Assembly (NCBI GenBank): GCA_001816585.1
Contig: MHCJ01000003.1
Location: 348,228 to 412,227, forward strand
DNA: 64,000 nucleotides
Source of the DNA: Candidatus Chisholmbacteria bacterium RIFCSPHIGHO2_01_FULL_52_32
GTDB taxonomy: Bacteria > Patescibacteriota > Microgenomatia > UBA1400 > Chisholmbacteraceae
Reading direction: 5' to 3'
This document shows positions 1 to 64,000 of this stretch, one piece after another. The position numbers and the translations under genes were made by a program. The notes beneath the pieces were generated by a model. That model did no database searches and was not told the DNA's origin. It saw only the letters and a list, made by a program, of their open reading frames with translations. Within the stretch, counting starts at the first letter, position 1, and each line of letters starts with the position of its first letter.

Positions 1-943
1 TCTGTTCGATGATTCCTTTGAGAATCCACCAATCTTTCAATTTGCCCTCGAGCTCCAGATGAAATTGTGCTTCCTCGTTTGCAGCTGTTACTCCCAGCCT
101 TGGATCCCTCGAAACAAGAATCGGTGTACGTACTTTTGGCTCGGAAAGATCCGCAAACAAGAGCTGAGCCGCTATGTGACGACGACGCACCTCTGGAGGG
201 CAGCCTTTGAGGCTGACAACCAGTGGAAAGCCGGTGAATATGCCTTTGTCCACCACCCGGTTGGAAAAGCGTGTGACGAGGTATGAAAACGCCTGGGTAT
301 CCGCAGGGAGATCGGGATCCACGGTCGGCTGGAGTTCATGAAGATCCTTTGCGTCGTCAACAATGAGATCCGGCAATCCGGAGATTGCCAGAACCTTCAA
401 CGGGCCGGTTGGCTCTTTCTTGGTCAGTGCATGGAACATCAGATGTGCTAAGTGTTGATCAACACCCTCTGCCTGCAATGGACCCTCTGCCATAGGCTGA
501 AGGTCTACCAATAGAGATCGAAACTGCTTGCTTTGAGCAAACATGCGGGGAATGAGATCTTCCGGACGGGGCATCACTCTTGTTTTGTAAATCCTCTCTG
601 AAACGATTGCCCCTCTTGCCAGAGCCTCCGCTTTGGACTTGCCGGGTTCAAACGAATAGGTGTACACACCGTTGATATTGAGACCCTCAGGATAGTACCC
701 AAGTCTTTTCCCTAACTCAAATTGGGTGTCCGCACTAACTCGTGCGGCGGCGGCAAGGTACGGGGTCCAATTTTGTTTGTCGAGGACCGTAGGAAATTTT
801 GACTTTGAATCTGAAATACGCCCTATGACGGCGTGCATTTCAAGTGAGGGAAGGGTCACAGCATTCAGCGCTCTCTTCGCCTCAGTCTGGGTTTGGACCT
901 CACTGGTTTCTGATGGTGTTGGACTCTCTGGACTGTTCGCCAT
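1..943 (-). CDS. hypothetical protein, N-terminal about 314 codons; gene continues past the window start (edge-truncated, so absent from the ORF track)
   Basis: Manual minus-strand translation from ATG at 943..941 (MANSPESPTPSETSEV...) runs to position 1 with no stop in the checked stretches. A -10-like TATAAT at 969..974 (minus) lies just upstream. No recognisable family motif. Confidence 0.5.
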   Translation of the reverse strand, partial: MANSPESPTPSETSEVQTQTEAKRALNAVTLPSLEMHAVIGRISDSKSKFPTVLDKQNWTPYLAAAARVSADTQFELGKRLGYYPEGLNINGVYTYSFEPGKSKAEALARGAIVSERIYKTRVMPRPEDLIPRMFAQSKQFRSLLVDLQPMAEGPLQAEGVDQHLAHLMFHALTKKEPTGPLKVLAISGLPDLIVDDAKDLHELQPTVDPDLPADTQAFSYLVTRFSNRVVDKGIFTGFPLVVSLKGCPPEVRRRHIAAQLLFADLSEPKVRTPILVSRDPRLGVTAANEEAQFHLELEGKLKDWWILKGIIEQ

Positions 944-1022
944 GCTTCGATATTCCTTCGGGTACGGCATTATAACACCATTGCCGCTGTCTGTCTAGAA
1001 ACGAGCTAGAATCCCCACTTGG

Positions 1023-1071
1023 CTGATAGCAGATAGCAGTGGGCGAATAACAGATAGCTGATTGCAGATAG
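1023..1071. repeat. four direct copies of the heptamer CAGATAG/CTGATAG, upstream of the 1..943 gene and downstream of tRNA-Val
   Basis: ctgatag 1023-1029, cagatag 1030-1036, cagatag 1051-1057, cagatag 1065-1071, read directly from the sequence. Confidence 0.6.
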
Positions 1072-1116
1072 TGAAGACCGGAAGCTGGGGATTTGGAGAG
1101 TTTTGATAAAGGAAAG

Positions 1117-1188
1117 TGGGTGCTGCTGGATTCGAACCGGCGACCTGTCCGATGTGAACGGACCGCTCTGCCGCTGAGCTAAGCACCC
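1117..1188 (-). tRNA. tRNA-Val (anticodon CAC), 72 nt, no encoded CCA
   Basis: The reverse complement gggtgcttagctcagcggcagagcggtccgttcacatcggacaggtcgccggttcgaatccagcagcaccca folds as a cloverleaf. It has a 7-bp acceptor stem, D arm GCUC/GAGC, anticodon stem GUCCG/CGGAC with loop UUCACAU (anticodon CAC), variable AGGUC, and a T arm GCCGG-UUCGAAU-CCAGC with one C-A mismatch. Confidence 0.85.
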
Positions 1189-1451
1189 AAAATGAGTTCT
1201 TCTAGGATCCTACGGCTTTTTTGACGTTTGAGCTGATATTCAGTTTGTCTTGCTTCTTTTAAATGTTGGAATTCCCGATGGTAAACCAGTCTCCATGGTC
1301 TCGTAAGGCTGGTATATTTTACCAAACCTAGATTGTGTTCTCGCAATCTCCTTGTAAGATTATTTGTCGAACCGATATAGTATCTAAGGTTCTTCTGGCT
1401 TTGGATGATATAGAGATAACCCTTCATCAAACCATGACCTGTCCGATGCAT
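1179..1451 (-). CDS. small GIY-YIG nuclease-domain protein (UPF0213/YhbQ-like). The likely true start is the internal Met at 1427 (MKGYLYIIQ...). The stop lies inside the tRNA-Val 5' end.
   Basis: The translation carries the GIY-YIG signature: KGYLYIIQSQKNLRYYIGSTNNLTRRLREHN (GIY...YIG...R...E..N), followed by a basic C-terminal tail. About 82-90 aa, typical for stand-alone GIY-YIG proteins. Confidence 0.75.
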   Translation of the reverse strand: MHRTGHGLMKGYLYIIQSQKNLRYYIGSTNNLTRRLREHNLGLVKYTSLTRPWRLVYHREFQHLKEARQTEYQLKRQKSRRILEELILGA

Positions 1452-1481
1452 CGGACCGCTCTACCACTGAGCTACGCGAGC
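1436..1481 (-). other. degenerate 5' tRNA-like fragment (acceptor 5' strand, D arm, anticodon stem); the anticodon loop is collapsed into a 16-nt perfect palindrome
   Basis: The reverse complement gctcgcgtagctcagtggtagagcggtccgatgcatcggacaggtc matches tRNA positions 1-48 (D arm GCUCAGUGGUAGAGC). The anticodon arm is gtccgatgcatcggac with a 6-nt loop, and no T arm or 3' acceptor strand follows. The first ATG of the GIY-YIG ORF sits in this loop. Confidence 0.5.
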
Positions 1482-1502
1482 ATTTCTTTTTAGGCCGATC
1501 CG

Positions 1503-2144
1503 GTGCTATTATATCAACCCTTGTCAGATCACGGAAGGTATCGCATAATCACTCCTATGCACCGTTTAGGGAGATTGTTTCGGATCATCGTCCAGTTTTT
1601 CCTGGATATCGTTGAGACCGTTGTGGTCGGCCTCGCGATGTTTGTGGTCATCTATCTGTTTCTGGTCCAGCCGCACCAGGTGAACGGAAATTCCATGTGG
1701 CCTAATTTCTTGGACGGGGAATACCTGTTAACGGATAAATTTTCCTATCGTCTGCGGGAACCAAAGCGAGGGGATGTCATTATCTTTCTCGCACCTTCCG
1801 GAGCACGCTGTCCCCAGGAGCTTCACTGTGATTTCGTAAAACGGATCATCGGTTTACCTGCGGAACGAGTCGTCATCACAGAGGGAAAGATCTTTATCAA
1901 TGGTACACAACTAACTGAGTCCTATATTCCCAGTGATCCCGGTTTTTTCACCGCCACAACCAATAATTCCTTGGATGTCGTTCTCGGTCCTGAGGACTAC
2001 TTCGTGCTTGGCGATAATCGCGGCCACTCCAGCGATTCCCGCGCTTGGGGTACAGTCCCCCGGGACAATATCGTCGGCCGGGCTTGGTTTCGATATTGGC
2101 CTCCGAAGCGGGTGGGTTTTATTGCTGATGCAGCGTACAGATAG
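1503..2144 (+). CDS. lepB: signal peptidase I
   Basis: Motifs NGNSMWP (Ser box), KRIIGLPAERV (Lys box), YFVLGDNRGHSSDSRAWG, and an N-terminal TM helix. The start could be 1503 or the Met at 1557. Confidence 0.85.
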   Translation: MLLYQPLSDHGRYRIITPMHRLGRLFRIIVQFFLDIVETVVVGLAMFVVIYLFLVQPHQVNGNSMWPNFLDGEYLLTDKFSYRLREPKRGDVIIFLAPSGARCPQELHCDFVKRIIGLPAERVVITEGKIFINGTQLTESYIPSDPGFFTATTNNSLDVVLGPEDYFVLGDNRGHSSDSRAWGTVPRDNIVGRAWFRYWPPKRVGFIADAAYR

Positions 2145-2149
2145 GAAAG

Positions 2150-2204
<55 letters not shown>

Positions 2205-3053
2205 CTAGGAAGTGATGGCGCGGTAGATTTTCTGGAGTTGAGCTTCTGTTTCTTCCGGTGAGCCTTTGATAACGACACTCAGTTTGGTTTCAACACGTGA
2301 CCGCTTTAAGGAAATCTTCGTATTTTCTCCCAGCGCTTTTGTCAAGGCTTCCTGCATCCTGTCGATCTTGTCGCTGACGATAAGTTGTTCATCCATCCTT
2401 TTTCTCCGGTGACCCTGTTTCATCCTTCGGGCAAGCTCCTCGGCTCTCCTCACCGAACCTGCCTCGTGAAGGATGATTTTATACGCCTCCGTCATCACCC
2501 GTTCCTCTTGGATCGCCGCCAGGGCCCTGGCGTGCCCTTCCGTGATCATTGCCGAGAGCAAACCGTCCTTGAGGGCATCGGGAAGGGTGAGCAGTCGAAG
2601 AGAATTGGAGACAAACGCAGCGCTTTTGCCGACCCGTTTGGCTATTTCACCGGTTGTGAGATCAAACTCAGCAATGAGGCGTTGGAACGCCTTGCCCCGT
2701 TCGATCGGATTTAAATCCGTGCGCTGCACATTTTCAACCAGGGCCATTTCTAACATGCCTCTGGGCGTGGTTTCCTTGATAAGAACAGGTACCTCTTTTA
2801 AACCGGCGATTTTTGCGGCTCTCCAGCGGCGCTCTCCGGCGATAATTTGGTATCCTGCCGGGGTATGGGCAACCACCAACGGCTCGAGCACCCCGTGTTC
2901 TCTTACCGACTCCACAAGATCTTCCAAGGTGTCGGGAGTAATCGATCCTCTCGGCTGGAGCGGGTTGGGCTCGAGTTGATCGATCGGGAGCTCTGAAGGC
3001 TTTTTCGTATCTTCTGCCATCTTAGCTTTCCACGGAAACCGTCTGTTTCCCAA
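2205..3053 (-). CDS. parB: ParB/Spo0J chromosome-partitioning protein (start probably the Met at 3020)
   Basis: ParB N-terminal domain with the GERRWRAA CTP-binding box (QIIAGERRWRAAKIAGLKEVPV), a helix-turn-helix region GEIAKRVGKSAAFVSNSLRLL, and a C-terminal dimerisation tail. No parA is adjacent in this window. Confidence 0.85.
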   Translation of the reverse strand: MGNRRFPWKAKMAEDTKKPSELPIDQLEPNPLQPRGSITPDTLEDLVESVREHGVLEPLVVAHTPAGYQIIAGERRWRAAKIAGLKEVPVLIKETTPRGMLEMALVENVQRTDLNPIERGKAFQRLIAEFDLTTGEIAKRVGKSAAFVSNSLRLLTLPDALKDGLLSAMITEGHARALAAIQEERVMTEAYKIILHEAGSVRRAEELARRMKQGHRRKRMDEQLIVSDKIDRMQEALTKALGENTKISLKRSRVETKLSVVIKGSPEETEAQLQKIYRAITS

Positions 3054-3270
3054 GCTTCGTTTTAAAGACCACTCTTCCCTCCTTCATTGCGTAGAGCGTG
3101 TGGTCCCTGCCCATCCCAACCCCTCTTGCGGGATGAAAGACGCTACCCCGCTGACGGACAATGATTGCGCCGCTTTTCACCGATTGTCCGCCGAAGATTT
3201 TCACCCCTAACCGTTTTCCTGGTCTGGTCGTATGCTGGGCGGTTTTTCCTGCCTGTTTGGTTTTCGCCAT
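3022..3270 (-). CDS. rpmA: 50S ribosomal protein L27
   Basis: KRLGVKIFGGQSVKSGAIIVRQRGSVFHPARGVGMGRDHTLYA matches the L27 consensus (GVKRFGG...IIVRQRGT.FHPG.NVGMGKDHTLFA). Confidence 0.9.
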   Translation of the reverse strand: MAKTKQAGKTAQHTTRPGKRLGVKIFGGQSVKSGAIIVRQRGSVFHPARGVGMGRDHTLYAMKEGRVVFKTKLGKQTVSVES

Positions 3271-3282
3271 GTCTTTTCCCTC

Positions 3283-4440
3283 TTACGTCAACTCAAGTAC
3301 GTAAATCAATCGTCTGACCACCGCATCTTCCCGTTCGTAATCGAGTGGTCCAGCGACGAGAGTATAGCCAAGGTTTTCACGCCTGTCAATGATAAGATCG
3401 GCTGCTTCGACGAGTTCTCCCATGTGTATTTCGGGAATCACCAGAACCAGCCGGCCTCCTTTCTTCAGACATTTCTTCCAATTTTTAACCGCTCCCAGAT
3501 ACAATTTGTTGAGTCCTTTGATGAGGTTCTTCACCTTTTTTTCGATCAAATTGGGGGGGCCCAAGAACGGCTCCGTGACAATCGCATCCACCTTCAAATC
3601 AATCGCTTGTGCCATTTTCGTCGCATCCGACTGTACCACTTTCCAGTTTGCCTTTTTCCCTGTCTCACGGGCAAGCCAGGTGAGGTTTTTTTTGGTCCCT
3701 TCGACTTGCTCTTTGTTTTGATCGCCGTTTATCGTGTTTATATCGAGCATCATGGCTTCCATCGCAATCGTCCCGGTGCCGCAAAAAGGATCAAGTATTA
3801 GGCTGTCTTTCGAAGGGGGGCGCGGAAACGCGAGGTTGACCATCTGTCGGGCGATTTTCGGCGGTAACATGCCCGACCTTGGATTCACGTAGGGCCGTTG
3901 ATAGTCACGTTTGGCAAAACCTTCGAAGTCCTGGACGGTACACGTTTTTGCAATCTCAACTTCAGCGTCCGTCCAAATCAGATATAACTCCGTTACCCCT
4001 CCGAGAGCTACCTGGGCACTGGTTAATTCATCACTCTTGGTCGGCAAGACGTATCTTGAAACAATACCCTCGCTCGTTAGCCTGTCTTTGAGCTCACGCG
4101 GGATGAGGAAGCGTTGGTTCGGATGGGGATTTCCAACAATAGAGATCCCGAAGGTCAATTTCGGTTTGCCGATGGCTTCGTTCCGAAGCACCCTAGTTAG
4201 TTTCTCCATGAAATCCCGCGTCGTTGCTCTGCCTCCCAGGATGCCGATTTTTATCGTGCCGCCGAGTACCTGTTGGAGTAGATTGGGATCAAATTCTTGT
4301 TTCGTTCGGACGAGAACCGTGTGATGAAGGCGGATGAAACTCGGTGACTGTTTGGCTGGTCGTGTTCGCCGAAGAACCGTTTGAAGCTCAATATAGGCAA
4401 GTTCCGTCTTTCTCCCGAGAATTACGAGGTAGCGCTTCAT
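3283..4440 (-). CDS. THUMP-domain class I SAM-dependent RNA methyltransferase (RlmL/Trm14-like, guanine-N2 type)
   Basis: DPFCGTGTIAMEA SAM-binding motif I, then a VTEPF-like motif IV in IVTEPFLGPP; the N-terminal half has a THUMP-like fold. Sits between rplU and rpmA. Confidence 0.7.
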   Translation of the reverse strand: MKRYLVILGRKTELAYIELQTVLRRTRPAKQSPSFIRLHHTVLVRTKQEFDPNLLQQVLGGTIKIGILGGRATTRDFMEKLTRVLRNEAIGKPKLTFGISIVGNPHPNQRFLIPRELKDRLTSEGIVSRYVLPTKSDELTSAQVALGGVTELYLIWTDAEVEIAKTCTVQDFEGFAKRDYQRPYVNPRSGMLPPKIARQMVNLAFPRPPSKDSLILDPFCGTGTIAMEAMMLDINTINGDQNKEQVEGTKKNLTWLARETGKKANWKVVQSDATKMAQAIDLKVDAIVTEPFLGPPNLIEKKVKNLIKGLNKLYLGAVKNWKKCLKKGGRLVLVIPEIHMGELVEAADLIIDRRENLGYTLVAGPLDYEREDAVVRRLIYVLELT

Positions 4441-4778
4441 GCCTTTGTCGAACGTTTGCGCGTCTTGTCCGCAAATGCTTCGATCTTCACCAATGTGAGT
4501 TGCTGCCGATGTCCGCGGACCTTTCTGTATCTCGATTTGGCTTTGTAAACCGCGACTCGAATTTTCTTCCCTTTGGTTTGCCTGGTGATCCTGCCTGCCA
4601 CGCTCGTCTTTCCCAAGGTCGGTTGCCCAATCTGTCTTGTCTCGCCATCAACCAGAAGGAGGACTTCATCGAATGTTACCTTGTCTCCTTCTTTTCCCTC
4701 AATTCTATCGATGAGGATTTCTTGATCTTCCTCTACCTTGTATTGTTTCCCGCCGGTTACAACGATTGCGTATTTCAT
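4437..4778 (-). CDS. rplU: 50S ribosomal protein L21
   Basis: MKYAIVVTGGKQYKVEEDQEILIDRIEG matches the L21 N-terminal consensus (MYAVIETGGKQYKV). Basic C-terminal tail. Confidence 0.9.
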   Translation of the reverse strand: MKYAIVVTGGKQYKVEEDQEILIDRIEGKEGDKVTFDEVLLLVDGETRQIGQPTLGKTSVAGRITRQTKGKKIRVAVYKAKSRYRKVRGHRQQLTLVKIEAFADKTRKRSTKA

Positions 4779-4789
4779 ATGAAATAGGG

Positions 4790-4916
4790 TTTAAGGTAAA
4801 AAAGTTTAAAGTGTAAAGTGTAAAGTTAAAAGTTGCAGTTTAAAGTTACAAGTTAGGAGAGAAACTTTTAATTTTGAAATTTATTTTTGAACTTTTACTT
4901 TTGAATTTTTAACTAT
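4790..4916. repeat. AT-rich degenerate AAAGTx repeat tract upstream of rplU (UP-element-like phased A/T tracts; candidate strong ribosomal-protein promoter)
   Basis: gtttaaagtgtaaagtgtaaagttaaaagttgcagtttaaagttacaagtt, followed by aacttttaattttgaaatttatttttgaacttttacttttgaattttt. Read directly. Confidence 0.5.
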
Positions 4917-4963
4917 AGACTTCTCCTCCTTCCTCCTTAAGGTGGTAATTATACCGCTTTCCC

Positions 4964-6037
4964 CTAGTGGATTTCAATCGACACCTCGGGTTTTATCCGT
5001 CTTCCTACCGATTGGACAAGTCCGAGACTGACTGCCGTTGCAATGAGGGAGCTTCCACCAGAAGAAATGAGGGGTAAAGTGATCCCTGTTATCGGTATAA
5101 GGCCGACATTCATCCCGATGTTCACCGCCACCTGAAAGGTAATCATCGTAAACACACCCACGGTGATGAGGCTGCCGAACAAATCGGGGCTGCTTTTGGC
5201 GATTTTTATCAGACGCATCAAGAGCGCCAGATAACAGAACAGCACAATCGCCGCCCCAATGAATCCCAGTTCCTCCGCCAGGGCTGCAAAGATAAAATCG
5301 CTGTGTCGCTCGGGTAAAAATCGGAGTTGTGATTGGGTTCCGTGTCCCAAGCCGCGACCGAACAGTTGCCCCGATCCTACGGCAATCACAGACTGGATCA
5401 CGCTGTACCCACTTCCGAGAGGATCGGAGTAGGGATCGATAAATGAAGAGAGGCGCTCCCTCTGATACGGAGCCAGAAGTTTCAAAAAACCGGGAAGCAG
5501 AAGCACCGCTCCGCCAAGAAGCATGCCCAGGAACCGGAGAGATACTCCCCTTCCTATGGCTATCATAATTCCGACTGCCCCGAGAACCAATGCGCTCCCC
5601 AGGTCCGGCTGTTTCAGCACCAGCAGGAGCGGAATCACCAGTAAGGCTATATACCCCAGGAGCAGTTTGGTTTGACGAAGATCGAAGCGTTCTGCGAAGT
5701 AGGCCAGCGTGAGGATCATCAGCGGCTTTGCCAGCTCCGAAGCCTGGATCGTCAGAGGACCGATGGCGATCCAACGGATCGACCCGCGGGTTACCTGGCC
5801 GAAGATAAAGGTTGTGATTAAAAAAAGGAGCGCTGTTACATAGAATGCCGGCGAAAATATCCGCAGCATTCGGTAATCGACGGAGGAGACCAGCACAAAC
5901 GTCAGGAGTGCAATTGCGATGTAGAACCCGTGCTGAGGAAATTCTTGAGGGACGAGGCTTTGCAACACCGCCAGCGAAAAAGTGAGGAGGATGACAATCG
6001 GAGCCACAATCCAGAGGTCGAATAACCCTTTTTGCAT
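4964..6037 (-). CDS. SEDS-family peptidoglycan polymerase (RodA/FtsW family). A second copy outside the dcw cluster, so probably RodA-like.
   Basis: About 10 TM helices and FtsW/RodA signature segments (SELAKP..., ERHSDFIFAALAEELGFIG, PITGITLPLISSGGSS). Confidence 0.85.
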   Translation of the reverse strand: MQKGLFDLWIVAPIVILLTFSLAVLQSLVPQEFPQHGFYIAIALLTFVLVSSVDYRMLRIFSPAFYVTALLFLITTFIFGQVTRGSIRWIAIGPLTIQASELAKPLMILTLAYFAERFDLRQTKLLLGYIALLVIPLLLVLKQPDLGSALVLGAVGIMIAIGRGVSLRFLGMLLGGAVLLLPGFLKLLAPYQRERLSSFIDPYSDPLGSGYSVIQSVIAVGSGQLFGRGLGHGTQSQLRFLPERHSDFIFAALAEELGFIGAAIVLFCYLALLMRLIKIAKSSPDLFGSLITVGVFTMITFQVAVNIGMNVGLIPITGITLPLISSGGSSLIATAVSLGLVQSVGRRIKPEVSIEIH

Positions 6038-6052
6038 CGTTTATATCCGTCC

Positions 6053-9016
6053 CTATTTAGCCGGTTTTCTTTCGTGCACCGGTTTAACCGCAAAGGCTTC
6101 CCCAAACTGAATCTTACGTGCCTGGGTTCTTTGTCTTACCTCGGTCTCGAAACGCTTCGGTAAATGGAACGGAATGGTCACGATTACTTTTTGGTTTCGG
6201 CTCGTTTGCAATCGTTTTCGCTCCTCTTGGATGCGCCGGATGAGTTCCCGCATTTCTCCTTCTTCGATCAGTTCCCTGGTTAACTTCGTATCTAAACGAA
6301 CGGCAAGCTCACCTTCTTCCTTCAGTACGATTGATTTGATGTTGAGTTCCTGTGACAGCAGGCTTACCAAACTCCGGTCAAACCGTTCTTTACATCCGCC
6401 TACCACTGCCTTGGCCAGGGGTTGACGTACCTTGATACCTGCATCTTTGCGTTCCCGATGACCCAGCTCGGCGATTTGGCGAAGAGAGGTCATTTTGCGT
6501 TCAAGTACCCTGTCGATTCTCTGCTTCTCTGCTTTTGGCCAATCCGCCAGATGGACGGACGGTTCCCCTGTCAGCTTGGTATAGATGATATCGGATAGGA
6601 ATGGCAAAAACGGTGCACACAGCTTGGCAAGATTCTCGAGTACTTCAGTGGCGGTCCAATAAAACGCTTCCTTCTGGGCTTTGCTGACTTGTGTGAAACC
6701 GACACGCTCCCGGCTACGGCGGATGTACCAGGTAGAGAAATCGTCAACTAAATCTTCGATCGCTTGGGAAGATTCAAAGGCATCGTAGTCCTCGAGAAAC
6801 CGGGTTACTTGGGTAATGGTAGTGTGGGTCCTTGAGAGTATCCAGCGGTCAAGTACACCGAGGACTTTGGGCTCGTTGCGGCCGGGTTTGTCAAGGCTGA
6901 GGTTGTTGATGACAAACCGGAATGAATTCCAAAGGATCAGATGGAACTGGCGGCGTACGTTTGCCGCGGCAGTGTATCCGAACAGCAGATTGAACTTTGG
7001 ATCCTGGCGGACATACATCCATCGCATGACATCAACCCCGATTTTATCCGCTCCCTCATTGAACTCCACGCTGTTCCCCCAGCTTTTATGCATGGGCCGG
7101 CCATCTTCTCCGAGCAGGGTCGCGAATCCGAGAACGGTATCTGCCGGCCGCTCGCCCTCAAGAACCGTGCTCATTGCGATGAGCGAATAGAACCAATTCT
7201 TGAATTGACCGGGAAAGCTTTCGGTGATGAGGTCAGCGGGGAACCATCGCCTCCACTCTCTCTTATCCGCCCAATAGAGCGGGGCTGACCGGTTGTCCTT
7301 TGCAATTGTGGAAAATGGGACAATACCGGCATCGAGCCAAGGGTTTCCCACGTCAGGAATTCTTTCCATGAGCGCACCACAGTTGTGACAATCAATCCTG
7401 ACTTCGTCCACCCAAGGCCGATGGGGGGAATGGCCTTTAAATTGATCCCATCCTTCCCTCGCTCTTTGCTTCAACTCCTCCTTACCGCCGACCACCTCAA
7501 AATTTCCGCACCTCCCACATTCCCAGATCGGGAGGGCAAGACCCCAATATCGCTTCTTTGAGATTAACCAATCCTGCATATTCTTGATCCAATCCAGCTC
7601 TCGTTTGAGACCAAAAGAGGGAATCCAGCGCATGGAACGGACCACCTTTCGCATAGGGCTGCGGAGGGGATCCATTTTAATGTACCACTCCGAAACCACC
7701 CGCCAGACCAGTTCGGTTTTACAGCGCCAACAGGCGGGGTAGCGGTGGGTGATCTTGGCGGTTTTGTGGAAAAACCTCCCCCCGTCCCGTGCCTTGACAA
7801 AATCGATCACGATCTGCGGATGTTTTTTGGCGTTCTCTCCCGAAAACTCTCCCATTCCCTCAAGATACGTCGCCGTTTCATCGATAACCTCGATGACGGA
7901 AAGTCCCTTGTCTTTTCCGAGTCGGAAATCCTCCTGCCCGGCGCCGGGAGCAACATGGAGAAGTCCGGTGCCTTTGTTTGCCATGACGAGCTCTTTGGCT
8001 TCGACGACCGTATGGAAGGTGGTCGGGCTTTCCTGCTTTGCCTCTTTTACCCTGGGTAAGTCATCGAACGGCCCTTCGTAGCGAAGTCCCACAAGCGATG
8101 TTCCCGGATGATCTTTGACTTTTTTGAAGCTTCCCGACTCGAAGACCCCTCGGATGAAGGACTCAAAATCCTCCTGCCCTTCAATCTGGTCTTCGCGAAC
8201 AACGATGATTGACTCGCCGCTTTGTTCGTTTTTCCACTCTCTGTAGGTGTACGCTGGATTTATCGCCACCGCGACGTTTGCGGGAATCGTCCACGGAGTG
8301 GTAGTCCAGACTAAAAGGCCGGTTTCTGTTCCGACGACGGGAAGCTTGAAAAAGACGGTCTCGTGCGTCAGCTCTTTATAGTCTTCCGTCAGCATCTCAT
8401 GCTGTGATATTGCCGTCCCGCATCGCGGGCACCAAGGCACCGAATCCCGCCCTTTATAAATCAGTCCTTTCTCATGACACTTCTTGAGGAAATACCAGAT
8501 CATGTAGTTGTTTTCGTTTGCGAGAGTGAAGTAGGAATGATCCCAATCCATGAAATATCCCAGCCGTTTTGACTGCTCGGTTTGAATCCTGGCAAAACGG
8601 TCGACCCTGGCTTTGCACAGTTCGACAAACTTGGCGATTGAGGCTTTTTTATCTCCAGGAACCAGATTTTCGATATCCTGCTTTTGTTTGAGGCCGAGTT
8701 CCTTTTCAACCTCAACTTCCACCCACAATCCCTGGCAGTCAAAACCGTTCTGAAACCGTTGTTTGAACCCCTTCATATTGTAAAACCGCTGCCAGAGGTC
8801 TTTATAGGTTCTCCCCCAACCGTGGTGCACACCCATGGGGTTGTTCGCCGTAATTGGACCATCGATAAAGCTGAACCTTTTTTGAGATTTGTCGTTCCGA
8901 TGGAGATATCGGTTCACTATTCCGGATTTTCCCCAAGACCTCAGGAGCTCTTTTTCTTGGTTTGGAAAGTCGGGTATCGCCCCAACGGGCGAAGGAACGG
9001 TACCTTTTGGAGACAT
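6053..9016 (-). CDS. ileS: isoleucine--tRNA ligase (archaeal/eukaryote-like type 2)
   Basis: The N-terminus FIDGPITANNPMGVHHGWGRTYKDLWQRFYNMKGFKQRFQNGFDCQGLWVE aligns with the type-2 IleRS HIGH region (FHDGPPFATG...GWDCHGLPVE). It also has DWLISKKRYWGLALPIW (IleRS DWCISRQRYWG box), a KMSKS-like HKSWGN, and is 987 aa. Confidence 0.8.
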   Translation of the reverse strand: MSPKGTVPSPVGAIPDFPNQEKELLRSWGKSGIVNRYLHRNDKSQKRFSFIDGPITANNPMGVHHGWGRTYKDLWQRFYNMKGFKQRFQNGFDCQGLWVEVEVEKELGLKQKQDIENLVPGDKKASIAKFVELCKARVDRFARIQTEQSKRLGYFMDWDHSYFTLANENNYMIWYFLKKCHEKGLIYKGRDSVPWCPRCGTAISQHEMLTEDYKELTHETVFFKLPVVGTETGLLVWTTTPWTIPANVAVAINPAYTYREWKNEQSGESIIVVREDQIEGQEDFESFIRGVFESGSFKKVKDHPGTSLVGLRYEGPFDDLPRVKEAKQESPTTFHTVVEAKELVMANKGTGLLHVAPGAGQEDFRLGKDKGLSVIEVIDETATYLEGMGEFSGENAKKHPQIVIDFVKARDGGRFFHKTAKITHRYPACWRCKTELVWRVVSEWYIKMDPLRSPMRKVVRSMRWIPSFGLKRELDWIKNMQDWLISKKRYWGLALPIWECGRCGNFEVVGGKEELKQRAREGWDQFKGHSPHRPWVDEVRIDCHNCGALMERIPDVGNPWLDAGIVPFSTIAKDNRSAPLYWADKREWRRWFPADLITESFPGQFKNWFYSLIAMSTVLEGERPADTVLGFATLLGEDGRPMHKSWGNSVEFNEGADKIGVDVMRWMYVRQDPKFNLLFGYTAAANVRRQFHLILWNSFRFVINNLSLDKPGRNEPKVLGVLDRWILSRTHTTITQVTRFLEDYDAFESSQAIEDLVDDFSTWYIRRSRERVGFTQVSKAQKEAFYWTATEVLENLAKLCAPFLPFLSDIIYTKLTGEPSVHLADWPKAEKQRIDRVLERKMTSLRQIAELGHRERKDAGIKVRQPLAKAVVGGCKERFDRSLVSLLSQELNIKSIVLKEEGELAVRLDTKLTRELIEEGEMRELIRRIQEERKRLQTSRNQKVIVTIPFHLPKRFETEVRQRTQARKIQFGEAFAVKPVHERKPAK

Positions 9017-9034
9017 ACGTTTGGGGGGGCTTTT

Positions 9035-10153
9035 CTATCTTCCTTGACGTAAGAAAGCCGGTATATCGAATTCGTCCTCGTACTGATCGGCCTCTCCGTT
9101 GCCTTGCTTGTCGCCGGGTTTGTCTTCCTCTTGAGGTTGGTCTGTCATGGCCTGGGTTACTTTCGCAGTCGAGGCGAACGGTTTCAGGCGCTGTCTTGCT
9201 TCATCAAATCCTGTCGCAATTACCGAAATTTTTACCTGGTCGACCATGTCCTCGTCAATGGTGGCACCAAAAATGATGTTGGCATCTGCGTCCGCTGTTT
9301 CTGAAATGATTTTGGCTGCCTCGTTCACCTCGCTCATCGTGAGGTCAGCTCCCCCGGTGATGTTAAACAGAATGCCCTTTGCCCCATCGATCGACAGCTC
9401 AAGTAAGGGGCTGGCAATTGCCATTCGCGCGGCGGTGGTTGCCCGATTCTCCCCTACTCCCGTTCCAATACCCATGAGTGCCGAGCCGGCGTTGGTCATG
9501 ATCGTTCGGACGTCCGCGAAGTCGACGTTAATGAGTCCCGGTGTCGTGATGAGGTCCGAGATCCCTTGAACTCCGTGGCCGAGAACAGAGTCTGCCATTT
9601 GGAACGCCTCGATAAGAGACATCTTCTTATCCACCACATCGAGAATTCTCTGATTCGGAATCACGATCAATGTATCTACTTTCCCTTTGAGGTTTTCTAC
9701 ACCCTCTTCACCGACCACCATCCGTCGTGTCCCTTCAAAGGCAAACGGCTTCGTCACGACTGCAACCGTAAGAGCGCCGGACTCCTTCGCAATCTCCGCC
9801 AATATCGGAGACCCTCCGGTTCCGGTTCCACCGCCCATGCCGCAGGTTAAAAAGACCATGTCTGTATCGATGAGAAGATTCTTAATTTTCTCGCGCGATT
9901 CCTCCGCCGCTTGCTTGCCAATATCAGGATCCGACCCGGAGCCTAATCCTTTGGTAAGATTTTCGCCGATTTGTAGTTTCGTTTCCGCGTGGCAGGTTAG
10001 GAGTGCCTGAGCATCCGTATTGACGCCAACGAATTCCACCCCTTGAATCTGCTGCATCTTGATCATGGAGTTTAGGGCATTGCATCCGCCGCCGCCAATG
10101 CCGATCACCTTTATTTTTGCGAAGGTATTCAGATCCGGTTTTACAAGACCCAT
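9035..10153 (-). CDS. ftsZ: cell division GTPase FtsZ
   Basis: GGGTGTG tubulin signature ([21 protein letters not shown]), NTDAQAL, and an acidic C-terminal tail ending DIPAFLRQ. Confidence 0.95.
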
Positions 10154-10393
10154 CGTTTCCCCTTTTTGACGCTTACAAAGTGGATCACACTATACACGAT
10201 TCCGCGCGTTTTTCAAGCGGTCATAATCCTTAAATCGAACAACTTTTATCTTCTTTGAAAGCTTTATGTTCCCTCATTCTGCGGATTTTTTACCCGTGGC
10301 TTGAAAGGGATAGCGCATGGTTGACGCGTTGGTGGATTGGGGAAGGACCTTCGTCCGCCAGCCGGCGGATCTGGGTAGACCCTTCGAGTATCC

Positions 10394-11686
10394 TCAGGGT
10401 AGGAAGGATTTCACAAAGTCAATCACCTTAATGACCAGTCCCTTTCCCGGGAACCGTTCGATCATCCCGCCTAAACCCGGGAGACCAAGCTTCGATTTCC
10501 CGGCCGGGAGTTTGTGCGCTGCATAGAGGATGAGACCGCTTGCCACGGCGTAGGCCGGTGATTGAATTTCCTCGACAAGTCCGGACAGACCTTTGGGAAC
10601 TCCGATCCTGGTTGGCATCGAGAGGGTTCTTTTACATGCCTCGATAACTCCAACCGTCTGTGCTCCTCCCCCTGTCAAGACTGCGCCCGCGGGTATCTGA
10701 CCGGCAGCTCCAGACTTTTTTAACTCAATTCCGATCATGGTAAAGATCTCGTTTAATCTGGGTTTTATGATCCCTTCGATAAGCGTTTTCCGGGAGGCGG
10801 TTGAGGCTTCTTCCTTGAGGTTTAATTTCGTCAGATCGATTTCATCTTCCGGTTTTCCTTTTTCCTCCTCTTGAGGCTCACGCGTCTTTTTTGCTTCCTT
10901 CGAAAGGTAGCGCTTGATTTTCTCGGCACTTTCAACACTCAGCCGCATCCCGATTGCCAAATCCTTGGTGATATTTCGATCCCCAATGGGAAGTACCGAA
11001 GAATAGTTCAGGTTTCCCTCGATGTAAACCGCGATTGAGGTTGTTCCCCCGCCAATATCGATGAGTACAACCCCCAATTCTTTCTCCGTCTCAGTGAGGG
11101 CTGACTGCGCGGCAGCCAGTCCCGAAAAAATCATACTGACGACGTCAATTCCAATTTCACTCACACATTTCGAAAGATTGCGCATCACTGTCTGGGATCC
11201 CGTGATAAGATGCGCTTCTGCTTCCAAGCGCACACCGCTCATTCCGACCGGGTCTTTAATCCCTTCCTGAGAATCGACGATGAAACTTTTGGGGATGACG
11301 TGGATGATCTCGCGGTCGGAGGGAAGGGCGACCGCACGGGCGGCTTCGATCACCCGGTCGACGTCTTCTTCAGTAATTTCCCCTTCCGGCTCGGCAACCG
11401 CAACGACCCCTTTTGAATTCTGCGATGCGATATGGGCTCCACCGATTGAAAGAACGGCAGAGGTTACCGAATACCCTGCCATCCGTTCGGCAGCCTCGAC
11501 ACTCTCCGTTATTGAGGACGTTGCCTCCTCAATATCCACAATTTGGCCTTTTTTCACTCCCTTTGACGGGATTGCCGCCACTCCCATGACGTTAATTTTG
11601 TTGAACTCGGAACTTTCAGAAGCGATAATCGTTGTCACTTTTTCCGTACCGACGTCAATTGAGGCAATCATTTTGCTCTTTTGCAT
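10394..11686 (-). CDS. ftsA: cell division protein FtsA (actin-like ATPase)
   Basis: MIASIDVGTEKVTTII and VLIDIGGGTTSIAVY actin-fold phosphate motifs; lies between ftsQ and ftsZ. Confidence 0.9.
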   Translation of the reverse strand: MQKSKMIASIDVGTEKVTTIIASESSEFNKINVMGVAAIPSKGVKKGQIVDIEEATSSITESVEAAERMAGYSVTSAVLSIGGAHIASQNSKGVVAVAEPEGEITEEDVDRVIEAARAVALPSDREIIHVIPKSFIVDSQEGIKDPVGMSGVRLEAEAHLITGSQTVMRNLSKCVSEIGIDVVSMIFSGLAAAQSALTETEKELGVVLIDIGGGTTSIAVYIEGNLNYSSVLPIGDRNITKDLAIGMRLSVESAEKIKRYLSKEAKKTREPQEEEKGKPEDEIDLTKLNLKEEASTASRKTLIEGIIKPRLNEIFTMIGIELKKSGAAGQIPAGAVLTGGGAQTVGVIEACKRTLSMPTRIGVPKGLSGLVEEIQSPAYAVASGLILYAAHKLPAGKSKLGLPGLGGMIERFPGKGLVIKVIDFVKSFLP

Positions 11687-11731
11687 TCCTCGCCTGGCTC
11701 CTTTTTTGAGGAAATTATTATCCCTTTTTTC

Positions 11732-12496
11732 TCAATAACTCATTACCGGTTTTGTGTACCGGATGTCGATCTTTGTTGGTCTGTGACCTATTGTAGCCTG
11801 TGAGAGAATTCGTTGTAAAGTGGTAACCATTTTATTATAATCTCCCTCCTGGGGAAAGAGAACCGGAATTCCGTCCGTCAGCCAGACTTCAAATGCCTCT
11901 TCCTGAACTTCGATTCTTTGAAAACCGATGAAGTTGGTTTCTAAAACTACGGCAAGCTTTACCGATTGATTGAGTTTCGGATCATCAATCTCCTTTCCCA
12001 TTTCGATCTCTTCCTTCTCCGGGACGATGATTTCGGGAAGCGAATTGTCTGTCTCTGTCGCGGTGGTGAAAACAAACCCTTCTTGGTCTGCAACGTACGC
12101 ATATCCCGAGGAGAGTTTCCGTAGCCTCACCACTTTCTCCCGAACATCTATAAAGACTGTCAGGGTGGTGGGCAGTTTGGGAACAACCCGGACCTGCAGA
12201 ATGGACGGGTCCGCCTTTTTGAGTTTTTCTGAAACAAATTGCCAGCGCCCTGTGAGGATTGATTGTCCTTTGAGTCGATCGAGTTCCGCCAGAATCGGCG
12301 GGTCGCAGGCGGAACTTCCTTTTTGACAACGCACTTCGTTGACTCTCAAGACTCTCCCGAAGAAAAGCCATCCAAGGAAGGTTATCGTTATTCCTCCGAT
12401 AACCATCCAGCCGATATGTCTTGCGGTCAGAAGCAAGTATCGGCGGGGCGGCGGTGAAAATCCCGGAGCTTTACGATTTGGCGTTCTTCTTCTCAT
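11732..12496 (-). CDS. ftsQ: cell division protein FtsQ/DivIB (POTRA-domain protein)
   Basis: Single N-terminal TM helix then a POTRA-like domain; located between murG and ftsA. Confidence 0.6.
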   Translation of the reverse strand: MRRRTPNRKAPGFSPPPRRYLLLTARHIGWMVIGGITITFLGWLFFGRVLRVNEVRCQKGSSACDPPILAELDRLKGQSILTGRWQFVSEKLKKADPSILQVRVVPKLPTTLTVFIDVREKVVRLRKLSSGYAYVADQEGFVFTTATETDNSLPEIIVPEKEEIEMGKEIDDPKLNQSVKLAVVLETNFIGFQRIEVQEEAFEVWLTDGIPVLFPQEGDYNKMVTTLQRILSQATIGHRPTKIDIRYTKPVMSY

Positions 12497-13637
12497 AGAC
12501 CGTTTCCAATATCTCTTCTATGCGCTTGGCCGCATCGGTACGCACTATTCTCCTGGCATCTGGCGCGTGTTTCCGATACACTTCGCTTTGTTCCAACATT
12601 TGGGCGACTTTTGCCAATAGGCGCCCCGGGGTCAAGTCTTTCTCCTCAATGATTTCAGCCGTCCCTGCGCTGGTTAAGAGTTTGGCATTCTCTAGTTGTT
12701 CGTTTCCTCCGGCTATCCGTAATGGAACAAAAAGGGTTGTGTTTCCTGTATAGGCAAGCTCTGTCACAATGTTTGCTCCCGCACGAGAGATAACCAAGTC
12801 TGCATGCATAAGGATCCACGCGATTTCTTCGGCCTCCAACCACTCCCGCACGAGATAGCGATGTTTACGCTCACCGGGCAGTTCGTTTCGGGCGAGATCA
12901 AGGCTTTGGTAATCGTCCTCCCCTGTTCGAAAGCCGCACTGGTGGATAATCCGGTAGTTTTCCGTAAACGCTTTAAGCCCGCTTCTTATCACTCCATTCA
13001 ATTTTTTTGAACCTAAGTTTCCTCCCGTAACATACAACAGGGGAGCTCCTTTGAGTTTCATCGGTACGGGTTTCTTTGTGCCCTTCAAAATCGCTTCCCG
13101 TATGGGATTGCCCGTGAGAACGACTTTCTTTCGGAAATGCTGCCTCGTGTCCTCCCATGAGATCGCAATTTCTTCTGCCAAGAGCTCAACCAATGTGTTC
13201 GCGAGTCCCTTTCCCATGGTTTGTTCATGGGTGACGATCGGTATTCCCAAAATCCAGCCAGCCAGCGCGGCAGGAACCGATACATATCCGCCGAAGGAAA
13301 GGATGACGTCGGGCTTAAGAAGCAGGATATGGAAAAATGCATGAAAGAATCCAAGCGGAATACGCACCAGCGGAGACAGCGATTTCAGGCTGGCGAGGCG
13401 CGGAATTTTTCCTGCAGGAATAGCAATAGTCGGAACACCCAATTTTGGTATTTCGCGCAGTTCGCTTGCCGGCGACCGGGATTCTTCATGACCGTATTGT
13501 CGTGCCATAAAGGTAATGTCCCAGCGGGCGGATTTTCGAAGTCGTTCGATCACCGCTATTGCGGGCGTCAAATGTCCTCCCGTTATCAGGAGTTTTATTC
13601 GATCTTTTTCCTTGTCACTTCGCATATTTTGAGACAT
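12471..13637 (-). CDS. murG: undecaprenyldiphospho-muramoylpentapeptide beta-N-acetylglucosaminyltransferase
   Basis: GT28 architecture: N-terminal LLITGGHLTPAIAV and C-terminal LLYVTGGNLGSKKLN...ISRAGANIVTELA. dcw context. Confidence 0.85.
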   Translation of the reverse strand: MSQNMRSDKEKDRIKLLITGGHLTPAIAVIERLRKSARWDITFMARQYGHEESRSPASELREIPKLGVPTIAIPAGKIPRLASLKSLSPLVRIPLGFFHAFFHILLLKPDVILSFGGYVSVPAALAGWILGIPIVTHEQTMGKGLANTLVELLAEEIAISWEDTRQHFRKKVVLTGNPIREAILKGTKKPVPMKLKGAPLLYVTGGNLGSKKLNGVIRSGLKAFTENYRIIHQCGFRTGEDDYQSLDLARNELPGERKHRYLVREWLEAEEIAWILMHADLVISRAGANIVTELAYTGNTTLFVPLRIAGGNEQLENAKLLTSAGTAEIIEEKDLTPGRLLAKVAQMLEQSEVYRKHAPDARRIVRTDAAKRIEEILETVYEKKNAKS

Positions 13638-14712
13638 TCAGGACTATGCCTATTCCCGCAAGGGTTACAATGGTTGCCGATCCTCCATACGATATTAATG
13701 GAAGCGGGATCCCGGTTAACGGGACCAATGCAACCATGGTTGCTAAATTCAAAGCCGCCTGAATACCGATCCAAGCAGCAATCCCCCCACAGAGCAGCTT
13801 GCCGAATTGATCTTTCGATTGCCGGGCAATTTTCATGGCTCGCATGATCATGAAGAGAAAGAGAACGATCAATCCGAGCGATCCGATAAACCCCACCTCT
13901 TCCGCAATGATGGCAAAGATCGAATCAGTCGTTGCCGCGGGAATATATTGGAACTTTTGTCTTGATTGTCCAATCCCGACCCCGAACAAACCTCCGGATC
14001 CAAGCGCAATTAAGACTTGGCGGATATGGTAGGAGGCACCGAGGGGATCATCTTTGGGATTGAAGAATGTAGCGACACGAGCTCTTCGGTAGGGCGAAAT
14101 CGCGATGACCCCCATTCCGACGATTGTCCCAACGATCCCAAGTGTCAGAAATGTCTTTAGCGGAGCACCAGAAAAAAAGTAGAGCGCGGCTCCGATTGCG
14201 ACGATAACGATTCCGGTTCCCAAGTCCGGCTCTAGAACAATGAGCCCGGCTGCTACCCCAACGGCAACCAGAAATTGGAGGAGGGAGCGTTTCTTTTCGA
14301 GAAGTAAAGAAAGATATAAGATGAGGGTGAGCTTCGCCAATTCCGCGGGCTGAATCGTCAGACTCCCGAAACCGATCCAGCGCCTGGCTCCTTGGATTTT
14401 CATCCCTATTGAGGGAACCAGAACGAGTCCCAACATCACCACGGTCGCGACAAACGCTCCTATGCTTACTTTCTTCCACAACCAATACGGAATTTGGGAC
14501 GTCAAACCTAACACCACCAACCCAATTCCTGCCCAAACCAGTTGCTGTTTTGCGAAGAAAAACTTGTTACCAAACTGCTGATATGCTTCGACTACAGAAG
14601 CATCATAAACCATCAATACTCCAAAAAGGGTAAGCAGAACCGCGCAGAAAAAAAGCGTGTAATCCATTCTTCCGCGCCTCTCCTCTTTTTTACGGTGGGG
14701 TGGGTGTTTCAC
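13615..14712 (-). CDS. ftsW: SEDS-family peptidoglycan glycosyltransferase FtsW
   Basis: Polytopic SEDS protein with FtsW/RodA signature segments, between murD and murG. Confidence 0.85.
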   Translation of the reverse strand: MKHPPHRKKEERRGRMDYTLFFCAVLLTLFGVLMVYDASVVEAYQQFGNKFFFAKQQLVWAGIGLVVLGLTSQIPYWLWKKVSIGAFVATVVMLGLVLVPSIGMKIQGARRWIGFGSLTIQPAELAKLTLILYLSLLLEKKRSLLQFLVAVGVAAGLIVLEPDLGTGIVIVAIGAALYFFSGAPLKTFLTLGIVGTIVGMGVIAISPYRRARVATFFNPKDDPLGASYHIRQVLIALGSGGLFGVGIGQSRQKFQYIPAATTDSIFAIIAEEVGFIGSLGLIVLFLFMIMRAMKIARQSKDQFGKLLCGGIAAWIGIQAALNLATMVALVPLTGIPLPLISYGGSATIVTLAGIGIVLNVSKYAK

Positions 14713-16055
14713 TTTTCCCGTTCTTTCCTTTTTGTCAATCCTTTCACCAAGCTGTTAAATCTTTCCCCCCGTTCGAACTCGTTTGAGAACTCGGCAAACG
14801 AGGTAAACGCCGGGCTTAACAGGACCACATCACCCGGTGAAGCCAGTTTGATTGCCGTCCTGACGGCTTGGTCAAAGGCACTTGGGTAATACACCTTCAG
14901 ATCTTTCCATGGTTTCAGGGCTTTGACCAAGAGCCTGCTTCCCGTACCTTTGAGGATGACTACCGCCTTTACGTGTTTTTCAATTTCCCCGGGGAGCTCT
15001 TCAAGGGGAAGGTTTTTTGAATTTCCCCCTACCAAAAGGATGGTCGGCTGGTTGATTGCTTGAAGGGCTTTGATCGTTGCGATCGGGGTAGTCGCGGTCG
15101 TGTCGTTTACGAATTCGATCCCTCGGTACCTTCCCACTGTTTCGAGTCTGTGCTCAACTGCCGAAAAGCCGGCAAATACCCTTGCCTCGATATCTTTCGG
15201 CACCCCGAACAGATCAGCAACCTTCAGGGCCGCGGCGGCGTTTTCGAAATTGTGCGCTCCTCTGAGCGGAAGTTTCCATGATGACGGAAAATCTTCCTTG
15301 CTAAACCAACGAACGACGGATCTTACACGCTCTGCCATTTTCTTCGTGTACGGATTTTCCCGATTCAGAATGACCGTTTCGCGTTTGTTCTGAAACAGAA
15401 AGATCGTTTCCTTGTCGGCGGCGTATTCCTCCATGCTCTTGTAGGTATTCAAATGGTCGGCGTAGAGATTTGTCACCACCGCGATGTTCGGACTCCTCCG
15501 CTCGTCCCTGAAACCCTGGAGTTCCCATGAAGAAAGCTCCATCACTGCAAGGCTTTGAGACGAATGTGTGAGCAGCCTGCAATTGGCCTTCCTTGTCGCG
15601 TTCCCCGCAAGGAAAACGGTTCTGTTCCCTGTCGAAAGCAGGGCGCGAATCAGCAACGTCGTCGTGGTTTTTCCCCGGGTCCCGGTGATCCCTACCGAGG
15701 TCCCTTCGAAGTATCGCATAAAGAGAGCCGTGTCCATCAAAACGGGGATACCTACCTGTCGGGCACGTTCGAGCAAATGGTGGTTCCAGGGCACGCCGGG
15801 GTTGCGGATGATGACATCGGTGTTTACAATATCCTCGGCTCTGTGTCGGCCGAGAATGTAGGAAATCGGTAGGCCTCGTAACCTTTTGAGCGAAGGACCG
15901 AGCTTCGGCGCGGTCTTTATGTCTGTTGCGGTTACTTTCGCACCAATTTCCACGAACAGTTTGGCCACGTCCGCTCCTCTGCCTAAGACTCCCAGTCCGA
16001 AAATGAGTACCTTCTTTCCCGCAAAATCTCTTTTCAGTTTCCCAAATGGCGTCAT
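14709..16055 (-). CDS. murD: UDP-N-acetylmuramoylalanine--D-glutamate ligase
   Basis: N-terminal Rossmann KKVLIFGLGVLGRGAD, Mur ligase P-loop GITGTRGKTTTT. dcw position between mraY/murI and ftsW. Confidence 0.85.
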   Translation of the reverse strand: MTPFGKLKRDFAGKKVLIFGLGVLGRGADVAKLFVEIGAKVTATDIKTAPKLGPSLKRLRGLPISYILGRHRAEDIVNTDVIIRNPGVPWNHHLLERARQVGIPVLMDTALFMRYFEGTSVGITGTRGKTTTTLLIRALLSTGNRTVFLAGNATRKANCRLLTHSSQSLAVMELSSWELQGFRDERRSPNIAVVTNLYADHLNTYKSMEEYAADKETIFLFQNKRETVILNRENPYTKKMAERVRSVVRWFSKEDFPSSWKLPLRGAHNFENAAAALKVADLFGVPKDIEARVFAGFSAVEHRLETVGRYRGIEFVNDTTATTPIATIKALQAINQPTILLVGGNSKNLPLEELPGEIEKHVKAVVILKGTGSRLLVKALKPWKDLKVYYPSAFDQAVRTAIKLASPGDVVLLSPAFTSFAEFSNEFERGERFNSLVKGLTKRKEREK

Positions 16056-16840
16056 AGGTTGACCAGGTTCACCTCCGAAGGCAATTGTCCCAGCAGGGTC
16101 TGTGCGACTGTTAAAAACTGCTGTCTGCCTTTGGTGGTATAAAACTCGTGTTTTCCGGACTGTTTGCTTCCTTCCTGTTTCGGCCGGCGGATCTCCCGGA
16201 CTCTGCGGGCTACCGCCATGGACGGCTCGATTATTCGGATCTTTCCTCGAGTGACCTGCCTGATTTTGGACAAAAGAAAGGGGTAGTGCGTGCAGCCAAG
16301 GACCAGATGATCGCTTTTTCCGATGTTTTTCTTGTTGAGAATCATCCTGAGACGGATCAAGGTACTCGGGGAATTGATTTGCCCTGTCTCAACGGCCTCA
16401 ACTAGATATGGGGAAGAAAGAAGATGAACGGTTATGCCTTGCGCATGGGTGTTGATGAGCATTCGCTGTCTCTGACTTAAGGCAGTCTTTGTCGTTACCA
16501 GAACGGTTATTTCTTTCGTCTTACTGGCAAGGGCGGCAGGTTTCACCGCCGGTTCAACCCCTACAAAAGGTATTTGATAGCGATTCCGAAGATGGGGTAG
16601 GGCACTGACACTGAGGCTGTTACACGCCAGCACTATCAACGAGCAGCCTTTTTGAATAAGGAATTGTACTATCCTATCTGCCCGTTTCCTCAGTTGTGCG
16701 TTTGATTTTTCCCCATAGGGAAAGTAGCGCTTGTCAGCCACGTAGATCGTGTTTTCCCAAGGTAACAGACGAACAATTTCACGCCAAATGGAGAGACCGC
16801 CAACCCCCGAGTCGACGATCCCGATCGCGCCGGTTCCCAT
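16052..16840 (-). CDS. murI: glutamate racemase
   Basis: IGIVDSGVGGLSIWREI, YVADKRYFPYGEKS, and the paired-cysteine motifs LIVLACNSLS and VLGCTHYPFL. Confidence 0.85.
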   Translation of the reverse strand: MGTGAIGIVDSGVGGLSIWREIVRLLPWENTIYVADKRYFPYGEKSNAQLRKRADRIVQFLIQKGCSLIVLACNSLSVSALPHLRNRYQIPFVGVEPAVKPAALASKTKEITVLVTTKTALSQRQRMLINTHAQGITVHLLSSPYLVEAVETGQINSPSTLIRLRMILNKKNIGKSDHLVLGCTHYPFLLSKIRQVTRGKIRIIEPSMAVARRVREIRRPKQEGSKQSGKHEFYTTKGRQQFLTVAQTLLGQLPSEVNLVNL

Positions 16841-16875
16841 CCCTTCATTATATCAGGAACGCCTGGGGTATTTCC

Positions 16876-17919
16876 CTAGATCAATGCCAGCCAAACTCCA
16901 AATACGGCAAGCATAATTCCGGCCAGCCAACCGCGCATGACGATCTTCGGCTCTTCCCAACCGATGAGCTGCAGCCAAAGATGCGCCGGAGCAGCCGGCA
17001 TGATTTTGCGCTTTGTGAGCTTCTTTGCGGACAGCTGAACCAGACTTGAGGCAATTTCCAAGACAAAGATGCCCCCGATTACCACCAATGCCAGGGTCTT
17101 CCCGAGCAGTAAGCCGACCACGGCGAAGGTCGCGCCGAAGGAGAGGGCGCCCACATCGCCCAGGAAAATGCGTGCGGGGAACACATTAAAGTATAAAAAA
17201 GCGATCAGAGAGCCCAACCATAAGGCAAGGAAGATCGATAGGGATGTATCGAGAATGGATGCGGAGAGCGTCCAAAACGCAAACAAGGCAATCATAAGTA
17301 AGCCAGTCGCCAGCCCGTCGAGACCGTCGGTGATATTGAAGGCGTTGGTGAAGGAGACGATGGTGAAGGCAGCAAACGGAATGAACCACCCACCCAACTT
17401 GAAGACCCCGACGAACGGAATATTGAGAATATCAATCTTTAGATTGACGTAGAGGAGGGACGCGACCGAAATAGCCAGCACCCACTGGATGGCAAATTTA
17501 TGACGTAAGCGTAGGCCAAAAAAGCGTTTTCCTTTCTCGAAGAACTTCATGAAATCGTCGTACAGACCCAACAATCCGAAGGCGATAAAGGTGAAAAAGA
17601 TAATGTTTAATTCGTCGCGTAACGGATAGACTTGGGTAATCGGGACACCAAAATAATGGATCATGGGAAAAAGCAGAGAAAACAGCATTGACACCACCAT
17701 GATTATCAGAAGGCCTCCGCCAACGGGCGTGCCTGCTTTTTTGGCATGAAAACGGTTAAAGATGGGTGTTAATCTTCCGAATGCATCTCTCGTTATCTGC
17801 TCCTGTCTTTGAAAACGCAACCGGTACAGAAGGTTGATGAATGGCACAATGAGGATTCCGGTTGCAACAAACGAGAAAATGAGAAGGCCAAGGAGAAGAA
17901 GCATATTGTTCAATGACAA
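16876..17919 (-). CDS. mraY: phospho-N-acetylmuramoyl-pentapeptide transferase
   Basis: NAFNITDGLDGLATG and other MraY/WecA family motifs; 10 TM helices. Confidence 0.9.
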   Translation of the reverse strand: MSLNNMLLLLGLLIFSFVATGILIVPFINLLYRLRFQRQEQITRDAFGRLTPIFNRFHAKKAGTPVGGGLLIIMVVSMLFSLLFPMIHYFGVPITQVYPLRDELNIIFFTFIAFGLLGLYDDFMKFFEKGKRFFGLRLRHKFAIQWVLAISVASLLYVNLKIDILNIPFVGVFKLGGWFIPFAAFTIVSFTNAFNITDGLDGLATGLLMIALFAFWTLSASILDTSLSIFLALWLGSLIAFLYFNVFPARIFLGDVGALSFGATFAVVGLLLGKTLALVVIGGIFVLEIASSLVQLSAKKLTKRKIMPAAPAHLWLQLIGWEEPKIVMRGWLAGIMLAVFGVWLALI

Positions 17920-17993
17920 ATTACCAATGACAAAATAAAAATGTAAAGTTTTTTCATAATAGGCTAAAAGGATTTCTTTGCTCGTATCTGGAA

Positions 17994-18356
17994 TTAATTT
18001 TTCAGTAAACTCAGGATTTTCGGGCCGAATACGAGGATGCCGATTGCGGCGGCTGCCAATGCGACAACGAGAACCATCCCGGCAGAAACGTCCTTGGCTA
18101 CCTTTGCCTGACTGTGGTACTCCGTTGTTATGAGATCAGTCATCGACTCAATTGCGGTATTGATCATCTCCGCCGAAAACACCGCAGCAATGGCAAGGGC
18201 AATGGCAACCCACTCGATGGAGGAGAGATGAAACGAAAGTCCTCCCAAGATAACGAACAGCGTGATGCCACCGTGGATGCGCATATTCGGTTGCGTCCCG
18301 AGGACGTAGCGAATCCCGGAAAACGCCATTTTGAACGAGATGGCATGTTTATCCAT
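17994..18356 (-). CDS. dgkA: diacylglycerol kinase / undecaprenol kinase family protein
   Basis: 120 aa, three TM helices, DgkA-like segments SAEMINTAIESMTD and VAKDVSAGMVLV. Confidence 0.7.
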   Translation of the reverse strand: MDKHAISFKMAFSGIRYVLGTQPNMRIHGGITLFVILGGLSFHLSSIEWVAIALAIAAVFSAEMINTAIESMTDLITTEYHSQAKVAKDVSAGMVLVVALAAAAIGILVFGPKILSLLKN

Positions 18357-18488
18357 GGCGCTTTTAAGTATACCACCTGTGTTTGTTCGTTTTTCGTTTT
18401 CAATTCTCAGTTAACACGAATCAGTTGCCAGTTCAGACCCTCCGACTTGCAATCATCGGTTTTTACGGGTGAAGCAGCCGCTTTTGAG

Positions 18489-20261
18489 TTATTTCACGGT
18501 CACGGATTTGGCGATATTGCGGGGTTTATCGACGTTATGTCCGAGAACTACTGCCATATAATATGCCAATACCTGTAGCGGCACGATATTCATCATCGCA
18601 CTCACGTCTCCCAAATCCGGCACCTCAATATATTCATCAAAACTCTTCTCCCGGCGCGGCGCGATTGCAATGATATGCGCCCCCCTGGCTTTGACCTCAT
18701 GAAGTGCATTGAGAACGTCTGTCTTTACCGTGTCGTTTGAAATAACAAAAATTACCGGCACACCGGGTTCCATGAGCGTAATCGCGTAATGTTTCAGATC
18801 TCCTGCCGGTATGGCGTGGGCGTGCAGGTACGAACCTTCTATCATCTTTACCATACCCTCATTGACAATTTGGAGATTTTGCCCTTTGCCGAGCAAGAAT
18901 ATATCATGCTTTGCTGCAAGCGCTTTTGCCAATCTTTTTATTTGCGCTATTTTTTCTTCACTGTGCAAAAACCGATCGATACGATCTGACAGAATTCGTA
19001 AAGCACTCTTTCCTTCATCGAGTTTTTCAGAAGCGGCTTTTGCCATGCAATATCCCCACGCAAGTTGGGAAACAAATATTTTTGTCGACATGACGCAAAT
19101 TTCCGGCCCCGCCTCCGCCATGAACTTGTAGTCAGAAAGCCGTGTCATCATGCTCCCCGGCATATTCACGAATGAGGCTATTTTTGTACCTTTTTTCTTT
19201 ACCGCCTCCATAACTTCGAGAACATCTGCGGTTTCCCCGCTTTGCGAAGGGGCAATAAGGAGGTCATTCTTCCCGATGAGACTGATGTAGTCTTGGGCTT
19301 CCGCCCCGATAAGGCTTACCGCAGGGATTTTCCCCAGTGTCCGAAGATAATATGCGATTTGTGCCGCCGCCTTCCCCGCGGTTCCCGATCCTATGCAATA
19401 CACATGAGCTGCCTTTGTGATGGCTTTGGCAAAGTTCCTATAGATACTACTGGGCTGTTCAATGATACGATTGATAACAAGCGGCTCTTCATAAATCTCC
19501 TTGATCATGAAATGCTTATGGCCCTTTTTGTCGACACTGCTATCAAGAATGGTATTTTTTTCAAGCAGGTATCGAACCTTCCGACCGGTTTTGATATCGA
19601 AGGTGCTTACTTTGTTATCGAATACCGTCACCATCTGCCCGTTATCAAGAACAATGATCTGACTTACGCGTGGCGCAAAAGACAGGGTATCGGACGAAAG
19701 ATATATTTCAGAAAAATTATCATTCACCCCGACGACGAGCGGTGATCCGTTGCGCGCTGCGATCATTTGTCCATCGCGGGACAACAGAATAATCGTATTC
19801 CGTCCTGTAAATGTTTTAAACGCTGAACGCACCGCTTCAGCCAGCGTTGGGGTCCGTTTCCGTTCTTCTTCAATTTGGCGGACGATGACTTCCGTGTCTG
19901 TTTCAGAAACAAATCTGTACCTTTTTTTTATCAATTCTTCTTTCCGGATCGCAAAATTTTCCGCGATGCCGTTATGGGCTAAAATAAATGATCGATCGGA
20001 GGCATAGTGCGGATGCGCATTCGCGGCCGTCACCGCTCCATTTGTCGCCCAGCGTGTATGTCCGATCGCAATTGAGCTTCTCGGAAGTTTTACTGACGCA
20101 CGATCGACGACGCCAACACGCTTTTCAACACGAAGAGACTCATTTTTTAGGATTCCAACCCCCCAACTATCATACCCACGATAATCCAACCGCTTTAATC
20201 CTTCAAAAACAATCGCTGCGGCATTATCCGACTTCCCAACATACGCAAAGATTCCGCACAT
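18489..20261 (-). CDS. glmS: glutamine--fructose-6-phosphate aminotransferase (isomerizing)
   Basis: N-terminal MCGIFAYVG (Cys2 nucleophile) then two SIS domains; 590 aa. Confidence 0.95.
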   Translation of the reverse strand: MCGIFAYVGKSDNAAAIVFEGLKRLDYRGYDSWGVGILKNESLRVEKRVGVVDRASVKLPRSSIAIGHTRWATNGAVTAANAHPHYASDRSFILAHNGIAENFAIRKEELIKKRYRFVSETDTEVIVRQIEEERKRTPTLAEAVRSAFKTFTGRNTIILLSRDGQMIAARNGSPLVVGVNDNFSEIYLSSDTLSFAPRVSQIIVLDNGQMVTVFDNKVSTFDIKTGRKVRYLLEKNTILDSSVDKKGHKHFMIKEIYEEPLVINRIIEQPSSIYRNFAKAITKAAHVYCIGSGTAGKAAAQIAYYLRTLGKIPAVSLIGAEAQDYISLIGKNDLLIAPSQSGETADVLEVMEAVKKKGTKIASFVNMPGSMMTRLSDYKFMAEAGPEICVMSTKIFVSQLAWGYCMAKAASEKLDEGKSALRILSDRIDRFLHSEEKIAQIKRLAKALAAKHDIFLLGKGQNLQIVNEGMVKMIEGSYLHAHAIPAGDLKHYAITLMEPGVPVIFVISNDTVKTDVLNALHEVKARGAHIIAIAPRREKSFDEYIEVPDLGDVSAMMNIVPLQVLAYYMAVVLGHNVDKPRNIAKSVTVK

Positions 20262-20601
20262 CGTGTTAGCGTCTAGGGCCTAGCGTCTAGGGAACACCAT
20301 TGACCCGAATGGACGTTTCTCCTTCTTCTATCTGAGATATAACTATGAAAACTATTGGGGCTGAAGAAGCCCTTCCGGATTCGCTTTGGACTTTGTCTCT
20401 ATGAAAAGAGCATTGATCCTCATCACGTTTTGTTTGGTTGGCCGGACAACCAAGGGGTTTCCGCAGATACTCCCGCAAGCTTTGCGGGGTCCGATTGCCC
20501 CCTACCGGTTGGCAGGAGACCCCCTTCCTCGTATCCCAGCTGCTCGCGAGCGGCTGGGCCACACGCTTCTTATTGTTTTTTCTTCCGTCCTCCTTTCTGT
20601 C

Positions 20602-21927
20602 TTACGACTCCTGTGTTCGCCTTATTGTAGCACCCAAATCCATCAAACGTCCATCAAGGTTCTCATATCCTCTGTCGATCAGGTCAACGCCCGCCAGGGT
20701 GGTCGTCCCATCGGCAATGAGAGCGGCCAGAACCAAGGTCGCCCCGGCACGCAAATCATGAACCGAAAGATCATACCCATGCAGGGGAGTCGGCCCGCTG
20801 ATTCTTATTGCGTGATGGTACTCCGGACGGTCATTGAAAGGATTAAAATTGTAGAAATCTTGCGGATGGCTCAGGCGGGGACTGTAGAGTTTGATACGGG
20901 CACCCATTTTGAGAAGATCAGGAACGTACTGGAACCGTTGGGCGTGTACCGTTTCGTGGATTGTAGACTGACCCATCGCTTGGGTTGCGACCACCGCCCA
21001 AAGGGGTTGCCAGTCGGTCATAAATCCCGGGTGAGGGGCCGTTGTCACCTGAACCGCGATGAGGGGTCTTTTATAGAAAAAACGGATCCCAAAGTCCCCT
21101 ACTTCGAATCCCCCGCCGGCTTGTTCATACTTTTGTAAAAATGCGGTGAGGTGTTCCTTTTTCACATTTTCAACAATGATATCGCCTTTGGAAGCAACTG
21201 CAGCGCAGGCATAGGAAACCGCTTCATTACGATCCGGCATAATTTTGTGAATTACCGGCTTTAAATGTTTGACACCCTCGATTACGATCCTTCTGTCCGG
21301 TTTCCGGTGAATTTTCGCCCCCATCTTTACCAAACATGAAATGAGGTCGTCCACTTCAGGCTCCAGGGCGACATTCTCAAGTATGGTTTTCCCTTTCGCC
21401 AGGACAGCGGCCATAACGAGCGTCTCGGTCCCTGTATGGGTATTTTTGGCAAACCTGTAACGTCCTCCCCGTAGTTCCTTGGTTGTTACACGCATCTTTT
21501 TTCCGTCAAAGTCGATTTTGGCACCCAGCGCCTTCAAGCCTTCGACATGTCTTTCGAGCGGTCTTCGGCCGATGTTGTCTCCGCCGGGGAGCGGGAGGAT
21601 GGCTGTTTTGAATCGCGCGAGAAGAGGACCGACGAACATCGTTGAGGCTCGGGACTGATTGCCGAACTTTTGGGGAATTTCGTGTCCTTTGATCGAAGTG
21701 GTTTCGATAAAAAGCGTTCGTTCCCCGGAACTTCTTATTTTCCCTCCCAGATGGGTTATGATTTTTCTGGTTATCTCAACATCACTGATTTGGGGAATGT
21801 TTAAAAGCCTGCTTTGGCCATTTGCGAGGAGGGCAGCGATCATTACTTTGAAGCTCACGTTTTTTGCTCCTCCGAGCCGGACTGACCCATTGAGCCTTTT
21901 TCCGCCCTGAATGATGAATTTTTCCAT
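20602..21927 (-). CDS. murA: UDP-N-acetylglucosamine 1-carboxyvinyltransferase
   Basis: MEKFIIQGGKRLNGSVRLGGAKN start, EPSP-synthase-like fold, and the Cys-containing loop motif region. 441 aa. Confidence 0.9.
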   Translation of the reverse strand: MEKFIIQGGKRLNGSVRLGGAKNVSFKVMIAALLANGQSRLLNIPQISDVEITRKIITHLGGKIRSSGERTLFIETTSIKGHEIPQKFGNQSRASTMFVGPLLARFKTAILPLPGGDNIGRRPLERHVEGLKALGAKIDFDGKKMRVTTKELRGGRYRFAKNTHTGTETLVMAAVLAKGKTILENVALEPEVDDLISCLVKMGAKIHRKPDRRIVIEGVKHLKPVIHKIMPDRNEAVSYACAAVASKGDIIVENVKKEHLTAFLQKYEQAGGGFEVGDFGIRFFYKRPLIAVQVTTAPHPGFMTDWQPLWAVVATQAMGQSTIHETVHAQRFQYVPDLLKMGARIKLYSPRLSHPQDFYNFNPFNDRPEYHHAIRISGPTPLHGYDLSVHDLRAGATLVLAALIADGTTTLAGVDLIDRGYENLDGRLMDLGATIRRTQES

Positions 21928-22943
21928 CAGAACTCCCCGAGTTGAAATACCTCGAATTTCAATGCAACGCCAAATTTTTTGTTGACCGCGGTTCGAACTT
22001 TGGCTACAAGTCCAAGGACATCCCCGGCCGTCGCTTGACCCGTATTGATGATGAAGTTGGCATGCTTCGGACTAACCATGGCTCCGCCGACCGCGAGCCC
22101 TTTCAGGCCTGTTTTGTCGATAAGCCATCCTGCTGATTGAGCCAAAAGTCTCCTTCCGTACCCATCTTCACGAGCGGGGTTTTTGAACATACACCCGGAA
22201 CTGGGGAAGTTCAGGGGTTGGGTTTGAACCCTCAAATGGGCAAAGGCTTCGGCTTTTTTCCATAACGCCCGGGAATCTCCACCTTTTAATTGGAAGATCA
22301 CCGAAGTTACCACCTCCCCGGTTTTCTGGAGAATGGAATAGTCGTAGGCAAACTTCATCTGATCACCCCTTCGCGTCCGTTCCCTCCCTTGTTTGTTGAT
22401 AAGCTTCACTTCCGAAACGCGCTCTCCGATCAATTGGTTCTTGAAGTGGGCGTTGTTGTAGATGGCTCCTCCGATCGTCCCGGGCACACCCAGGAAGTAC
22501 TCCAGCCCGGCTAATCCTTCATGAATGGTGTATCGGACGAGGTGGTTGGTGATGACCCCGCTTTCCGCCTCAACCTTCACCGCCGTCAGCGCAAGCTGTT
22601 TCCCTTGGATTTTTCCCCTGTACTTTCTGACCTTGATCTTATCAGCCCTGTTTTTGATCACCAACCCACGGAATCCCTTATCACCGACCAGGACGTTTGA
22701 CCCTCCGCCCAAAACCACATAGGGAACCTGACTTTTGATGGCTGCCTTGATTGCTTTGGTTAATTCATCACCACTGGTGGCTATGAAGAACAGGTCTGCC
22801 GGACCACCGATTTTGAAGTACGTGTACGGAGCCAGCGGCTCGTCAGTTTTCAGGCGCGTGGTTCCCATCAACCTGGTCAGTTTTTCGTACGTTTTTTTCA
22901 TCCTCGCTCCATGCCCGTTTTTTATTTCCTGACAAAATCCCAT
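21927..22943 (-). CDS. murB: UDP-N-acetylenolpyruvoylglucosamine reductase
   Basis: FAD-binding YFKIGGPADLF and VLGGGSNVLV motifs plus a MurB C-terminal domain. Confidence 0.85.
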   Translation of the reverse strand: MGFCQEIKNGHGARMKKTYEKLTRLMGTTRLKTDEPLAPYTYFKIGGPADLFFIATSGDELTKAIKAAIKSQVPYVVLGGGSNVLVGDKGFRGLVIKNRADKIKVRKYRGKIQGKQLALTAVKVEAESGVITNHLVRYTIHEGLAGLEYFLGVPGTIGGAIYNNAHFKNQLIGERVSEVKLINKQGRERTRRGDQMKFAYDYSILQKTGEVVTSVIFQLKGGDSRALWKKAEAFAHLRVQTQPLNFPSSGCMFKNPAREDGYGRRLLAQSAGWLIDKTGLKGLAVGGAMVSPKHANFIINTGQATAGDVLGLVAKVRTAVNKKFGVALKFEVFQLGEF

Positions 22944-24328
22944 CCAACCCTGTAGATGTCCCCCGCTCCGAGTGTCAGAACCACATCACCCTGACCGGTC
23001 TTTTGTTTGAGGTATTCTAGCACGTGATCCTTTTTACAATACCGTACCCTTGGATTCACTTGGGCAGCTATCCTGGCTACATCTCTCCCGGAGATGGTGG
23101 GATCTTTCGCTTCCCGTGCCGAACCATAGATGTCCGTCACAATTGCTTCATCTGCCAGGCTTAGGGCTTTTGCGAATTCCGGAAGGAGTGCTTTGGTTCT
23201 TGAGTATGTATGCGGCTGAAAGACAGCCACGATGCGGCGATTTGGGAACCATTTCCTGGCAGCCGAGAGGGTGGCTGTGATTTCCTTCGGGTGATGCGCA
23301 TAGTCGTCCCATACCTCAATTCCCCGGATTATTCCGACCGGTTGAAAACGCCGCATGGTCCCTTGGTACTCCTCAAGCGCCTTGATCGATTCTGTTTGGG
23401 CCACACCCAATTGGGTTGCTGCAATGAGTGCAGCGGTGGCATTGGCGGCGTTGAATTTTCCCGGAACACGTAAGGCAAGCTTCAAACGTATTCCGGCAAC
23501 GGTCAGTCTCACTTCCGTTCTTCCTCCTTCCATGACTACTTTCTGAATCCGCCAGCTTGCCTGCGGTGAGAATCCGTATGGGATGACTTCGACGTTTTTT
23601 CCCTGTTTCGGAAAGCTTTGAAAAAGAGATTGTACAGCGGGGCTGTCGATATTTCCGATCAGCACTCCTCCCTTAGGGAGACGGAGGAAAAACGCTTGGA
23701 AAGCCCGCTTGGTTTCCTCAAGATTCCGATAGACATCCGGGTGGTCGAATTCGATGTTTGTAACAATCGTAATCATCGGGTTCAAATAGAGGAACTTCGG
23801 GCTATTGTCGATCCCGGAAACTGCGACGTAGTCGTCCGCCTCGACCACCGCCAATTTCCCCGGTTGGTATCTTCCCGGAACTCCCAAGCCAAGGATGTTT
23901 CCCACCCCTACCACGAAGCTTGGTTTTCTTCCGGTTCGACTGAGGATCGTTGCCAGCATTGCGGCGGTCGTCGATTTTCCTCCCACCCCACAGGTTGCGA
24001 TCACCGCTTTATCGGAAACCATCTGGGCTAAGGCTTGGGCGTAATTCAGCGTCCGGATACCCAAGCGTTGGGCGGCTTTGACCTCCGGATTTTGAGGTCT
24101 GGCTCCGCTGTAGACGAGAAGATCAACGTCCTTATTGAGGTTCTCTGCTGCGAACCCTTCGGCTACTTCGATACGCCGCTTGGTTAAGATTTTTTCTGTG
24201 ACGAACTGATCGGCCACATCACTTCCCGAAATTCGGATTCCCCTATCCTGCGCGTAAAGGGCAAGGGCGGTCATGCCTACCCCTTTGATTCCTGAAAAAT
24301 GAATGCGTTTGGCTGTCTTTATATCCAT
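22922..24328 (-). CDS. murC: UDP-N-acetylmuramate--L-alanine ligase
   Basis: IHFSGIKGVGMTALA N-terminal Rossmann and Mur ligase P-loop GVGGKSTTAAM. Confidence 0.85.
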   Translation of the reverse strand: MDIKTAKRIHFSGIKGVGMTALALYAQDRGIRISGSDVADQFVTEKILTKRRIEVAEGFAAENLNKDVDLLVYSGARPQNPEVKAAQRLGIRTLNYAQALAQMVSDKAVIATCGVGGKSTTAAMLATILSRTGRKPSFVVGVGNILGLGVPGRYQPGKLAVVEADDYVAVSGIDNSPKFLYLNPMITIVTNIEFDHPDVYRNLEETKRAFQAFFLRLPKGGVLIGNIDSPAVQSLFQSFPKQGKNVEVIPYGFSPQASWRIQKVVMEGGRTEVRLTVAGIRLKLALRVPGKFNAANATAALIAATQLGVAQTESIKALEEYQGTMRRFQPVGIIRGIEVWDDYAHHPKEITATLSAARKWFPNRRIVAVFQPHTYSRTKALLPEFAKALSLADEAIVTDIYGSAREAKDPTISGRDVARIAAQVNPRVRYCKKDHVLEYLKQKTGQGDVVLTLGAGDIYRVGWDFVRK

Positions 24329-24347
24329 GGTTTTCCCCGTACCTTCC

Positions 24348-25085
24348 TCAGGCTAAAAGTCCAATAACCGCAGCGAAACGGCCCTCCGGCTCTGTGGTTT
24401 CTTTGCTCCTTTTAAACGAGAACAGCGATTGATCCATTACCGTGCAGGCGGATGATACTTCGATGTTAGCTTGTTTGACACCGGCGTTTCGGGCGGTCTC
24501 ATTCACGAAGCCGGGCAGATCCAGTGCATACTGATTTGCCGTCTGCCTGATAAAGGGGGACCATTCCGGAAGCTGAAGCTGCAGGGGAGGGTCTTTCCAA
24601 ATGTTGCAACACTTCCCGATCGATGGCCCGAGTGCGACCAAAAGCCTGGCAGGATTGGTTTTGAACTCAAGCATCATTCTTTGGATGGCAACCAGCACAA
24701 TTTTTCCCATCGTCCCTTTCCATCCGGAATGTACCAGCCCAATGGCCGTGTTTTCCGGATCGAAAAGAAAGATAGGAATGCAGTCAGCCACGCGCAGCAT
24801 CAGGACGACTTCGTGATCGTTTGTTATCATCCCGTCCGCATCAGGAATTATGTTTCCGCCCTGCCTTTTTCCCACCCTCACCACATTGGTTTTGTGGACC
24901 TGCTGGGCTTCAACGATCTTTCCGGAATCGGTTTCCAGACTCTTGAAAAAGCGGGCTCTGCTTCTGCCAACGTCCTTTGGACGCCCGAAACGGAGATCGA
25001 TGTTCCCGTCGACCTTGGTTGATATCCCGCCGGTTACATTGGAGTCACCGAGAAGGGAAAACGCCAGCATCTTCAATACCTTCAC
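24348..25085 (-). CDS. pgeF: YfiH/PgeF family (DUF152, purine nucleoside phosphorylase / peptidoglycan editing factor)
   Basis: H..C....HSGW.G.. core (ADCIPIFLFD... LVHSGWKGT). Confidence 0.75.
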   Translation of the reverse strand: MKVLKMLAFSLLGDSNVTGGISTKVDGNIDLRFGRPKDVGRSRARFFKSLETDSGKIVEAQQVHKTNVVRVGKRQGGNIIPDADGMITNDHEVVLMLRVADCIPIFLFDPENTAIGLVHSGWKGTMGKIVLVAIQRMMLEFKTNPARLLVALGPSIGKCCNIWKDPPLQLQLPEWSPFIRQTANQYALDLPGFVNETARNAGVKQANIEVSSACTVMDQSLFSFKRSKETTEPEGRFAAVIGLLA

Positions 25086-25104
25086 TTACCTTTCTGTCTT
25101 CCTC

Positions 25105-26364
25105 TCATGGCTGTGGTCTTTCCTGCCTCTCAAATAGCTTGGCTTCTCGGGGAACATCCCGATACACGGTAACGCCGGGACCGACAAGGGCCTTCCCGCC
25201 GATTTTTATGCCCGGCATGAGGCTGGCGTTCACTCCGACACGGGCCCCACGTCCCACGATTGCCCCCAGCTTCTTTCTTCCGGTGTTTACGTTTTCTGAA
25301 GCGACTTTCGAAGCGATCGCCCCCGCATCGAAGCGGAAGTTGGCAGTCACCGCTCCGGCCCCGAAGTAGTTCTCCCCTTCAAGGATGGTGTCTCCGATGT
25401 AGTTTTGATGGAGCCAGCAGCCGTCTCCGATATAGCTTCTGGTGATTTCTGAAGAAAATCCGACTACGGTATTTTCCCCGATGATCGACTCTAAAACCAG
25501 ACAGTTGGTTCCGATCGACGAACTGTTTCCGATATACGCCGGGCCTTTAATTACCGCTTGTTCCAACACCGAAACATTGTCTCCGATCACCACCGGTCCT
25601 TCGATTGTGGCTTTCGGGTGAATGACAGCCTTTTTACTAACCCGTTTTTCCTTCAGACTACTCAGGAAGAGCCTGGCCATTTCCAAGATATCCCAGGGGT
25701 ACTTCACGAATCCGAACGGTCCCTCGTAGCGCACCAGTCCCGCACCTCCATTTTCCAAAAGCCTTGAAACGGCGTGTTCGTAGACATCATCGGTTTCCGA
25801 TTTTACTTTTTCTATTTCCGTCAGGAGATCGTCGGCATTTCGGAAATAGTGGACGACCAAGTTGACGAGTGTGCTCGGTTCCGAGCCTGCCTCTGGCTTC
25901 TCGACAATCTCAAGAACCCTTTCATTTCGGACGCGCAAATATCCCCCCTGGAAGTGCTGTCCGTGTTCCCGGCCAGGAATGATCACCCTTTCACTGCCCA
26001 TTTCCGATTTTGTGAGAACGTCATGGTACAACGATTGGTCAACCCTGTCCGCCCCATTGATGACAAGAATTGCTTTTCCCCCGATCTCCTTTTTGGCGGT
26101 CCGTAGGGCGTCCGCCATTCCCATGGGCTTCTCCTGAACCACGATGGTGATCCTTCCGCTTCTGGGCTTTATGCGACCGATGTCTTTTTTGTTGGCTTCG
26201 TTGGCGACTACGAGGATTCTCTCGATCTTTTCGTGATTCAGACTTTGAATGGTATGCTCAATCAGTGGCCGTCCAAGGAAAGGAAGCAGGCTTTTATCTG
26301 TTTCAATCGGCCAGAAGCGTTTCCCCACACCCCCGGCTAAGACGATCGCGACGGGTTTGTTCAT
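25105..26364 (-). CDS. bifunctional-type sugar-1-phosphate nucleotidyltransferase with C-terminal left-handed beta-helix acyltransferase domain (GlmU-like)
   Basis: N-terminal IVLAGGVGKRFWP nucleotidyltransferase G-loop, C-terminal hexapeptide repeats. Adjacent to the cell-wall genes. Confidence 0.55.
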   Translation of the reverse strand: MNKPVAIVLAGGVGKRFWPIETDKSLLPFLGRPLIEHTIQSLNHEKIERILVVANEANKKDIGRIKPRSGRITIVVQEKPMGMADALRTAKKEIGGKAILVINGADRVDQSLYHDVLTKSEMGSERVIIPGREHGQHFQGGYLRVRNERVLEIVEKPEAGSEPSTLVNLVVHYFRNADDLLTEIEKVKSETDDVYEHAVSRLLENGGAGLVRYEGPFGFVKYPWDILEMARLFLSSLKEKRVSKKAVIHPKATIEGPVVIGDNVSVLEQAVIKGPAYIGNSSSIGTNCLVLESIIGENTVVGFSSEITRSYIGDGCWLHQNYIGDTILEGENYFGAGAVTANFRFDAGAIASKVASENVNTGRKKLGAIVGRGARVGVNASLMPGIKIGGKALVGPGVTVYRDVPREAKLFERQERPQP

Positions 26365-27566
26365 TTGGCCTTCTTTCTCGTTTTCAATGCCCTTCGAACC
26401 GCTTCATGATCGGACCAAGGATATTCTGTCCTTCCGAAGCACATGCTCTTTTCATGACCCTTGCCGAACACGGCAACCACATCATTCTTTTTTGCAAGCT
26501 CTATTATCGCATAGTCAATCGCCTTTTGACGATCCGGAATCTTATAGACCGGGGTTTCTTCGCTCACTCCGCGAGCTATTTGTTCGATGATTTTTCCGAC
26601 ATCCTCCGTTCGAGGATCTTCTGCTGTCAGTACGATTTCATCGGCGAGGCGTGAGGCGACTTCACCCATCATCGGGCGCTTTGAAGGATCCCGAAGCCCT
26701 GCGGCTCCGAATACCGCGATGATCCGCTCCGAGGGGAGTTTTCTTTTACCACGAAGTGCCGATAGGGCTTCCTTGAGGGCATTTGGGGTATGGGCAAAGT
26801 CGACAAAGACGGCAATGTCTTCGTTTCGTCCAACCTGTTCCATGCGTCCCTCTATGCCTTTGAATTGCCTAAGCGTACGAAGGATGGCCTCTTGTTCGAT
26901 CTTCAGCGCTTTGGCGGCGCTGAAAGCGGCCAAGGCGTTTACGGCATTGTAGGCCTCGGATAGCTTCGGAGAAAGCGAGCTTCGGAATTGTCCCGTCATG
27001 GTGTAGTCACCACGGCTTCTCCCGTAGGTCAGGGTTTTCACATTTCCGGGCAGCATCTCCCTTACGAGAGCGTAGGCGGCATCATCGGCATTCAGGATTG
27101 CCACCTCCGTCTGTCTAAAGAGTTTGGCCTTCGCTCTAACATACCGAATGGAGCTTTTGTGGTAATCCAGGTGTTCGTGGGTAATGTTCGTCAGAACGGC
27201 TACTTTAAAATGACACCCCAGTAACCGATGCTGATCCAACCCATGAGATGTTACCTCCAACACCGCGTACTGGTACTTTTCTTCCACCATCCTTTTTAAT
27301 AACCGCTGCAATTTGAAGGACACAGGTGTGGTGACGTGAAAGCCCGTATCAATTTCCTTCTCCCCCAGTCGCGCGGCAACGGAGGAAACCATGGCTACCC
27401 GCTTCCCGGCGGTCCTCAATATCTCATAGATAAGGTGCACGGTTGTCGTCTTCCCATCGGTCCCGGTAACACCGATGAGGATCAGCCGTTTTGACGGATA
27501 TCCGAACCAGAGGTTCGCCAAGAGGGCGAGCCAGAAATGATAGATATTTTTTAGGCTTTGCCACAT
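26361..27566 (-). CDS. Mur ligase family protein (MurE/MurF-type; the only such ligase between ftsI and mraY in this cluster)
   Basis: P-loop GVTGTDGKTTT and Mur ligase central/C-terminal domains. Short (401 aa), lacking an extended N-terminal domain. Confidence 0.6.
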   Translation of the reverse strand: MWQSLKNIYHFWLALLANLWFGYPSKRLILIGVTGTDGKTTTVHLIYEILRTAGKRVAMVSSVAARLGEKEIDTGFHVTTPVSFKLQRLLKRMVEEKYQYAVLEVTSHGLDQHRLLGCHFKVAVLTNITHEHLDYHKSSIRYVRAKAKLFRQTEVAILNADDAAYALVREMLPGNVKTLTYGRSRGDYTMTGQFRSSLSPKLSEAYNAVNALAAFSAAKALKIEQEAILRTLRQFKGIEGRMEQVGRNEDIAVFVDFAHTPNALKEALSALRGKRKLPSERIIAVFGAAGLRDPSKRPMMGEVASRLADEIVLTAEDPRTEDVGKIIEQIARGVSEETPVYKIPDRQKAIDYAIIELAKKNDVVAVFGKGHEKSMCFGRTEYPWSDHEAVRRALKTRKKAK

Positions 27567-27628
27567 GGATGATTGTTTTTACAATTAACCCTATTATATC
27601 GTTCTCTTGAAGGGAGTTTGGTTTTTTC

Positions 27629-29368
27629 CTATTCCGGTTGAATCCCGTAATAATAGAAGAGGTCTTTTGCGATCGCGAACCAGAGTGGGGCGGCGGTTTC
27701 CGATCCCCATGGGGAGCTTTGCGGTTCACGGAGTTTGACGAGCATGGCGAAGACCGGATTCTCACTTGGCGCAAAACCTACGAAGCTTACGATTGTCTTG
27801 TCTTCATCATAGTGACCGGCAACCGGAATCTGGGCGGTTCCCGTTTTTCCCGCGATTCTGTATCCGTCGGGTTTTGCCCATTTCGCTTCGCCTTTCTCCA
27901 CCGCAGTAACCATCATTTCGGTGAGAAGCCTCGCGGTTTCGTTTGAAAGTACTCTTTTTCCAGGTTTCGGCTTCAACTCAAGCTCCACTTCACCCTCTAC
28001 CTTATGAACTACCTGGGGCTTAAGCATAACTCCGCCGTTTGCAATGGTTGCGACGATACGCGCCATTTGGATTCCCGTCACCGCAATGCCTTGGCCAAAA
28101 GAGGCTGTGGCGAGATCAATTTCCTTCCATTCCTTTTTTTGTCGGAGCTCTACCTTCGACTCTTCTTCAAGGTCAATCCCCGTCTTTTCTCCAATACCGA
28201 ACCTTACTAGATACTCGTAAAGGGTATCGAGGCCGAGTTTCCTGACCGCGAACACCATACCGGTGTTATCGGAATGCACAATGACCTCGGTCATGGTGGA
28301 GTTCGGATAATAAACGTCGTTCCAAGTGCGGATGGTGTAGCCTCCGATCTGAATGGGACCGCCGCACGTTTCGCAGATCGTTTCGGGGGTCACCGCCCTT
28401 GCGTCCAGGGCCGCAGCCATGGTGAGCACCTTGAAGGTCGATCCGGGTTCATAGGCTTCGGACACAATCGGGTTTTTATAGAGATACGGATCGAAATCAC
28501 CGAAATGGGCGGGATCATAGCTCGGCAGGGCTGCCATTGCGATCACTGCACCGGTCCGAGGATCAAGGATCACCACCTCACCGTTTCGGGCTCCGTATTT
28601 TCTCAAGCCCTCCTCGAGTCTTTTTTCCACAATTCTCTGAATGCTTCGGTCGAGGAAGAGCACGAGACTTCTCCCGTCCTTCGCATCGATCTCATCAAAA
28701 CGGCCAACCAGGATCGGTCTTCCGTGTGCATCCTTTTCATGGCGAATGACCCCCGGCCTGCCCTTGAGTTCTAAGTCATAGAGGCCTTCGAGACCAAAGT
28801 ATCCTTTGGGATTCCCCTCCGTGTCGCTGCCCACGAAGCCGAGGAGACTGGCTGACATCGAGGCTTCGGGATATTCACGCACGGGGACTTCATTAAAACC
28901 GATCCCTTCAAGGTTCAGTTTTTTAACTTCTTCTTTTTGCCGCTCACTCGCGTTTCGTACCAAAGGGGTCCACACGACATCTTTTCTGGTAAGCAATTTG
29001 AGGATTACGTCCTTTGCATCAATTGCGGGTCCGCGGCTGGTACTTTGAGACGATGGAGATGCCTCATGCTTTTCGAGGAGCGGGCCGAGAATAGGAGAAA
29101 GGAGATCCGCGACTTCCTGAGGGGACTGGCGAAGCTGCGGCAGATAGGCATAGACCAGGAAGCTCCTTTGATTGGTTGCCAGGGGGAATCCGTCGCTCGA
29201 ACGAATCTCGCCGCGCTTCGAGGGGATTTCGATCGTCTCGAAATGCTGTTTTTCACCCTGAGACTTTAACCCTTCCGCTTTGATGACCTGCCAGTAAAAC
29301 AGACGAGCGATCACCACGACCGTTAAGAACGTTAAAAGGACGGAGAAAAGTTTCAAACGCTTGTCCAT
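27629..29368 (-). CDS. ftsI: penicillin-binding protein (class B transpeptidase, FtsI/PBP2 family)
   Basis: N-terminal TM helix, then STFK (SxxK), HSDN (SxN) and KTGT motifs in order. Confidence 0.85.
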   Translation of the reverse strand: MDKRLKLFSVLLTFLTVVVIARLFYWQVIKAEGLKSQGEKQHFETIEIPSKRGEIRSSDGFPLATNQRSFLVYAYLPQLRQSPQEVADLLSPILGPLLEKHEASPSSQSTSRGPAIDAKDVILKLLTRKDVVWTPLVRNASERQKEEVKKLNLEGIGFNEVPVREYPEASMSASLLGFVGSDTEGNPKGYFGLEGLYDLELKGRPGVIRHEKDAHGRPILVGRFDEIDAKDGRSLVLFLDRSIQRIVEKRLEEGLRKYGARNGEVVILDPRTGAVIAMAALPSYDPAHFGDFDPYLYKNPIVSEAYEPGSTFKVLTMAAALDARAVTPETICETCGGPIQIGGYTIRTWNDVYYPNSTMTEVIVHSDNTGMVFAVRKLGLDTLYEYLVRFGIGEKTGIDLEEESKVELRQKKEWKEIDLATASFGQGIAVTGIQMARIVATIANGGVMLKPQVVHKVEGEVELELKPKPGKRVLSNETARLLTEMMVTAVEKGEAKWAKPDGYRIAGKTGTAQIPVAGHYDEDKTIVSFVGFAPSENPVFAMLVKLREPQSSPWGSETAAPLWFAIAKDLFYYYGIQPE

Positions 29369-29481
29369 TTATGCGCCTTAGAGAAGACCGTGCTTAACCA
29401 TCGATTATCCCTATTATTTTATCCCGCATCTCGCTTGGGCTGAAAACCTGAGCAAAACCGTGGGTTGAAATCTCAAAAGCT

Positions 29482-29781
29482 TCATTGGTGCATCGCGATG
29501 GGGGGTTTGAGAGGAACGTTTACCGTCTTGACCGTTCCCGTCAACCCAAGGTTCGTGGCTCTCGCCTCAAGTGTGCGGAGCGAACTTAAGGTATTGATTT
29601 CCAAACGTAGCCGCTCGTTCTGCGAAGTTAGGTTTGCTTTCCGATTTTCAAGGCTCCGCAATCGTTCGCCACTTGTTGCCAAAACGTTTGAGACCACCAA
29701 GTTCCCGAACATCAGCGTGATCACGGCGGCGATTACCACCAGGATAAGTTTCTTCGGAGTCCGTAGTAATTTCGGTTTCAT
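29482..29781 (-). CDS. ftsL: FtsL/DivIC-like septum formation protein
   Basis: 99 aa: a basic N-terminus, one TM helix, then a coiled-coil. Located between rsmH and ftsI. Confidence 0.55.
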   Translation of the reverse strand: MKPKLLRTPKKLILVVIAAVITLMFGNLVVSNVLATSGERLRSLENRKANLTSQNERLRLEINTLSSLRTLEARATNLGLTGTVKTVNVPLKPPIAMHQ

Positions 29782-29782
29782 T

Positions 29783-30673
29783 CTAAACTCTTTCTGCTAT
29801 GCGTAGTTTTGCACTTCTCGCTCTTGGATTTGCGCCTTGCTCATCACTTCCCGGTACGATTGGCTTCTTTGTGAGCAGGAGAATTTTGTTCTCCTTGTGG
29901 ATTTTTTTAAACAGCTGTTTGACGATCCGGTCCTCCGTTTCATGAAAGCTTATGACTACAAGTCTGCCCTTCTTTTCCAGCAGTCCGATGGCTTGTGTTA
30001 ACCCTTCTTTCAGCGCCTTTATCTCATCGTTTACTTCAATTCGCAGCGCCAAGAAAACCTTGGTGGCCGGATGGAGGCGCGACCGTCTTTTGGCAACGCT
30101 TGCCACAACTTCAGCAAGTTGCCGGGTCGAATAAATCGGTTTTATCCGACGGGCGATGACAAGAGCCTGGCTAATTGGCCGAGCCAAGTCCTCTTGAGCA
30201 TTTCGAGTAAAAATTTCATAGAGCTCCTCCTGACTTAACGTCTTTACGAGATCTGCGGCTGTCCGAGGCAGGTCGGGGTCGAGGCGCATATCAAGCGGGC
30301 TGTCGTTTGTGAAACTTAGGCCTTTCCCGTTTCCTTCAAGCTGAACGGATGATACGCCGAGATCAAACAGAATCCCCGAGACCCTGTTAAACCCCTTGTC
30401 TTTGGCGATCCGGGCTATGTTTCTGAAATTTCCGACCGCGAAAGAAGGCTCGCCGGCTTGTCCCCCATCCCTCTCTTTTTCGCGTGTCTCTTCTATCCGC
30501 TTCCTGGCTCTTTCGACCGCCTTTGGATCGACATCGATGGCAAGCAGCCTGCCCCCCCTTTTCACAATTTCCAGTGCATGGCCTCCTTCGCCGACAGTCG
30601 CGTCAATGTACTTTCTTCCCTTTTGAATGTGCAACGCTTCGATCGCTTCTTTTATGAGCACCGGGAGATGCAT
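29783..30673 (-). CDS. rsmH: 16S rRNA (cytosine1402-N4)-methyltransferase RsmH (MraW)
   Basis: MHLPVLIKEAIEAL...YIDATVGEGGHA and FHETEDRIVK family motifs. Confidence 0.9.
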   Translation of the reverse strand: MHLPVLIKEAIEALHIQKGRKYIDATVGEGGHALEIVKRGGRLLAIDVDPKAVERARKRIEETREKERDGGQAGEPSFAVGNFRNIARIAKDKGFNRVSGILFDLGVSSVQLEGNGKGLSFTNDSPLDMRLDPDLPRTAADLVKTLSQEELYEIFTRNAQEDLARPISQALVIARRIKPIYSTRQLAEVVASVAKRRSRLHPATKVFLALRIEVNDEIKALKEGLTQAIGLLEKKGRLVVISFHETEDRIVKQLFKKIHKENKILLLTKKPIVPGSDEQGANPRARSAKLRIAERV

Positions 30674-30822
30674 CAGTTGCCTTGTGCTTGAACATTTGGC
30701 TCCCCCATTTGTCCCTGGGAGATCGGTGTTTGAATTTGAACAGTTCGTTTTACTTCATCATCCAGTCGTTTGAGATTCTCCTCAAGCTTTTTCCGCATTT
30801 CTTCGCCGTTTATGATCGGCAT
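30673..30822 (-). CDS. candidate small ORF (49 aa, coiled-coil-like) between mraZ and rsmH; its stop overlaps the rsmH start codon (TGATG)
   Basis: Manual translation gives MPIINGEEMRKKLEENLKRLDDEVKRTVQIQTPISQGQMGEPNVQAQGN. A GAGGAAGG Shine-Dalgarno-like sequence sits about 8 nt upstream of the ATG. It is below the 60-aa cutoff of the ORF track. Confidence 0.35.
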   Translation of the reverse strand: MPIINGEEMRKKLEENLKRLDDEVKRTVQIQTPISQGQMGEPNVQAQGN

Positions 30823-30846
30823 AGGATATCCTTCCTCTGTCCGAAG

Positions 30847-31278
30847 CTAAATACCTAATTCTGAGAGTCTTTCGGCAATCTCACCGCCTTTTTTCTCTGC
30901 TTCGCTGATGTATTGGTTATAGGTTTCCCTATCCCAAATCTCAACTCTGGTGAGCGTCCCTGCGACAACCACATGCTTTGCCAGGCGCGCAAAATCTTTC
31001 AGGTATTGCGGGATTCTGGTTCTCCCCTGAGCGTCGAAGCCAAGCTCGCACGCCTGATGGGTCATCAAGCGCACGAATGCCCTGGCTTCTCGACGAGTCA
31101 CCGGACTTTGACGGAGCTTTTGAGCAAGCTTTTCCCATTCATCTTTTGGGAAAACAAACAGGCAGCCGTCGAGACCCCGAGTGATCACGCTTCCTTTTTT
31201 CAAATTGCGACGAAACTTGGCCGGAAACGCCAATCTGCCCTTTGCCTCAAGTGTGTGATAATACAGCCCGATGAACAT
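30847..31278 (-). CDS. mraZ: transcriptional regulator MraZ
   Basis: MFIGLYYHTLEAKGRLAFPAKFR and a second DXXXR-type repeat; 143 aa. Confidence 0.9.
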   Translation of the reverse strand: MFIGLYYHTLEAKGRLAFPAKFRRNLKKGSVITRGLDGCLFVFPKDEWEKLAQKLRQSPVTRREARAFVRLMTHQACELGFDAQGRTRIPQYLKDFARLAKHVVVAGTLTRVEIWDRETYNQYISEAEKKGGEIAERLSELGI

Positions 31279-31333
31279 TTGGCTGGTCTTCCCGGGCAGC
31301 AGGAAGGCCGCTGATCTTTATTTATAGGTTAAT

Positions 31334-31361
31334 TCACCACTTTTCACCACTTATTACCATT
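31334..31361 (-). promoter_or_regulatory. MraZ-operator-like array: three 10-bp-phased GTGGTG / ATGGTA direct repeats upstream of mraZ
   Basis: Plus strand reads ttcaccacttttcaccacttattaccat. In mraZ orientation this is AAGTGGTGAA AAGTGGTGAA ...ATGGTAAT, resembling the GTGG(G/T)N direct-repeat operators known for MraZ. Confidence 0.5.
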
Positions 31362-31505
31362 GAAGAGCATTTTGATCCCCTTTGTCAAGGGCTAATTTAG
31401 CTCTTTTTGTCTGCCTGGATACTCCGCAGGCGAGCGTTCGCTTCGATGAAATCTTGTGAAGTGGTCTTTTTCTTTCTGAAATTTCTTTACCACAGTACCA
31501 GAAAG

Positions 31506-31526
31506 CCCCGCCATCTTATGGCGGGG
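31506..31526. terminator. GC-rich hairpin ccccgccat-ctt-atggcgggg (9-bp stem)
   Basis: Perfect inverted repeat read from the sequence. Lies in the spacer between the lipoprotein gene end and the mraZ promoter. Confidence 0.4.
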
Positions 31527-31586
31527 ATGAATTGGAGTCTCCTTGGGGCTTTCGGTACGTGGTTTCAGTCTCTCAATTGAATGAAG

Positions 31587-31607
31587 CCCCGGCCTCTTAG
31601 GCCGGGG
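31587..31607 (-). terminator. GC-rich hairpin ccccggcc-tctta-ggccgggg (extended by gaag/cttc), immediately 3' of the lipoprotein gene stop
   Basis: Perfect inverted repeat 31587-31607, flanked by complementary gaag...cttc. Followed on the minus strand by an A/T-rich stretch. Confidence 0.45.
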
Positions 31608-31612
31608 AGACT

Positions 31613-32425
31613 TCACGGGGTACTGGGGAGGGAGATTGCAACAACGGTGGAGGCAGTATTCACCTGAGCCGTGAGGGTTTTTCCTTCCTGTCCGGTTTTG
31701 AGAGGGGCCCATCTGCCCTCTGTCCAAGCGAACAACGTCGCTTTCTGATCGCCTGAGATCCTCAGGCTCATTGTATACTGCTTGCCTTTCGAAAGGGAAA
31801 CCCCGGAGGGAAGAAAGACCGCGTAGGGTCCGCCGACCACTTCGCCGTCGATTGGGCCGGGAAGGCCCATGGTCTGGGCCACGATCACGAAGGTTTGGGC
31901 GGACAGATCCTTGTCTCCGGTATCAAAGTTGAATTTTGCATCTCTGGAGTTGAAGTGGCCTTTTTGTTTTCCTGCGATTTGAAAGTTCCACTCGCCTTTG
32001 AGTGCCGTCGTCTTCCCATTTTTATAGCGGAGGAGCAACGTTCCGCCATTCACATTCTCGTGGTAGCTGCATTTTCCGCCAGCGCTGCAACTTCCCAGGA
32101 GAATCTGGCGCACCACCGGTGCCTGTTCTTTTGAAAAATCGATTTTGCCGAAGGCTCCCTGAAGCAGGGTTCCGGCTTGGTACTCCAGTTCGTATTCCAC
32201 CTGGCTCGCGCCTTGTAATGTGGTAACGGAGATGCTGACTTCCCGTCCGTCTGCCCTCGGGATGATGGTTGCGTACGGCCTTTCCTTTACGGGAATCTCG
32301 TTCACCGGCTCCGGCGCGCCGCCTTTACCTTGTGAAGATTCCGGTTTGCCTTTGCCAAAGAGCGTACATCCTGAAAGGACAAGGGCAAAAATGGTGAGGG
32401 GGACAAGCGTTTTTCGCTTAAGCAT
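31613..32425 (-). CDS. hypothetical lipoprotein
   Basis: Signal peptide with lipobox LVLSGC near the N-terminus; Gly/Lys-rich beta-type sequence; no recognisable family motif. Confidence 0.6.
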   Translation of the reverse strand: MLKRKTLVPLTIFALVLSGCTLFGKGKPESSQGKGGAPEPVNEIPVKERPYATIIPRADGREVSISVTTLQGASQVEYELEYQAGTLLQGAFGKIDFSKEQAPVVRQILLGSCSAGGKCSYHENVNGGTLLLRYKNGKTTALKGEWNFQIAGKQKGHFNSRDAKFNFDTGDKDLSAQTFVIVAQTMGLPGPIDGEVVGGPYAVFLPSGVSLSKGKQYTMSLRISGDQKATLFAWTEGRWAPLKTGQEGKTLTAQVNTASTVVAISLPSTP

Positions 32426-33785
32426 TCAGCCTCTCCAAAAACAGCGGCAGCAGGCTATCGATCGGTTGCCTCTCCTGTTTGGTCGTATCGCGGTCCCGAA
32501 CGGTGACCGTGTTATCTTTCAATGTATCAAAGTCCACGGTCACACACCATGGGGTTCCGATCTCATCTTGGGCAAAATAGCGCTTTCCGATGTTTCCTCT
32601 GTCATCCCAGGCGCAATAAAACCGCGAGCAAAGGGTCGCATAAATTTCTCTGGCTTTGCTGACGAGCTCCGGTTTGTTAGAAAGAAGCGGGAAGACCGCC
32701 GCCTTATACGGGGCAAGCCTGGGGTGAAGCTTTAAGACAGTCCGCTTGCCATCCTCTATGTAGGCATCGATCAGAAAAAACAGGGCAGTTCTATCCACTC
32801 CGCCTGAAGTTTCAATGACCCAAGGGAAATACTCCGAGCCGTCCTCGTCCTTGTATGAAAGCCCATGACTTTTGAGGTCGTAGTCTGTTCGATTGTGAAT
32901 CCCTTCAAACTCGCTCCAGCCGAACGGAGCCTTGTACTCGATATCTTCCGCGTTGACCGCATAATGTGCCCTTTCCTTGTCTTCATGCTGTCTGAAGCGG
33001 AGATTAACTTTTTGCATTCCCAGGGACATATACCAATCGAGCCTGGTCTTTTTCCACATTTCGAAGAGTCTGTCAGCCTGTTTTGCATCGGGCTTGACAA
33101 AGTACTCAAGCTCCATTTGTTCGAACTCCCGAGAACGGAAGGTGAAGTTACCGGCGGTAATTTCATTTCTGAACGCCTTACCGATCTGGGCGATGCCGAA
33201 AGGGATTTTTACTCTGGTCGAATCAACCACGTTCTTGAAGTTTACAAACACTCCCTGGGTTATCTCTCCCCGAAGATAGGCTTTTTGTTTCGGCTCCGTT
33301 GTCCCTAAGTACACCTCTGTTAATAAATTGAATGTTTTTGGTTGGGTGACATCTTTCCAGGTATGTGTTCCTGCCACATCACAAACTAAAATCTCCGCCA
33401 AGTTCTTTGAGGAAGAACCGCCGGAAACGCGATGGCCGGTTAATTTTTTCTCGAGTTCATCAGAAGCTTCCTTAAACTGATCGGCACGATATCGTTTATG
33501 GCAATGTTTGCATTCAACTAAGGGGTCAGTGAAGGCTTTGAGATGTCCCGATTTCTCCCATACGATCGGATTCATGATGATTGCCGCATCGAGCCCCACC
33601 ACATCTTCCCTGGAATACACGATGCTCTTCCACCATTCTTTCTTGATATTGTTCTTGAGCTCCACACCCAAGGGGCCGTAGTCCCAAAAACCCGCAAAAC
33701 CCCCATAGATTTCACTCCCTTGGAAAATAAAACCCCGCCTTTTCGCAAGTGCAGTCAGCCCGTCCATGAGATTTTGCATATGCAT
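32418..33785 (-). CDS. glyQS: glycine--tRNA ligase (dimeric alpha2 type)
   Basis: N-terminal RRGFIFQGSEIYGGFAGFWDYGPLG class-II motif 1 region; 455 aa. Confidence 0.9.
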   Translation of the reverse strand: MHMQNLMDGLTALAKRRGFIFQGSEIYGGFAGFWDYGPLGVELKNNIKKEWWKSIVYSREDVVGLDAAIIMNPIVWEKSGHLKAFTDPLVECKHCHKRYRADQFKEASDELEKKLTGHRVSGGSSSKNLAEILVCDVAGTHTWKDVTQPKTFNLLTEVYLGTTEPKQKAYLRGEITQGVFVNFKNVVDSTRVKIPFGIAQIGKAFRNEITAGNFTFRSREFEQMELEYFVKPDAKQADRLFEMWKKTRLDWYMSLGMQKVNLRFRQHEDKERAHYAVNAEDIEYKAPFGWSEFEGIHNRTDYDLKSHGLSYKDEDGSEYFPWVIETSGGVDRTALFFLIDAYIEDGKRTVLKLHPRLAPYKAAVFPLLSNKPELVSKAREIYATLCSRFYCAWDDRGNIGKRYFAQDEIGTPWCVTVDFDTLKDNTVTVRDRDTTKQERQPIDSLLPLFLERLNA

Positions 33786-33851
33786 ATGGTAGCAAATACG
33801 GGGTCGAGTTTACAGCGAACAGCTTGACGATGTCGCGATCTAAAAAATTTG

Positions 33852-34397
33852 CTAGACCTCTTTGAATACTTCGGCGGTTCTGAGCTTCCGCTCGATAATT
33901 GATTCGATGTGGTCCTTCAAGGATTCCCGCGATGGACTATTTGGTAGTCCGAATCCAAGTTCACTTAAGAGTTTTCGTTCAAACTGGGTCACCTGTCCCC
34001 GAGTCAACTGCTGTTCGCGGTCAATTGTCCCTAACACCTCGAGGAGATCGGAAAAAACGGTTTCATTTTCCTGGTTTTCGGCGGTAAGAAGATCGACCAA
34101 CTCTGCACAGTGGAAGGCTGCTTTTACGGCTTTCAGGCGTTTTCGGATGTTGGGAAAATTCTCAACCATCTCGGTTTGGGTGAGGACATCGAGCTGTCTG
34201 CCTTTGGCAAGATAAAGAACAGTGCGATGAAACAGTTCAATCGAGGCTGATTTTCTTGAGGTAGGTTTGCGTACTCCCTTTGCAAGGCAGCGGATTTTCC
34301 CGTGATGGCGGGTAAATACCGTCAACAGCCTATCCGCCTCACCGATATTTTGGCGCTTGAGGATTATCCCTTCGGTCCGGTAGTGCCTGGGATGCAT
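33852..34397 (-). CDS. recO: DNA repair protein RecO (short form)
   Basis: TEGIILKRQNIGEADRLLTVFTRHHGKIRCLAKGVRK matches the RecO N-terminal OB-fold consensus. Confidence 0.7.
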   Translation of the reverse strand: MHPRHYRTEGIILKRQNIGEADRLLTVFTRHHGKIRCLAKGVRKPTSRKSASIELFHRTVLYLAKGRQLDVLTQTEMVENFPNIRKRLKAVKAAFHCAELVDLLTAENQENETVFSDLLEVLGTIDREQQLTRGQVTQFERKLLSELGFGLPNSPSRESLKDHIESIIERKLRTAEVFKEV

Positions 34398-34433
34398 AGC
34401 ATTCCTTTGTTTACTGTTGGGAACTCCGATTGG

Positions 34434-36437
34434 TTAGGGTGATATGGTTACTTCCCTATCGGAAGCGAGATCGAATTCTTCCCTCCCCTGGGGGGTGGCG
34501 ATTGTATACTTTGCCTTCTTAGATCCTGGCTGTTTTTGTATCAAAAGGCGGTAGTCTTTTCCTTCGTAGGGCACTTCGTAGCGAAAAACCAGCTTTGCCT
34601 GGCCCTGAGGTCGTAAGGTAAAAAACCCTTCAAAGACCGTCTTCCCCAAGTCCTCCTTTGTTTCAACCGGGACTTCTGAGCCAAGCGCCTCCAAAAGCTT
34701 ACTTCCTTTGGGTACGTATAGACGCACGTAGTCCCTAAGGACGCCGTTTAAGCAGAGCTGTCCTGCTTCCAGGTTGCAGTTTGAGGGCGGGAACGGATTT
34801 TGATATTTGACGGTGACCGTTTTTATGATTTTCCCGTCTAAGACTTCGATTGCCTGCTCTGTTTCTTGGGTGGTGAACATGTTGGACTTCGCCCCGGCAA
34901 AATTGGTGTCGTTGAGGTGAAAATAGTCCCCGTCGAACTCGCGAATGCGTCCCGCAACATTAATGAGCTCCGCTGCCTGTTGTTCCTCCGGATCGTAGAA
35001 GTAGAACAGGACATGTTTTTCCGTGATGTCACGAATGATCACCTCAAACAGCTTCGGCCAAATTTGCTTCGGCGCACCGTATGACTTCAGAAGTATGGTC
35101 TGAAGCATCGGCGCCAGCACTCCTTTGCGGTTTTCCCGTTGGGTGGCCAGAGGCTTGTCTGCCAGTAACTCGAGTGCGTAGACAACCTGAGGGCAGTCAC
35201 ACCGCGGGTCATTTTCCGAAGAATATGTCCCGTATCCCGGCACCTCAATCGGTCCTAATACTTCAACGATGTCTTTTAGGACCTTCGTGTCGACTGCCAC
35301 AATGCCGTTGATTTTGGGCTCACCTCTGATCGTGTTGTAGTGGCTTGAAAACAGATCCATCGCCACCTTAAAGTCCGGTGAAAGATTCATGTCCCGAAGG
35401 TTGAATCGGTAAACGAGCGGAAGGTATTTTTGAATCGGCTCCGGCACGGGGAGGCGCGTTGTAAACTTGTCATCCAAGGCATAGATGTCTTCGCTTTTTT
35501 CCTGGAAGACCTTGCCTTTCTCGATCCTTAAGATCGCGTAGGCGGTCATGAATCCTCCGGTTGATCGAAGCTCCGCGTCGTTTTGAAACAGCACCATGTA
35601 CTTGCGTTCCTTTTCTACGCCCATGACTTTGGGGAGCCTCTCCATGGCGGGTTTTGCCTTGGTGACTGCGAACAAGGCATCGTTTGAGACGGTTTGGGCA
35701 AGGCGGATGGTTTCCCCGATGTTTCTCCCTTTCATTTCAAAGGGATATCGGTCGGGATCGATCTTCCCCAATTCTTCACTGACCAGCGTAAGCTTTTGGG
35801 CCACTTCGTCGAGCTTTGGCGTCACCTTATCCAAGGTTTCAACGACTCTCACGATGCGATCTTCTGCCGTCCCTCCCAAAAAACTTCCTTGACCTTTGAA
35901 GCCTAATACGTCCGCGTAGGGTTCGACGGCATCGATGAGGATGTCGGTTGCCTCGACTCCGCTCTTCGAAGCCTTCAGTGCATGATTGCCATCGTGCCAG
36001 TAGCTGCCGACCAATGGGATGAAGCCAGTCCAGCGAAGAGCAGAATACTTCTTCTCCGTTTCAGCGAGTTTCGTTTTCACCTCATCAAGCTTTTGGTTGG
36101 CACTTATCAAGTCCTGCGACTTTGCCGCATCGTATACCGCCTTTGCCGCTCCGGCTGTTTCCCCGGCGCTTGAGATAACTCCCTTGGCTTGAACGGCGAT
36201 AATTGCAGATGCGATCGCAAGAAGAACGAGGAAGACCAGAAGTCCTCCCGCAATGTACTTCAGACGTGGGAATGTTCTTTTGGGTACTGCTTCTCCCATT
36301 GAATCTTGTACTGCAAGGTTCGGACTTTCGTCAGCTTTCGCGTTTTTCTGACGACGTATTATCTTTCGCAAAAATCCCAGCATTTCGGTCTCCGATCCTT
36401 CCATTGTACCAACTTTTTTCCGTCGTTTCCCTACCAC
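34434..36437 (-). CDS. DUF4012-like membrane-anchored protein (N-terminal TM helix plus a large extracytoplasmic domain) at the head of the glycan island
   Basis: N-terminal TM YIAGGLLVFLVLLAIASAIIAV and the core segment KYMVLFQNDAELRSTGGFMTAYAILRIEKGKV, which is typical of DUF4012 proteins. Confidence 0.5.
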   Translation of the reverse strand: MVGKRRKKVGTMEGSETEMLGFLRKIIRRQKNAKADESPNLAVQDSMGEAVPKRTFPRLKYIAGGLLVFLVLLAIASAIIAVQAKGVISSAGETAGAAKAVYDAAKSQDLISANQKLDEVKTKLAETEKKYSALRWTGFIPLVGSYWHDGNHALKASKSGVEATDILIDAVEPYADVLGFKGQGSFLGGTAEDRIVRVVETLDKVTPKLDEVAQKLTLVSEELGKIDPDRYPFEMKGRNIGETIRLAQTVSNDALFAVTKAKPAMERLPKVMGVEKERKYMVLFQNDAELRSTGGFMTAYAILRIEKGKVFQEKSEDIYALDDKFTTRLPVPEPIQKYLPLVYRFNLRDMNLSPDFKVAMDLFSSHYNTIRGEPKINGIVAVDTKVLKDIVEVLGPIEVPGYGTYSSENDPRCDCPQVVYALELLADKPLATQRENRKGVLAPMLQTILLKSYGAPKQIWPKLFEVIIRDITEKHVLFYFYDPEEQQAAELINVAGRIREFDGDYFHLNDTNFAGAKSNMFTTQETEQAIEVLDGKIIKTVTVKYQNPFPPSNCNLEAGQLCLNGVLRDYVRLYVPKGSKLLEALGSEVPVETKEDLGKTVFEGFFTLRPQGQAKLVFRYEVPYEGKDYRLLIQKQPGSKKAKYTIATPQGREEFDLASDREVTISP

Positions 36438-37063
36438 TTACTGAACATCGCGCCCGGAGTCTTTACCAAGATGCGGATATCTTCGAGCATGGACTTTTTT
36501 CTCGCATACTCTGCATCCATTTTTGCCCGGACGTTGAAGGGGACGATGTTCCGCCCTGAAGTCTGCCAAGGGCCCGTGATGCCCGGCTTAATTGAGAGGA
36601 TATTCTTAATCCATTGGCGTGTTTCCGGATATTTGGCTTGTTGTTCTTCAAGCTCCTTTTTCAGATAGGCTCGCGGACCAACCATGCTCATTTCTCCTTT
36701 CAGGACGTTTAACAGTTGAGGGAATTCATCGATCGTTATCGATCGCATGATCCTGCCCAAGGTTGTGATCCGTGGATCGCTCTCGAGTTTCCAATCGCCG
36801 TCCTTGAATTTCTTTAACAGCCGTTTATCTTTTTTGAATAATATTTCATCCGCGTCAGGGACCATGCTTCTAAACTTATACATCCAAAATTCCTTCCCGT
36901 TTTTCCCGACCCTCCGGTGTCGGTAAAAAATCGGTCCCGGAGAATCGAAGGTGATCAAAAGCGGGATGACAATCCAGACGGGCAAGAACAGTGCAGTCAG
37001 AATGAGGGCGAGACATACGTCGAGCAACCGTTTGAATACATCAAAGGACCAGTCTTCATGCAT
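36431..37063 (-). CDS. polyprenyl-phosphate sugar phosphotransferase (bacterial sugar transferase, PglC/WbaP C-terminal-domain type)
   Basis: FDSPGPIFYRHRRVGKNGKEFWMYKFRSM and the downstream PGITGPWQ motif; a single N-terminal TM helix. Confidence 0.8.
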   Translation of the reverse strand: MHEDWSFDVFKRLLDVCLALILTALFLPVWIVIPLLITFDSPGPIFYRHRRVGKNGKEFWMYKFRSMVPDADEILFKKDKRLLKKFKDGDWKLESDPRITTLGRIMRSITIDEFPQLLNVLKGEMSMVGPRAYLKKELEEQQAKYPETRQWIKNILSIKPGITGPWQTSGRNIVPFNVRAKMDAEYARKKSMLEDIRILVKTPGAMFSKW

Positions 37064-37066
37064 AGG

Positions 37067-38176
37067 TTAGAGGAGGTTTTCTCTGCCTTTCTTTTTCATG
37101 ATCTCCAGCAACTTTTTGACATCGGCTGACCGTTCCTTCGAACTCACCAAAAGCGCATCTTTTGTATCTACCACAACAAGGTTCTCAACCCCGATGGTCG
37201 CCACAAGCTTCTTCTTCGGAGCGTAGATCAAGGAACCTTTGGTGTCCATCGCTTCAAGGTCCGCTTGGATGACATTATCCACGGCATTTTCCGCAAGGCC
37301 GGTAGTTAATAATTCCCAAGTTCCCACATCGGTCCATCCCATATCCGTGGGTATGACGAGCATGTCCTTGGGATCAAGCTTCTCGAAGATCCCGTAGTCC
37401 ACGGAATCTTTTTTAATCTTGGCGTACTGGGCCTTGATGACTTTTTCCCTTTCTTTCGTATCGAGCGAGTTTTTGATCAGAACCAGGGAAGCGTGGGTAG
37501 CCGGGGATATCTTTTTGTAAAAATCGAGCATCACGTCCGTTCTCCACACCATGTACCCAACGTTGATGAGGAATTTGAATGATCGAAAGAGACGCTTGGC
37601 CGTTTGTAAATCAGGCTTTTCAATAAAGCGGACAAACTCAAAAACCTCCATTCCATCAACCGTCATCATCCTTTTCCCGATCTCAACCCAGCCGTTATAA
37701 ATGCTGGGGAATGCGGGTCGGGAGTCAATTTTTGTGATCACTTTTTTCTCTGAAGAGACTTTTCCGGCGGCCCGCAGGGCTTTGAGAAATGCCTCTTCGT
37801 CCTCAACCAAATGATCCGCGCCCCAGACGGCTGCCATCAGCGTATTCGGATAATAGTGATCAACGTAGGCGGTTGCATATCCCACCGCTGCAAAGCTATC
37901 CCGCCTTTCCGGTTCGGCGATGATGTTTTCTGCGGGAATCTGGGGAGCCTGTTTCTTGACGAAGTGCTCGTACTCGGCTCCTGTCGAAACGAAGATATCC
38001 CGGGGAGAGAATCCCTTTCTTACCCTGTTGTAGGCGTGCTTAAAAAATGATGTCTTTCCGAGAAGCGGTTGGAATTGTTTCGGATAGTCTTTCCGGCTCA
38101 TCGGCCACATCCGAGTCCCTACCCCTCCCGCAAAGATGACCACTTTCATTTCAGAATGTCTTGATGTTTTTTCCAT
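37067..38176 (-). CDS. mannose-1-phosphate guanylyltransferase-like nucleotidyltransferase
   Basis: VIFAGGVGTRMWPMSRKDYPKQF G-loop typical of ManC/CpsB-type GDP-mannose pyrophosphorylases. Confidence 0.7.
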   Translation of the reverse strand: MEKTSRHSEMKVVIFAGGVGTRMWPMSRKDYPKQFQPLLGKTSFFKHAYNRVRKGFSPRDIFVSTGAEYEHFVKKQAPQIPAENIIAEPERRDSFAAVGYATAYVDHYYPNTLMAAVWGADHLVEDEEAFLKALRAAGKVSSEKKVITKIDSRPAFPSIYNGWVEIGKRMMTVDGMEVFEFVRFIEKPDLQTAKRLFRSFKFLINVGYMVWRTDVMLDFYKKISPATHASLVLIKNSLDTKEREKVIKAQYAKIKKDSVDYGIFEKLDPKDMLVIPTDMGWTDVGTWELLTTGLAENAVDNVIQADLEAMDTKGSLIYAPKKKLVATIGVENLVVVDTKDALLVSSKERSADVKKLLEIMKKKGRENLL

Positions 38177-39255
38177 AGCTCTCCGATTTTGCCTCCGAAT
38201 TCGTTTATAAATCGTTTCTTGTCGAATCGCTTAGCATTCTGCTTGCATGCCGTCGGATCAAACGCCGATTCTCGAAATCCTTTCAGGGCGTTGACCAGCG
38301 ACTCCACCTTTTGTTGTGAAAAAAAGATGCCAGTTTTCCCTGCCCGGATGATCTCTGTCGCTCCACCTCCATTATAGGCTATGACCGGTTTTCCTGCAGC
38401 TTGGGCCTCAACGACGGAAAGGCCGAAATCCTCTTCCTGAGGGAAAATGAGGGCACGGCACTTTTGATAGTACAGAACAAGCTTCTCGTCTGTCAATTGA
38501 CCGACGAACGTCACCGTCGGTCCGGCAATTCTGTTGAGCTTCCCTGCCTGCAAACCTGTGCCGACAATAACCAGCGGCAAGCGGAGCGCGTTTGCGGCCT
38601 GAATCGCCAAATCGAGGCGTTTGTGCGGGACGAGCCGTGAAACCACCAGAAAATAATCCCTGACGGAAATGGTTCCCTCTTTTCGTTTACCAAATGCCTC
38701 CACTTCAACCGGTGGATAGATCACATCGGCCTCCCGGTTGTAATAGGTTTTTATCCTTGTTTGCACCGCCTTTGAAATTGCCACCAAGAAGTCCGGGCGC
38801 TGACTGGCAATCTTGTCCCAGTTTGTGAGGTACGAAAAGATCGGCTTCGTGAGCGGTCGCAATATCCTTGGAATTTCTTTCTGGTAGAGTTCTCTGTCAC
38901 TCCAGAGGTAGCGCGTTGGGGTTAATACGTAGCAGACATGAAGGGTTGACGGTTTGGTCAATATTCCCTTTGCATCGGCGCTTGTCACCGAGATGACAAT
39001 ATCAAAATCAGAAAAATCGAGACTCTCAAAGGCCATCGGGGTTAACCATGGATACAACTCGTGGGTACTGCGCGCCAGCGGCAAGCGGTTCAGAAAAGAT
39101 ACCCGAACGTCCCAGCCCTTCGTCCACCCCGCTTTCTGAGGATTGTAGACTGCGGTATATAAAGGAGCTTTCGGGTAGATCTCGTGCAGGGCTTTGAGCA
39201 CCCGTTCCGCTCCGCCGAGCTTGTTCGTCCGGTCATATACCAGTGCAAGGTTCAT
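38146..39255 (-). CDS. glycosyltransferase family 4 (GT-B)
   Basis: C-terminal E..G..VVEAQAAGKPVIA motif of GT4/GT1 retaining transferases. Confidence 0.75.
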   Translation of the reverse strand: MNLALVYDRTNKLGGAERVLKALHEIYPKAPLYTAVYNPQKAGWTKGWDVRVSFLNRLPLARSTHELYPWLTPMAFESLDFSDFDIVISVTSADAKGILTKPSTLHVCYVLTPTRYLWSDRELYQKEIPRILRPLTKPIFSYLTNWDKIASQRPDFLVAISKAVQTRIKTYYNREADVIYPPVEVEAFGKRKEGTISVRDYFLVVSRLVPHKRLDLAIQAANALRLPLVIVGTGLQAGKLNRIAGPTVTFVGQLTDEKLVLYYQKCRALIFPQEEDFGLSVVEAQAAGKPVIAYNGGGATEIIRAGKTGIFFSQQKVESLVNALKGFRESAFDPTACKQNAKRFDKKRFINEFGGKIGELWKKHQDILK

Positions 39256-39261
39256 AGGAGG

Positions 39262-39320
39262 GAGTATAGGGTATAGGGTATAGGGTATAGGGTATAGGGT
39301 ATAGGGTTTAGGGTTTAAGG
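39262..39320. repeat. heptamer minisatellite (GGGTATA)x5 (GGGTTTA)x2, a telomere-like G-rich repeat, between two minus-strand GT4 genes
   Basis: Tandem units read directly. Related to the array at 2152-2204 (shared GGGTATA unit). Confidence 0.9.
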
Positions 39321-39323
39321 GTC

Positions 39324-40478
39324 TTAACTCTGATCACGTTTACCGGAATGCGCTATGCCAACCTTTTCATACACGTCGAGAGTCTGCTCGGCAAGTTTCT
39401 TCCAGCTGAACTGCTTCACTTGCTTCCTGCCTGCCTCGATGAGCTTTTTTTGAAGCGGAAGATTTTTGAGGAGTTTTTGCAGCGAGTCGGCGAGATGCAC
39501 TTCCGACCGGGCATCCGTAAACAGGGCTGCATCCTGGTAAATTTCCCTGAAAATCTCAAGTTCGTTTGCAACGACAGGCAGGCCGCACGCCATGGCTTCC
39601 AGGCCGGTCAGTCCGAACCCTTCGGAGAGTGAGGGTTGGACCAGGCAGAGGGCATGTGCGTAGAGAAGTGCCAGATCCTGATCCGGAACAAATCCGATCA
39701 AGCGGACAAACTTCCCTGCATTCCATCTGTCGGTTTCCGCAAGCAATCGATTCAGGAAGACCGTTCTTGCGCTCGCGACAACCAATGTAACCCTGACTCC
39801 GCGTTGACTTAAGAGCTTCACTGCCAACGCCAAACGCAGGATGTTCTTGTGCGGGTACGCGCTGCCCGTGTAGATCACAAATGGCGTCGTGATTCCGTAT
39901 TTTCGGAGAATTTCTGCTTTTTTCCTCCGAGGGAAAAAGATCCTTGCGGGCGCCTCGTAGGTGACACGGATTTTTGCGGGCGCGACCCCGTGACTGTCCG
40001 CAAGCTTTTTTTGTATTACCCTGCTCGGAGCAAAAATCGCTTTTGCTGCCCGCAAGGCATGAGAAACAATCGCCAGATACCCGACATACTTTACGGCATA
40101 GACCAAGGGATTTTGCGTCGTTACCGACAGCCCACGGACATCATGCCAAAGTAGATCGTGGATGGTAACGACGAATGGCTTCCGGTACAGGAGCGGGACA
40201 TTGAAATGCGGCACGTGGAGGAGATCAAGCTTCGCGCGTGAAAAGATTTCTCCCAACAGCCATTGTTCTTCAAAGGAATAGTGGAGAATGTTGCAGGAAA
40301 CGACGGAGAAGTTTTCGGGAAACCGGAGCACTTGATCGTAGGGATGGCGCAAAAACACCGTGTAGCGGTTCCGCCGATCCAAGCTTTTCAGGCTGTCCAA
40401 AAGCTCCATGACGTAGCGGCCCAAGCCCGCGTGTTCTACTCCATAGAGTCTCGCGTCGATTCCAATCTTTAGTGCCAT
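39324..40478 (-). CDS. glycosyltransferase family 4 (GT-B)
   Basis: SEGFGLTGLEAMACGLPVVA motif. Confidence 0.8.
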   Translation of the reverse strand: MALKIGIDARLYGVEHAGLGRYVMELLDSLKSLDRRNRYTVFLRHPYDQVLRFPENFSVVSCNILHYSFEEQWLLGEIFSRAKLDLLHVPHFNVPLLYRKPFVVTIHDLLWHDVRGLSVTTQNPLVYAVKYVGYLAIVSHALRAAKAIFAPSRVIQKKLADSHGVAPAKIRVTYEAPARIFFPRRKKAEILRKYGITTPFVIYTGSAYPHKNILRLALAVKLLSQRGVRVTLVVASARTVFLNRLLAETDRWNAGKFVRLIGFVPDQDLALLYAHALCLVQPSLSEGFGLTGLEAMACGLPVVANELEIFREIYQDAALFTDARSEVHLADSLQKLLKNLPLQKKLIEAGRKQVKQFSWKKLAEQTLDVYEKVGIAHSGKRDQS

Positions 40479-41377
40479 CGGCTTCGGAGGGTTCTTATTT
40501 TCCCAAACAACCAGATTCCCGTAAACACCAACTTCCTCAGGAAAAGAGGGTATTTGTCTTTGTAATGCTTGTCATAAAAAAGCTGCATCGTGTCATTAAA
40601 GTAGGTTGTCGTGACGCTGCGAATCTTTTTTGTTTTGTCGGTCAATTGCTTGCCTTCGTCTTTCTTCCTCCCCGATCGTTTTTTAAAGTGAATGACGGTT
40701 GCTTCGGGGTCATAATAGATCTTCCACCCTTTGTCTCGAATCCGCATACACCAATCGAGGTCTTCCGCGTACATGAAGTAACGCTCATCGAGGAGCCCGA
40801 CTTGTTCGACCACTTTGGTTCGTACCATGAAGCAAGCGCCGGATATTGCATCCACTTCGTGAATGGCGTCGAAATCCTTCCACGTCTGATGGTATCCGGA
40901 GAAAAAGGGAGAGTTGGGGAACAGTTGTTCGAGTTTCACAAAGTAGGTGAAAGCGTTCCAGGGTGTGGGGGAACCACGATGACAAGAAAGATCGATCGCT
41001 CCATCCGGCAGAACGAGCTTCCCGGTTACAGCGCCTGCATCGGTTCTTTCATCCATGAACTTCACGAGCTTTTCAAAGGCATCGGGAAGCACAACGGTGT
41101 CCGAGTTCAGGAGAAGGAGCAACTCTCCTTTTGCCTTCCTGATTGCGCGATTATTCCCCGCAGCAAAACCGATGTTTCTCTTATTCTCGATGAGTTTTAC
41201 CCACGGAAACCCTTTTCGAATCTTCTCCGACGAACCATCGGTTGACCCGTTGTCGGCGACGATCACTTCCAAACTTCCGCTTGAGATATCGAGATTCTGT
41301 TCTTCGATTGACCCAAGACAGCGAACGATGTAGTCACGGGTATTGTAATTGAGGATGATGACCGAAAGTTTAGGCAT
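40469..41377 (-). CDS. glycosyltransferase family 2 (GT-A)
   Basis: LSVIILNYNTRDYIVRCLGSI, VIVADNGSTDGS, and a DxD-type region. Confidence 0.8.
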   Translation of the reverse strand: MPKLSVIILNYNTRDYIVRCLGSIEEQNLDISSGSLEVIVADNGSTDGSSEKIRKGFPWVKLIENKRNIGFAAGNNRAIRKAKGELLLLLNSDTVVLPDAFEKLVKFMDERTDAGAVTGKLVLPDGAIDLSCHRGSPTPWNAFTYFVKLEQLFPNSPFFSGYHQTWKDFDAIHEVDAISGACFMVRTKVVEQVGLLDERYFMYAEDLDWCMRIRDKGWKIYYDPEATVIHFKKRSGRKKDEGKQLTDKTKKIRSVTTTYFNDTMQLFYDKHYKDKYPLFLRKLVFTGIWLFGKIRTLRSRWH

Positions 41378-42563
41378 GCTTTCCTAACAATCTATAGATT
41401 CTATCGAGTTTTGCCGAAATCTTCTTCCAATTATAGTTGTTCGTGATGAGTAGTTTTGCCTTTCTGGCAACGTGCTCCGCTCTCCTTGGGCTTTGAAGAA
41501 CTTCGATCGTTTTGTCAGCCAGTTCCTTTGCTGTATCTGCGATGAAAACCTCTTTGTTGTCCTCGGCTCGAATCCCTTCAATGCCGAGGCGGGTGGCCAC
41601 AACCGGAGTCCCCGAGGCCATCGCCTCAAGGATTTTATACTTTGTTCCCCTTCCGCTTCGGATCGGGGCAAGCAGGACACTGGCACCGGCGTAGGCTTCA
41701 CGGATATCTTTGATCCCTTCATCAACGACGATGTCGGGATCTTTGGTTAAGGATTTTATTTCCGGTGTTGGGTGCCTGCCGACGATCCACAACCTGCACT
41801 TCGGAATGGCGGCTTTTATCTTTGGCCAGATGTCTTCGTGGATGAAATGAACCGCGTCCCGATTGGGAAGCCACTTAAATTGTCCGACGAATAACACCAC
41901 GGGTGAGGTAAGGGGTTTGCGCTCAACGGCCTCAAAGAATTCAGCGTCGACACCGTTGGCAACTACATCAATCTTGGCATTCCTGGTAAACTGGAGGATA
42001 AATTCCTTATCCTCTTTGCTCATTGTGGCAAGATGGTCCGCCTTGCTCCAGTAGTACTTCTCCCATTGCTTGATTTTGTATACGTCAAACATCAAGAAGG
42101 GCTTTACGGCCGCGATCCGGAATTGGCGGACGAAGTCCTGATATACCAGGTACTCAATGGTCTGTTCAACGAGTAAGGTGGGAACCGATGTTTTTGGGAT
42201 GTTGGGCATGACGTAGAAGGTTTCCGCATGGATGAGATCGAAATTCCCTTTCTCGAGGACTTCCGTGAGTACCGCTTTTGCCCTGATGGGGAGGTTTCTG
42301 GTCACCAGAAAAGGATAGGGGGTAACCGCGGCAAGAAACACGTTACGCGGCGTGAACGGGTGCTTGCTTCTCTTAAAGACGTTTACCGTTTTACAGAATT
42401 TTTTCAATTCCAGGATGTACTCTTTCTCTGCTTCTTCCTTGATCAGTGCAAAAAGGTGAATCTCGTGCTTGTCTTTGAGGTTTTTTAACAGGTTGTACGT
42501 CCGAATCTGCCCTCCGGAGAGAAGCGGGTAAGGAAGGTATGGGGTCAGCATGAGGATTTTCAT
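41370..42563 (-). CDS. glycosyltransferase family 4 (GT-B)
   Basis: GT-B fold with C-terminal LEAMASGTPVVAT. Confidence 0.75.
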   Translation of the reverse strand: MKILMLTPYLPYPLLSGGQIRTYNLLKNLKDKHEIHLFALIKEEAEKEYILELKKFCKTVNVFKRSKHPFTPRNVFLAAVTPYPFLVTRNLPIRAKAVLTEVLEKGNFDLIHAETFYVMPNIPKTSVPTLLVEQTIEYLVYQDFVRQFRIAAVKPFLMFDVYKIKQWEKYYWSKADHLATMSKEDKEFILQFTRNAKIDVVANGVDAEFFEAVERKPLTSPVVLFVGQFKWLPNRDAVHFIHEDIWPKIKAAIPKCRLWIVGRHPTPEIKSLTKDPDIVVDEGIKDIREAYAGASVLLAPIRSGRGTKYKILEAMASGTPVVATRLGIEGIRAEDNKEVFIADTAKELADKTIEVLQSPRRAEHVARKAKLLITNNYNWKKISAKLDRIYRLLGKHA

Positions 42564-44029
42564 AGAGAGCAGTATCGGAGGCTGATGATGGTTATACCAT
42601 CAAGCGCGATAGATGGCTTGCACCGTTCGATCAGATATTTGGTTTCATCGTCAAGGTTCACCGAAACGTAGTCCGTGGCGCCTTGGTCGATTTTATCCGC
42701 AATCCCTCCCCCGATCGGCCATCCCTGACGGTTCGTTTGATAGAGAAAAGCAGTATCACCTTGGTATGGCGCTATGACTTTCGCATTTTTGGGAAGGATT
42801 CTGTCTGCCGCAATGCCTGCTTTGACGATCTCCGGATGGTTAATGTTGAAATAATCCCTGATGTGGAACCAGGAAAAGCCAAACCAGAAAACAAGTGTGG
42901 TTCCAATTAGGATCCAAGTTACGGGTCTTATGACCATTTGTTTCGGGAGACCGAGCATCCAATCGGCACCGATTGCCGCAAATATCACAAGCGGAGGGAT
43001 GATGAAGATCTGGTAGTAATCATGGGTCACATTCCCGGTTGCAAAGACCGCAAGGTAGGCAAGCATTCCGACTAACCACCAGTGAAACAGAAAGGGCAAT
43101 TTTCCTTTGGGTTTCCGCATCAGCCCGAGCCCGAATGGCAAAAGACCCCAGAAGCCAAAAATGAGCCTTCCTATCCGCTCGGCAAAGATCCAGCGGAAGA
43201 ATGCCGGCCGGAAGCGGATCCCTGATCCGTTCAGGAGCCAGGTATTTGCCGGAATCCCTTCCGGAAACCCGGTTGCCCAAAACCGCCAGGCAATGAAAGG
43301 GACGAGCGCGGCCGCCGTATAAAGGTAGAGAGCTTTTCTTCTGAAAAGGCCGATCCCCCATTTCTTGTAAGCTGCGTACGCCATCGGAAATACCATAAAG
43401 ATAAAAAATGGCTTTAGAAGGAGGGCGATTGCCGCCGCAATCACGGAGATCGCCATCTGAAGCCATCGCTCTGTATCAAGCCAGCGAAGGAAGCAGTAGA
43501 AGGCAAGGAGAGAAAAGAGGAGAAAAGGTACTTCAGGCAAAATGGTTCGATGATAGTAAATGTTGTAGGGAAGAAAGGCAAACAGGACGGACGAGAGAAT
43601 GGCAACCCTCTGCCCCAGGTATTTTTTTGTCAATGTATAGACAACCAGAATCGCCAGAATCGAAATCGCGATCGAGGTCAAGCGGCCCCAAACTTCAAGG
43701 GAGAAAACGTCGATCCAGTTAAATGTCACTGCGGTGAGGGCATTTATGATCGGGAATTCAACGAAACGCCAACCTTGAGGATTGTCTTTTCCGGAGGGGA
43801 TCGATGAGAGATCATCGTATCTCGGATGCAGGAGGTCTATCCCTTCGCTCACAAAGCGGCGGGTCACCGAAGAGGTATCGGCCTGACGCCAGGAATGCCA
43901 GTCTGCAAGCGGTTCATTCAGTCTGTATGTTCTTGCCAAAAAGGCTAGAACAACAATTATCGAAACAAAAATGTACTCTGCGATTTTTTGGGTATTAATA
44001 CTACTCATATTGTGGTCTTTTCCGGCCAA
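42560..44029 (-). CDS. PMT_2/ArnT-like GT-C membrane glycosyltransferase
   Basis: Polytopic; first loop carries WHSWRQADTSSVTRRF (the H.WRQ.DT...RNF-type motif of COG1807/PMT_2 proteins). Confidence 0.6.
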   Translation of the reverse strand: MAGKDHNMSSINTQKIAEYIFVSIIVVLAFLARTYRLNEPLADWHSWRQADTSSVTRRFVSEGIDLLHPRYDDLSSIPSGKDNPQGWRFVEFPIINALTAVTFNWIDVFSLEVWGRLTSIAISILAILVVYTLTKKYLGQRVAILSSVLFAFLPYNIYYHRTILPEVPFLLFSLLAFYCFLRWLDTERWLQMAISVIAAAIALLLKPFFIFMVFPMAYAAYKKWGIGLFRRKALYLYTAAALVPFIAWRFWATGFPEGIPANTWLLNGSGIRFRPAFFRWIFAERIGRLIFGFWGLLPFGLGLMRKPKGKLPFLFHWWLVGMLAYLAVFATGNVTHDYYQIFIIPPLVIFAAIGADWMLGLPKQMVIRPVTWILIGTTLVFWFGFSWFHIRDYFNINHPEIVKAGIAADRILPKNAKVIAPYQGDTAFLYQTNRQGWPIGGGIADKIDQGATDYVSVNLDDETKYLIERCKPSIALDGITIISLRYCSL

Positions 44030-45620
44030 GTTTCACTGCCGCAAATAGTATCCCCATCAGCGCCCAAAAGATGTAGGCAACCTTCGAGGCTTCAAACACG
44101 TCTATATAGATGCCGTTTACAAGCATTCCTACGATTGCACCTCCGATTCCTCCGACCAATGCAAACACGAACGGGTCTTTGATCACCTGTCTGTTTTTCC
44201 AAACGGTGAAAATGGAAAATCCGAGGATACCAAAGAAACTTACAAAACCAAGAAGCCCGGTTTCCCCGAGGGCCCGTAAGTAGTCATTGTCGGTTGACTC
44301 GGCTTCCGTGAACTCGGTCTCTTGTACTTTTAAAAGGGTTGAGTAGCCGGAACCAAGCAGAGGATTCTTGAGAAACCCAGCGATTGCTCTTGGCCAAAGG
44401 GCATCGAAGCGAATGGCGGAGGATAGCCCGAAGGTGAAGGCGGCCGCTGAATAGGTTCTCGGTTTCCCGGCAAGTGAGGCGACGGCAGAATCCGTCCCCG
44501 CCGACAAGGTTGCTTCCGGAAACGCCAGGGGGATATTTTCAAAAACATCGGGAGGAAGTTCTCGAGGCTCAAGAGGAACAGGCGGTTGATCCGTTTCCGT
44601 ATAAACCAGGGCCAGATCTCCTGTAATTTCACTGCCTGGCGGGATCCTCTCCTTTTTCAAGATTTCGTAGAGGACGTATTCCTTTATCTGGTCCGTTTTG
44701 AAGAAATGGGCAAACCGCTGGGAAAGATCACCAAACAGCAGCATTCCAAGAATGCTTATCGTGATCACCCCTACCCAGCGTGTCATCCCCCATTGAATCG
44801 AGTGGCGGAGTGATATGAAGAATACGACTAACGAAATGGCGATGAGGTACGCGATGAAGGAGGCTCTCGAGGCCGTTAACAACAAGGAAACTAATCCGGC
44901 ACCGAATACAACCCACAGTGGCTTGGTCTTGACTGTGGTTGAGGCACTGAGCATGAGGCTTCCGATGATTGAAAGCGCTATTACACTAAACGCGGCGAAG
45001 TCGTAGTGCCCCGCGAACGTCGATGGTACCCGGGCGTGTTCCGTCAGGACGAGCCGCCAGCCTTTGGAGAATTCCCGGTTCATTGTCGAGTACACCGGCC
45101 AGGCAAAATACTTTTGTCCAAGACCGTAGAGCATGAGTAAAACGACAACAATTGCCAGGATCGTTGTAAACCTCCGTAATTCCTTGAAAGACTTGACGGC
45201 TGAAAAGAAGATGAAGGCAAGTGACATGTACTCGATTCTTCTCAGCCAATGGAGGAAGAGCTTGGCCACGTGGAGGCGTTCCAGGGGGACGGTTTTCGTG
45301 AGGAAAAGGGCGGATACGGAAGAGAGAAGTCCGATAAAAAGATACAACAGGACGGGAATCAGGAGCGGATTGTTTTTCAGGGATACTTTTTTCCGGAGAA
45401 GTTGGACCAGCCAAAGAAGACCCACACCGAAAACCAGAATATCCTCAAGTCTCAAGCGAACGATATAGCCGGGCAGGATATCCACCAGCGGCCATTTCGG
45501 GTAGAGCGGGATAAACACCAACAGGAATCCGGTGGCCAACTCAAGGATGTGCTCGTCAAGCCATCCAAAAAGCTTCTTTATAGGCTGCATAGGCGTCTTT
45601 CCTGCCTTGAAGTATACCAA
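44001..45620 (-). CDS. O-antigen ligase/polymerase-like (Wzy_C domain) polytopic membrane protein
   Basis: About 12 TM helices, TASRASFIA, a large extracytoplasmic loop, then LWPRAIAGFLKNPLLGSGYS typical of WaaL/Wzy-type proteins. Confidence 0.5.
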   Translation of the reverse strand: MVYFKAGKTPMQPIKKLFGWLDEHILELATGFLLVFIPLYPKWPLVDILPGYIVRLRLEDILVFGVGLLWLVQLLRKKVSLKNNPLLIPVLLYLFIGLLSSVSALFLTKTVPLERLHVAKLFLHWLRRIEYMSLAFIFFSAVKSFKELRRFTTILAIVVVLLMLYGLGQKYFAWPVYSTMNREFSKGWRLVLTEHARVPSTFAGHYDFAAFSVIALSIIGSLMLSASTTVKTKPLWVVFGAGLVSLLLTASRASFIAYLIAISLVVFFISLRHSIQWGMTRWVGVITISILGMLLFGDLSQRFAHFFKTDQIKEYVLYEILKKERIPPGSEITGDLALVYTETDQPPVPLEPRELPPDVFENIPLAFPEATLSAGTDSAVASLAGKPRTYSAAAFTFGLSSAIRFDALWPRAIAGFLKNPLLGSGYSTLLKVQETEFTEAESTDNDYLRALGETGLLGFVSFFGILGFSIFTVWKNRQVIKDPFVFALVGGIGGAIVGMLVNGIYIDVFEASKVAYIFWALMGILFAAVKLGRKRPQYE

Positions 45621-46443
45621 ACACCAGCATTCGAAGCAGAGCGCCGGTCTTTAAAAGCACGCGTAATACGGGAGACTCCCATTTCGGCTTGTGCTTTGCG
45701 AATACGTACTTTACGGCTTTAAATTCTCCTAACCAGGCCGGTTTTTGGGCTCCGCCGCTTGACTTCTGACCGTAATGGATTATTTTTCCTTTCGGGGTGA
45801 TTGCGACCTCAAATCCGGCCCGCCTGGCTCGGATACAGTATTCCACATCCTCTCCGTACATGAAGATTTCCTCATCAAGGAGCCCGATCTTGTCAATCAC
45901 ACCCTTTCTTATCATCATCGCCGTTCCCCCAACCCATCCGGTTCGGTGCTCATTGAGATATGCCTTCGAATCGTTGACGTGATACGGCCAGAGGTACTTT
46001 CCCAACCACGGGATATCATCGATGAATAACATCCAAAAAGCGATGTTTGATAACCTGGGAAGAAAGCCTCCCTGAGGCTGAATTGACCCGTCCGGGTTAT
46101 TCAGTTGACAACTGGCGATTCCGACCTTCGGACTGCTCTTCATAAACTCTAAAAGACTTCCGATCGCATCATCACAAACTTTCGTATCGGAGTTGAGAAG
46201 CATGACGAACTCCCCTTTTGCTGCTCCTATCCCCTTATTGTTGGCTTTGGCAAAGCCGAGATTCTGCCTGTTTTCAACCAGGACCACTCCGGGGAACTTC
46301 CGTCTTACCATATCGGGTGATCCGTCGGATGAAGCATTGTCAATCACGAGAAGCTCCCAGGTTGGCTTGAGGCGGATTGATGCGATTGTTTCCGCGAGCA
46401 ACTCTTTTGTGTTGTAACTGACGATGATGATGGAAAGTTCCAT
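45556..46443 (-). CDS. glycosyltransferase family 2 (GT-A)
   Basis: LSIIIVSYNTKELLAETIASI, VIDNASSDGS, LLNSDT. Confidence 0.8.
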   Translation of the reverse strand: MELSIIIVSYNTKELLAETIASIRLKPTWELLVIDNASSDGSPDMVRRKFPGVVLVENRQNLGFAKANNKGIGAAKGEFVMLLNSDTKVCDDAIGSLLEFMKSSPKVGIASCQLNNPDGSIQPQGGFLPRLSNIAFWMLFIDDIPWLGKYLWPYHVNDSKAYLNEHRTGWVGGTAMMIRKGVIDKIGLLDEEIFMYGEDVEYCIRARRAGFEVAITPKGKIIHYGQKSSGGAQKPAWLGEFKAVKYVFAKHKPKWESPVLRVLLKTGALLRMLVFGILQGRKDAYAAYKEAFWMA

Positions 46444-46455
46444 GATCTTTTACAC

Positions 46456-46635
46456 GAGTTTCGCACTCAATAACCTCGTAATGAGGAGAGCGCGGAACAA
46501 ATTTCGCCGGCCCGCATAGGCCAGTCCGCCAGCTGGCGGACTGGTATGAAGTACAACAAACACGTGCTAATCTAGACTGCACCGTTTGCGACCAAGAAAT
46601 TTTCGTTACGCGATCTCCAAAATAACGCGAAACTC
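46456..46635. repeat. intergenic repeat element copy 1 (about 180 bp; 9-bp TIR GAGTTTCGC/GCGAAACTC; central 24-nt palindrome at 46521-46544)
   Basis: Near-identical to copies at 48057-48230 and 49996-50169. Read and aligned by eye. Confidence 0.85.
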
Positions 46636-46640
46636 GTGCT

Positions 46641-48113
46641 TTACTCGAACCTCAATTCAATAAGCAGTTTATCATCTCTCTCGGATATCCGTTCATAGGT
46701 CGGACCGTGGAATGCCTCAATGAGTTGATCGAGCGTTTGGGTGTTTGTCAGCACCAGCTTTCTTTGTGCCCCGCCGGTTGCTTCCCTTAGCAAAGCATCC
46801 GAAACCAGCGATTCCTTTTCTCTTGAGTAGCGCAAGGGAACGATTTTCCGATCCGCATAGAATGCAGCCACCGGAAGATAGTTGTCATCAAGAAGTATGG
46901 TTTCATCGGTGGAGGTTCTTTCCCTGGCAATCTGTGCCAACGAAGCCTCCGCGGCAACGGTCTCCGGAACGAAGATCGAACCCCTGTACCAAAGGATATT
47001 GAATGCGGCAATTCCAATCAGTCCCGCGGTCACTAACGCCTTAAGCTTTCCGGTTGCCGCGATTTCTGCCGCGAAGTATCCGATCAAGAGGGCAATACCG
47101 GGGTAGATCGGGATAAGGTACCAGTCATTTCTCATCCTGGCAATCGTCAGCATGATGAATGGGCCGATGGCCCAAAGAACCGGCAGCCAGAGGTTCTTCT
47201 TCTTCATGCTGTCTTTCAGGACAATGATCAATGCAAAGGGAAGCGCGGCAAACCACAGCTTCAGCCCGTGACGGAGCACCGTCACATACCAAAATGTTTC
47301 GGTTCCGGAGACCGGATTCGGCACGTTTGCTTTTGAGAGCATGTATTTAAGGAAGAAGTATGTAAAAAATCCCTCTCCGTGCCTTAGGTATGCGACCAGG
47401 TGCCAGGGGAGAAAAACGAGAAGAAATGCGACAAAGGACCAAGTGACATAACGCCGCGGGACAAGAAGAAACAGCGGCATGGGCAGTAAGCCCAATATCC
47501 CTTTTGTGAGGAATGCCAGGGCGGTACTTGCCCCGGTTATCAGATACCATCGGGAGTCCTTCCTGGCGGCTAAAAATGCAAAAACCGCAAGGCTTACAAA
47601 GAACGTCAGCATGGTATCTAAGTTGCCGGTTCTCCCCCGGTAGAGATACTGGACGGTCGTGGTCAATACAAGGCCCGCAAAAAGCCCGGCTGTGTGTGAA
47701 AATAGGAGTTTTCCGATCCGATACGTCAAATACACCCCTCCGACTGCAGCCAGGGCTGAGAAAATCCTTACTCCGAGTGTCGTTATCCCAAAAACCGTAA
47801 ACCAGCTTGCGACGAGCCAAAGATACAGGGGGGCGGTGGCAAACCAGATTTGACCGTTGTAGACGGGGGTGATGAAATCACCGGTCCTTGCCATGTTCCT
47901 GGCAATCACGGCATGCCAGGCCTCATCCCAGTTCGTCAAAAGTGTTGCGTCGAGTTTGAAGAAAAATACAAGGAGGCTTGCAAACATGAGAAGCGCCAAT
48001 TGGAGCTTCTCTTTCTTTCGGAGCTGGGACTTCTGTGGCTTATTCTTCGTATTCAAGAGTTTCGCATTCAATGACATCAAAGGAGAGCGCGGAACAAATT
48101 TCGCCAGCCGCAT
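46641..48113 (-). CDS. PMT_2/ArnT-like GT-C membrane glycosyltransferase (start codon uncertain; the first ~18 codons of the ORF are read from repeat copy 2)
   Basis: WDEAWHAVIARNM (DE...H...ARNM signature of the ArnT/PMT_2 family), polytopic. Confidence 0.7.
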   Translation of the reverse strand: MRLAKFVPRSPLMSLNAKLLNTKNKPQKSQLRKKEKLQLALLMFASLLVFFFKLDATLLTNWDEAWHAVIARNMARTGDFITPVYNGQIWFATAPLYLWLVASWFTVFGITTLGVRIFSALAAVGGVYLTYRIGKLLFSHTAGLFAGLVLTTTVQYLYRGRTGNLDTMLTFFVSLAVFAFLAARKDSRWYLITGASTALAFLTKGILGLLPMPLFLLVPRRYVTWSFVAFLLVFLPWHLVAYLRHGEGFFTYFFLKYMLSKANVPNPVSGTETFWYVTVLRHGLKLWFAALPFALIIVLKDSMKKKNLWLPVLWAIGPFIMLTIARMRNDWYLIPIYPGIALLIGYFAAEIAATGKLKALVTAGLIGIAAFNILWYRGSIFVPETVAAEASLAQIARERTSTDETILLDDNYLPVAAFYADRKIVPLRYSREKESLVSDALLREATGGAQRKLVLTNTQTLDQLIEAFHGPTYERISERDDKLLIELRFE

Positions 48114-48230
48114 AGGCCAGTCCGCCAGCTGGCGGACTGGTATGGACTACAACGAAAACTTGCTAATCATGACTGCACCATTTGCGACCAAGAAATTTCC
48201 GTTACGCGATCTCCGAAGTAAGCGAAACTC
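48057..48230. repeat. intergenic repeat element copy 2 (174 bp; TIR GAGTTTCGC/GCGAAACTC; palindrome 48117-48140)
   Basis: Aligned with copies 1 and 3. Confidence 0.85.
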
Positions 48231-48236
48231 GATGTA

Positions 48237-48842
48237 TTACTGAAAAAGCCGCGCTCTTCCCAGGCGATAATTAAGCTTTTCCACTCCCCTGTCTTTGATT
48301 TTTCTTGCCGGGACGCCACCGACGAGAGTTTTTGAAGGGACATCTTTCGTGACCACGGCTCCCGCCGCAATGATCGCCCCATCACCGACAGTCACCCCGG
48401 GAAGGATAATAGCACGAGGGCCGATGAAGACATGGTTTCCGATTGCGACCGGTGCCAGTTTCAGTTTGAAATCTTCCGTGTGGATGTCCCGGCTGGCGTT
48501 AAAAATCATGACTTCCGATGCAATATCGACATGATCCCCGATTGTCAATCTGTCCCTTCCGTCAAGGGTCGCGTGGTCGCCGATGATAGTTCCTTCGCCG
48601 ATGGCAATATTGGTTGGCTCGTAGACCCGGCATCCGAGGTGGATGAAGGATTTTCTGCCGATTTTGACTCCTGCTATTCTTAACAGCGTCTTGCGGAACG
48701 AATGGGAGGGAATATGCCCGAGGAACCAGAGGCAAGCAGTCCAGAATTCCGTCCAGTAGCTTCGGAACCGAAATCCGATCTTCGGGATTGCTTCTCCGAA
48801 ACTTAACTCTCGCCCCATTCGGTCTTTAAACGGCGATTTCAT
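48237..48842 (-). CDS. hexapeptide-repeat sugar O-acetyltransferase (WcaF/WbbJ/maltose O-acetyltransferase-like)
   Basis: Left-handed beta-helix repeats: IGEGTIIGDHATLDG, IGDHVDIASEVMIF, IGNHVFIGPRAIILPGVTVGDGAII. Confidence 0.8.
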   Translation of the reverse strand: MKSPFKDRMGRELSFGEAIPKIGFRFRSYWTEFWTACLWFLGHIPSHSFRKTLLRIAGVKIGRKSFIHLGCRVYEPTNIAIGEGTIIGDHATLDGRDRLTIGDHVDIASEVMIFNASRDIHTEDFKLKLAPVAIGNHVFIGPRAIILPGVTVGDGAIIAAGAVVTKDVPSKTLVGGVPARKIKDRGVEKLNYRLGRARLFQ

Positions 48843-49938
48843 GGAGGACCTCCAGGGTTTGGGCTGCAGCTTTTTCCCAACGAAACTTTTCGAGCTGTTT
48901 CTGATTTTTCACGAACATTTCTTTCCTCATTAGTTCATTTAGTTGAAGCGCCTCTGTAATACCTCTGGCAATACTTTTCACGCTTTTCGGATCTACTTTT
49001 ATCCCTAAGTCACCGGCGATTTCCGGCAGACTTGAAGCATTGGAAATCACCACCGGTGTTCCCACGGCCATTGCTTCAACGATCGGTATCCCAAATCCTT
49101 CATAGAGGCTGATGAGCACGAGTGCTCTTGCTCCCTTAATGAGTGAGGGCAAATCTTCATCGGACGCAAACCCTGTGAAAATAATCCGATTTTCAATTCC
49201 CCTCCTCCTGCCTTCTGTGATGATTTGTGAGTACATCCAGCCTGTTTTTCCAACAATGACTATTTTAAGGGATTTATTCTCAAGCGTGCCGATTGCCCGA
49301 ATCAAGCGCCTTAGGTTTTTTCTCGGTTGCAGCGTGCCGACGTAGATACAATAGTCTCCTTCAATACGGTACTTCTTCCGCACCCTGATTACCTCTGCGC
49401 CACCAGTCCGTTCGTTAAAACGGTCCCGGTCATATCCGGGATAGGTTACGGTAATCCTTTCCTCTGGTATTTGATAGTTTTTGATTATATCATTTTTGGT
49501 AAACTCGGAGATCGAAAAGATGTGCTTCGCTTTTAGGATCGAGCTTTTGGTCCAATTGGTCAGCTTATAGAGGTCATTTTTCCGAAACAGGTTCGGAAAG
49601 TGCAGGAAAGAGAGATCCATGATTGAAATAGCCAGGGGAACAGGGCAGAATTTCGGTGCATAATGTCCCGGCGTGAAAAAGACTGTCGGTTTTTTGGAGT
49701 GGAAATAGAGGTCAAGGGGAAGCCTCCAGCGCGTCCAGGCAAATCCGGGAGTGAGGACCCGGTATGACCAGGTTTCTGAAGGTTTGGGCAGGTCATATAG
49801 GGGCGGTTTTTTGAGGTATACCGTGAAGTGAGTCTCGGGTTCCTGTTGGTTCATCTCCCGCAACATTTCATAGGCATAGACGTTGCTGCCGACACGGTTT
49901 GCAACATTGGCTTCGTTGCCATCCACTCCGATACGCAT
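48826..49938 (-). CDS. glycosyltransferase family 4 (GT-B); true start taken as MRIGVDGNEA at 49938, and the upstream part of ORF 48826..50130 is read-through of repeat copy 3
   Basis: Typical GT4 N-terminus MRIGVDGNEANVANRVGSNVYAYEM and C-terminal EGFGIPIVEAMAVGTPVV. Confidence 0.75.
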   Translation of the reverse strand: MRIGVDGNEANVANRVGSNVYAYEMLREMNQQEPETHFTVYLKKPPLYDLPKPSETWSYRVLTPGFAWTRWRLPLDLYFHSKKPTVFFTPGHYAPKFCPVPLAISIMDLSFLHFPNLFRKNDLYKLTNWTKSSILKAKHIFSISEFTKNDIIKNYQIPEERITVTYPGYDRDRFNERTGGAEVIRVRKKYRIEGDYCIYVGTLQPRKNLRRLIRAIGTLENKSLKIVIVGKTGWMYSQIITEGRRRGIENRIIFTGFASDEDLPSLIKGARALVLISLYEGFGIPIVEAMAVGTPVVISNASSLPEIAGDLGIKVDPKSVKSIARGITEALQLNELMRKEMFVKNQKQLEKFRWEKAAAQTLEVLHEIAV

Positions 49939-49995
49939 ACAGTCTTTACAGTATACCCCACTTTTCCCTGGGAAGGGATTTTTTTTATCCTGCAT

Positions 49996-50169
49996 GAATT
50001 TCGCATTCAATGACATCAGAGGAGAGCGCGGAACAAATTTCGCCGGTCGCATAGGCCAGCCCGCCAGCTGGCGGGCTGGTATGAAGTACAGCAAACACGT
50101 GCAAATCATGTCTGCACCGTTTGCGACCAAGAAATTTCCGTTACGCGATCTCCGAAGTAAGCGAAACTT
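49996..50169. repeat. intergenic repeat element copy 3 (174 bp; TIR GAATTTCGC/GCGAAACTT; palindrome 50056-50079 with compensatory T>C / A>G changes)
   Basis: Aligned with copies 1 and 2. The palindrome ccagcccgccagctggcgggctgg has both arms changed compared with ccagtccgccagctggcggactgg. Confidence 0.85.
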
Positions 50170-50193
50170 CAGTCCTGTATACTCATCCTACCG

Positions 50194-51306
50194 ATGAAGC
50201 GTGTACAGAGCGCGTTCGTTTTGGTTCTGGTTTCAGTCATTGTATTGCGGATGGCTTTCATCTTTCTCCGCACCCCTTCTGTTTCAATTGACCATGAACG
50301 CCTTCGGTCCGTCTGGCTCCATTCCCAATACAACCTTGGGAAAGGATATGAGTTCTTCGGAAACATGCCAGACGAAGACCTGTATGCTTTTTCCGCACTC
50401 GAGTACGTCTCCGGGAAAAACCCGGTCCAGGTCAACTACGAAAATCCCCCGCTCGCAAAATACCTGCTCGGTATTTCTTACCTTGTATTCGGCAATATCC
50501 TTGTGGTTCAATTCATCGCCAGTTTTGGGATTCTTCTCCTCACGTATTTGCTCACCCGCCATCATTTCCTCTTGTCGCCCATTGCCTTCCTCCCTCCTCT
50601 TCTATTAGTGGTTGACCCATTGTTTGTGAAGGCCAGCACAACCGTTAATTTGGACCTTATTCAATTGTTCTTTGCGTTGGTTGCTCTCTACCTTCTCACC
50701 CTGCGACAACGGTCCCCCTTCCTTCTGTTCTTTCTCGGTTGTGCTATCGGCGGGATCATGGCCAGTAAGGTGTTCTTCGTTGGGCTTCTCCTGCTTGTCT
50801 ATTCCAGTTTTGTTCTCTGGCTCAATCGCACACCCAGATTGTTGAGCTCGATTGTACCGGTTTTCATCGGATGTTTGCTGGTCTATCTTGGGTCCTATGC
50901 GGTCTATTTTGCCTACCGTTCTCCTTCGGATTTCCTCAAGCTCCATATCGATATCATCCGTCTGTACCGCTCGTATCTTCCCGAGTATCCTTGGTTTGAG
51001 ATTTGGAGAATCTTACTGGTTGGGCAATGGCGTACGTGGTTTGCCAAGCCTTCGATTCAACCCGTTGCCGAATATTGGCTAGGCTGGCCTATTGCGGCCG
51101 TTCTTTCGGGGAGTCTGCTTTTATCAAGGCGGGCTTTACGGCTTCCTTGGCCGCCGTCAACCATACTTTTGGGGTGGGCGCTGGCCTATCTTCTGTTCCA
51201 GTCCGTCCATGTGGTTTTTCCCCGGTACCTTCTCCTGGTTTTACCTATTCTTTATGCTCTTTCTGCGATTCGCATCTCGACTTTGCCTCCCAAGATTCCT
51301 TCGTAG
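50194..51306 (+). CDS. compact PMT-like GT-C membrane protein (the only plus-strand gene inside the array)
   Basis: Polytopic, 370 aa; first loop has PDEDLYAF (DE motif) and YENPPLAKYLLG (the HPPLAK-type motif of protein O-mannosyltransferase-like GT-C enzymes). Confidence 0.5.
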   Translation: MKRVQSAFVLVLVSVIVLRMAFIFLRTPSVSIDHERLRSVWLHSQYNLGKGYEFFGNMPDEDLYAFSALEYVSGKNPVQVNYENPPLAKYLLGISYLVFGNILVVQFIASFGILLLTYLLTRHHFLLSPIAFLPPLLLVVDPLFVKASTTVNLDLIQLFFALVALYLLTLRQRSPFLLFFLGCAIGGIMASKVFFVGLLLLVYSSFVLWLNRTPRLLSSIVPVFIGCLLVYLGSYAVYFAYRSPSDFLKLHIDIIRLYRSYLPEYPWFEIWRILLVGQWRTWFAKPSIQPVAEYWLGWPIAAVLSGSLLLSRRALRLPWPPSTILLGWALAYLLFQSVHVVFPRYLLLVLPILYALSAIRISTLPPKIPS

Positions 51307-52391
51307 ACTTTGAGCGTTTGCCGGGCGGTTTCGTCCCATGAGAACTTTTCTGCTTGGGCGATACCTTTGGCGCGGAGTTCTTCACTTCTTTCCAAAGCTA
51401 CCCGTATTCCAAAGGCAATCGCCTCCGCGCTTTCGGGATTAACGGTTGCCGCTGCACTGCCGGCGATCTCAGCTAAGCTCCCGCGGTCGGATGTCAGAAC
51501 CGGACAGCCAACTGCCATCGCTTCAAGGACGGGCAAACCGAATCCTTCATAAAGCGAAGGATAGAGAAATAAGGAGGCACCGGCGTAGAGCGCCGGAAGA
51601 TCCTTGTTCTCAACAAATCCAATTGGCTTAACACCGGGTACTGGCGTTATCTTCTCTCCCCAGCCGAAGCGGCCGGCAATCACAAGCTCCTGATCCAATT
51701 GTAAGATACTGTAGGCTTCAATGGTGCGCTGGATGTTTTTCCGCGGTTCATGAGTGCCCACGCTTAACAGGTACTCTTTCTGAATCCCGTATTTCTCTTT
51801 TACTTCGCGGACGGTCGTATTCCTTGTGTTCTCCATCGCCTTCCGAAACTCGGAGAACTCCGGAGGTGCGGCCAAATACACCACCACGACTTTCTTTTCA
51901 GGAATATTGAGGATTTCAACGATATCCTGTTTGGTTGCTACCGAATCGGCGATGACTGCCGCTGCTTCTTTTTTTACCCAACGCAGTCCGGCCTTGTACG
52001 CTGCTCTGGTTGCCGGAAGATGTTGCTTGGGAAATTTAAGCGGGGTGAGGTCATGGATAGTGGTGACGATTTTTGCCTTCTTTGTCGGAGGCTGAATGTA
52101 ATCCCAGGTATGGACAATGTCGCAGCTCCCTGTCAGAGTTTCAACCGGCAGAATATGCAGCATGTTCCAGAGAAGCTCCATCAGCTTCGGCGGAAAGGGT
52201 AACTTTTTTTTGGCCATGGTTAGCTTTCCGAAACTGCGGAGCGAGTAACCAAAGGGGATGAAGGTATGTTCCTTTCCGTATAAAAGGAGTTTCGGGACAA
52301 GGTTTCGGTAGTAGGTCCCGACACCCGATCCCTCATAAATCGTGGCGGTCACGTCGATTGCGATTTTCATGGTTTCAGTTCGTAATGCCAA
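51252..52391 (-). CDS. glycosyltransferase family 4 (GT-B)
   Basis: YEGFGLPVLEAMAVGCPVLTS motif. Confidence 0.8.
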   Translation of the reverse strand: MALRTETMKIAIDVTATIYEGSGVGTYYRNLVPKLLLYGKEHTFIPFGYSLRSFGKLTMAKKKLPFPPKLMELLWNMLHILPVETLTGSCDIVHTWDYIQPPTKKAKIVTTIHDLTPLKFPKQHLPATRAAYKAGLRWVKKEAAAVIADSVATKQDIVEILNIPEKKVVVVYLAAPPEFSEFRKAMENTRNTTVREVKEKYGIQKEYLLSVGTHEPRKNIQRTIEAYSILQLDQELVIAGRFGWGEKITPVPGVKPIGFVENKDLPALYAGASLFLYPSLYEGFGLPVLEAMAVGCPVLTSDRGSLAEIAGSAAATVNPESAEAIAFGIRVALERSEELRAKGIAQAEKFSWDETARQTLKVYEGILGGKVEMRIAERA

Positions 52392-53758
52392 ACGAGGACC
52401 CCGTTAAAGCCCTTTTCCTCTGTTTTTTGGTACCCGTTGTCATTAAGCGTTTCTACCAAGAGATCCTTCGGATCGAAGATCTCTGCTACATATTTTACAA
52501 GGAAAACGTGCTTTGGGTTATTGTGAAGATTGAGGGTGCTTGGATCCTCGACCTTAACCTTCCCGTTGTTATAGAACTCAAATCCTGCGGCTTGGGCGAG
52601 GTTTGGGAAAAGGACGAGGCTTTGATCTTTAAATACGAAAACGAAAGAGGCGGCAGACCGCCAGTCTTCCCGATGAAATCGAGCAATTCCCAAATAGGCT
52701 GCCGTCGAGATGATGTTGGTCAGTAGGAGTATCGCGATCAGCGGTCCTCTGAAGATGAAGCGGAATTTCCCCAGGCCATAGGAGAGCATAAGGTAAAACG
52801 CAGGCAGCACAAACAGAAATCGGAAGTAGGAGAAAATCGGGACCTTCAAACCAACCAAGGCCCCGGCGGCAAGCGGAACCGCCAGCCAGCCTTTGATTAC
52901 ATGAAGATGCTTTCCTTTTTCCATCAGGGTTCTTGCGAGACCCAAGCCTGCAACAACCGTTGGAAGCGACAGGACAAGGGCATACAGGAGATTGTTGTCA
53001 ATCGAGACGCGGCCGACGAGAAATTTGACCGGTACAAGAAGCGCGGATTTCAGCGTCAGTCCTCCAACCACTTCTCCCCAAGCGGGGAAGTTTGCCGCGG
53101 TTGTAATGCCTTGCCTTACTTGTTCAGCCAGCATCGGCCACCATGGGAAAAGCAAAAACAGCGCCAATGCGGTCATCCCCGGCGTCACCACAAAAAAGAA
53201 CGGGAGAAGGAGCCAGGGTTGGTAATCGGAAAGAAGCATCAATACGAATGAACTAAGAAACAGCAGTTTGTTCTTTCGGGAGGAGTCTTTGCGCAGATTG
53301 AGAAGGGTAAGCACAGCCGAAGCTGTCGTTAGGGCTGCAAGGGCGTACATCCGGGCCTCTTGCGAGTAGTAGACGTGAAGGCCGGAGGTTGCCAGAAAAA
53401 GCGCAGCCAGGCGGGCGAAAGAGGCATTTTCCTTCCAGAGCTTCTGACCGATCTTGTAGACAACCCAAACGGTCAGTACACCAAAGACGACGGAAGGGAG
53501 TCTGGCGCTCATTTCCGAGACGGGTACGGCTTTTAGCCAAAGCCAAAGGATGATGTGATAGAGGGGCGGATGAAAGTCGCCTTTCGTGTAATTGAGGATA
53601 AGATCAGTAAAGCCTCTGTCACGGGCAGCTGTGACGTTAATTGCCTCATCAAGCCAAAACGATTGGTTTATGGCAATCATCCGCACTAGGAGAGCCAGGG
53701 CCAGGATGCAACCGATTACCAGGTCTGTTTTTTTCTTTTCTTCTTCTTTATTTGGCAC
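52367..53758 (-). CDS. PMT_2/ArnT-like GT-C membrane glycosyltransferase. Proposed GTG start at 53758 just after the upstream GT2 stop; the longer ORF 52367..54181 overlaps that GT2 in another frame.
   Basis: FWLDEAINVTAARD (DE motif) and GDFHPPLYHIILWLW (HPPL motif), about 12 TM helices. There is no in-frame ATG between 54181 and the first TM helix other than far-upstream ones inside the neighbouring gene. Confidence 0.65.
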   Translation of the reverse strand: MPNKEEEKKKTDLVIGCILALALLVRMIAINQSFWLDEAINVTAARDRGFTDLILNYTKGDFHPPLYHIILWLWLKAVPVSEMSARLPSVVFGVLTVWVVYKIGQKLWKENASFARLAALFLATSGLHVYYSQEARMYALAALTTASAVLTLLNLRKDSSRKNKLLFLSSFVLMLLSDYQPWLLLPFFFVVTPGMTALALFLLFPWWPMLAEQVRQGITTAANFPAWGEVVGGLTLKSALLVPVKFLVGRVSIDNNLLYALVLSLPTVVAGLGLARTLMEKGKHLHVIKGWLAVPLAAGALVGLKVPIFSYFRFLFVLPAFYLMLSYGLGKFRFIFRGPLIAILLLTNIISTAAYLGIARFHREDWRSAASFVFVFKDQSLVLFPNLAQAAGFEFYNNGKVKVEDPSTLNLHNNPKHVFLVKYVAEIFDPKDLLVETLNDNGYQKTEEKGFNGVLVWHYELKP

Positions 53759-54587
53759 GACTTCTCCCGAAGAGCATACTGATGATTCCGAGATTGGTTG
53801 CGAAATCCACCACGACTTTAAAGGGTAAGAATGACGGGGATTTGTACCGGATGGCCTTGACAAGACCCACAACCAAGGAGAGTGGGAGTGAGGCTCTGAC
53901 GAGGGCGAGAAGACTGCCAACGATCCCGAGTTTGTAAGGTCTTTTTGCCATCCAACGGGCTTGGGAAAATACCTCCCGGAGCGTCTCCGGGTTGCTGTGG
54001 TAGAAGACTGCCCCTTCGGCATGCGTTGCGGGGATGCCGAGTTTTTGGGAAAGCGTCCAGTCATCGGTGTAGCCTGCCTTCGGGTTAAACCCTCCGGCTT
54101 CAAGAAACTTCTCCTTGCGGATGGCACGAAATACCGGCTGGGTATCCGGATAATTCTTCGGATGCATTCTCCCCTCTGCAAAACCTCTGTTTAAGGACCA
54201 ATAGCGCGCAAAGCGGTTATTCAGGTTGGAAACGATTTCTTCTTTGCTGAAGGTGCCGACTGTTTTTCCGTCTCGGATCGGTGCGCTGAGGCGGTCGATA
54301 AATCTGCGGTCAAACGTCATATCCGCATCGACAAATACCAGGATTTCTCCGCGGGCTTTCATTGCCCCTTTGTTTCTGGCTGCACCCGGCCCACGATGAT
54401 CCTGTTTGACGAGCCGAATGCCTTTTTGGGTTTTGAGTATCTTTTCCGTCCTGTCGGTCGAGCCGTCGTCCACCACTATTATTTCCAGAGGTTTGTAGGT
54501 TTGGTTGTTGAGGGAGGATAGACATTCCCCGATCACCTTCTCCTCGTTGTATGCCGGAATCACGACTGAAACGAACGGGTTATTCAC
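53748..54587 (-). CDS. GT2 glycosyltransferase of the polyprenol-phosphate sugar synthase (DPM1/Ppm1-like) type
   Basis: VSVVIPAYNEEKVIGECLSSL, IIVVDDGSTDRT, FVDADMT (DxD). About 280 aa, typical size for polyprenyl-P-mannose/glucose synthases that supply GT-C enzymes. Confidence 0.75.
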   Translation of the reverse strand: MNNPFVSVVIPAYNEEKVIGECLSSLNNQTYKPLEIIVVDDGSTDRTEKILKTQKGIRLVKQDHRGPGAARNKGAMKARGEILVFVDADMTFDRRFIDRLSAPIRDGKTVGTFSKEEIVSNLNNRFARYWSLNRGFAEGRMHPKNYPDTQPVFRAIRKEKFLEAGGFNPKAGYTDDWTLSQKLGIPATHAEGAVFYHSNPETLREVFSQARWMAKRPYKLGIVGSLLALVRASLPLSLVVGLVKAIRYKSPSFLPFKVVVDFATNLGIISMLFGRSRAK

Positions 54588-54663
54588 GGATTTACCTCTC
54601 TCGAGTACGCCGTTGCAGCAAAAGATGGTACTGTTGAGACCATGTTACCACCAAAGATAGCTA

Positions 54664-55845
54664 TCACTTTCCATCCTCAAGAGAGGTGAGGATGCGTTGA
54701 TACGCCTGTTTGACCTTCGTCCAGCGGAATTTGGAAAAGGCGGAGCCGATGGCCGCTTTTGTTTTTTCTTCATTCTCGCTTCCGAGGGTCCGGCTAAGCG
54801 CATTTCGGTAGGCAAGGCTTACCGTCGGATCACAGAATACCCCGGCTCCTTCGAGCATCCAGCGATTCCGCGGCGTGTCCGTGGTAACGACAAGTTTGCC
54901 TGCCGCCAAGCTTTCAAGAAATACCATGGGTGAATTCTCCTGAGGGTCAGAGGGAAGAGTTACCAGATCACAGGCGGCGTAGAAGGAAGGCATACGATTA
55001 TGGGAAACACTCGTCAGTAAAAAACGCTTTCCCAGTTTTTTTCTTCCCAAAGCGAGAAGTTTATCCTCAAGCGGCCCTTGCCCCAAAACAAGCAGGCTTG
55101 CGTCCTTCAACCCTGAAACCGCCTCGATTGCAAGCTCAATGCGTTTGTAGGGAACCAGCGCTGCCGGACAGAGGATGATCGGTTTTGATAACGGGAGGGT
55201 TTCCGGTTTGGCCGCCTGATATGGCCTATCGTCTATTGCATACGGGATAAGCTCCACCCGAGTCCACGGACAGGTGCTTTTTGCCCATTCGTAGGCAGGC
55301 ATCGTGGTTGCCACAAAGACATTTGGGTGGAGATAGAGGTTGAAGCGTTCATCCCAACCCGGTCCGGAGTGGCCGGTTGTAAGGATTTTGTAATTCCCGA
55401 AGGGTGGGCAGAGCATGAGAAGAAAGAGCTGCCAAAATCCGTTCATGGGGATGACAACCTCGAAACTTTCTCTGGTGAGCCTTGGTATTACTTTCCGGGT
55501 GAAGGAAAATATTGCCCGATTCGCTTCGTCCAAGAATAGTCTTTTGAGAAGATTATCTGGAAATCGAGCCGGAAAGGACGATTGAGGCTGGACGGCAGGG
55601 CTCTCGATCCTGTTCACGGTAATGTGCTCTTCACTGGTCTTCTGTCCTGCTTGGAAAAAGACGACCTCATGGTTTTCCGAGAGGCGGTTTGCAAGTTCAT
55701 GGCTAAAAGATTCTGCACCCCGTTGGTTGATGCCTCCGTAGATATTTAAGAAAGCAATCTTCATGGAACGATCTTTCTTTTCAGTGCCCGTAACGGAGTT
55801 GCGACCAGCGCCATAAGTCTGTCTTTCGTTGAGAACTTTATCCAA
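54664..55845 (-). CDS. glycosyltransferase family 4-like (GT-B); start probably the internal MKIAFLN
   Basis: GT-B fold, C-terminal VFLESLAAGKLVV motif. Confidence 0.65.
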   Translation of the reverse strand: MDKVLNERQTYGAGRNSVTGTEKKDRSMKIAFLNIYGGINQRGAESFSHELANRLSENHEVVFFQAGQKTSEEHITVNRIESPAVQPQSSFPARFPDNLLKRLFLDEANRAIFSFTRKVIPRLTRESFEVVIPMNGFWQLFLLMLCPPFGNYKILTTGHSGPGWDERFNLYLHPNVFVATTMPAYEWAKSTCPWTRVELIPYAIDDRPYQAAKPETLPLSKPIILCPAALVPYKRIELAIEAVSGLKDASLLVLGQGPLEDKLLALGRKKLGKRFLLTSVSHNRMPSFYAACDLVTLPSDPQENSPMVFLESLAAGKLVVTTDTPRNRWMLEGAGVFCDPTVSLAYRNALSRTLGSENEEKTKAAIGSAFSKFRWTKVKQAYQRILTSLEDGK

Positions 55846-56567
55846 GGAGAGGGAACGATAGACGGACGTGCTGCAAAGAAGATATCCGGAAGCTCGCTTC
55901 GGTTGGCTTTGGTTCCGATCTCGAGTTTGTACTTCTTCTTTCGGTCAATAACTTCAGTGTCGGATGAGGTTCGAAGGAGGTGAGTCACATGCCAGTAGGC
56001 AACGTCCACAAACGCAAGGTGGTCGTCTTGGCCGTTTAAGGGATTTCCTTTTCCGTCGCAGTAGGCTTCGTTCGGGTACACGCCCTGCCAACGGAACCCC
56101 GGAAGTTTCCTGTAGGCGCGGATGGTCAGATGTCCTTTCCTCCCGAGCAGCTCGTACCTTCCCGCTTCCTCCGGTTGGAAGTGCCAGACGTCGCCGACGC
56201 AATTTCTGGTGCGGACAACGATACCCCAGACCTCTGCGGGGGCTGTTTCAATCGCGGCGGCGAGTTTGGCCAAGGCTGGCTTCGGCCAGATTTCATCCCC
56301 GTCTACCAAAAGGAACCAATCCGTCTTTGTCCTCTTAAGCATCTCATTTCGCAAATTGACGAGCTCTTCCCTGGATCCGGCTTCCCTCTCCTCCACCACC
56401 AGCTTATTTGCGCGTATTGTTTTTAGTATGTCAAGCGTTCTGTCGCTTGATCCGGTATCAACAACCAACACTCCGTCTACCGCCGGCAAAACCGATTGCA
56501 CGGCAAACCAAATCCAACGTTCCTCATTCTTCACCAACATGTGAGCGGTGATGCTTGTCTTTTCCAT
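55761..56567 (-). CDS. glycosyltransferase family 2-like (GT-A)
   Basis: ITAHMLVKNEERWI, VVDTGSSDRT, LLVDGDEIW (DxD-like). Confidence 0.6.
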   Translation of the reverse strand: MEKTSITAHMLVKNEERWIWFAVQSVLPAVDGVLVVDTGSSDRTLDILKTIRANKLVVEEREAGSREELVNLRNEMLKRTKTDWFLLVDGDEIWPKPALAKLAAAIETAPAEVWGIVVRTRNCVGDVWHFQPEEAGRYELLGRKGHLTIRAYRKLPGFRWQGVYPNEAYCDGKGNPLNGQDDHLAFVDVAYWHVTHLLRTSSDTEVIDRKKKYKLEIGTKANRSELPDIFFAARPSIVPSPWIKFSTKDRLMALVATPLRALKRKIVP

Positions 56568-56568
56568 T

Positions 56569-57846
56569 TTAGCTCCTGCGAAGGCGATAGACGGTGTAAC
56601 TTGCGAGGATCCCGAGGCAAAGAAACTGGGTAATGAGAAATGCCAAGGCTGAACCCGATTCTCCCAAGCGAGGAACCAAGATGAGGTTTGCCGTCACGAC
56701 GATGGCTAATTGAACCAGTGCGATAATGGCAAAGAGTTTGGTTTTTGCGAAGTAATACAAGAGAATTGCGGTAAACGGAGCTTGGAAGAAGAAGGCTGCG
56801 TAGCCGAGAAACAGGATGCGAAGCACAGGTACGGACGGGGCATACGCGCTCCCGTAGAAGAGTTGAATGATGAGTCTTGAGAACGGAAGAAACGCCAGCA
56901 TCCCAATGGTCAGCGCACCGAGTGCGACGATTGCTTTTTTGACATAGGTTTTGGCGGTGCGGTCTTCCTGGAAGGTCGAAAAGCGCGGGGCAAGGACCGT
57001 GGCAAGGGAACCTGCCAAGTACTGGACCGGAGCGAAAAGCCTGAAGGCTGCGGCATAGTACCCAACTGATGCTGTCCCCGCGAGATTCCCGAGGATGAAA
57101 TTGTCGATCCGGCCAGCCACCGCCGCAAGGGCGAAACCCACGGTGAGGGGGAGATTGTAACCGAAAAGTTTTCGGGCGATCTTGAGATCACCTTTTGTTT
57201 TGAGAAAGGCCGTCGGCGCCATAAAGAGAAGGGGAATGGTTGCCAGCGGGATGACGAAGAAGTACACCACAAGTGCGGATACTGTCCCGAGGCTTAAGAA
57301 GAGGAGGAGGCCCAAGATCCCGAGCATCCGAAGCAAAGGAAGAAGAACCATACCTATCCCTGCTTTCACAAACTCCTTGCGTGCCTGAAGGTGCGCAAGG
57401 CTGAAGGTGTACAACAGCTGAAGACCCGTTCCCAGACCGGTGAGGGAAAGGATTTGAGGCATTGCCTTCCCAAAGGCGATCATTGAAAGCGGAGCGGCAA
57501 ATATGGACGAGAGCAAAATGAACCCTAAGCCGATGGCGAGCTTCACCTTGAGGATTAACTTGAGATACTTCTCTTCCTCGCCGTCAGTTTTTTCAATTTC
57601 GGCGGCGACAAAGCGGACCAGAGAAGAGTTGAGGGCTATGTCGAAAATATCGGCGAGCATAAAGCTTAAAGCGGTAGCCAGCGAGAAGATGCCGAAGTTC
57701 TCCGGCCCCAAGAGACGGGCTGCGAGAATAAAGAAGACCGCCGCAAGGAGCGCTCCTCCGCCTGTTGCGACCGTCGTTACCATGGTATCTTTTGCGGTTT
57801 GGGTTTTAAGGAGTGGAATCAGTTTCCGGTACATCAAGAGCCTCAA
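56569..57846 (-). CDS. Wzx-like polysaccharide flippase (MOP superfamily)
   Basis: About 12-14 TM helices with charged residues and proline in the helices; location inside a glycan cluster. Confidence 0.6.
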   Translation of the reverse strand: MRLLMYRKLIPLLKTQTAKDTMVTTVATGGGALLAAVFFILAARLLGPENFGIFSLATALSFMLADIFDIALNSSLVRFVAAEIEKTDGEEEKYLKLILKVKLAIGLGFILLSSIFAAPLSMIAFGKAMPQILSLTGLGTGLQLLYTFSLAHLQARKEFVKAGIGMVLLPLLRMLGILGLLLFLSLGTVSALVVYFFVIPLATIPLLFMAPTAFLKTKGDLKIARKLFGYNLPLTVGFALAAVAGRIDNFILGNLAGTASVGYYAAAFRLFAPVQYLAGSLATVLAPRFSTFQEDRTAKTYVKKAIVALGALTIGMLAFLPFSRLIIQLFYGSAYAPSVPVLRILFLGYAAFFFQAPFTAILLYYFAKTKLFAIIALVQLAIVVTANLILVPRLGESGSALAFLITQFLCLGILASYTVYRLRRS

Positions 57847-59323
57847 CGCTTATTGTACCAGAGATATCGGAGATCGTGACTGCCTTCTCTGGGAGTTCCC
57901 TCGGCAATCTTCGTTCGTAGAGCCAGAGGAATTGCGGATCAAGGTAGCTCTGGACGGGTTCTCTCTTAAGATAACTGAATAAATACCGGTATCCGTAGAG
58001 TCGGCAGGGATCATCGCTTTCAACCGAGAGTGAGAACGGCTCGTTTCCGGCCATGGCAATCGCCTTCTCCACCGCTTCCCGCTTGCGTGAGAAACCGTCG
58101 CTGTGACGTGCCGTCAGGAAGGCGCGAACATTAAGGGCAACTACGACCATCACCGCCCCCAGAACAATCCATCCTGACCTCCCCGATTTCTTGAGGATAG
58201 TTTGGGTCAAGGCCCCGATGGCGAGGAATACTGCGGGAAAACCCGGCAAAAAGTAGTACTCGCTCAGCTGTCCAGGGTACCAACTCGACTCAGGAGCCCG
58301 CATTCTGTACCAGGCGAGGGAGAGGACGTTTAAGAGGAGCGTTGCCAGCAGCAGCCGATATGAAGTTTCTTTCCGTTTGGTCAAAAGAAAAAGGATGCCT
58401 GACAGGGCAATTCCTTCGGCGAGCAAAGGGGGTGAAGACCTGGTCCCGGCGTAGGCCGGGCAAAGGGTCAGTTCATACGCGATGTCGCGGTTCGGAGGCA
58501 TGTAGACTAATCTGCCCAAGGTTGTGAGGGTCAGTTTCCCGACTTCGGATGAGGCTTGCAGGAAACCGATGGAAGATGGTGCTTGAATAAGCATTCTCTG
58601 CAGGGCCTTGGCGTTGGTAAACCCGTGGCGGAGTTCAAACAACACAAGCGGTGCTTGAAAGACGGTAAACAGGATGATCGCGCCGACGATATCCCGTTTT
58701 GCGACGGGCAATCTGAAAGAAAGCCAGCTTACCACCACCAATAGCAGAAGGACGCCGCTGGTCATGTGGGCGTGAAAGGCGATTGCCAGTGCGATCGCCA
58801 ATAGATAGGCCCATTTGTAGCTTCTTTGCGATATTTTAAACAGACAATAGATGGTAACGAGTGATAAAAGCGGAATGGGTGAAGCGTTCCAGTACTTCCG
58901 GTCGTAGAGGACCATCAGGAAGGAACCTGCGGAAAACAGGGCTGCAAAAAGCCCGGTTCTGCGGTCAAACAGTGTTTTCCCGACCACGAATGTCGCAAGA
59001 GTTGTCGCGACACCCATCGCAGAAACAATTGCCGCGATCCCAACCGGATTTCCCCCCGCCACAAAAAACGGGATTGCCATAAGCCAGACAAACAACGGCC
59101 CCGAATAGAGCCCTGTTCCCGATATGTGCCCTCCGATAAGCGGAAGGTGATAGCCCGTTGCGACGTTGAACGGAAGGTATGACCAAAACTCCTCGTCCAT
59201 CGTCCAATGGAAAAGTTCCGTAAGCTTTGAAAACCTGAGGAAAACAGCCAGAAGGAGGATAACGATCAGAGGAAGAACGCTTCCCGTTCTTTCCTTATGC
59301 GTCTTCTTTTTTGGCTTTTTCAT
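57806..59323 (-). CDS. PMT_2/ArnT-like GT-C membrane glycosyltransferase
   Basis: N-terminal TM then HWTMDEEFWSYLPF (DE motif); polytopic, 505 aa. Confidence 0.65.
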   Translation of the reverse strand: MKKPKKKTHKERTGSVLPLIVILLLAVFLRFSKLTELFHWTMDEEFWSYLPFNVATGYHLPLIGGHISGTGLYSGPLFVWLMAIPFFVAGGNPVGIAAIVSAMGVATTLATFVVGKTLFDRRTGLFAALFSAGSFLMVLYDRKYWNASPIPLLSLVTIYCLFKISQRSYKWAYLLAIALAIAFHAHMTSGVLLLLVVVSWLSFRLPVAKRDIVGAIILFTVFQAPLVLFELRHGFTNAKALQRMLIQAPSSIGFLQASSEVGKLTLTTLGRLVYMPPNRDIAYELTLCPAYAGTRSSPPLLAEGIALSGILFLLTKRKETSYRLLLATLLLNVLSLAWYRMRAPESSWYPGQLSEYYFLPGFPAVFLAIGALTQTILKKSGRSGWIVLGAVMVVVALNVRAFLTARHSDGFSRKREAVEKAIAMAGNEPFSLSVESDDPCRLYGYRYLFSYLKREPVQSYLDPQFLWLYERRLPRELPEKAVTISDISGTISVEALDVPETDSTP

Positions 59324-60038
59324 TTTGGGACAGCAGGAAGGCGGTGAATTCGTCGTTCAGCCACCCCTGAATGATTTCGGCATTGGGGACGACGCAATGG
59401 CCGCCGATTTCTCCGGGGAAATGATCAAGGATAGGCCGGCGGACATTGGGAAGGGTTCGCTCGTAGCCTTTGTTATAGATCTCGTTGAACTGCCGGTACA
59501 CTTCGTTGTGGTTTGCGCCGAGCTTTTTGCAAATCCGGTGGACGAACTTCTCAAAAATGATGTTCCATCCGTAGTAGGTGGTTTCCAGGATTTTGGCCAT
59601 TTCCGATTCCAAGGGCGAACGGAAGCGGATAGTTTTTACTCCCAACTGATTGAAATGTTTTGCCGCGGCGCGGTAGGCTCCTTCGTTGATCGGTCCTATG
59701 ACCTTGGGCATGGAAACGAGGTACCTGTACAGGTTCGGATGCTTGCCGACGATGGGCGCATGGACGATGGGGACTTTGGTCTTTTGGTAGATACCTTGTG
59801 TCGTACCCGGCTTCACGGTTGAATCGATAATGACCAGCTTCGGCCTCAGCTCCCTGATAGCCTCAATGACTATTGAAGGTAAATCGCTTGAGTATCCGAA
59901 GCATATGTGGAGGATGTCGATGGTTTTCCCTTTGAGCTCATCCCTTGATCGGTTCCGGCCATAGACCGTGTGCTTCTTCTTACAGAGCTTTATTATGGCG
60001 CTACCCACTTCGCCCAAACCGATCACTCCGATTGTCAT
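59295..60038 (-). CDS. truncated nucleotide-sugar dehydrogenase family protein (UDP-glucose/GDP-mannose dehydrogenase N-terminal and central domains only, 247 aa)
   Basis: Rossmann MTIGVIGLGEVGSAI, IIDSTVKPGTT (UDPGDH STVPxGTT motif), central-domain-like ESEMAKILETTYYGWNIIFEKFVHRICKKLGANHNEV. No C-terminal UDP-binding domain. Confidence 0.5.
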   Translation of the reverse strand: MTIGVIGLGEVGSAIIKLCKKKHTVYGRNRSRDELKGKTIDILHICFGYSSDLPSIVIEAIRELRPKLVIIDSTVKPGTTQGIYQKTKVPIVHAPIVGKHPNLYRYLVSMPKVIGPINEGAYRAAAKHFNQLGVKTIRFRSPLESEMAKILETTYYGWNIIFEKFVHRICKKLGANHNEVYRQFNEIYNKGYERTLPNVRRPILDHFPGEIGGHCVVPNAEIIQGWLNDEFTAFLLSQNEKAKKEDA

Positions 60039-61687
60039 TCCCTCTCCTTTCCTGTGGCGATGTATTTTGCCAGGAACCTACCCAAAAAAGCAAGATAGAG
60101 AATGAACCAGAGAATTAAGCCGATACCTTTAAAAAACCATGGTTTGTACTGGCTGGCTTGGATGACCAGTGTCCGAAGCGGCAACAATTGGTAGTAGCTC
60201 CCGAGCATTGTTTTTAGAGCGATGAAGTTTAAAAGAACCACAGCGATGACGGCGGCTTTCATGATCTTTTCCTTGTATTTTTCGTTAAGACTCCATAATC
60301 CAAAGGCGATAAGCGTCATGTGTCCGGCAAGGTTGGGGAAGAAATTCCTTCCCTGGATGCCGTGGGAAAATCCGATGGAACGGACGAGCATGTAGTCCCA
60401 AATAAGGACCCACAATGTATACCATAAACCCGAAAAGAGGAGAAGCCCGAGTTGCCAATCCACAACTTCTAATTTTTTCGTACTCAATTTTCCGATCACA
60501 TATTTGCAAAGACCGATGACCGAAAATAAGAGTCCCAGTTTAATTGCCCGAAGTACCGGAAGCGGGAGTACAACACCGAGCCAATTGAACACGCCAAAGT
60601 ACCACGGAAGCGTTTCACGGTAGAGCTGAGGAAGTTTTTGGGAGAGATATTGGACAATGGAGAGTGAGTATAACGGGCTTTCCGGAGACACCTGCGGCCA
60701 GTACGGCAGCACCCCGCTTTTTACCCATTCCCTCATAAAGACAATTCCGCCCAAAAGGATCGAAGCAGTGAGAAATACAATCAGCCGCGGCCCCATGTTT
60801 TTCAACTTCTTCTTTTTCAATCCTTCGTAAAGAAAGACTGCTATCGGAAGCGGGATAAAAGGATACATCAGCTGTTTGGTGAGGATCCCGAGCCCTAAGA
60901 CTGCGCCCATCGCCACAGTGTGCTTCATCGTGAGCCCTTTCCGCATGGCATCAACCATCAACCAGAGCAGCAATGTGGTAAAGAGGTTTAACAAATTGTC
61001 GTTATTCACCCCGGAGGAAAGGAAGGTAAACATCGGTTGAAAAGAAACCAGTGAAGCAATCGAAAGGGATAGCAAAAAGGATCTCGGAAATATTGCCCTG
61101 CTAAGCTTATATGATGCCCAAATGGTTGCGACCGCAAAGAACACGGAAATGATTCTGGTTAGGGCGACGCGGGCGAAAAGATTTCCGCCGTAACCTGCAA
61201 AGTAACCGAGAGCGCTTATGATGTAGAAAAGCGGCGGATAGCGGGCCGCCTCTCTTTTCATGAAAGTTGTGCGAGCTTCCCGAGGAGCGTAATCGAACAG
61301 TTTTTCAAATATCCCCGTGGTCGTCTGCGCGTATTCAATTCTGTACTCCGGATGATAGGTAAAGTTGTTTGCACCGGTTTCGTCCCGTAGTGTTCCCAAC
61401 AGCCGCTCCGACTCGAAAACCTCCAAAGAAAGATCATCCTCCGCGCTTAGCCCTTTTCGCACCTCGGCATAGTACTGCACTTGGGCAAAGTGGGCCTGTT
61501 CATCGGGACCGTGCCAAATGGGAATGCTTGCGGCCCACATGATGCCTTTGAAAAGGGTGGTTGAAAGAAGTAGAATGACAAGTGTCTTTTCTAATTTTTT
61601 CATCCATGATAGTATACCCCTTTCACTCCAGAATGTGCGCTTTGTAGGCTTATTCAGCCATATCGCACATCTGGATTTCGGAGGCAT
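60035..61687 (-). CDS. large polytopic membrane protein, GT-C-like (DUF2142-type PDE..H loop motif)
   Basis: N-terminal TM, then WHGPDEQAHFAQVQYY in the first extracytoplasmic loop; at least 12 TM helices. Confidence 0.45.
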   Translation of the reverse strand: MPPKSRCAIWLNKPTKRTFWSERGILSWMKKLEKTLVILLLSTTLFKGIMWAASIPIWHGPDEQAHFAQVQYYAEVRKGLSAEDDLSLEVFESERLLGTLRDETGANNFTYHPEYRIEYAQTTTGIFEKLFDYAPREARTTFMKREAARYPPLFYIISALGYFAGYGGNLFARVALTRIISVFFAVATIWASYKLSRAIFPRSFLLSLSIASLVSFQPMFTFLSSGVNNDNLLNLFTTLLLWLMVDAMRKGLTMKHTVAMGAVLGLGILTKQLMYPFIPLPIAVFLYEGLKKKKLKNMGPRLIVFLTASILLGGIVFMREWVKSGVLPYWPQVSPESPLYSLSIVQYLSQKLPQLYRETLPWYFGVFNWLGVVLPLPVLRAIKLGLLFSVIGLCKYVIGKLSTKKLEVVDWQLGLLLFSGLWYTLWVLIWDYMLVRSIGFSHGIQGRNFFPNLAGHMTLIAFGLWSLNEKYKEKIMKAAVIAVVLLNFIALKTMLGSYYQLLPLRTLVIQASQYKPWFFKGIGLILWFILYLAFLGRFLAKYIATGKERE

Positions 61688-61748
61688 TGTACACTATAAT
61701 GAATTTGCATATTTAAGTAAGATGAGTTAATATCAGCCATTCTTAAAT

Positions 61749-62711
61749 ATGAATAAAACAGCTTTAGTCACCGGGGGCGCAGGTTTTATCGGATCGCATT
61801 TATGCGATCGTCTGCTTTCGGAAGGAATGCAGGTTATCTGTGTTGATAACTTCATTACCGGAAATCGGGAAAATGTTTCCCATCTCCTCACGAATAAGAA
61901 TTTTCGATTGATTGAAGCGGATGTTTCCCAACCGACGGAGAAGTATCTTTCAAATATCCCTCGCGTCGACGAGATCTTCCACTTGGCAAGCCCGGCAAGC
62001 CCGCGCGGTTACCAGGATGCACCGGTAGAAACGTACCTTGTCAATTCGATCGGTACCCATTACCTGCTTCTGTTTGCGAAGAAGGCAGGCGCGAAGTTTC
62101 TGTTTGCTTCAACGAGCGAGGTCTACGGAGATCCGGAGAAGCATCCGCAACGGGAAGATTACTGGGGAAATGTCAATCCCCATGGAGTGAGGGCTTGTTA
62201 CGATGAAAGCAAACGGTTCGGAGAGATGGCAACAATGGTTTTCTTTCGGCAATTCGGGATGGATGTGCGTATGGTTCGTATTTTCAATACCTACGGACCG
62301 CGCATGGATCCGCGGGACGGCAGGGTGATCCCAAACTTCTTAACGCAGGCGCTTTCGGGAAAGCCGGTCACGGTGTACGGGGACGGTTCGCAAACCCGGA
62401 GTTTCTGCTATGTGTCCGACATGGTTGATGGGATTTTACGGGCGATGCAATTGCCAAAAACAAAAGGATTGGTTGTGAACATTGGGAATCCTGACGAATA
62501 CACGATGTTGACTCTTGCTAAGAAAATCAAACAAGCTCTCGGGAGTTCTTCCCGTATTATCTTCCGCAACCTTCCCGAGGATGACCCGACCCGCCGGAAG
62601 CCGGATATCTCACGGGCGAAACGGGTCTTAGGCTGGTCGCCGAAGGTTACCCTCGACGAGGGCCTTGTTCCTACCATCGCCTACTTCAAGAAGCAACTGC
62701 AACACAGCTAA
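61749..62711 (+). CDS. UDP-glucuronate decarboxylase (UDP-xylose synthase) / NAD-dependent epimerase-dehydratase
   Basis: [52 protein letters not shown] (catalytic YxxxK), [10 protein letters not shown]. Close to the UXS consensus along its whole length. Confidence 0.85.
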
Positions 62712-62858
62712 ACCTGCACTTAATTGCACTGTTTGCAATATTGAGTTTTTTGACTCAAACATTAATTCATATGAAGGCTTTTCGGGTTCAACCGAAAATT
62801 CTTTTTCACACTAGAATATGATATACTTTCGCAACTTATTCGCGCTCTAAGGTACCAT

Positions 62859-63218
62859 ATGCTAGAAGGTCTGAGAAATACCGCAGATGATATCGTTTTC
62901 CTCCTCCGTCATGATACAACGAAGGGGATAGTCCGGCAGGCGCAAGAAATTATTCGGAGAAATCAAATCCTCTTAGATGGTATGCTCGATTACGGACTTG
63001 TAACATCGGATCGACTTGAGGAGATTAGATGTGATGACGAGCTGCAAGGACGTTTTTCCTCTATTATGAAGAGTGCGCGTGACGGGGGGGACGCTGCCTT
63101 GGAGGCGCGTTTTGAAATCGCGTTACTTCCTCCTGACGAGTTTGCCGGATGGCTGGAGTATTACAAAACTTTCCACGAAAAACATTGGCATATTCACTTC
63201 CCCACTGATGAAGTGTAG
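62859..63218 (+). CDS. hypothetical protein (119 aa)
   Basis: ORF only; no recognisable motif. Confidence 0.35.
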   Translation: MLEGLRNTADDIVFLLRHDTTKGIVRQAQEIIRRNQILLDGMLDYGLVTSDRLEEIRCDDELQGRFSSIMKSARDGGDAALEARFEIALLPPDEFAGWLEYYKTFHEKHWHIHFPTDEV

Positions 63219-63414
63219 CATTGCTGGTGCCTTTTCGTTTATCTTGTTAGGCTTTCACTCCGATAGCAGTTCACCTCAATTCTGATTTCACTGGATTAAT
63301 GTATCCATCCGTTTGCAGCTTACGACCTGCGATCATTCCTGCGAGCCTCATAACACAGAGTCATGTTCCTGCTTGCATGCTTCCCTCTTGACTTAATGCC
63401 CTATAATGAGGCGT

Positions 63415-64000
63415 ATGTCTGAGTTTGTTCCCAGATGGGATGTTGAAGGACGGCACCGACAGCTGCGTACCTATTTGGCGGAGGCTGATCAACGCGTGTG
63501 GTCTTCACCGGATTTTCCCGAACAACTCCGTCCGGATATTACCCAAATCTCGGAAAACTACCAAATCGGTCGTCCTGCCGAGTGGATAGGTGACCTTCCG
63601 ATTCATCCGGCCATCCCTTCACCACTGCGGAACCGTATGCTTGAGGTTAAAGACTCCTATGACCAATATTTCTTTAAAAACAAGATATCATTTTTCGACC
63701 CGGATACCGGACGCACCGTCTTTCACCCATTGCTATTTAACACCCCAACTCTCCTGAAGCGAACGATTTACCATGAGGCTATTACCGCGAAATTCGGGAG
63801 TACTCAGAGGAAAACTCCTGACCGCTATTCGCGGCAGGAAGAACAACTTGTTTCCGACGCTTTGGCAGGTCTGTCTGTTTCTGATCATGTTCCTTTGCGT
63901 ACGACGGTTATTGATCAGATGGGTTTTCGAAAACTCCTTATGGCCGATGGCTACGCCCTGGCTGATCTTGTTCCGCCGGAGGTTGTTGATCTTAATGAAA
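63415..64000 (+). CDS. hypothetical protein, N-terminal 195 codons; runs off the window end (edge-truncated, absent from the ORF track)
   Basis: Manual translation MSEFVPRWDVEGRHRQLRTYLAEADQRVWSSPDFPE... has no stop to position 64000. A TATAAT box sits 7 nt upstream of the ATG (cttgacttaatgccctataatgaggcgtATG), suggesting a leaderless transcript. Confidence 0.5.
   Translation, partial: MSEFVPRWDVEGRHRQLRTYLAEADQRVWSSPDFPEQLRPDITQISENYQIGRPAEWIGDLPIHPAIPSPLRNRMLEVKDSYDQYFFKNKISFFDPDTGRTVFHPLLFNTPTLLKRTIYHEAITAKFGSTQRKTPDRYSRQEEQLVSDALAGLSVSDHVPLRTTVIDQMGFRKLLMADGYALADLVPPEVVDLNE

What the first reader, a model, noticed from the sequence alone, without database searches (positions are those of the whole stretch)
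1117..1481. GIY-YIG nuclease gene sandwiched between an intact tRNA-Val and a degenerate 5' tRNA copy; its first ATG lies in the fragment's anticodon loop and its stop in the tRNA
On the minus strand the order is: a tRNA-like 5' fragment (1481..1436; acceptor 5' strand, D arm, and an anticodon arm turned into the perfect palindrome gtccgatgcatcggac), then an 82-90 aa GIY-YIG protein (1451/1427..1179), then a complete tRNA-Val(CAC) (1188..1117). The ORF's last 10 nt are the first 10 nt of the tRNA. The fragment's acceptor strand (GCUCGCG) cannot pair with the tRNA-Val 3' strand, so this is not a split or intron-containing tRNA but a partial duplicate. This looks like the footprint of an element that inserted at or next to a tRNA gene and carried a GIY-YIG endonuclease, analogous to Seg-type homing endonucleases that live in phage tRNA clusters. 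Alternatively it is a domesticated stand-alone GIY-YIG (UPF0213-like) whose promoter (ttgatataatag just upstream of the fragment) is a fossil tRNA promoter.
Basis: partly seen in the sequence, partly recalled or inferred. Interest (0 to 1): 0.65.

Follow-up and report, generated by a model that had tools for sequence, protein, structure and literature searches.

The report
Tiny nuclease gene nested in tRNA
An 82-codon GIY-YIG nuclease gene has inserted into a tRNA-Val gene, leaving a crippled partial tRNA copy marked by a perfect palindrome, and the same layout recurs at about 25 kinds of tRNA gene in many uncultured bacteria, pointing to a selfish element I could not find described.

Summary
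On the minus strand there is a 5' tRNA-like fragment (1481..1428) with a 16-bp perfect palindrome replacing the anticodon arm. An 82-aa GIY-YIG ORF follows (1427..1179), then an intact tRNA-Val(CAC) (1188..1117). The ORF's stop codon is tRNA positions 8-10.

Orthologous loci in relatives (lepB 73-85% identical) have the same promoter and a tRNA-Val(CAC) but no nuclease gene, so this is an insertion.

The protein is a minimal UPF0213/Slx1-like GIY-YIG, not a Seg/I-TevI-type enzyme.

Among 83 related ORFs in 77 genomes, mostly Patescibacteria:
- 54 directly abut a same-strand tRNA (25 isoacceptors), and 20 stop exactly at tRNA positions 8-10.
- The other side of the ORF usually holds a partial copy of that tRNA carrying a palindrome (YCCGAY...RTCGGR).
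- The palindrome type tracks the protein clade.
- It usually ends 9-25 nt before the ATG.

My best reading is a compact selfish element that lives in tRNA genes. It borrows the tRNA promoter, a probable ribosome-binding site and a stop codon. How it moves, and what the palindrome does, are inferred only. I found no published description.

The parts
1508..1516 (-). Extended -10 promoter element TGATATAAT, the native tRNA-Val promoter. It probably now drives the fragment, the ORF and the tRNA as one transcript.
   Evidence: The block GACAAGGGTTGATATAAT is conserved in the empty-site relatives L094-L096 directly upstream of their tRNA-Val(CAC) (alignment A3). The -10 to tRNA position 1 distance is 26-27 nt in both the window and L094. 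The consensus scan did not list it because the -35 is weak. That scan also found no terminator between here and the tRNA.
1428..1481 (-). 5' tRNA-like fragment: acceptor 5' strand GCTCGCG (1481..1475), D arm (1472..1458), palindrome in place of the anticodon arm (1456..1441), variable loop AGGTC (1440..1436), and a remnant of the T stem and loop ATGGTTTG (1435..1428).
   Evidence: Sequence read. The pattern occurs twice with 0 expected. The local alignment to the tRNA-Val covers tRNA positions 5-57. It is not called as a tRNA by ARAGORN or Rfam. It occupies the slot of the native tRNA relative to the promoter and lepB.
1441..1456 (.). Perfect 16-bp palindrome GTCCGATG|CATCGGAC, the family's hallmark. 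It replaces tRNA positions 27-43 exactly, with G26 and A44 kept on either side.
   Evidence: It is the only short-centred palindrome of this type in the 64 kb. The same motif, (G/T/C)YCCGATG..CATCGGR, sits upstream of related ORFs in L014, L017, L019, L025, L027, L067, L130 and L132. The arm type tracks the protein clade.
1179..1427 (-). GIY-YIG nuclease gene, 82 aa plus the stop codon TAG (1181..1179). It is a minimal UPF0213/Slx1-like type.
   Evidence: PF01541 at E=3e-16. A profile of 30 homologues hits PDB 1zg2 (UPF0213 BH0048) at 1e-19, 1ywl at 3e-14 and SLX1 at 2e-8. Y6, Y16, Y17, G19, R27, H31, E63 and K67 are invariant in 30 homologues, and the homologues start at this ATG.
1117..1188 (-). 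Intact tRNA-Val(CAC). Its first 10 nt are the last 10 nt of the ORF, and positions 8-10 (TAG) are the stop codon.
   Evidence: ARAGORN; Rfam tRNA at 60.2 bits. The same -9 overlap is seen in 20 of 83 related ORFs at other tRNAs.

Best explanation
This locus holds a very compact selfish genetic element: a stand-alone 82-aa GIY-YIG nuclease gene of the UPF0213/Slx1-like type that lives inside tRNA genes.

Shown here:
- The gene and a crippled partial tRNA copy are an insertion in the lepB-proximal tRNA-Val(CAC) locus, which is uninterrupted in relatives.
- The crippled copy sits in the slot of the original tRNA behind the conserved tRNA promoter. The ORF follows it, and an intact tRNA-Val follows the ORF.
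- The same design recurs in many lineages at about 25 different tRNA isoacceptors. The intact tRNA lies either just after the ORF (type A, as here) or just before it (type B).
- The other side of the ORF usually holds a partial copy of that tRNA. Either its anticodon arm is replaced by a clade-specific, almost perfect palindrome, or the palindrome is inserted in its D loop.

Inferred:
1. The ORF brings no expression signals of its own. It is transcribed from the tRNA promoter. It probably uses the AGG of the tRNA variable loop, about 10 nt upstream, as its ribosome-binding site. It ends at the universal T8-A9-G10 of the next tRNA.
2. RNase P cutting at tRNA position 1 would therefore remove the stop codon and limit expression.
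3. In type B, 3' processing of the tRNA would leave a nearly leaderless mRNA.
4. The element spreads by nuclease-induced breakage and recombinational copying that uses tRNA sequence as homology. This duplicates part of the tRNA, so one working copy always remains.
5. The palindrome is the nuclease's own dyad-symmetric DNA site, bound by a dimer. The ORF junction lies about one to two helical turns from it.

In this window the piece carrying the palindrome has a foreign acceptor strand. As in the closest relatives, the crippled copy and the intact tRNA are therefore not simple duplicates of each other.
For: Insertion:
- L094, L095 and L096 (lepB 85, 74 and 73% identical) carry promoter, leader and tRNA-Val(CAC) with no GIY-YIG (tblastn; alignment A3). 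L097 (57%) also carries a tRNA-Val(CAC) but no GIY-YIG; its upstream region does not align with the promoter.
- The distance from the lepB start to the tRNA 5' end in L094 (75 nt) equals the distance from lepB to the fragment's 5' end in the window.

Recurrent design:
- 83 ORFs were found in 77 genome loci. 43 have an intact same-strand tRNA at or just after their end, 10 just before their start, and 1 both.
- 20 stop exactly at tRNA positions 8-10.
- 25 isoacceptors are involved.
- 48 of 80 stop codons are TAG.

Partial copies of the local tRNA lie on the far side of the ORF, often 26 of 26 identical over positions 1-26 and continuing at 44-56.

Palindromes:
- 72 of 83 ORFs have one within 150 nt.
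- 95 of 142 palindromes in the loci lie within 150 nt of an ORF.
- The unpaired centre is 0-2 nt in 57 of 115.
- In 33 of 52 cases the palindrome ends 9-25 nt before the ATG. In 7 cases it begins 3-4 nt after the stop.
- Pairs sharing the same arm type are 51% identical in protein, against 41% for other pairs (0 of 2000 permutations reach this). The same arm occurs at Ala, Asp, Glu, Gly and Val tRNAs.

Target switching: proteins 74% identical sit at His(GTG) and Arg(TCT). Proteins 69% identical are in type A and type B arrangements at Val(GAC).

Active enzyme: the catalytic-type residues are invariant, and the fold family is supported by PDB hits.

Nested architecture in close relatives: in L130, L039, L044 and L047 the 5' and 3' palindrome pieces flank the ORF plus intact tRNA, and their acceptor strands pair with each other in L130 and L039, where I checked this.

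Negative control: 6 distant relatives in viral contigs have no tRNA nearby.
Against: - No mobility, cleavage or binding has been demonstrated. Everything about mechanism is inference from arrangement.
- The 64-kb window has a single copy and a single palindrome. All sampled contigs of this population are identical. The element could therefore be fixed and inactive, or domesticated, here.
- An 82-aa GIY-YIG domain has no recognisable DNA-binding module.
- The intact tRNA stays in the element-bearing allele. A classical 'cut the empty allele, insertion gives immunity' homing logic does not follow directly.
- The empty-site relatives are fairly distant (lepB 73-85%), so the exact insertion boundaries could not be read.
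- The link between palindrome type and protein clade is confounded with host phylogeny.
- The fragment's acceptor strand (GCTCGCG) is unexplained by a simple duplication.
- 29 of 83 relatives do not directly abut a called tRNA. About 12 of these have a same-strand tRNA or tRNA-like copy 26-102 nt away.
Confidence: 0.7

Rival explanations
1. Domesticated host gene. The UPF0213-like nuclease is a resident cellular enzyme with a tRNA-linked or DNA-repair job. It is co-transcribed with tRNA genes for regulatory reasons. The partial tRNA copies are old duplication debris, and the gene is no longer (or never was) mobile.
For: UPF0213 proteins are widespread chromosomal proteins whose closest solved relatives are hypothetical proteins of Bacillus and Enterococcus. 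Catalytic residues are conserved. The locus is 100% identical in all sampled contigs of this population. Only one copy lies in 64 kb. The phylogenomic survey noted a fusion of a Slx1-like domain with a TrmH-type tRNA methyltransferase and suggested an RNA role (PMC1564403).
Against: The gene is absent from the orthologous locus in relatives. Relatives sit at 25 different isoacceptors in two orientations of the layout, and similar proteins sit at different tRNAs. Debris would decay at random rather than acquire a conserved clade-specific palindrome that replaces positions 27-43 exactly. There are tandem arrays and ORF-less palindrome-bearing tRNA fragments.
Confidence: 0.15
2. The palindrome-bearing tRNA piece works as an RNA. 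The transcribed tRNA-like fragment is a cofactor, guide or regulator for the nuclease. For example, it could pair with the tRNA gene to create a branched structure that a Slx1-like structure-specific nuclease cuts, or it could bind the protein to control its translation.
For: The fragment usually matches the local tRNA exactly and is transcribed upstream of the ORF from the tRNA promoter. The nuclease lacks a DNA-binding domain, and its relatives (SLX1) are structure-specific. The palindrome replaces the anticodon arm exactly and keeps G26 and A44.
Against: Half of the palindromes are paired to within 0-2 nt of their centre, which an RNA hairpin cannot use and which selection on RNA would not maintain. 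The window's 5' leader is not unusually stable as RNA (z=-0.5). In type B the palindrome lies after the ORF. Most type A fragments lack the T arm and the 3' acceptor strand, so they cannot fold like a tRNA.
Confidence: 0.08
3. Remnant of another kind of tRNA-associated element: an intron or split tRNA, or the attachment-site scar of an integrase-type island. On this view the GIY-YIG gene is an unrelated passenger.
For: Group I introns are common in Patescibacteria tRNA genes (PMC13011429). Integrative islands typically leave partial tRNA duplicates (established knowledge).
Against: There is no group I or II intron match in 900-1800, even at E<=10. The fragment's acceptor strand cannot pair with the tRNA 3' end. 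The insert is only about 300 nt and encodes nothing but the nuclease. The duplicated part is the 5' part of the tRNA, not the 3' part that integrases duplicate. No integrase is seen in the related loci inspected.
Confidence: 0.02

Closest known systems
Free-standing GIY-YIG homing endonuclease genes of T-even phages (Seg family; SegB sits in the T4 tRNA gene cluster, PMC2330249)
   Same: A GIY-YIG nuclease gene outside any intron, placed among tRNA genes. It is present or absent between related genomes, and is thought to spread by a double-strand break followed by co-conversion of flanking tRNA sequence.
   Different: Seg and I-TevI enzymes are about 200-250 aa and carry a C-terminal DNA-binding domain. 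This one is 82 aa, catalytic domain only, and belongs to the other (Slx1-like) branch. It is cellular, not phage-borne. It overlaps the tRNA, duplicates part of it, and comes with a palindrome.
UPF0213 / prokaryotic Slx1-like minimal GIY-YIG proteins (BH0048, PDB 1zg2; EF2693, PDB 1ywl; described in PMC1564403)
   Same: Same size and sequence family (E=1e-19). It is the minimal GIY-YIG domain with no auxiliary domains.
   Different: The family's function is unknown, and the papers I could search report no link to tRNA genes, partial tRNA duplication or palindromes.
GIY-YIG ORFs in non-intron insertion sequences of CPR rRNA genes (Tsurumaki et al. 2024, PMC11270868)
   Same: The same group of organisms, with a GIY-YIG ORF sitting inside a structured-RNA gene in an insert that is neither a group I nor a group II intron. 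Most of those rRNA insertion sequences, of all kinds, lie at the top or base of stem-loops.
   Different: Those are in rRNA genes, and that paper does not mention tRNA. Here the host gene is kept functional by partial duplication rather than by removal of the insert. I did not test whether the proteins are the same subfamily.
Integrative islands and prophages that target tRNA genes
   Same: They insert in a tRNA gene and leave an intact tRNA plus a partial direct repeat of it.
   Different: Those use a tyrosine or serine integrase and duplicate the 3' part of the tRNA across kilobases of cargo. Here there is no integrase, the cargo is about 250 nt, and the 5' part (type A) or the 3' part (type B) is duplicated.
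REP elements with RAYT transposases, and mobile GC-cluster palindromes of fungal mitochondria
   Same: Short, nearly perfect palindromes that multiply locally and are tied to one nuclease-type gene. Solo copies and copies flanked by 3-4 nt repeats are seen in relatives.
   Different: RAYTs are HUH/Y1 enzymes and REPs are spread genome-wide. Here the enzyme is a GIY-YIG and the palindromes cluster in tRNA copies beside the ORF. The 64-kb window has only one.
'Fractured genes': host genes split by a free-standing homing endonuclease gene (PMC2677866)
   Same: A selfish nuclease gene sits inside a host gene whose function is nevertheless kept.
   Different: In that case function is rescued by split inteins at the protein level. 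Here it is rescued by a duplicated tRNA copy.

Membership tests
GIY-YIG nuclease superfamily (Pfam PF01541) | Significant match to the GIY-YIG domain profile above the curated cut-off | tested here: met
   59.8 bits against a cut-off of 22.6, E=3e-16, covering profile positions 1-74 of 78.
GIY-YIG nuclease superfamily (Pfam PF01541) | Conserved catalytic-type residues (the two Tyr of GIY and YIG, Arg, His, and the metal-binding Glu) | tested here: met
   Y6, Y16, Y17, G19, R27, H31, E63 and K67 are invariant in 30 homologues. Assigning them to catalytic roles rests on established knowledge of I-TevI and UvrC.
UPF0213 / prokaryotic Slx1-like minimal GIY-YIG | Closest sequence relatives are UPF0213 proteins and SLX1 rather than I-TevI or UvrC | tested here: met
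   Profile against PDB: 1zg2 at 1e-19, 1ywl at 3e-14, SLX1 from 2e-8 to 1e-6, I-TevI at 2e-4.
UPF0213 / prokaryotic Slx1-like minimal GIY-YIG | Catalytic domain only (about 80-100 aa), with no auxiliary domain | tested here: met
   82 aa. The only other Pfam matches overlap the same stretch (T5orf172 above its cut-off; MUG113 and TetR_C_24 below theirs).
Seg / I-TevI-type homing endonucleases | N-terminal GIY-YIG domain plus linker and C-terminal DNA-binding domain, about 200-250 aa | tested here: not met
   The protein is 82 aa. TIGR01453 matches only residues 10-39 of the 90-aa ORF, at 21.2 bits against a cut-off of 56.
Seg / I-TevI-type homing endonucleases | Presence/absence polymorphism at a conserved host site | tested here: met
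   The orthologous tRNA-Val(CAC) loci L094-L096 lack the gene, as does L097 next to a more distant lepB.
Seg / I-TevI-type homing endonucleases | Site-specific cleavage of the gene-less allele and transfer by repair | not testable with these tools
   Needs enzyme assays or crosses.
Intron-encoded endonuclease (group I or II intron in a tRNA gene) | A ribozyme core flanking the ORF, and exons that join into one tRNA | tested here: not met
   No intron family match in 900-1800 at E<=10. The fragment's acceptor strand GCTCGCG cannot pair with AGCACCC.
Integrase-type tRNA-targeting island | An integrase gene and a direct repeat of the tRNA 3' part at the far end | tested here: not met
   The only ORF with a family match between the fragment and the tRNA is the nuclease. 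The repeat is the 5' part of the tRNA. No 3' fragment lies after the tRNA in the window.
REP/RAYT-like palindrome system | An HUH/Y1 transposase-like gene flanked by palindromes that are dispersed genome-wide | tested here: not met
   The enzyme is a GIY-YIG. There is one palindrome of this type in 64 kb.
Known anti-phage defence proteins (PADLOC) | Significant match to a defence-system protein model | tested here: not met
   The best match has E=0.007 over 35 residues.

The most novel reading that the evidence does not exclude
These loci may define an unrecognised class of mobile element, made of the smallest known GIY-YIG nuclease (an Slx1-like catalytic domain alone) plus its own short palindromic DNA site. 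On this reading the enzyme binds the palindrome as a dimer and breaks DNA one to two helical turns away, inside a tRNA gene copy. The ORF is copied into the break, and the process duplicates part of the tRNA so the host keeps a working gene. The element is expressed entirely from borrowed tRNA signals. The palindromes can also multiply alone as 17-19 nt insertions. This would give the large UPF0213 protein family its first function.
Probability: 0.35. Interest if true: 0.85.

Novelty: new variant of a known kind. Interest (0 to 1): 0.72.

Why it matters
- It would assign a biological role, as a selfish tRNA-gene resident, to at least one branch of the UPF0213/Slx1-like proteins, whose function is unknown.
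- It shows how a gene of about 250 nt can persist with no signals of its own, using a tRNA gene's promoter, a probable ribosome-binding site in the variable loop, and the universal T8-A9-G10 as its stop codon.
- It explains a source of tRNA annotation errors. Palindrome-bearing tRNA copies are called tRNA-Ile(tat) or 'tRNA-???' by ARAGORN. Partial copies go unannotated. Gene callers pick the wrong start codon inside the palindrome.
- Many relatives lie near contig ends, which may mean these repeats break assemblies in small-genome bacteria. I did not test this.
- A tiny nuclease with a defined 16-18 bp dyad site, if confirmed, would interest enzymologists.

Tried and rejected
- Second intact tRNA at 1436-1490: not found by ARAGORN, nor by Rfam at E<=10.
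- Group I or II intron, or split tRNA: no ribozyme match and incompatible acceptor strands.
- Start codon at 1451: rejected. The N-terminal 8 aa have no counterpart in any homologue.
- Genome-wide repeat: the palindrome occurs once in the window. The other five hits of a loose search have 8-27 nt centres, one lies inside a 369-aa ORF, and all are near chance level (shuffles average 1.6).
- Other tRNA remnants in the window: GGTTCGAATCC-like matches are at chance level.
- Defence-system or phage origin: no significant PADLOC hit and only weak PHROG endonuclease hits. Only six weak viral relatives exist, none near a tRNA.
- Structured RNA leader: the fold of 1495..1405 is no better than shuffles (z=-0.5).
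- G:U versus A:C mismatch test, to tell an RNA-level from a DNA-level palindrome: uninformative. It mostly picked up the conserved G26/A44 flank.
- Orthology of L019, which has a similar fragment acceptor GATCGCG, with the window locus: no lepB or neighbouring gene was found near any other GIY-YIG locus.
- Terminal inverted repeats around the ORF: in the window there is no palindrome half-site at the ORF's 3' end.
- Literature: nine searches and three papers read. None describes this arrangement. The library lacks most subscription journals, so prior description cannot be excluded.
Full report
**1. The observation**

- ARAGORN finds one tRNA in the whole window, tRNA-Val(CAC) at 1116-1188. Rfam's tRNA model scores 60.2 bits at 1117-1188.
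- The ORF 1451..1179 matches Pfam GIY-YIG at E=3e-16 over residues 10-80.
- Its stop codon TAG (1181..1179) is tRNA positions 8-10, so ORF and tRNA share 10 nt.
- Upstream, 1481..1428 reads GCTCGCG-TA-GCTCAGTGGTAGAGC-G-GTCCGATGCATCGGAC-AGGTC-ATGGTTTG. That is an acceptor 5' strand, a D arm, a perfect 16-bp palindrome where the anticodon arm should be, a variable loop and the start of a T arm.
- No tRNA is called there, even at E<=10.
- The 23-nt D-arm/anticodon-stem pattern occurs only at the tRNA and at the fragment, with 0 expected by chance. A local alignment with the tRNA-Val spans tRNA positions 5-57.
- All 29 database homologues begin at the second ATG (MKGYLY, 1427). The protein is therefore 82 aa, and the ATG at 1451 is just the CCGATG half of the palindrome.
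- Ten independent metagenome contigs are 100% identical over 511 nt, and an eleventh differs only at a run of N, so this is not an assembly artefact.

**2. It is an insertion**

I searched metagenomes with the divergently transcribed neighbour lepB (1557-2144, plus strand).

- Four loci with lepB 85, 74, 73 and 57% identical (L094-L097) carry a tRNA-Val(CAC) in the same place and orientation, with no GIY-YIG gene.
- The block GACAAGGGTTGATATAAT, an extended -10 promoter, is conserved between the window and L094-L096.
- In the empty loci the order is promoter, 26-27 nt leader, tRNA. In the window it is promoter, 26 nt leader, fragment, ORF, tRNA.
- The fragment therefore sits in the slot of the native tRNA.
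- No terminator-like site lies between the promoter and the tRNA.

**3. The protein family**

- A profile of 30 homologues hits the solved UPF0213 proteins BH0048 (1zg2, E=1e-19) and EF2693 (1ywl, 3e-14). It then hits eukaryotic SLX1 (2e-8), and I-TevI only at 2e-4.
- The model for group I intron endonucleases (TIGR01453) reaches 21 bits against a cut-off of 56.
- The protein is thus the minimal 'prokaryotic Slx1-like' GIY-YIG of Dunin-Horkawicz et al. (PMC1564403). It is not a Seg/I-TevI-type enzyme, because it has no DNA-binding domain.
- Y6, Y16, Y17, G19, R27, H31, E63 and K67 are invariant across homologues that are 36-67% identical. This indicates an active enzyme under selection.

**4. 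The locus is one member of a recurrent design**

A scan of one genome per species returned 77 loci, mostly Patescibacteria. The rest include Bacteroidota, Omnitrophota, Elusimicrobia, Verrucomicrobiota and others. ARAGORN plus ORF tracing gave the following.

- There are 83 ORFs.
- 43 have an intact same-strand tRNA at or within 20 nt of their end (type A, as in the window).
- 10 begin between 3 nt before and 11 nt after a tRNA 3' end (type B), and 1 does both.
- About 12 more have a same-strand tRNA or tRNA-like copy 26-102 nt away.
- 20 ORFs stop exactly at tRNA positions 8-10. Others stop at the TAG of the D stem.
- 25 isoacceptors are involved.
- Six distant relatives in viral contigs have no tRNA nearby, which serves as a negative control.

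On the far side of the ORF there is usually a partial copy of the same tRNA.

- In type A it covers positions 1-26 plus 44 to about 56, often identical to the intact tRNA. Alternatively it covers positions 1 to about 25.
- In type B it runs from the D loop to position 76.

**5. The palindrome is the family hallmark**

- In the partial copies the anticodon arm (positions 27-43) is replaced exactly by a palindrome, with G26 and A44 kept. Examples are GTCCGATG-nn-CATCGGAC, TCCCGATG-nn-CATCGGGA and CCCCGCCATGGCGGGG.
- Alternatively a palindrome is inserted in the D loop, flanked by 3-4 nt repeats (TCAA, TAGA).
- Of 115 palindromes near the ORFs, stems are 6-10 bp (mostly 7-9) and 57 have an unpaired centre of only 0-2 nt. 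That is typical of a dyad-symmetric DNA site rather than an RNA hairpin.
- They concentrate at the ORFs. 95 of 142 lie within 150 nt of one.
- Spacing is regular. 33 of 52 upstream palindromes end 9-25 nt before the ATG, whether they sit in the D loop or at the anticodon position. Seven downstream ones begin 3-4 nt after the stop.
- Arm sequence follows the protein clade. Pairs with the same arm are 51% identical in protein, against 41% for other pairs, and 0 of 2000 permutations reach this. Arm sequence does not follow tRNA identity, since CCGATG arms occur at Ala, Asp, Glu, Gly and Val. Host phylogeny is a possible confound here.
- Some palindromes lie further away. Many sit in ORF-less tRNA fragments, sometimes in tandem (L020, L062, L065). 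A few are solo 17-19 nt insertions in other DNA.
- In the window the palindrome occurs only once.

**6. Signs of movement**

- Proteins 74% identical sit at His(GTG) and Arg(TCT). Proteins 64-66% identical sit at Arg and Lys, or at Gly and Ala.
- Proteins 69% identical are found in type A and type B layouts at Val(GAC).
- L014 has two different copies at neighbouring tRNAs.
- L037 has three tandem units.

**7. What is special about the window's copy**

- Its fragment acceptor (GCTCGCG) differs from the intact tRNA's (GGGTGCT). This also holds for its closest relatives.
- In L130 (68% identical protein) the 5' fragment (GGAGCCA...) pairs with a 3' fragment that follows the intact tRNA-Val (...TGGCTCC). 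The two palindrome-bearing pieces are therefore halves of one tRNA, split by the ORF plus a different intact tRNA.
- L039 shows the same pairing of fragment acceptors. L044 and L047 also have a 3' palindrome-bearing fragment after the intact tRNA, and in L044 its variable and T region matches the upstream fragment rather than the intact tRNA. L132 shows the acceptor mismatch.
- The window has no 3' fragment after its tRNA.
- The intact tRNA-Val has the anticodon stem GTCCG/CGGAC, identical to the palindrome stem. The empty-site relatives have TCGCA/TGCGA or TTGCA/TGCAA. This suggests exchange between the two copies, but I cannot show it.

**8. How it most likely works**

Shown:
- It is an insertion.
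- The layout is family-wide.
- The palindrome is linked to the ORF.
- The nuclease motifs are intact.

Inferred:
- The ORF is expressed from the tRNA promoter.
- The variable-loop AGG (1439..1438, about 10 nt before the ATG) serves as the ribosome-binding site.
- The tRNA's T8-A9-G10 supplies the stop codon.
- RNase P processing at 1188 would cut off the stop codon and so limit expression.
- In type B, tRNA 3' processing would leave a nearly leaderless mRNA.
- Spread is by a nuclease-made break, repaired by copying from an element-bearing template using tRNA homology. This duplicates part of the tRNA and always leaves one working copy.
- The palindrome is the enzyme's own symmetric site.

A weakness of any simple homing model is that an intact tRNA remains in the element-bearing allele. 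How self-cleavage is avoided is not explained.

**9. Rivals**

- A domesticated host gene is possible for this particular fixed copy. It does not explain the absence in orthologous loci, the 25 targets, or the conserved palindromes.
- An RNA role for the fragment is disfavoured by the palindromes that pair right to the centre and by an unremarkable fold.
- An intron or an integrase scar is excluded.

**10. Comparison with what is known**

The closest functional analogue is a free-standing GIY-YIG homing endonuclease gene such as T4 segB in its tRNA cluster (PMC2330249). That membership fails on domain architecture. By sequence the protein is a UPF0213/Slx1-like protein. In CPR bacteria, GIY-YIG ORFs are known in non-intron inserts of rRNA genes (PMC11270868). 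Nine literature searches found no description of GIY-YIG genes nested in tRNA genes with palindrome-marked partial duplicates. The library lacks most subscription journals.

I rate it a new variant of a known kind (a selfish nuclease gene at tRNA genes), with a real chance that it is a new class of element.

Noticed in passing
window 1117-1188 (-), compared with L094-L097: The intact tRNA-Val(CAC) has the anticodon stem GTCCG/CGGAC, the same as the stem of the neighbouring palindrome. The tRNA-Val(CAC) of the empty-site relatives has TCGCA/TGCGA or TTGCA/TGCAA. Its T stem also has a C51-A63 mismatch (GCCGG/CCAGC), whereas the fragment keeps TGG. This suggests sequence exchange between the two copies, or a junction in the T loop.
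   Followed up: partly
L037 1887-3477; L042; L022 2252-2326: Full-length tRNA copies whose anticodon arm is a palindrome are called by ARAGORN as tRNA-Ile(tat) or as 'tRNA-???'. L037 (Prolixibacteraceae) has three tandem units of GIY-YIG gene plus palindrome-bearing tRNA, with a period of 566 nt.
   Followed up: partly
L014 3397-3681: A second, different GIY-YIG gene (42% identical in tblastn) lies right after tRNA-Ala. It again stops at positions 8-10 of the next tRNA (Phe). The original gene call there was a 140-aa ORF on the opposite strand, which is probably spurious.
   Followed up: partly
L072 3239-3257; L027 2072-2088; L050 184-198; L014 1107-1123: Solo 15-19 nt palindromes of the same type (for example ACCCCGATTAAATCGGGGT) occur in DNA with no tRNA similarity, as if the palindrome can insert on its own.
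   Followed up: no
L020 1545-1860; L062 1720-1860; L065 about 40-130; L054 1785-1841: ORF-less partial tRNA copies carrying the palindrome, some in tandem, lie upstream of the intact tRNA. They may be deletion derivatives or products of repeated events.
   Followed up: partly
window about 1025-1075 (-): Repeated GCTATCTG and ATCAGC motifs lie between the tRNA-Val and a strong promoter-like site (997..969, TAGACA-17-TATAAT with TG) of the next gene, a 494-aa protein with no Pfam match.
   Followed up: no
window 1179-1451 (-); P0001: Public gene calls use the upstream ATG inside the palindrome and give a 90-aa product. Homologues show that the 82-aa form is the real one.
   Followed up: yes
L016-L092: Many of the related loci lie at or near contig ends, and many hits are on very short contigs. 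This fits repeated tRNA/ORF units breaking metagenome assemblies.
   Followed up: no
L018, L025, L027, L038, L043, L045, L050, L058, L061, L072, L074, L079: Several MAGs titled 'uncultured Gammaproteobacteria' or 'Pseudomonadales' carry elements most like those of Patescibacteria. The record titles may be unreliable taxonomic labels.
   Followed up: no

Follow-up and report, generated by a model that had tools for sequence, protein, structure and literature searches.

The genes described here lie in a window of 64,000 nucleotides, the whole stretch of DNA analysed, from Candidatus Chisholmbacteria, a CPR bacterium with a tiny genome from groundwater, which agrees with the reduced-genome host supposed in the preliminary description. 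A cluster of about 26 kb, at 36431-62711, holds 23 genes that overlap or abut on one strand, except for two genes on the plus strand (GTC3, 50194-51306, and the SDR gene, 61749-62711). The earlier figure of about 25 co-oriented genes was therefore too high, and co-orientation fails for these two genes. As a compositional "island" the cluster was misnamed: its GC content is ordinary, and it is instead a lineage-core cluster, adjoined by dcw/mur genes. The DUF4012 gene reported next door, confirmed by Pfam, lies directly downstream and overlaps the priming transferase gene by 7 nt. DUF4012 is especially common in CPR and Gram-positives, and occurs in a Bifidobacterium EPS locus (PMC6744442). The component enzyme families of the cluster are already known; their combination is unusual. 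The features are as follows.

34434..36437, minus: DUF4012 membrane protein, 667 aa, one N-terminal TM helix (Pfam DUF4012, 91 bits)
36431..37063, minus: priming polyprenyl-phosphate hexose-1-phosphate transferase, 210 aa (Pfam Bac_transf, 198 bits)
37067..38176, minus: ManC-like mannose-1-phosphate guanylyltransferase (Pfam NTP_transferase and ManC_GMP_beta-helix)
38146..39255, minus: GT4a (Glycos_transf_1, 102 bits; orthologues in relatives at 47-69%)
39264..39314, unstranded: heptamer tandem repeat GTATAGG, 7.3 copies, in the 68-nt GT4b/GT4a spacer
39324..40478, minus: GT4b (Glycos_transf_1, 95 bits)
40469..41377, minus: GT2a, soluble, no TM helix (Glycos_transf_2, 92 bits)
41370..42563, minus: GT4c (Glyco_trans_1_4, 92 bits)
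42560..44029, minus: GTC1, WRQxDT motif (PMT_2, 57 bits; PMT, 42 bits)
44001..45620, minus: Wzy_C-family polytopic membrane protein (Wzy_C, 55 bits; cut-off 31.7)
45556..46443, minus: GT2b (Glycos_transf_2, 84 bits)
46443..46639, minus: repeat copy A, about 190 nt, long hairpin with a 24-nt palindrome
46641..48113, minus: GTC2, ArnT-like GT-C (PMT_2, 68 bits; PMT, 50 bits)
48037..48234, minus: repeat copy B
48237..48842, minus: WcaF-family-like hexapeptide-repeat acetyltransferase (Hexapep, 61 bits)
48826..50052, minus: GT4d (Glycos_transf_1, 116 bits)
49976..50174, minus: repeat copy C, in the divergent GT4d/GTC3 spacer
50194..51306, plus: GTC3, minimal GT-C of 370 aa lacking a soluble domain, PPL-KY motif
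51252..52370, minus: GT4e (Glycos_transf_1, 95 bits; JGI start)
52367..53758, minus: GTC4, WLDE and HPPL motifs (PMT_2, 36 bits)
53748..54587, minus: GT2c, membrane-associated inverting GT2, DD, DxD, DD and QxRW motifs
54664..55764, minus: GT4f (Glycos_transf_1, 64 bits; JGI start)
55761..56567, minus: GT2d, divergent (Glycos_transf_2, 56 bits)
56569..57834, minus: Wzx-type flippase of the MOP superfamily (Polysacc_synt, 84 bits; Polysacc_synt_3, 83 bits)
57806..59323, minus: GTC5, MDEE motif (PMT_2, 39 bits)
59295..60038, minus: nucleotide-sugar-dehydrogenase-like NAD-binding protein, 247 aa (UDPG_MGDP_dh, 23 bits)
60035..61687, minus: GTC6, DUF2142/PMT_2 GT-C (DUF2142, 59 bits; PMT_2, 45 bits)
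61749..62711, plus, divergently transcribed: extended SDR acting on nucleotide sugars (Epimerase, 192 bits)

Cytoplasmic enzymes, flippase and Wzy_C protein

The priming transferase is small, of the WbaP C-terminal type with one TM helix, and matches the NCBIfam families EPS_sugtrans (238 bits) and WbaP (214 bits), in both cases below their own cut-offs. It is the only one of its kind in the cluster and, like the single Wzx and the single Wzy_C protein, is interleaved with the GT-C genes. This supports the proposal of a Wzx/Wzy-type pathway in the same locus, and Pfam upholds the Bac_transf, Polysacc_synt and Wzy_C assignments. The Wzy_C protein has no NCBIfam or PDB sequence match and is a candidate enzyme of the polymerase, ligase or O-oligosaccharyltransferase type. 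Its gene overlaps that of GTC1 by 29 nt, and in five related loci (L009, L016, L017, L018 and L023) the two form a single fused protein of about 1030-1057 aa, which is a new finding. Among the ORFs scanned, none was recognised as a Wzz-type chain-length regulator.

The families given earlier for the ManC-like enzyme, the four GT2 enzymes and the hexapeptide acetyltransferase are confirmed, while Pfam yields six GT4 enzymes rather than seven. The ManC-like protein has no isomerase domain (NCBIfam GMP_PMI, 238 bits, profile positions 3-352 of 467). The acetyltransferase, with 108 bits against the NCBIfam WcaF family, below cut-off, probably carries out sugar O-acetylation. The dehydrogenase-like protein scores just below the UDPG_MGDP_dh cut-off and reaches 55 bits with NCBIfam NDP-sugDHase; it had been called truncated but is no truncation artefact, as orthologues 64-65% identical to it match it in length. 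The UXS identity given to the SDR is not established: this generic extended SDR has dTDP-glucose dehydratase as its best NCBIfam match (140 bits), all its NCBIfam matches fall below cut-off, and it is a candidate dehydratase, decarboxylase or epimerase.

The GT-C proteins and the GT2c-GTC4 pair

The translations contain all six proposed GT-C proteins, with coordinates and motifs as first described, and their family and fold matches place all six among the GT-C enzymes. PMT_2 (PF13231) exceeds its gathering score of 26.1 bits in every one except GTC3, and hhalign relates the other five GT-Cs to the ArnT-like GTC2 at 92.7-99.1% probability (GTC1, 98.6%; GTC4, 99.1%; GTC5, 98.8%; GTC6, 92.7%, with 95.8% to GTC4). 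GTC3 itself has no Pfam or NCBIfam match and is placed through its homologues, 30 proteins at 33-65% identity, with a PMT match in 15 and a PMT_2 match in 10. In fold GTC3 resembles PimE, ALG3, ALG12 and AftA. Its family counts 403 clusters at E<=1e-30; fusions with a second GT-C-like domain, or with PBP pedestal domains, occur in distant members and connect the family with wall synthesis. GTC2 matches ArnT (5ezm, E 4.6e-17); in the alignment its DE falls opposite the DE of ArnT loop 1. It scores 93 bits against NCBIfam ArnT, where the cut-off is 567. Its homologues have 450-459 aa, and its presence in the cluster family is variable: it occupies the same position in L030 and L031, and was not seen in L006-L008 and L012 at the search thresholds used.

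In the orthologues of the five syntenic GT-Cs, an invariant acidic motif of the catalytic loop follows the first membrane helix. The invariant residues are D51 in GTC1 (motif kept in 11 of 11 orthologues), D60 in GTC3 (20 of 20), D37 and E38 in GTC4 (14 of 14), D43, E44 and E45 in GTC5 (5 of 5), and D62 and E63 in the PDEQxH motif of GTC6 (8 of 8), whose first loop is long. The first loops of the GT-Cs are acidic, and K/R-rich N-termini precede TM1. Pfam detects in the six proteins neither the MIR domain of eukaryotic PMTs nor the carbohydrate-binding modules of Emb/AftD polymerases. The term "paralogs" does not hold in the sense of local duplicates, since BLASTP between the GT-Cs is mostly non-significant. 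To call six of them uncommon is fair, yet there is a precedent in the mycobacterial arabinogalactan region, where the GT-C count is similar.

GT2c, with C-terminal helices at 222-273, overlaps the GTC4 gene by 11 nt and lies directly before it in every related locus resolving both, which is also new. The adjacency of a GT2 to a GT-C thus stands, whereas the DPM1/Ppm1-like label is not supported: by sequence and fold ranking GT2c comes closer to the sugar-to-sugar GT2 enzymes chondroitin polymerase, GalT1 and hyaluronan synthase than to DPMS, ArnC or GtrB. The description of the GT2s as polyprenol-P-sugar synthases fares no better, as none in the cluster is demonstrably one. The window contains no recognisable donor synthase of the Ppm1 or UbiA type, and the ORFs scanned yielded no GtrA-type flippase. 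GT2c and GTC4 are a fixed pair, possibly a donor synthase and its transferase.

Conservation, proposed pathway and alternatives

Chisholm-, Woese- and Gottesmanbacteria share the gene order, with proteins that are 25-75% identical. The GT-C genes overlap the GT4, GT2, Wzx and Wzy genes and are interleaved with them, and the interleaving persists across lineages at about 30-45% identity. This synteny across Microgenomates argues for one pathway. The operon-like, lineage-core cluster of these CPR bacteria most likely, with somewhat better than even probability, builds one complex surface glycoconjugate, assembled in two stages with undecaprenyl phosphate as the carrier. As proposed here, with donors, acceptor, order of steps and a single product for all parts being presumptive, the small WbaP-type phosphoglycosyl transferase would prime the lipid carrier on the cytoplasmic face, and six GT4 and three or four GT2 enzymes would extend the glycan from nucleotide sugars. 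Judging by enzyme family, the ManC-like protein would supply GDP-mannose, the SDR and the short dehydrogenase-like protein would tailor other sugars, and the WcaF-like enzyme would provide O-acetyl groups. On the outer face, after flipping by the single Wzx, the lipid-linked glycan would be polymerised or ligated by the Wzy_C-family enzyme physically coupled to GTC1, and GTC3, GTC4 (possibly served by GT2c), GTC5 and GTC6 would each add sugars from lipid-phosphate-linked donors, as would GTC2 in the Chisholmbacteria genome studied. Against this reading count the eleven cytoplasmic transferases, many for a repeat unit, and the lack of a demonstrable polyprenyl-phosphate sugar synthase, GtrA-type flippase or Wzz.

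The Wzy_C domain is common to WaaL, PglL and S-layer O-oligosaccharyltransferases, and the match in this cluster is compatible with protein O-glycosylation, an unlikely alternative. The Wzy_C protein would then be a PglL/WsaB-type O-oligosaccharyltransferase passing an oligosaccharide en bloc to S-layer or pilin proteins, and some GT-Cs would act as protein O-mannosyltransferases of the PMT kind or lengthen the glycan already on the protein. About 11 cytoplasmic transferases are easier to reconcile with a large oligosaccharide of defined structure than with a repeat unit, the absence of a Wzz from the ORFs scanned and the GDP-mannose available via the ManC-like enzyme agree with this alternative, and for CPR cells a Gram-positive-like organisation with pili and sortases is assumed (PMC6744442). 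However, the cluster includes no acceptor protein gene, the GT-Cs lack MIR domains, and DUF4012 and the cell-wall gene neighbours suit a wall polymer equally well.

With its five or six divergent GT-Cs the cluster resembles the mycobacterial cell-wall cluster, and its ManC-like, GT4 and GT-C set mirrors ManC/PimA/PimB/PimE/Mpt. Together with the fold of GTC3 and the fusions in distant members of its family, this would fit a scheme in the style of LAM or arabinogalactan, in which cytoplasmic synthesis stops at a lipid-linked primer and the GT-Cs build both the main chain and the branches outside, drawing on one or two polyprenyl-phosphate sugars, mannose for instance. Such a scheme is quite improbable, as Wzx, Wzy_C and ten Leloir-type transferases suggest that a substantial unit is assembled beforehand. 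Compared with the mycobacterial machinery (EmbA/B/C, AftA-D, PimE, MptA-C, Ppm1, DPPR synthase), phylum and envelope differ, the GT-Cs, at 370-550 aa, are small and carry no carbohydrate-binding modules, and no Ppm1/UbiA-type synthase is recognisable in the window. Independent systems that are merely neighbours, such as a Wzx/Wzy polysaccharide and separate lipid- or teichoic-acid-type decorations, are very improbable: the patchy occurrence of GTC2, the inversion of GTC3 relative to its neighbours in Chisholmbacteria and an apparent two-block rearrangement in Woesebacteria-type loci would suit them, but the conserved interleaving, the five Wzy_C-GTC1 fusions and the presence of only one flippase and one priming transferase speak against them.

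Three-component transmembrane glycosylation systems include GtrA/GtrB/Gtr*, CsbB/GtcA/YfhO, Csd pairs and GacI/J/K/L, in which a Wzx-type flippase is an accepted substitute for GtrA (PMC11127046, PMC8035078). The cluster shares with them GT-Cs whose first membrane helix is followed by an acidic motif, a GT2 gene fixed beside a GT-C gene and the layering on a Wzx/Wzy-type or wall-polysaccharide pathway. It differs in having five or six GT-Cs for one candidate partner GT2, which neither sequence nor fold ranking shows to be GtrB/CsbB-like, in the absence of a GtrA-type protein from the window, in the fusion of one GT-C to a Wzy_C enzyme in relatives, and in GT-Cs that are core and syntenic in the main cluster, unlike accessory seroconversion modules. 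The eukaryotic ER pathway (ALG7, ALG1/2/11, RFT1, DPM1/ALG5, ALG3/9/12/6/8/10, OST) offers an analogy only, with no orthology shown; its lumenal ALG enzymes are reported to be eukaryote-specific, their prokaryotic relatives being only distant and PMT-like (PMC4973528), and the final transferase here is of the Wzy_C and not the STT3 type. ArnT, the lipid A 4-amino-arabinose transferase (GT83), works with ArnA-D and ArnE/F, which are absent, and a lipid A target is unlikely because CPR are believed to have no Gram-negative envelope (PMC6744442). Streptococcal and lactococcal rhamnose-rich wall polysaccharide loci likewise place a DUF2142 polytopic protein beside GT2 genes and a Wzx-like flippase (PMC9746298), but the cluster has no rhamnose synthesis genes and far more GT-Cs, and the Chisholmbacteria genome has no ABC-transporter route.

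Repeats and start sites

The three repeat-filled gaps of the preliminary description are real: a repeat of about 190 nt, a dispersed intergenic element, fills three intergenic gaps in three copies. The annotated starts of GTC2 (48113) and GT4d (50052) fall inside it, and the true starts of both are probably some 35 codons further downstream than called, near 49995 in the case of GT4d, whose orthologue alignments begin at residue 38.

Gene content and setting

The cluster at 36431-62711 most likely joins a Wzx/Wzy_C pathway to extracytoplasmic glycosylation by several GT-Cs, and is conserved in a poorly understood radiation. ORF map, Pfam scans and JGI gene calls place 23 genes in it, of which 21 lie on the minus strand, mostly overlapping or abutting, and two on the plus strand, where the preliminary description had about 25 co-oriented genes. 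They encode one Bac_transf priming transferase, one ManC-like guanylyltransferase, six GT4 enzymes (GT4a-f; seven had been counted), four GT2 enzymes (GT2a-d), one hexapeptide acetyltransferase (AT), one Polysacc_synt protein (Wzx), one Wzy_C protein, one 247-aa dehydrogenase-like protein, one extended SDR and six polytopic membrane proteins (GTC1-GTC6). The four GT2 enzymes and the single Wzx, Wzy_C and priming proteins agree with that description, whose core reading is reasonable and whose finding is real; several of its details are wrong, and the link that it drew to a donor synthase is unproven.

4964-30673, minus strand: complete division/cell-wall (dcw/mur) cluster, about 4 kb downstream of the flanking DUF4012 gene
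42560-44029, minus strand: GTC1, GT-C protein
44001-45620, minus strand: Wzy_C protein
46641-48113, minus strand: GTC2, GT-C protein
50194-51306, plus strand: GTC3, GT-C protein
52367-53758, minus strand: GTC4, GT-C protein
53748-54587, minus strand: GT2c, GT2 glycosyltransferase
56569-57834, minus strand: Wzx
57806-59323, minus strand: GTC5, GT-C protein
59295-60038, minus strand: 247-aa dehydrogenase-like protein
60035-61687, minus strand: GTC6, GT-C protein
61749-62711, plus strand: SDR

The priming enzyme is a phosphoglycosyl transferase by its Bac_transf match (198 bits), and Wzx a MOP-family flippase by its Polysacc_synt match (84 bits). For a Wzz/PCP chain-length regulator, the ORFs scanned in the window gave no Wzz-type Pfam match. 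The 247-aa protein had been taken for a truncated nucleotide-sugar dehydrogenase; its orthologues are equally long, which rules out a UGDH-like pseudogene.

Transcriptionally downstream on the same strand follow genes for a DUF4012 membrane protein, RecO and a class II aminoacyl-tRNA synthetase, and then the dcw/mur cluster, with MraW, a PBP, MurC/D/E/F-type ligases, MurA, MurB, MurG, MraY, Glu racemase, GlmS, a GlmU-like protein, FtsW, FtsQ/A/Z and a second SEDS protein. The DUF4012 family is enriched in CPR and Gram-positive bacteria and associated with EPS loci (PMC6744442). GC content is 0.47-0.53 both within and beyond the cluster, which is therefore no compositional island, and this range together with the synteny across the lineage rules out a horizontally acquired island. 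The window belongs to a 352,653-bp contig of JGI metagenome 3300002502. Its proteins have database entries as hypothetical proteins from Candidatus Chisholmbacteria, a CPR/Microgenomates lineage, and no prior description of the cluster was found in the literature on CPR, Patescibacteria or Chisholmbacteria with the terms GT-C, GT39 or glycosyl. Just past the right end of the window (about 2.6 kb; L001, 5322-7058), the contig encodes a NodU/CmcH-type carbamoyltransferase (Carbam_trans_N/C) that could modify the glycan.

The GT-C proteins and their putative donors

Six GT-C-type enzymes had been proposed from the sequence, and all six hold. The Pfam PMT_2 gathering score of 26.1 is passed by five of them (36-68 bits), one of which also passes DUF2142 and two PMT. 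In streptococci, rhamnose-polysaccharide loci have DUF2142 proteins encoded next to GT2 genes (PMC9746298). GTC3 by itself matches no Pfam or NCBIfam model and is assigned through its 30 homologues (33-65% identity), 15 of which match PMT and 10 PMT_2, and through hhalign, where profile-profile comparison with the ArnT-like GTC2 gives every other GT-C a probability of 92.7-99.1%. The AlphaFold model of GTC3 is confident (pLDDT 93.2, pTM 0.93) and has short helices between TM1 and TM2. Family match, three-dimensional fold and an acidic residue in the loop after TM1 all point to GT-C enzymes.

BLASTP among the six is mostly non-significant, the best pair being GTC2-GTC4 (25% identity, E 1.6e-9). 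This rules out recent duplication, so that the earlier term "paralogs" is misleading: judged by sequence, the six are deep branches of the ArnT/PMT-like GT-C group, with no local duplicates. Against Cupriavidus ArnT, GTC2 gives an alignment spanning residues 41-362 (E 4.6e-17) that places its D63-E64 opposite the loop-1 DE of ArnT. It is not ArnT (GT83) proper, scoring 93 bits against an NCBIfam equivalog cut-off of 567, and ArnA/B/C/D/E/F genes are absent from the window. PDB sequence searches with GTC1, GTC4, GTC5, GTC6 and the Wzy_C protein returned nothing usable, and the last has no NCBIfam match either.

The acidic residues after TM1 are invariant among orthologues of GTC1 (D51 in WRQxDT, 11/11), GTC3 (D60, 20/20), GTC4 (D37-E38, 14/14), GTC5 (D43-E44-E45, 5/5) and GTC6 (D62-E63, 8/8). 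A crude hydropathy scan finds K/R-rich N-termini ahead of TM1 and acidic first loops, which fits a first loop facing outward. By the GTC2 alignment, this loop is homologous to loop 1 of ArnT, which is periplasmic in the crystal structure. The putative donors of the GT-Cs are polyprenyl-phosphate-linked sugars.

GTC3 is a minimal GT-C of 370 aa without a soluble domain. With E<=1e-30 as the limit, 403 clusters out of 1.84 billion representatives belong to its family. It was overlooked in the JGI gene calls (window 50194-51306, plus; L001 20742-21404), which have two short ORFs of 113 and 92 aa on the opposite strand instead, and NCBI lists it as a hypothetical protein. It is a real gene because half of its 30 homologues match PMT and its AlphaFold model is confident. 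Its orientation is that of its neighbours in six related loci (L009, L016-L018, L030 and L031), and inverted in Chisholmbacteria and their closest relatives.

Two further observations concern this family. A contig from another sample (L027, Ga0209342_10311786) is 100% identical to window 50098-51497 except for a 37-nt deletion at about 50612-50650, which shifts the reading frame of GTC3 and is either an inactivating population variant or an assembly artefact. Distant family members are fusion proteins (P0259, P0272 and P0291, 920-954 aa; P0312, 695 aa), some with an N-terminal polytopic PTPS_related domain (PF10131). At its C-terminus, P0312 has the domains MecA_N and PBP_dimer, which make up the pedestal in class B penicillin-binding proteins, and this fusion hints at a link between the GTC3 family and cell-wall synthesis.

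The only candidate for a GtrB/CsbB/DPM1-type GT2, which would charge polyprenyl phosphate with a sugar, is GT2c; in its favour are the conserved pairing with GTC4 and the C-terminal hydrophobic helices. It had been called DPM1/Ppm1-like, a label not supported by the three rankings, which put other GT2s ahead. In the PDB sequence search, chondroitin polymerase and GalT1 are best, followed by DPMS (2.5e-10) and ArnC (5.5e-6). In NCBIfam, EpsD leads with 96 bits, ahead of dolichyl-phosphate hexose transferase (45), PpgS (35) and ArnC (33), all below cut-off. In the profile search of PDB sequences, chondroitin polymerase (1e-33) precedes DPMS (1.6e-17), PcManGT (4.4e-15), ArnC (7e-12) and GtrB (2e-11). 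GT2c has the motifs DD, DxD, DD and Q-x-R-W and ends in three helices, of which at least one is hydrophobic; it is therefore a membrane-associated inverting GT2. It is very widely conserved, with homologues of >=53% identity over nearly the full length in more than 120 database clusters. Its substrate may be a lipid-linked acceptor or polyprenyl phosphate itself. No Pfam family of GtrA-type (or SMR/MATE) flippases was found among the window ORFs scanned; a Wzx-type flippase is an accepted substitute for GtrA, and one flippase may serve several GT-A/GT-C pairs (PMC8035078).

In the loci that keep GTC2, additional genes stand next to GT2c: an unannotated 218-aa gene directly upstream of it in L030 (2306-2962), and in L031 a HAD-family phosphatase gene at the same place (3062-3676), with a second HAD-family gene after GTC1 (15628-16263). 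Their products may be phosphatases acting on sugar phosphates or lipid phosphates as part of the donor pathway.

Conservation and proposed assembly pathway

The contigs of homologues were looked up and one genome per species was scanned, giving 17 loci from Chisholmbacteria, Woesebacteria, Gottesmanbacteria, unclassified Patescibacteria and several MAGs labelled Pseudomonadales/Gammaproteobacteria, labels that are hard to square with the cluster content. Most of the gene order recurs in these loci, with protein identities that range between about 75% and about 25%: GT4a-GT4b-GT2a-GT4c-GTC1-Wzy_C-GT2b-[GTC2]-AT-GT4d-GTC3-GT4e, continuing with GTC4-GT2c-GT4f-GT2d-Wzx-GTC5-[247-aa]-GTC6-SDR. The comparison of locus content called for by the preliminary description thus finds the order largely kept, with GTC2 variably present. 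GTC4 comes directly after GT2c in every locus resolving both (overlap of 11 nt in the window). The Wzy_C and GTC1 genes, which overlap by 29 nt in the window, are joined in five loci (L009, L016, L017, L018 and L023), where they encode one protein of about 1030-1057 aa, and this fusion is evidence for joint function. GTC2 was not seen in the closest relatives (L006-L008, L012), and homologues of 45-50% identity occupy the same position in L030 and L031, so that it is a variably retained member of the cluster.

Some loci carry components of their own. In L006 (17919-18338, plus) and L007 (17745-18155, plus), an uncharacterised membrane protein of 136-139 aa is encoded between Wzx and GTC5 on the opposite strand; it has no tblastn match in the window and is a candidate small flippase or accessory subunit. 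L008 (19409-21092) has ABC2_membrane and ABC_tran/Wzt_C genes in place of the 247-aa protein and GTC6, so that export components of the Wzx and of the ABC type both occur in the cluster family.

The cluster probably encodes an assembly line that builds one surface glycoconjugate on undecaprenyl phosphate in two stages. Inside the cell, the WbaP-type transferase would prime the glycan, the six GT4 and three or four GT2 enzymes would extend it from nucleotide sugars, with GDP-mannose made via the ManC-like enzyme, and the WcaF-like enzyme would O-acetylate it. After translocation via the single Wzx, the Wzy_C enzyme coupled to GTC1 would polymerise or ligate it outside, and GTC3-GTC6, together with GTC2 in this genome, would glycosylate it further from lipid-phosphate sugars. 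This reading is built on the families, one fold each for two key proteins, the catalytic-loop acids, the synteny, the fusion and the gene pair; the donors, the acceptor, the order of steps and the unity of the product we infer.

The Wzy_C domain (55 bits) covers polymerases, ligases and O-oligosaccharyltransferases, and the last of these would make the cluster a protein O-glycosylation system, which is unlikely. It is rather improbable that the GT-Cs build the main chain outside, in a scheme like that of mycobacterial LAM and arabinogalactan; that mycobacterial region also concentrates five or six GT-Cs, and six in one locus is therefore uncommon, as had been noted, but not unique. That separate systems are merely co-located is very improbable, since the interleaving of the genes, their overlaps and the Wzy_C-GTC1 fusion speak against it.

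An ambitious variant, and quite an improbable one, makes the cluster a bacterial counterpart of the assembly logic of ER N-glycans in eukaryotes, where a defined lipid-linked oligosaccharide arises in two compartments and is transferred en bloc. It would comprise some 15 or more sugars, added in about 11 Leloir-type steps inside and 5-6 GT-C steps outside, with a MOP-family flip in between, and the Wzy_C-type transferase, in a complex or fusion with a GT-C, would then hand it en bloc to protein or wall. If so, Microgenomates CPR would have in it an envelope pathway that is core to the whole lineage, and possibly their host-attachment determinant. The likeness lies in the logic and is an analogy, with no homology shown; the lumenal GT-Cs of the ER pathway reportedly have only distant PMT-like prokaryotic relatives (PMC4973528).

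For the two-stage assembly line, the closest functional concept is that of three- or multi-component transmembrane glycosylation systems (PMC11127046; PMC8035078). In contrast to these, the cluster has five or six core GT-Cs, a single and non-GtrB-like GT2 partner, no GtrA-type protein, and Wzy_C-GT-C coupling. What is well known of multi-GT-C assembly lines comes mainly from mycobacteria, in which they serve as a drug target, and from the ER of eukaryotes; a third independent example would help on GT-C organisation and the origin of donors. To this the cluster would contribute the Wzy_C-GT-C fusion, the minimal GT-C and the lack of a recognisable donor synthase, and for rebuilding such a pathway in another host it offers concrete and compact targets. 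CPR/Patescibacteria account for much of bacterial diversity and live attached to other cells with hardly any biosynthetic capacity; to our knowledge, nothing is known of the chemistry of their surface glycans. The 23 genes, adjoining those of the cell wall, take up about 2% of a genome of about 1.16 Mb (judged by the longest contig carrying them).

Repeats within the cluster

A repeat of about 190 nt is present in three copies, the only ones in the 64-kb window:

46443-46639, minus-strand orientation: repeat copy
48037-48234, minus-strand orientation: repeat copy
49976-50174, minus-strand orientation: repeat copy

The copies have a mean column identity of 78%, with a nearly invariant core, and form a long hairpin (-60 kcal/mol for the consensus) with a perfect palindrome of 24 nt, CCAGTCCGCCAGCTGGCGGACTGG, at its tip. 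Because of a conserved ATG inside the repeat, the ORFs of GTC2 and GT4d are spuriously extended at their 5' ends. The repeat has no Rfam match at E<=1 and is absent from all related clusters compared, and diverged copies on other metagenome contigs follow unrelated genes, namely radical-SAM and CoA-binding-like genes (L028) and an ABC-2 transporter (L029). These three findings rule out a conserved leader or riboswitch of glycan genes, and the repeat resembles REP/MITE-like elements dispersed between genes. That GTC2 is a private insertion with the repeats as its borders is likewise ruled out, as L030 and L031 carry it in place without the repeat.

A much shorter tandem repeat, the heptamer GTATAGG in 7.3 copies (97% matches; 39264-39314), occupies most of the 68 nt that separate GT4b from GT4a and may be a site of strand slippage within a surface-glycan operon.

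Follow-up and report, generated by a model that had tools for sequence, protein, structure and literature searches.

What are the three similar repeats that occupy the gaps of a glycosyltransferase cluster in a compact bacterial genome, and how did they come to lie there? The cluster is found in the window, the whole 64-kb stretch of DNA that was analysed, from an uncultured groundwater bacterium, Candidatus Chisholmbacteria, with a genome of 1.16 Mb. In bacteria of the candidate phyla radiation (CPR) the genomes are tiny and densely packed with genes, and there is little description of their mobile DNA. It is very likely that the three repeats are copies of a MITE (miniature inverted-repeat transposable element), a small non-coding transposon, inserted at three gene junctions of the sugar-transferase cluster. 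The kind of element is well known; this MITE family, in a CPR bacterium, has not been described previously.

Structure of the three repeats

A repeat search and MAFFT alignment identified a single repeat family in the glycosyltransferase cluster of the window, with exactly three copies, all in the same orientation and all within 3.7 kb:

46453..46638, plus strand: copy 1 (c1), 186 bp, CACGAGTTTCGC...GCGAAACTCGTG, between the stop codon of a GT-C gene and the start of a GT2 gene
48054..48233, plus strand: copy 2 (c2), 180 bp, between the stop codon of a hexapeptide acyltransferase gene and the GT-C gene
49993..50172, plus strand: copy 3 (c3), 180 bp, in the divergent intergenic region between a GT4 gene (start 49938, minus strand) and a GT-C-like gene (start 50194, plus strand)

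The original prediction had located these copies correctly but not their ends, as the element reaches 3 nt further on each side. In the MAFFT alignment the conserved block of the three copies is bounded by GAGTTTCGC ... GCGAAACTC, and the consensus ends of the element are CACGAGTTTCGC / GCGAAACTCGTG. Pairwise identities are 87.1% (c1-c2), 86.6% (c1-c3) and 89.4% (c2-c3), in keeping with the earlier figure of more than 85%. The copies had also been said to fill the only sizeable gaps of the array, and this holds as well; the gaps that contain them are 197, 180 and 255 nt long and no other gap in the array of about 27 kb exceeds 76 nt. A search of the 64-kb window with an nhmmer profile of the element found no fourth copy. 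The G+C content of the element is 50%, equal to that of the genome.

The terminal inverted repeats (TIRs), predicted to be 9 bp long, measure 9-12 bp. They are perfect over 12 bp in c1 and over 9 bp in c2, the core TIR of c3 matches at 7 of 9 positions, and the 12-bp TIR of a copy from another genome (L008) matches at 10 of 12. Three internal features are shared by the copies and are given here with their coordinates in c2:

48082..48105, plus strand: left subterminal block GGAGAGCGCGGAACAAATTTCGCC, invariant; also at 46485-46508 and 50021-50044
48117..48140, unstranded: central 24-nt perfect palindrome CCAGTCCGCCAGCTGGCGGACTGG; also at 46521-46544, with a compensated variant in c3 at 50056-50079
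48192..48214, plus strand: right subterminal block GAAATTTYCGTTACGCGATCTCC, invariant; also at 46596-46618 and 50131-50153

The left block recurs, inverted and imperfectly, as the right block, with which it pairs, and the two blocks extend the TIRs. The left block shows the highest conservation within the family, and its 23-mer is also present in other Chisholmbacteria loci. The helix formed by the two blocks (helix 3) has 18 pairs, 17 of which never vary. The invariant blocks of about 23 bp are probably transposase-binding sites.

Each copy folds as one long hairpin whose central hairpin is GC-rich. When whole copies were folded and compared with shuffled sequences, z was -5.6 and -4.7 for RNA of the two strands and -5.6 for DNA, and none of 200 shuffles folded as well. 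The hairpin of the mRNA-sense strand has an energy of -67 kcal/mol (z = -4.7). The perfect palindrome in each copy and the compensating change in c3 were both recognised earlier and are confirmed; both arms of the c3 palindrome are changed (T>C and A>G) and pairing is kept. It had been suggested that this change implies selection. The change itself stands, but the covariation argument is weaker than proposed and is not significant, with 2 compensated pairs among 55 and 45 of 500 shuffles reaching 2. Where a DNA palindrome is perfect, templated repair can give rise to compensated changes without selection. A constraint beyond the decay of a selfish element is hinted at by the perfect palindrome with its two independent compensated changes, and by the invariance of the arm blocks.

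Target-site duplications and sites without the element

Each copy in the window is flanked by short direct repeats, the target-site duplications (TSDs):

46448..46452, unstranded: left TSD of c1, TTTTA, with the 4-bp core TTTA at 46449-46452
46639..46643, unstranded: right TSD of c1, CTTTA, which contains the TAA stop of the GT-C gene (46641-46643, minus strand)
48049..48053, unstranded: left TSD of c2, GTATT
48234..48238, unstranded: right TSD of c2, GTATT, which overlaps the TAA stop of the acyltransferase gene (48237-48239)
49988..49992, unstranded: left TSD of c3, TCCTG
50173..50177, unstranded: right TSD of c3, TCCTG, which directly abuts a conserved TATACT box (50178-50183)

The repeats flanking full copies are TTTA (c1), (G)TATT (c2), (T)CCTG (c3) and CTTA (L008). 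All four of these copies have a perfect 4-bp direct repeat at identical offsets, and the repeat differs from copy to copy. When the repeats are read as 5 bp, 18 of 20 positions agree, while the best of 20,000 flank shuffles reached 15 when all offsets were searched. These direct repeats of 4-5 bp were not part of the earlier description of the element.

The same gene junctions occur without the element in six syntenic loci of relatives (L022, L023, L024, L028, L030 and L031), and nhmmer detected no element in any of these loci. The GT-C/GT2 junction that holds c1 in the window is 11 nt long in L022 and 2 nt in L023, and the genes overlap in L024. For the acyltransferase/GT-C junction (c2) the lengths are 53 nt (L022) and 13 nt (L024), and the gap between the GT4 gene and its divergent neighbour (c3) is 66 nt in L028, 68 nt in L030 and 54 nt in L031. 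When the element and one copy of the direct repeat are subtracted from the window, gaps of 6, about 52 and 70 nt remain, which are similar to those of the relatives. With the element and one TSD excised at the c2 site the window is colinear with L022, and with c3 excised its alignment to L030 and L031 runs across the conserved TATACT box. Because the full copies carry TSDs and the orthologous sites are empty, the copies are best read as transposon insertions.

The sites without the element also bear on the single gene that runs on the opposite strand, 50194..51306. The original prediction suggested that this flip could reflect a repeat-mediated inversion. In four relatives without the element (L027, L028, L030 and L031) the gene is inverted in the same way, so the flip is not due to c3; in addition, c3 has matching TSDs on both sides, and the inversion must be given up. 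A composite transposon, in which c1 and c2 would bracket the GT-C gene, was also considered and rejected; a matching TSD of its own flanks c1 as well as c2, and the GT-C gene occupies the same place in L022, L023 and L024 without elements.

Confinement of the element to these three sites would have counted against it, but copies occur in other genomes. The L008 copy follows a carbamoyltransferase gene, has convergent stop codons on its two sides and is the nearest relative of c1 with 91.4% identity. Since c1 is closer to this copy than to c2 or c3, the copies in the window are not local duplications. Copies in L019 and L021 are placed between a GH18 and a PBP1A gene. Relative to the genes beside it, the L019 copy is oriented opposite to the window copies, and it has a diverged left end and no clear TSD. 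In one metagenome scan, only two full-length variants besides the window copies were found. Distant relatives with the same architecture lie downstream of rnhB in L009 and L012, where the central hairpin persists with a different sequence.

These contexts matter for the suggestion that the repeats are native to the cluster and co-regulate the GT-C and GT4 genes as a shared leader, promoter or operator. The copies do lie directly 5' of minus-strand start codons, as was noted at first, but c1 and c2 also follow a stop codon directly on its 3' side. Such a leader could have its protein-binding sites in the invariant 23-bp blocks. However, the TSDs and the empty orthologous sites in close relatives show the copies to be insertions, and neither context nor orientation is conserved, since the L008 copy lies between convergent stops and the L019 copy is reversed. 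No Rfam match to the element was found, even at E<=10, and no sigma-70-like promoter or terminator was found within any copy, the sole exception being a weak hairpin in c3. A common leader or regulator is therefore very unlikely.

Reading frames and gene starts

Two open reading frames, 46641..48113 and 48826..50130, run across the element in one and the same frame, and gene callers place start codons inside it. The peptide KFVPRSPLMSLNAK is encoded in both extensions, in agreement with the original prediction. Could the copies be paralogous N-terminal coding sequence of the downstream genes, or a local segmental duplication? The likelihood of this is close to nil. The copies are separated by indels of 1, 4 and 7 nt, which break the frame, and an in-frame TAA lies two codons ahead of the GT2 ATG in c1, as read from the sequence. 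Neither the extensions nor the peptide have a counterpart in the homologues compared, including those of the GT-C gene. A duplication is further opposed by the separate TSD of each copy and by the closer relationship of c1 to the copy in the other genome.

It seems instead that the element supplies start codons upstream and in frame, and that gene callers accept these and so give the genes false N-terminal extensions. JGI and ENA assign the GT4 gene a length of 408 aa rather than 370 aa, while the NCBI call starts it at ATG 49938. The GT-C gene is 490 aa long in all calls, rather than about 452-471 aa. Recognising the MITE thus corrects the starts of two glycosyltransferase genes.

Related elements and possible effects on expression

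MITE-like mobile elements were among the first candidates for these repeats, and the TSDs, the six empty sites and the copies in unrelated contexts elsewhere strongly support this assignment. The element is shorter than 500 bp and has no coding capacity, it has TIRs and TSDs that differ between copies, and it is present or absent at orthologous sites; these features fit the definition of a MITE in a review (PMC10969869). Prokaryotic MITEs (PMC10969869) such as QMITE2 of Coxiella burnetii share with it a length below 500 bp, the absence of an ORF, TIRs, TSDs, intergenic insertion and a very stable stem-loop over the whole length. QMITE2 is about 190 bp long and has TIRs, direct repeats and a long hairpin transcript (PMC10969869). 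Older copies of prokaryotic MITEs lose their ends or direct repeats, as in L019 and L009 here. They differ in being typically AT-rich, whereas the present element has 50% G+C and a low apparent copy number.

No sequence similarity to the known elements searched was found, and a literature search for MITEs in CPR bacteria gave no relevant report. The Correia elements (CREE) of Neisseria are likewise palindromic MITEs, of 100-200 bp, that are often co-transcribed with their neighbours. They are the model for the RNase III cleavage of a TIR hairpin and for the promoter effects that are invoked here as possible. Correia elements duplicate a TA target, contain an IHF site and outward promoters and exceed 100 copies, features that the element described here was not found to have. 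REP/BIME sequences, another early candidate, are likewise extragenic palindromes between cistrons and can stabilise the upstream mRNA. REPs are palindromes of roughly 35 bp, within a range of about 20-40 bp, and lack TIRs and TSDs. Their copies run into the hundreds, and RAYT tyrosine transposases mobilise them (PMC2817692). The present element, with 180 bp, TIRs, TSDs and a low copy number, is not of this kind, but it may have a side effect at the mRNA level. Chen et al. 2008 (PMC2516098, as cited in the review PMC10969869) describe Chunjie, a MITE from Geobacter uraniireducens, which also lies within an operon between genes and leaves the operon genes intact. Chunjie differs in its unrelated sequence and its dozens of copies per genome, while three copies lie inside a single glycosyltransferase operon here.

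How would such an element have reached the cluster? On this reading the MITE is a non-coding, non-autonomous DNA transposon of 180-186 bp with 12-bp TIRs, subterminal inverted blocks of about 23 bp and a central hairpin. A transposase encoded elsewhere presumably cut the element and joined it into staggered target cuts of 4-5 bp, and the direct repeats on either side would stem from the repair of these cuts. A scan of window ORFs lying outside 14.7-29.4 kb found no transposase and no autonomous element with matching TIRs; the scanned ORFs are housekeeping or glycan genes. There were also no phage, plasmid or viral-contig matches. In a very compact genome only insertions at gene boundaries would survive, which would explain why the copies lie on stop codons (c1 and c2) or between divergent promoters (c3) and form the sole large gaps. 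As this family shows, Chisholmbacteria have, or once had, active non-autonomous transposons; it also shows where a compact genome tolerates insertions, namely exactly on stop codons and between divergent promoters.

Effects of the element on mRNA or promoters are plausible. Insertion of c1 and c2 would have expanded junctions of about 6 and about 52 nt to spacers of 197 and about 237 nt. If co-transcribed, these spacers would place a hairpin of -60 to -67 kcal/mol within a polycistronic mRNA. Translational coupling should be lost at such a hairpin, which could serve RNase III as a target or hold up exonucleases, as reported for Correia and ERIC elements. At gene 50194..51306, c3 may take the place of the sequence upstream of the conserved TATACT box.

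It has also been considered that the host has co-opted the MITE, with the hairpin serving as an RNA-level module for intercistronic processing or stability (like Correia/RNase III, ERIC/RNase E and REP) that sets the expression of segments of the envelope-glycan operon. Such effects are documented for other MITEs (PMC10969869). The window copies share one orientation relative to the operon, the mRNA-sense hairpin is very stable, and the central hairpin is kept by the two compensated changes and, with another sequence, in L009 and L012. Co-option is nevertheless improbable, as six relatives have the same cluster but no element, the opposite strand would be transcribed in L019 and the L008 element lies beyond both stop codons. 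The non-significant covariation and the route through templated repair also weaken the case from the compensated changes.

The three MITE insertions within one surface-glycan operon may contribute to strain variation in envelope glycosylation. All five full copies adjoin cell-envelope carbohydrate genes (the GT cluster, GT4/carbamoyltransferase and GH18/PBP1A), which also favours co-option. A further and unlikely extension is a mobile structured module, with the hairpin and 23-bp arms under selection, that preferentially settles or is retained in envelope-glycan and peptidoglycan clusters of Chisholmbacteria, rewires operon expression and so varies surface glycans. The rewiring would proceed through processing sites, broken translational coupling and replaced promoter-upstream DNA. 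If true, it would mean strain-level variation of the surface glycans that these episymbiotic bacteria show to their hosts.

The repeat family and its fold

The repeat search found a single repeat family in the 64-kb window, with exactly three members (c1, c2 and c3) that all lie in one orientation. Pairwise identities are 87.1% (c1–c2), 86.6% (c1–c3) and 89.4% (c2–c3), in agreement with the original prediction of three copies more than 85% identical. The copies had been placed correctly but drawn too short. A MAFFT alignment of the copies gave the conserved block edges GAGTTTCGC and GCGAAACTC; conservation reaches 3 nt past the predicted limits on both sides, and the consensus ends are CACGAGTTTCGC...GCGAAACTCGTG.

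Copies of the element with their left and right flanks
46453-46638, c1, ahead of the minus-strand GT2 gene starting at 46443; left TTTTA, right CTTTA
48054-48233, c2, at the called start of the minus-strand GT-C gene 46641..48113; left GTATT, right GTATT
49993-50172, c3, between the minus-strand GT4 gene starting at 49938 and the plus-strand gene 50194..51306; left TCCTG, right TCCTG
Copy in another genome (locus L008); left GCTTA, right ACTTA

The setting is a dcw cell-division and cell-wall cluster together with a very long envelope-polysaccharide cluster, whose products include GT2, GT4, GT-C/PMT_2, Wzy_C, flippase, Bac_transf and NTP_transferase proteins. An exact-protein look-up located the window sequence in several groundwater metagenomes as well. 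As had been noticed, the copies fill the only sizeable gaps in the 27-kb array, in which the genes mostly overlap; these gaps are 197, 180 and 255 nt long and every other gap is 76 nt or less.

The perfect 24-nt palindrome is present in every copy, as is the reported T to C change in one arm of c3 matched by A to G in the opposite arm. The whole copy forms a single long nested hairpin on either strand, whether folded as RNA or DNA. RNA folds of -59.5 and -67.3 kcal/mol (z = -5.6 and -4.7) and the DNA fold (z = -5.6) were not equalled by any shuffle. It had been proposed that the matched c3 change reflects selection on the hairpin. The change itself is real, but covariation receives weak statistical support. 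RNAalifold applied to five distinct copies predicted 55 plus-strand and 65 minus-strand pairs, with compensated changes in just two pairs, both in the central hairpin (U-A to C-G in c3, C-G to G-C in L008), and at least two compensated pairs also occurred in 45 of 500 column shuffles. The helix of the subterminal inverted blocks has 18 pairs, 17 of which never vary, which indicates that the sequence itself is probably conserved there, as would be expected for putative transposase-binding sites. The terminal helix is decaying (84% paired). Distant relatives keep a central hairpin with a different sequence, and this hint is the best sign that the hairpin matters; templated repair can also keep perfect DNA palindromes perfect. 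The ftsA-ftsZ intergenic region carries a near-copy of the palindrome's core at 10355-10368 (CCGCCAGCCGGCGG), in DNA otherwise unrelated to the element.

Target-site duplications and empty sites

Each copy has a direct repeat directly outside its limits, and the sequence of this repeat differs from copy to copy. The four copies (c1, c2, c3 and L008) all have a perfect 4-bp core. When every offset from 0 to 8 was searched on both flanks, the best 5-mer register gave 18 matches out of 20, while the maximum in 20,000 flank shuffles was 15. An 8-bp target-site duplication (TSD) fitted no better than the 4-5 bp core. Flanking repeats of this kind are what transposition through a staggered cut of 4-5 bp leaves behind, and several IS families are compatible with a TSD of that length.

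The comparison loci were contigs that encode homologues of either the GT-C gene 46641..48056 or gene 50194..51306. In L022, where the GT-C protein is 67% identical, the order is acyltransferase, 53 nt, GT-C, 11 nt, GT2; in L023 it is GT-C, 2 nt, GT2, then Wzy. In L024 the junctions are two gaps, of 7 and 13 nt, and an overlap of 8 nt. L028, L030 and L031 match the window collinearly over about 20 kb (DNA identity of about 66% for L028), and in them the GT4 gene is separated from the divergent gene by 66, 68 and 54 nt, respectively. A profile of the element matched none of these six loci. With the element and one of its two flanking repeats taken out, the window gaps shrink to 6 nt at c1, 70 nt at c3 and, measured to the TTG at 47999 that homologues support, about 52 nt at c2. 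After this excision the c2 site is colinear with L022, and the c3 site can be aligned to L030 and L031 across a conserved TGTATACT box.

The element is thus inserted DNA that has terminal inverted repeats (TIRs) and TSDs and is missing at orthologous sites. With TIRs, copy-specific TSDs and empty orthologous sites, the MITE reading is upheld among those first offered. MITEs themselves are well known; this family of Candidatus Chisholmbacteria is previously undescribed. No transposase was found among the window ORFs scanned, and the element would be mobilised in trans by a putative DDE-type transposase. The idea that c1 and c2 are the ends of a composite transposon carrying the GT-C gene was rejected, since each copy has its own TSD and the GT-C gene is present without elements in relatives. 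Retrons, DGRs, IS200/605-PATE elements, bridge RNAs and omega RNAs were dropped, as no associated protein gene lies nearby and none of them is known to make variable TSDs.

The GT-C gene between c1 and c2 (46641-48056) is itself a presence/absence polymorphism of a glycosyltransferase. It is present in L022, L023 and L024 and missing from L028, L030 and L031, where GT2 is directly followed by the acyltransferase gene (L028 8090-8232, L030 8156-8230, L031 8214-8247). Its loss from L028 by recombination between MITE copies was rejected, since there is no solo element at the site, just an unrelated AT-rich spacer. Two such AT-rich, internally palindromic spacers of the TTTAAAGTTTAAA type occupy gaps of this sibling cluster (8090-8232 and 11126-11273). 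The first ends in ACTCGTG, 4 nt from the acyltransferase stop; at the c2 site the right tip of the window element has a similar sequence. In the closest relative, L027, the gap between the GT4 and divergent genes is 170 nt (704-873) and contains an unrelated inverted repeat of 14 bp, CACACCAGAATGTGCG...CGCACATCTGGTGT. This repeat may mark a separate small palindromic insertion at the same position.

Family members in other genomes

Other copies were sought by an exact-pattern scan of large sequence collections. In L008 the full-length copy belongs to a GT4 cluster, where it lies 3' of a carbamoyltransferase gene and fits exactly between the stop codons of two convergent genes. L019 has a full-length copy between a GH18 gene and a PBP1A gene, both strand-reversed relative to the window arrangement, and L021 also has one beside a PBP1A gene. 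The element and PBP1A are common to both (L019 1080, L021 3041), whereas the upstream gene is GH18 in L019 and aldehyde dehydrogenase in L021. This difference could be strain recombination or chimeric assembly. It is uninformative as a test of the element boundary because the shared sequence starts within the upstream gene, 33 nt before its stop codon. Since c1 is nearer to the L008 copy (91.4%) than to c2 or c3, and right-arm variants are common to c2, c3 and L019, the window copies represent two subfamilies and not local duplications.

The reading as a shared cis-regulatory region or leader, native to the genes downstream, was abandoned: the element is missing in relatives, and its orientation and context are not constant. 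The REP/BIME-like reading fails on size and ends, which are unlike those of REP. An Rfam scan of the window at the gathering threshold and one of the region at E<=10 gave nothing credible, and a scan of six related loci at E<=1 gave a chance snoRNA match only. No promoter-like site was found inside c1, c2 or c3, and a terminator scan of the copies found one weak terminator-like hairpin, in c3 only.

A more distant relative, with TIRs GAGTTTGCGC/GCGCAAGCTC, is found 3' of rnhB in L009 (1308-1498), and L012 has a partial counterpart of it. This relative is built in the same way around a different, shorter central hairpin, and its own fold has z = -3.4. The exact left-arm 23-mer GAGAGCGCGGAACAAATTTCGCC occurs just 3' of rnhB in three Chisholmbacteria-like genomes in different context (L001/L012 about 6625-6950, minus orientation; L009 1240-1500; L020 60-130), followed by more GCGCG..ACAAATTTGCGC motifs and a diverged full element. 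This region looks like old insertions nested together or like a candidate conserved binding site. Six other loci (L010, L011, L014, L015, L017 and L018) share a 19-mer only and were set aside as chance or unrelated matches. Viral contigs scanned for the palindrome and both arm blocks gave 0 matches, and distant blastn searches against plasmids and phages matched nothing. The family illustrates that mobile DNA occurs in the streamlined genome of a candidate-phyla-radiation (CPR) bacterium, which alone is no surprise for specialists.

Gene starts and the divergent gene

Recognition of the MITE is useful for gene-start correction. The ATG at 48113 chosen for the GT-C gene by every gene caller does lie inside c2, as suspected; the residues it adds occur in no homologue, and homology starts only near 47990-48010. 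The start could plausibly be either the TTG at 47999, equivalent to the start called in L022, or the TTG at 48054-48056 made by the element's own terminal CAA. The original prediction of spurious N-terminal extensions holds, since the extension peptide has no counterpart in six GT-C homologues. The copies are not coding sequence, as this result, a TAA two codons ahead of the GT2 ATG in c1 and indels of 1, 4 and 7 nt between copies show. If co-transcribed, c1 and c2 would separate once tightly packed cistrons by a hairpin of -60 to -67 kcal/mol.

Gene 50194..51306, named hypothetical protein by NCBI, is a real GT39/GT-C-like gene that shares 55 nt at its 3' end with the convergent GT4 gene. Repeat-mediated inversion had been suggested as a possible cause of its strand flip. 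The counterpart in the distant L024 (4964-6139) is co-oriented with the array, but the gene is inverted in L027, L028, L030 and L031, all without the element. Because these relatives are inverted too and the c3 TSDs are intact and matching, the inversion predates c3 and is not connected with it.

TATACT boxes lie 10-12 nt 5' of both divergent starts (49950-49955 on the complementary strand, and 50178-50183), and 6-7 nt 5' of the starts in L030 and L031 (boxes near 9935-10000 in L028, L030 and L031). On the plus side, the window, L030 and L031 have a TG ahead of the box; L028 shows a clear box on the GT4 side only. Their positions suggest putative promoters giving leaderless or very short-leader mRNAs. 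c3 sits 1 nt 5' of the TG-TATACT box that belongs to gene 50194..51306 and so would have replaced the DNA previously upstream of that putative -10 element, while the GT4 gene's putative -10 box at 49950-49955 and its upstream DNA would stay intact. Just left of c3, a G+C-rich hairpin followed by eight T (49961-49986; CTTTTCCCTGGGAAGGG ATTTTTTTT) looks like a predicted plus-strand terminator. Tandem heptamers, (GGGTTGA/GGGTATA/GGGTTTA)n, occupy two intergenic stretches, 2132-2223 and 39235-39326, one of them the array's 68-nt gap; an AT-rich spacer of L028 begins with a similar tagggtttaggg motif.
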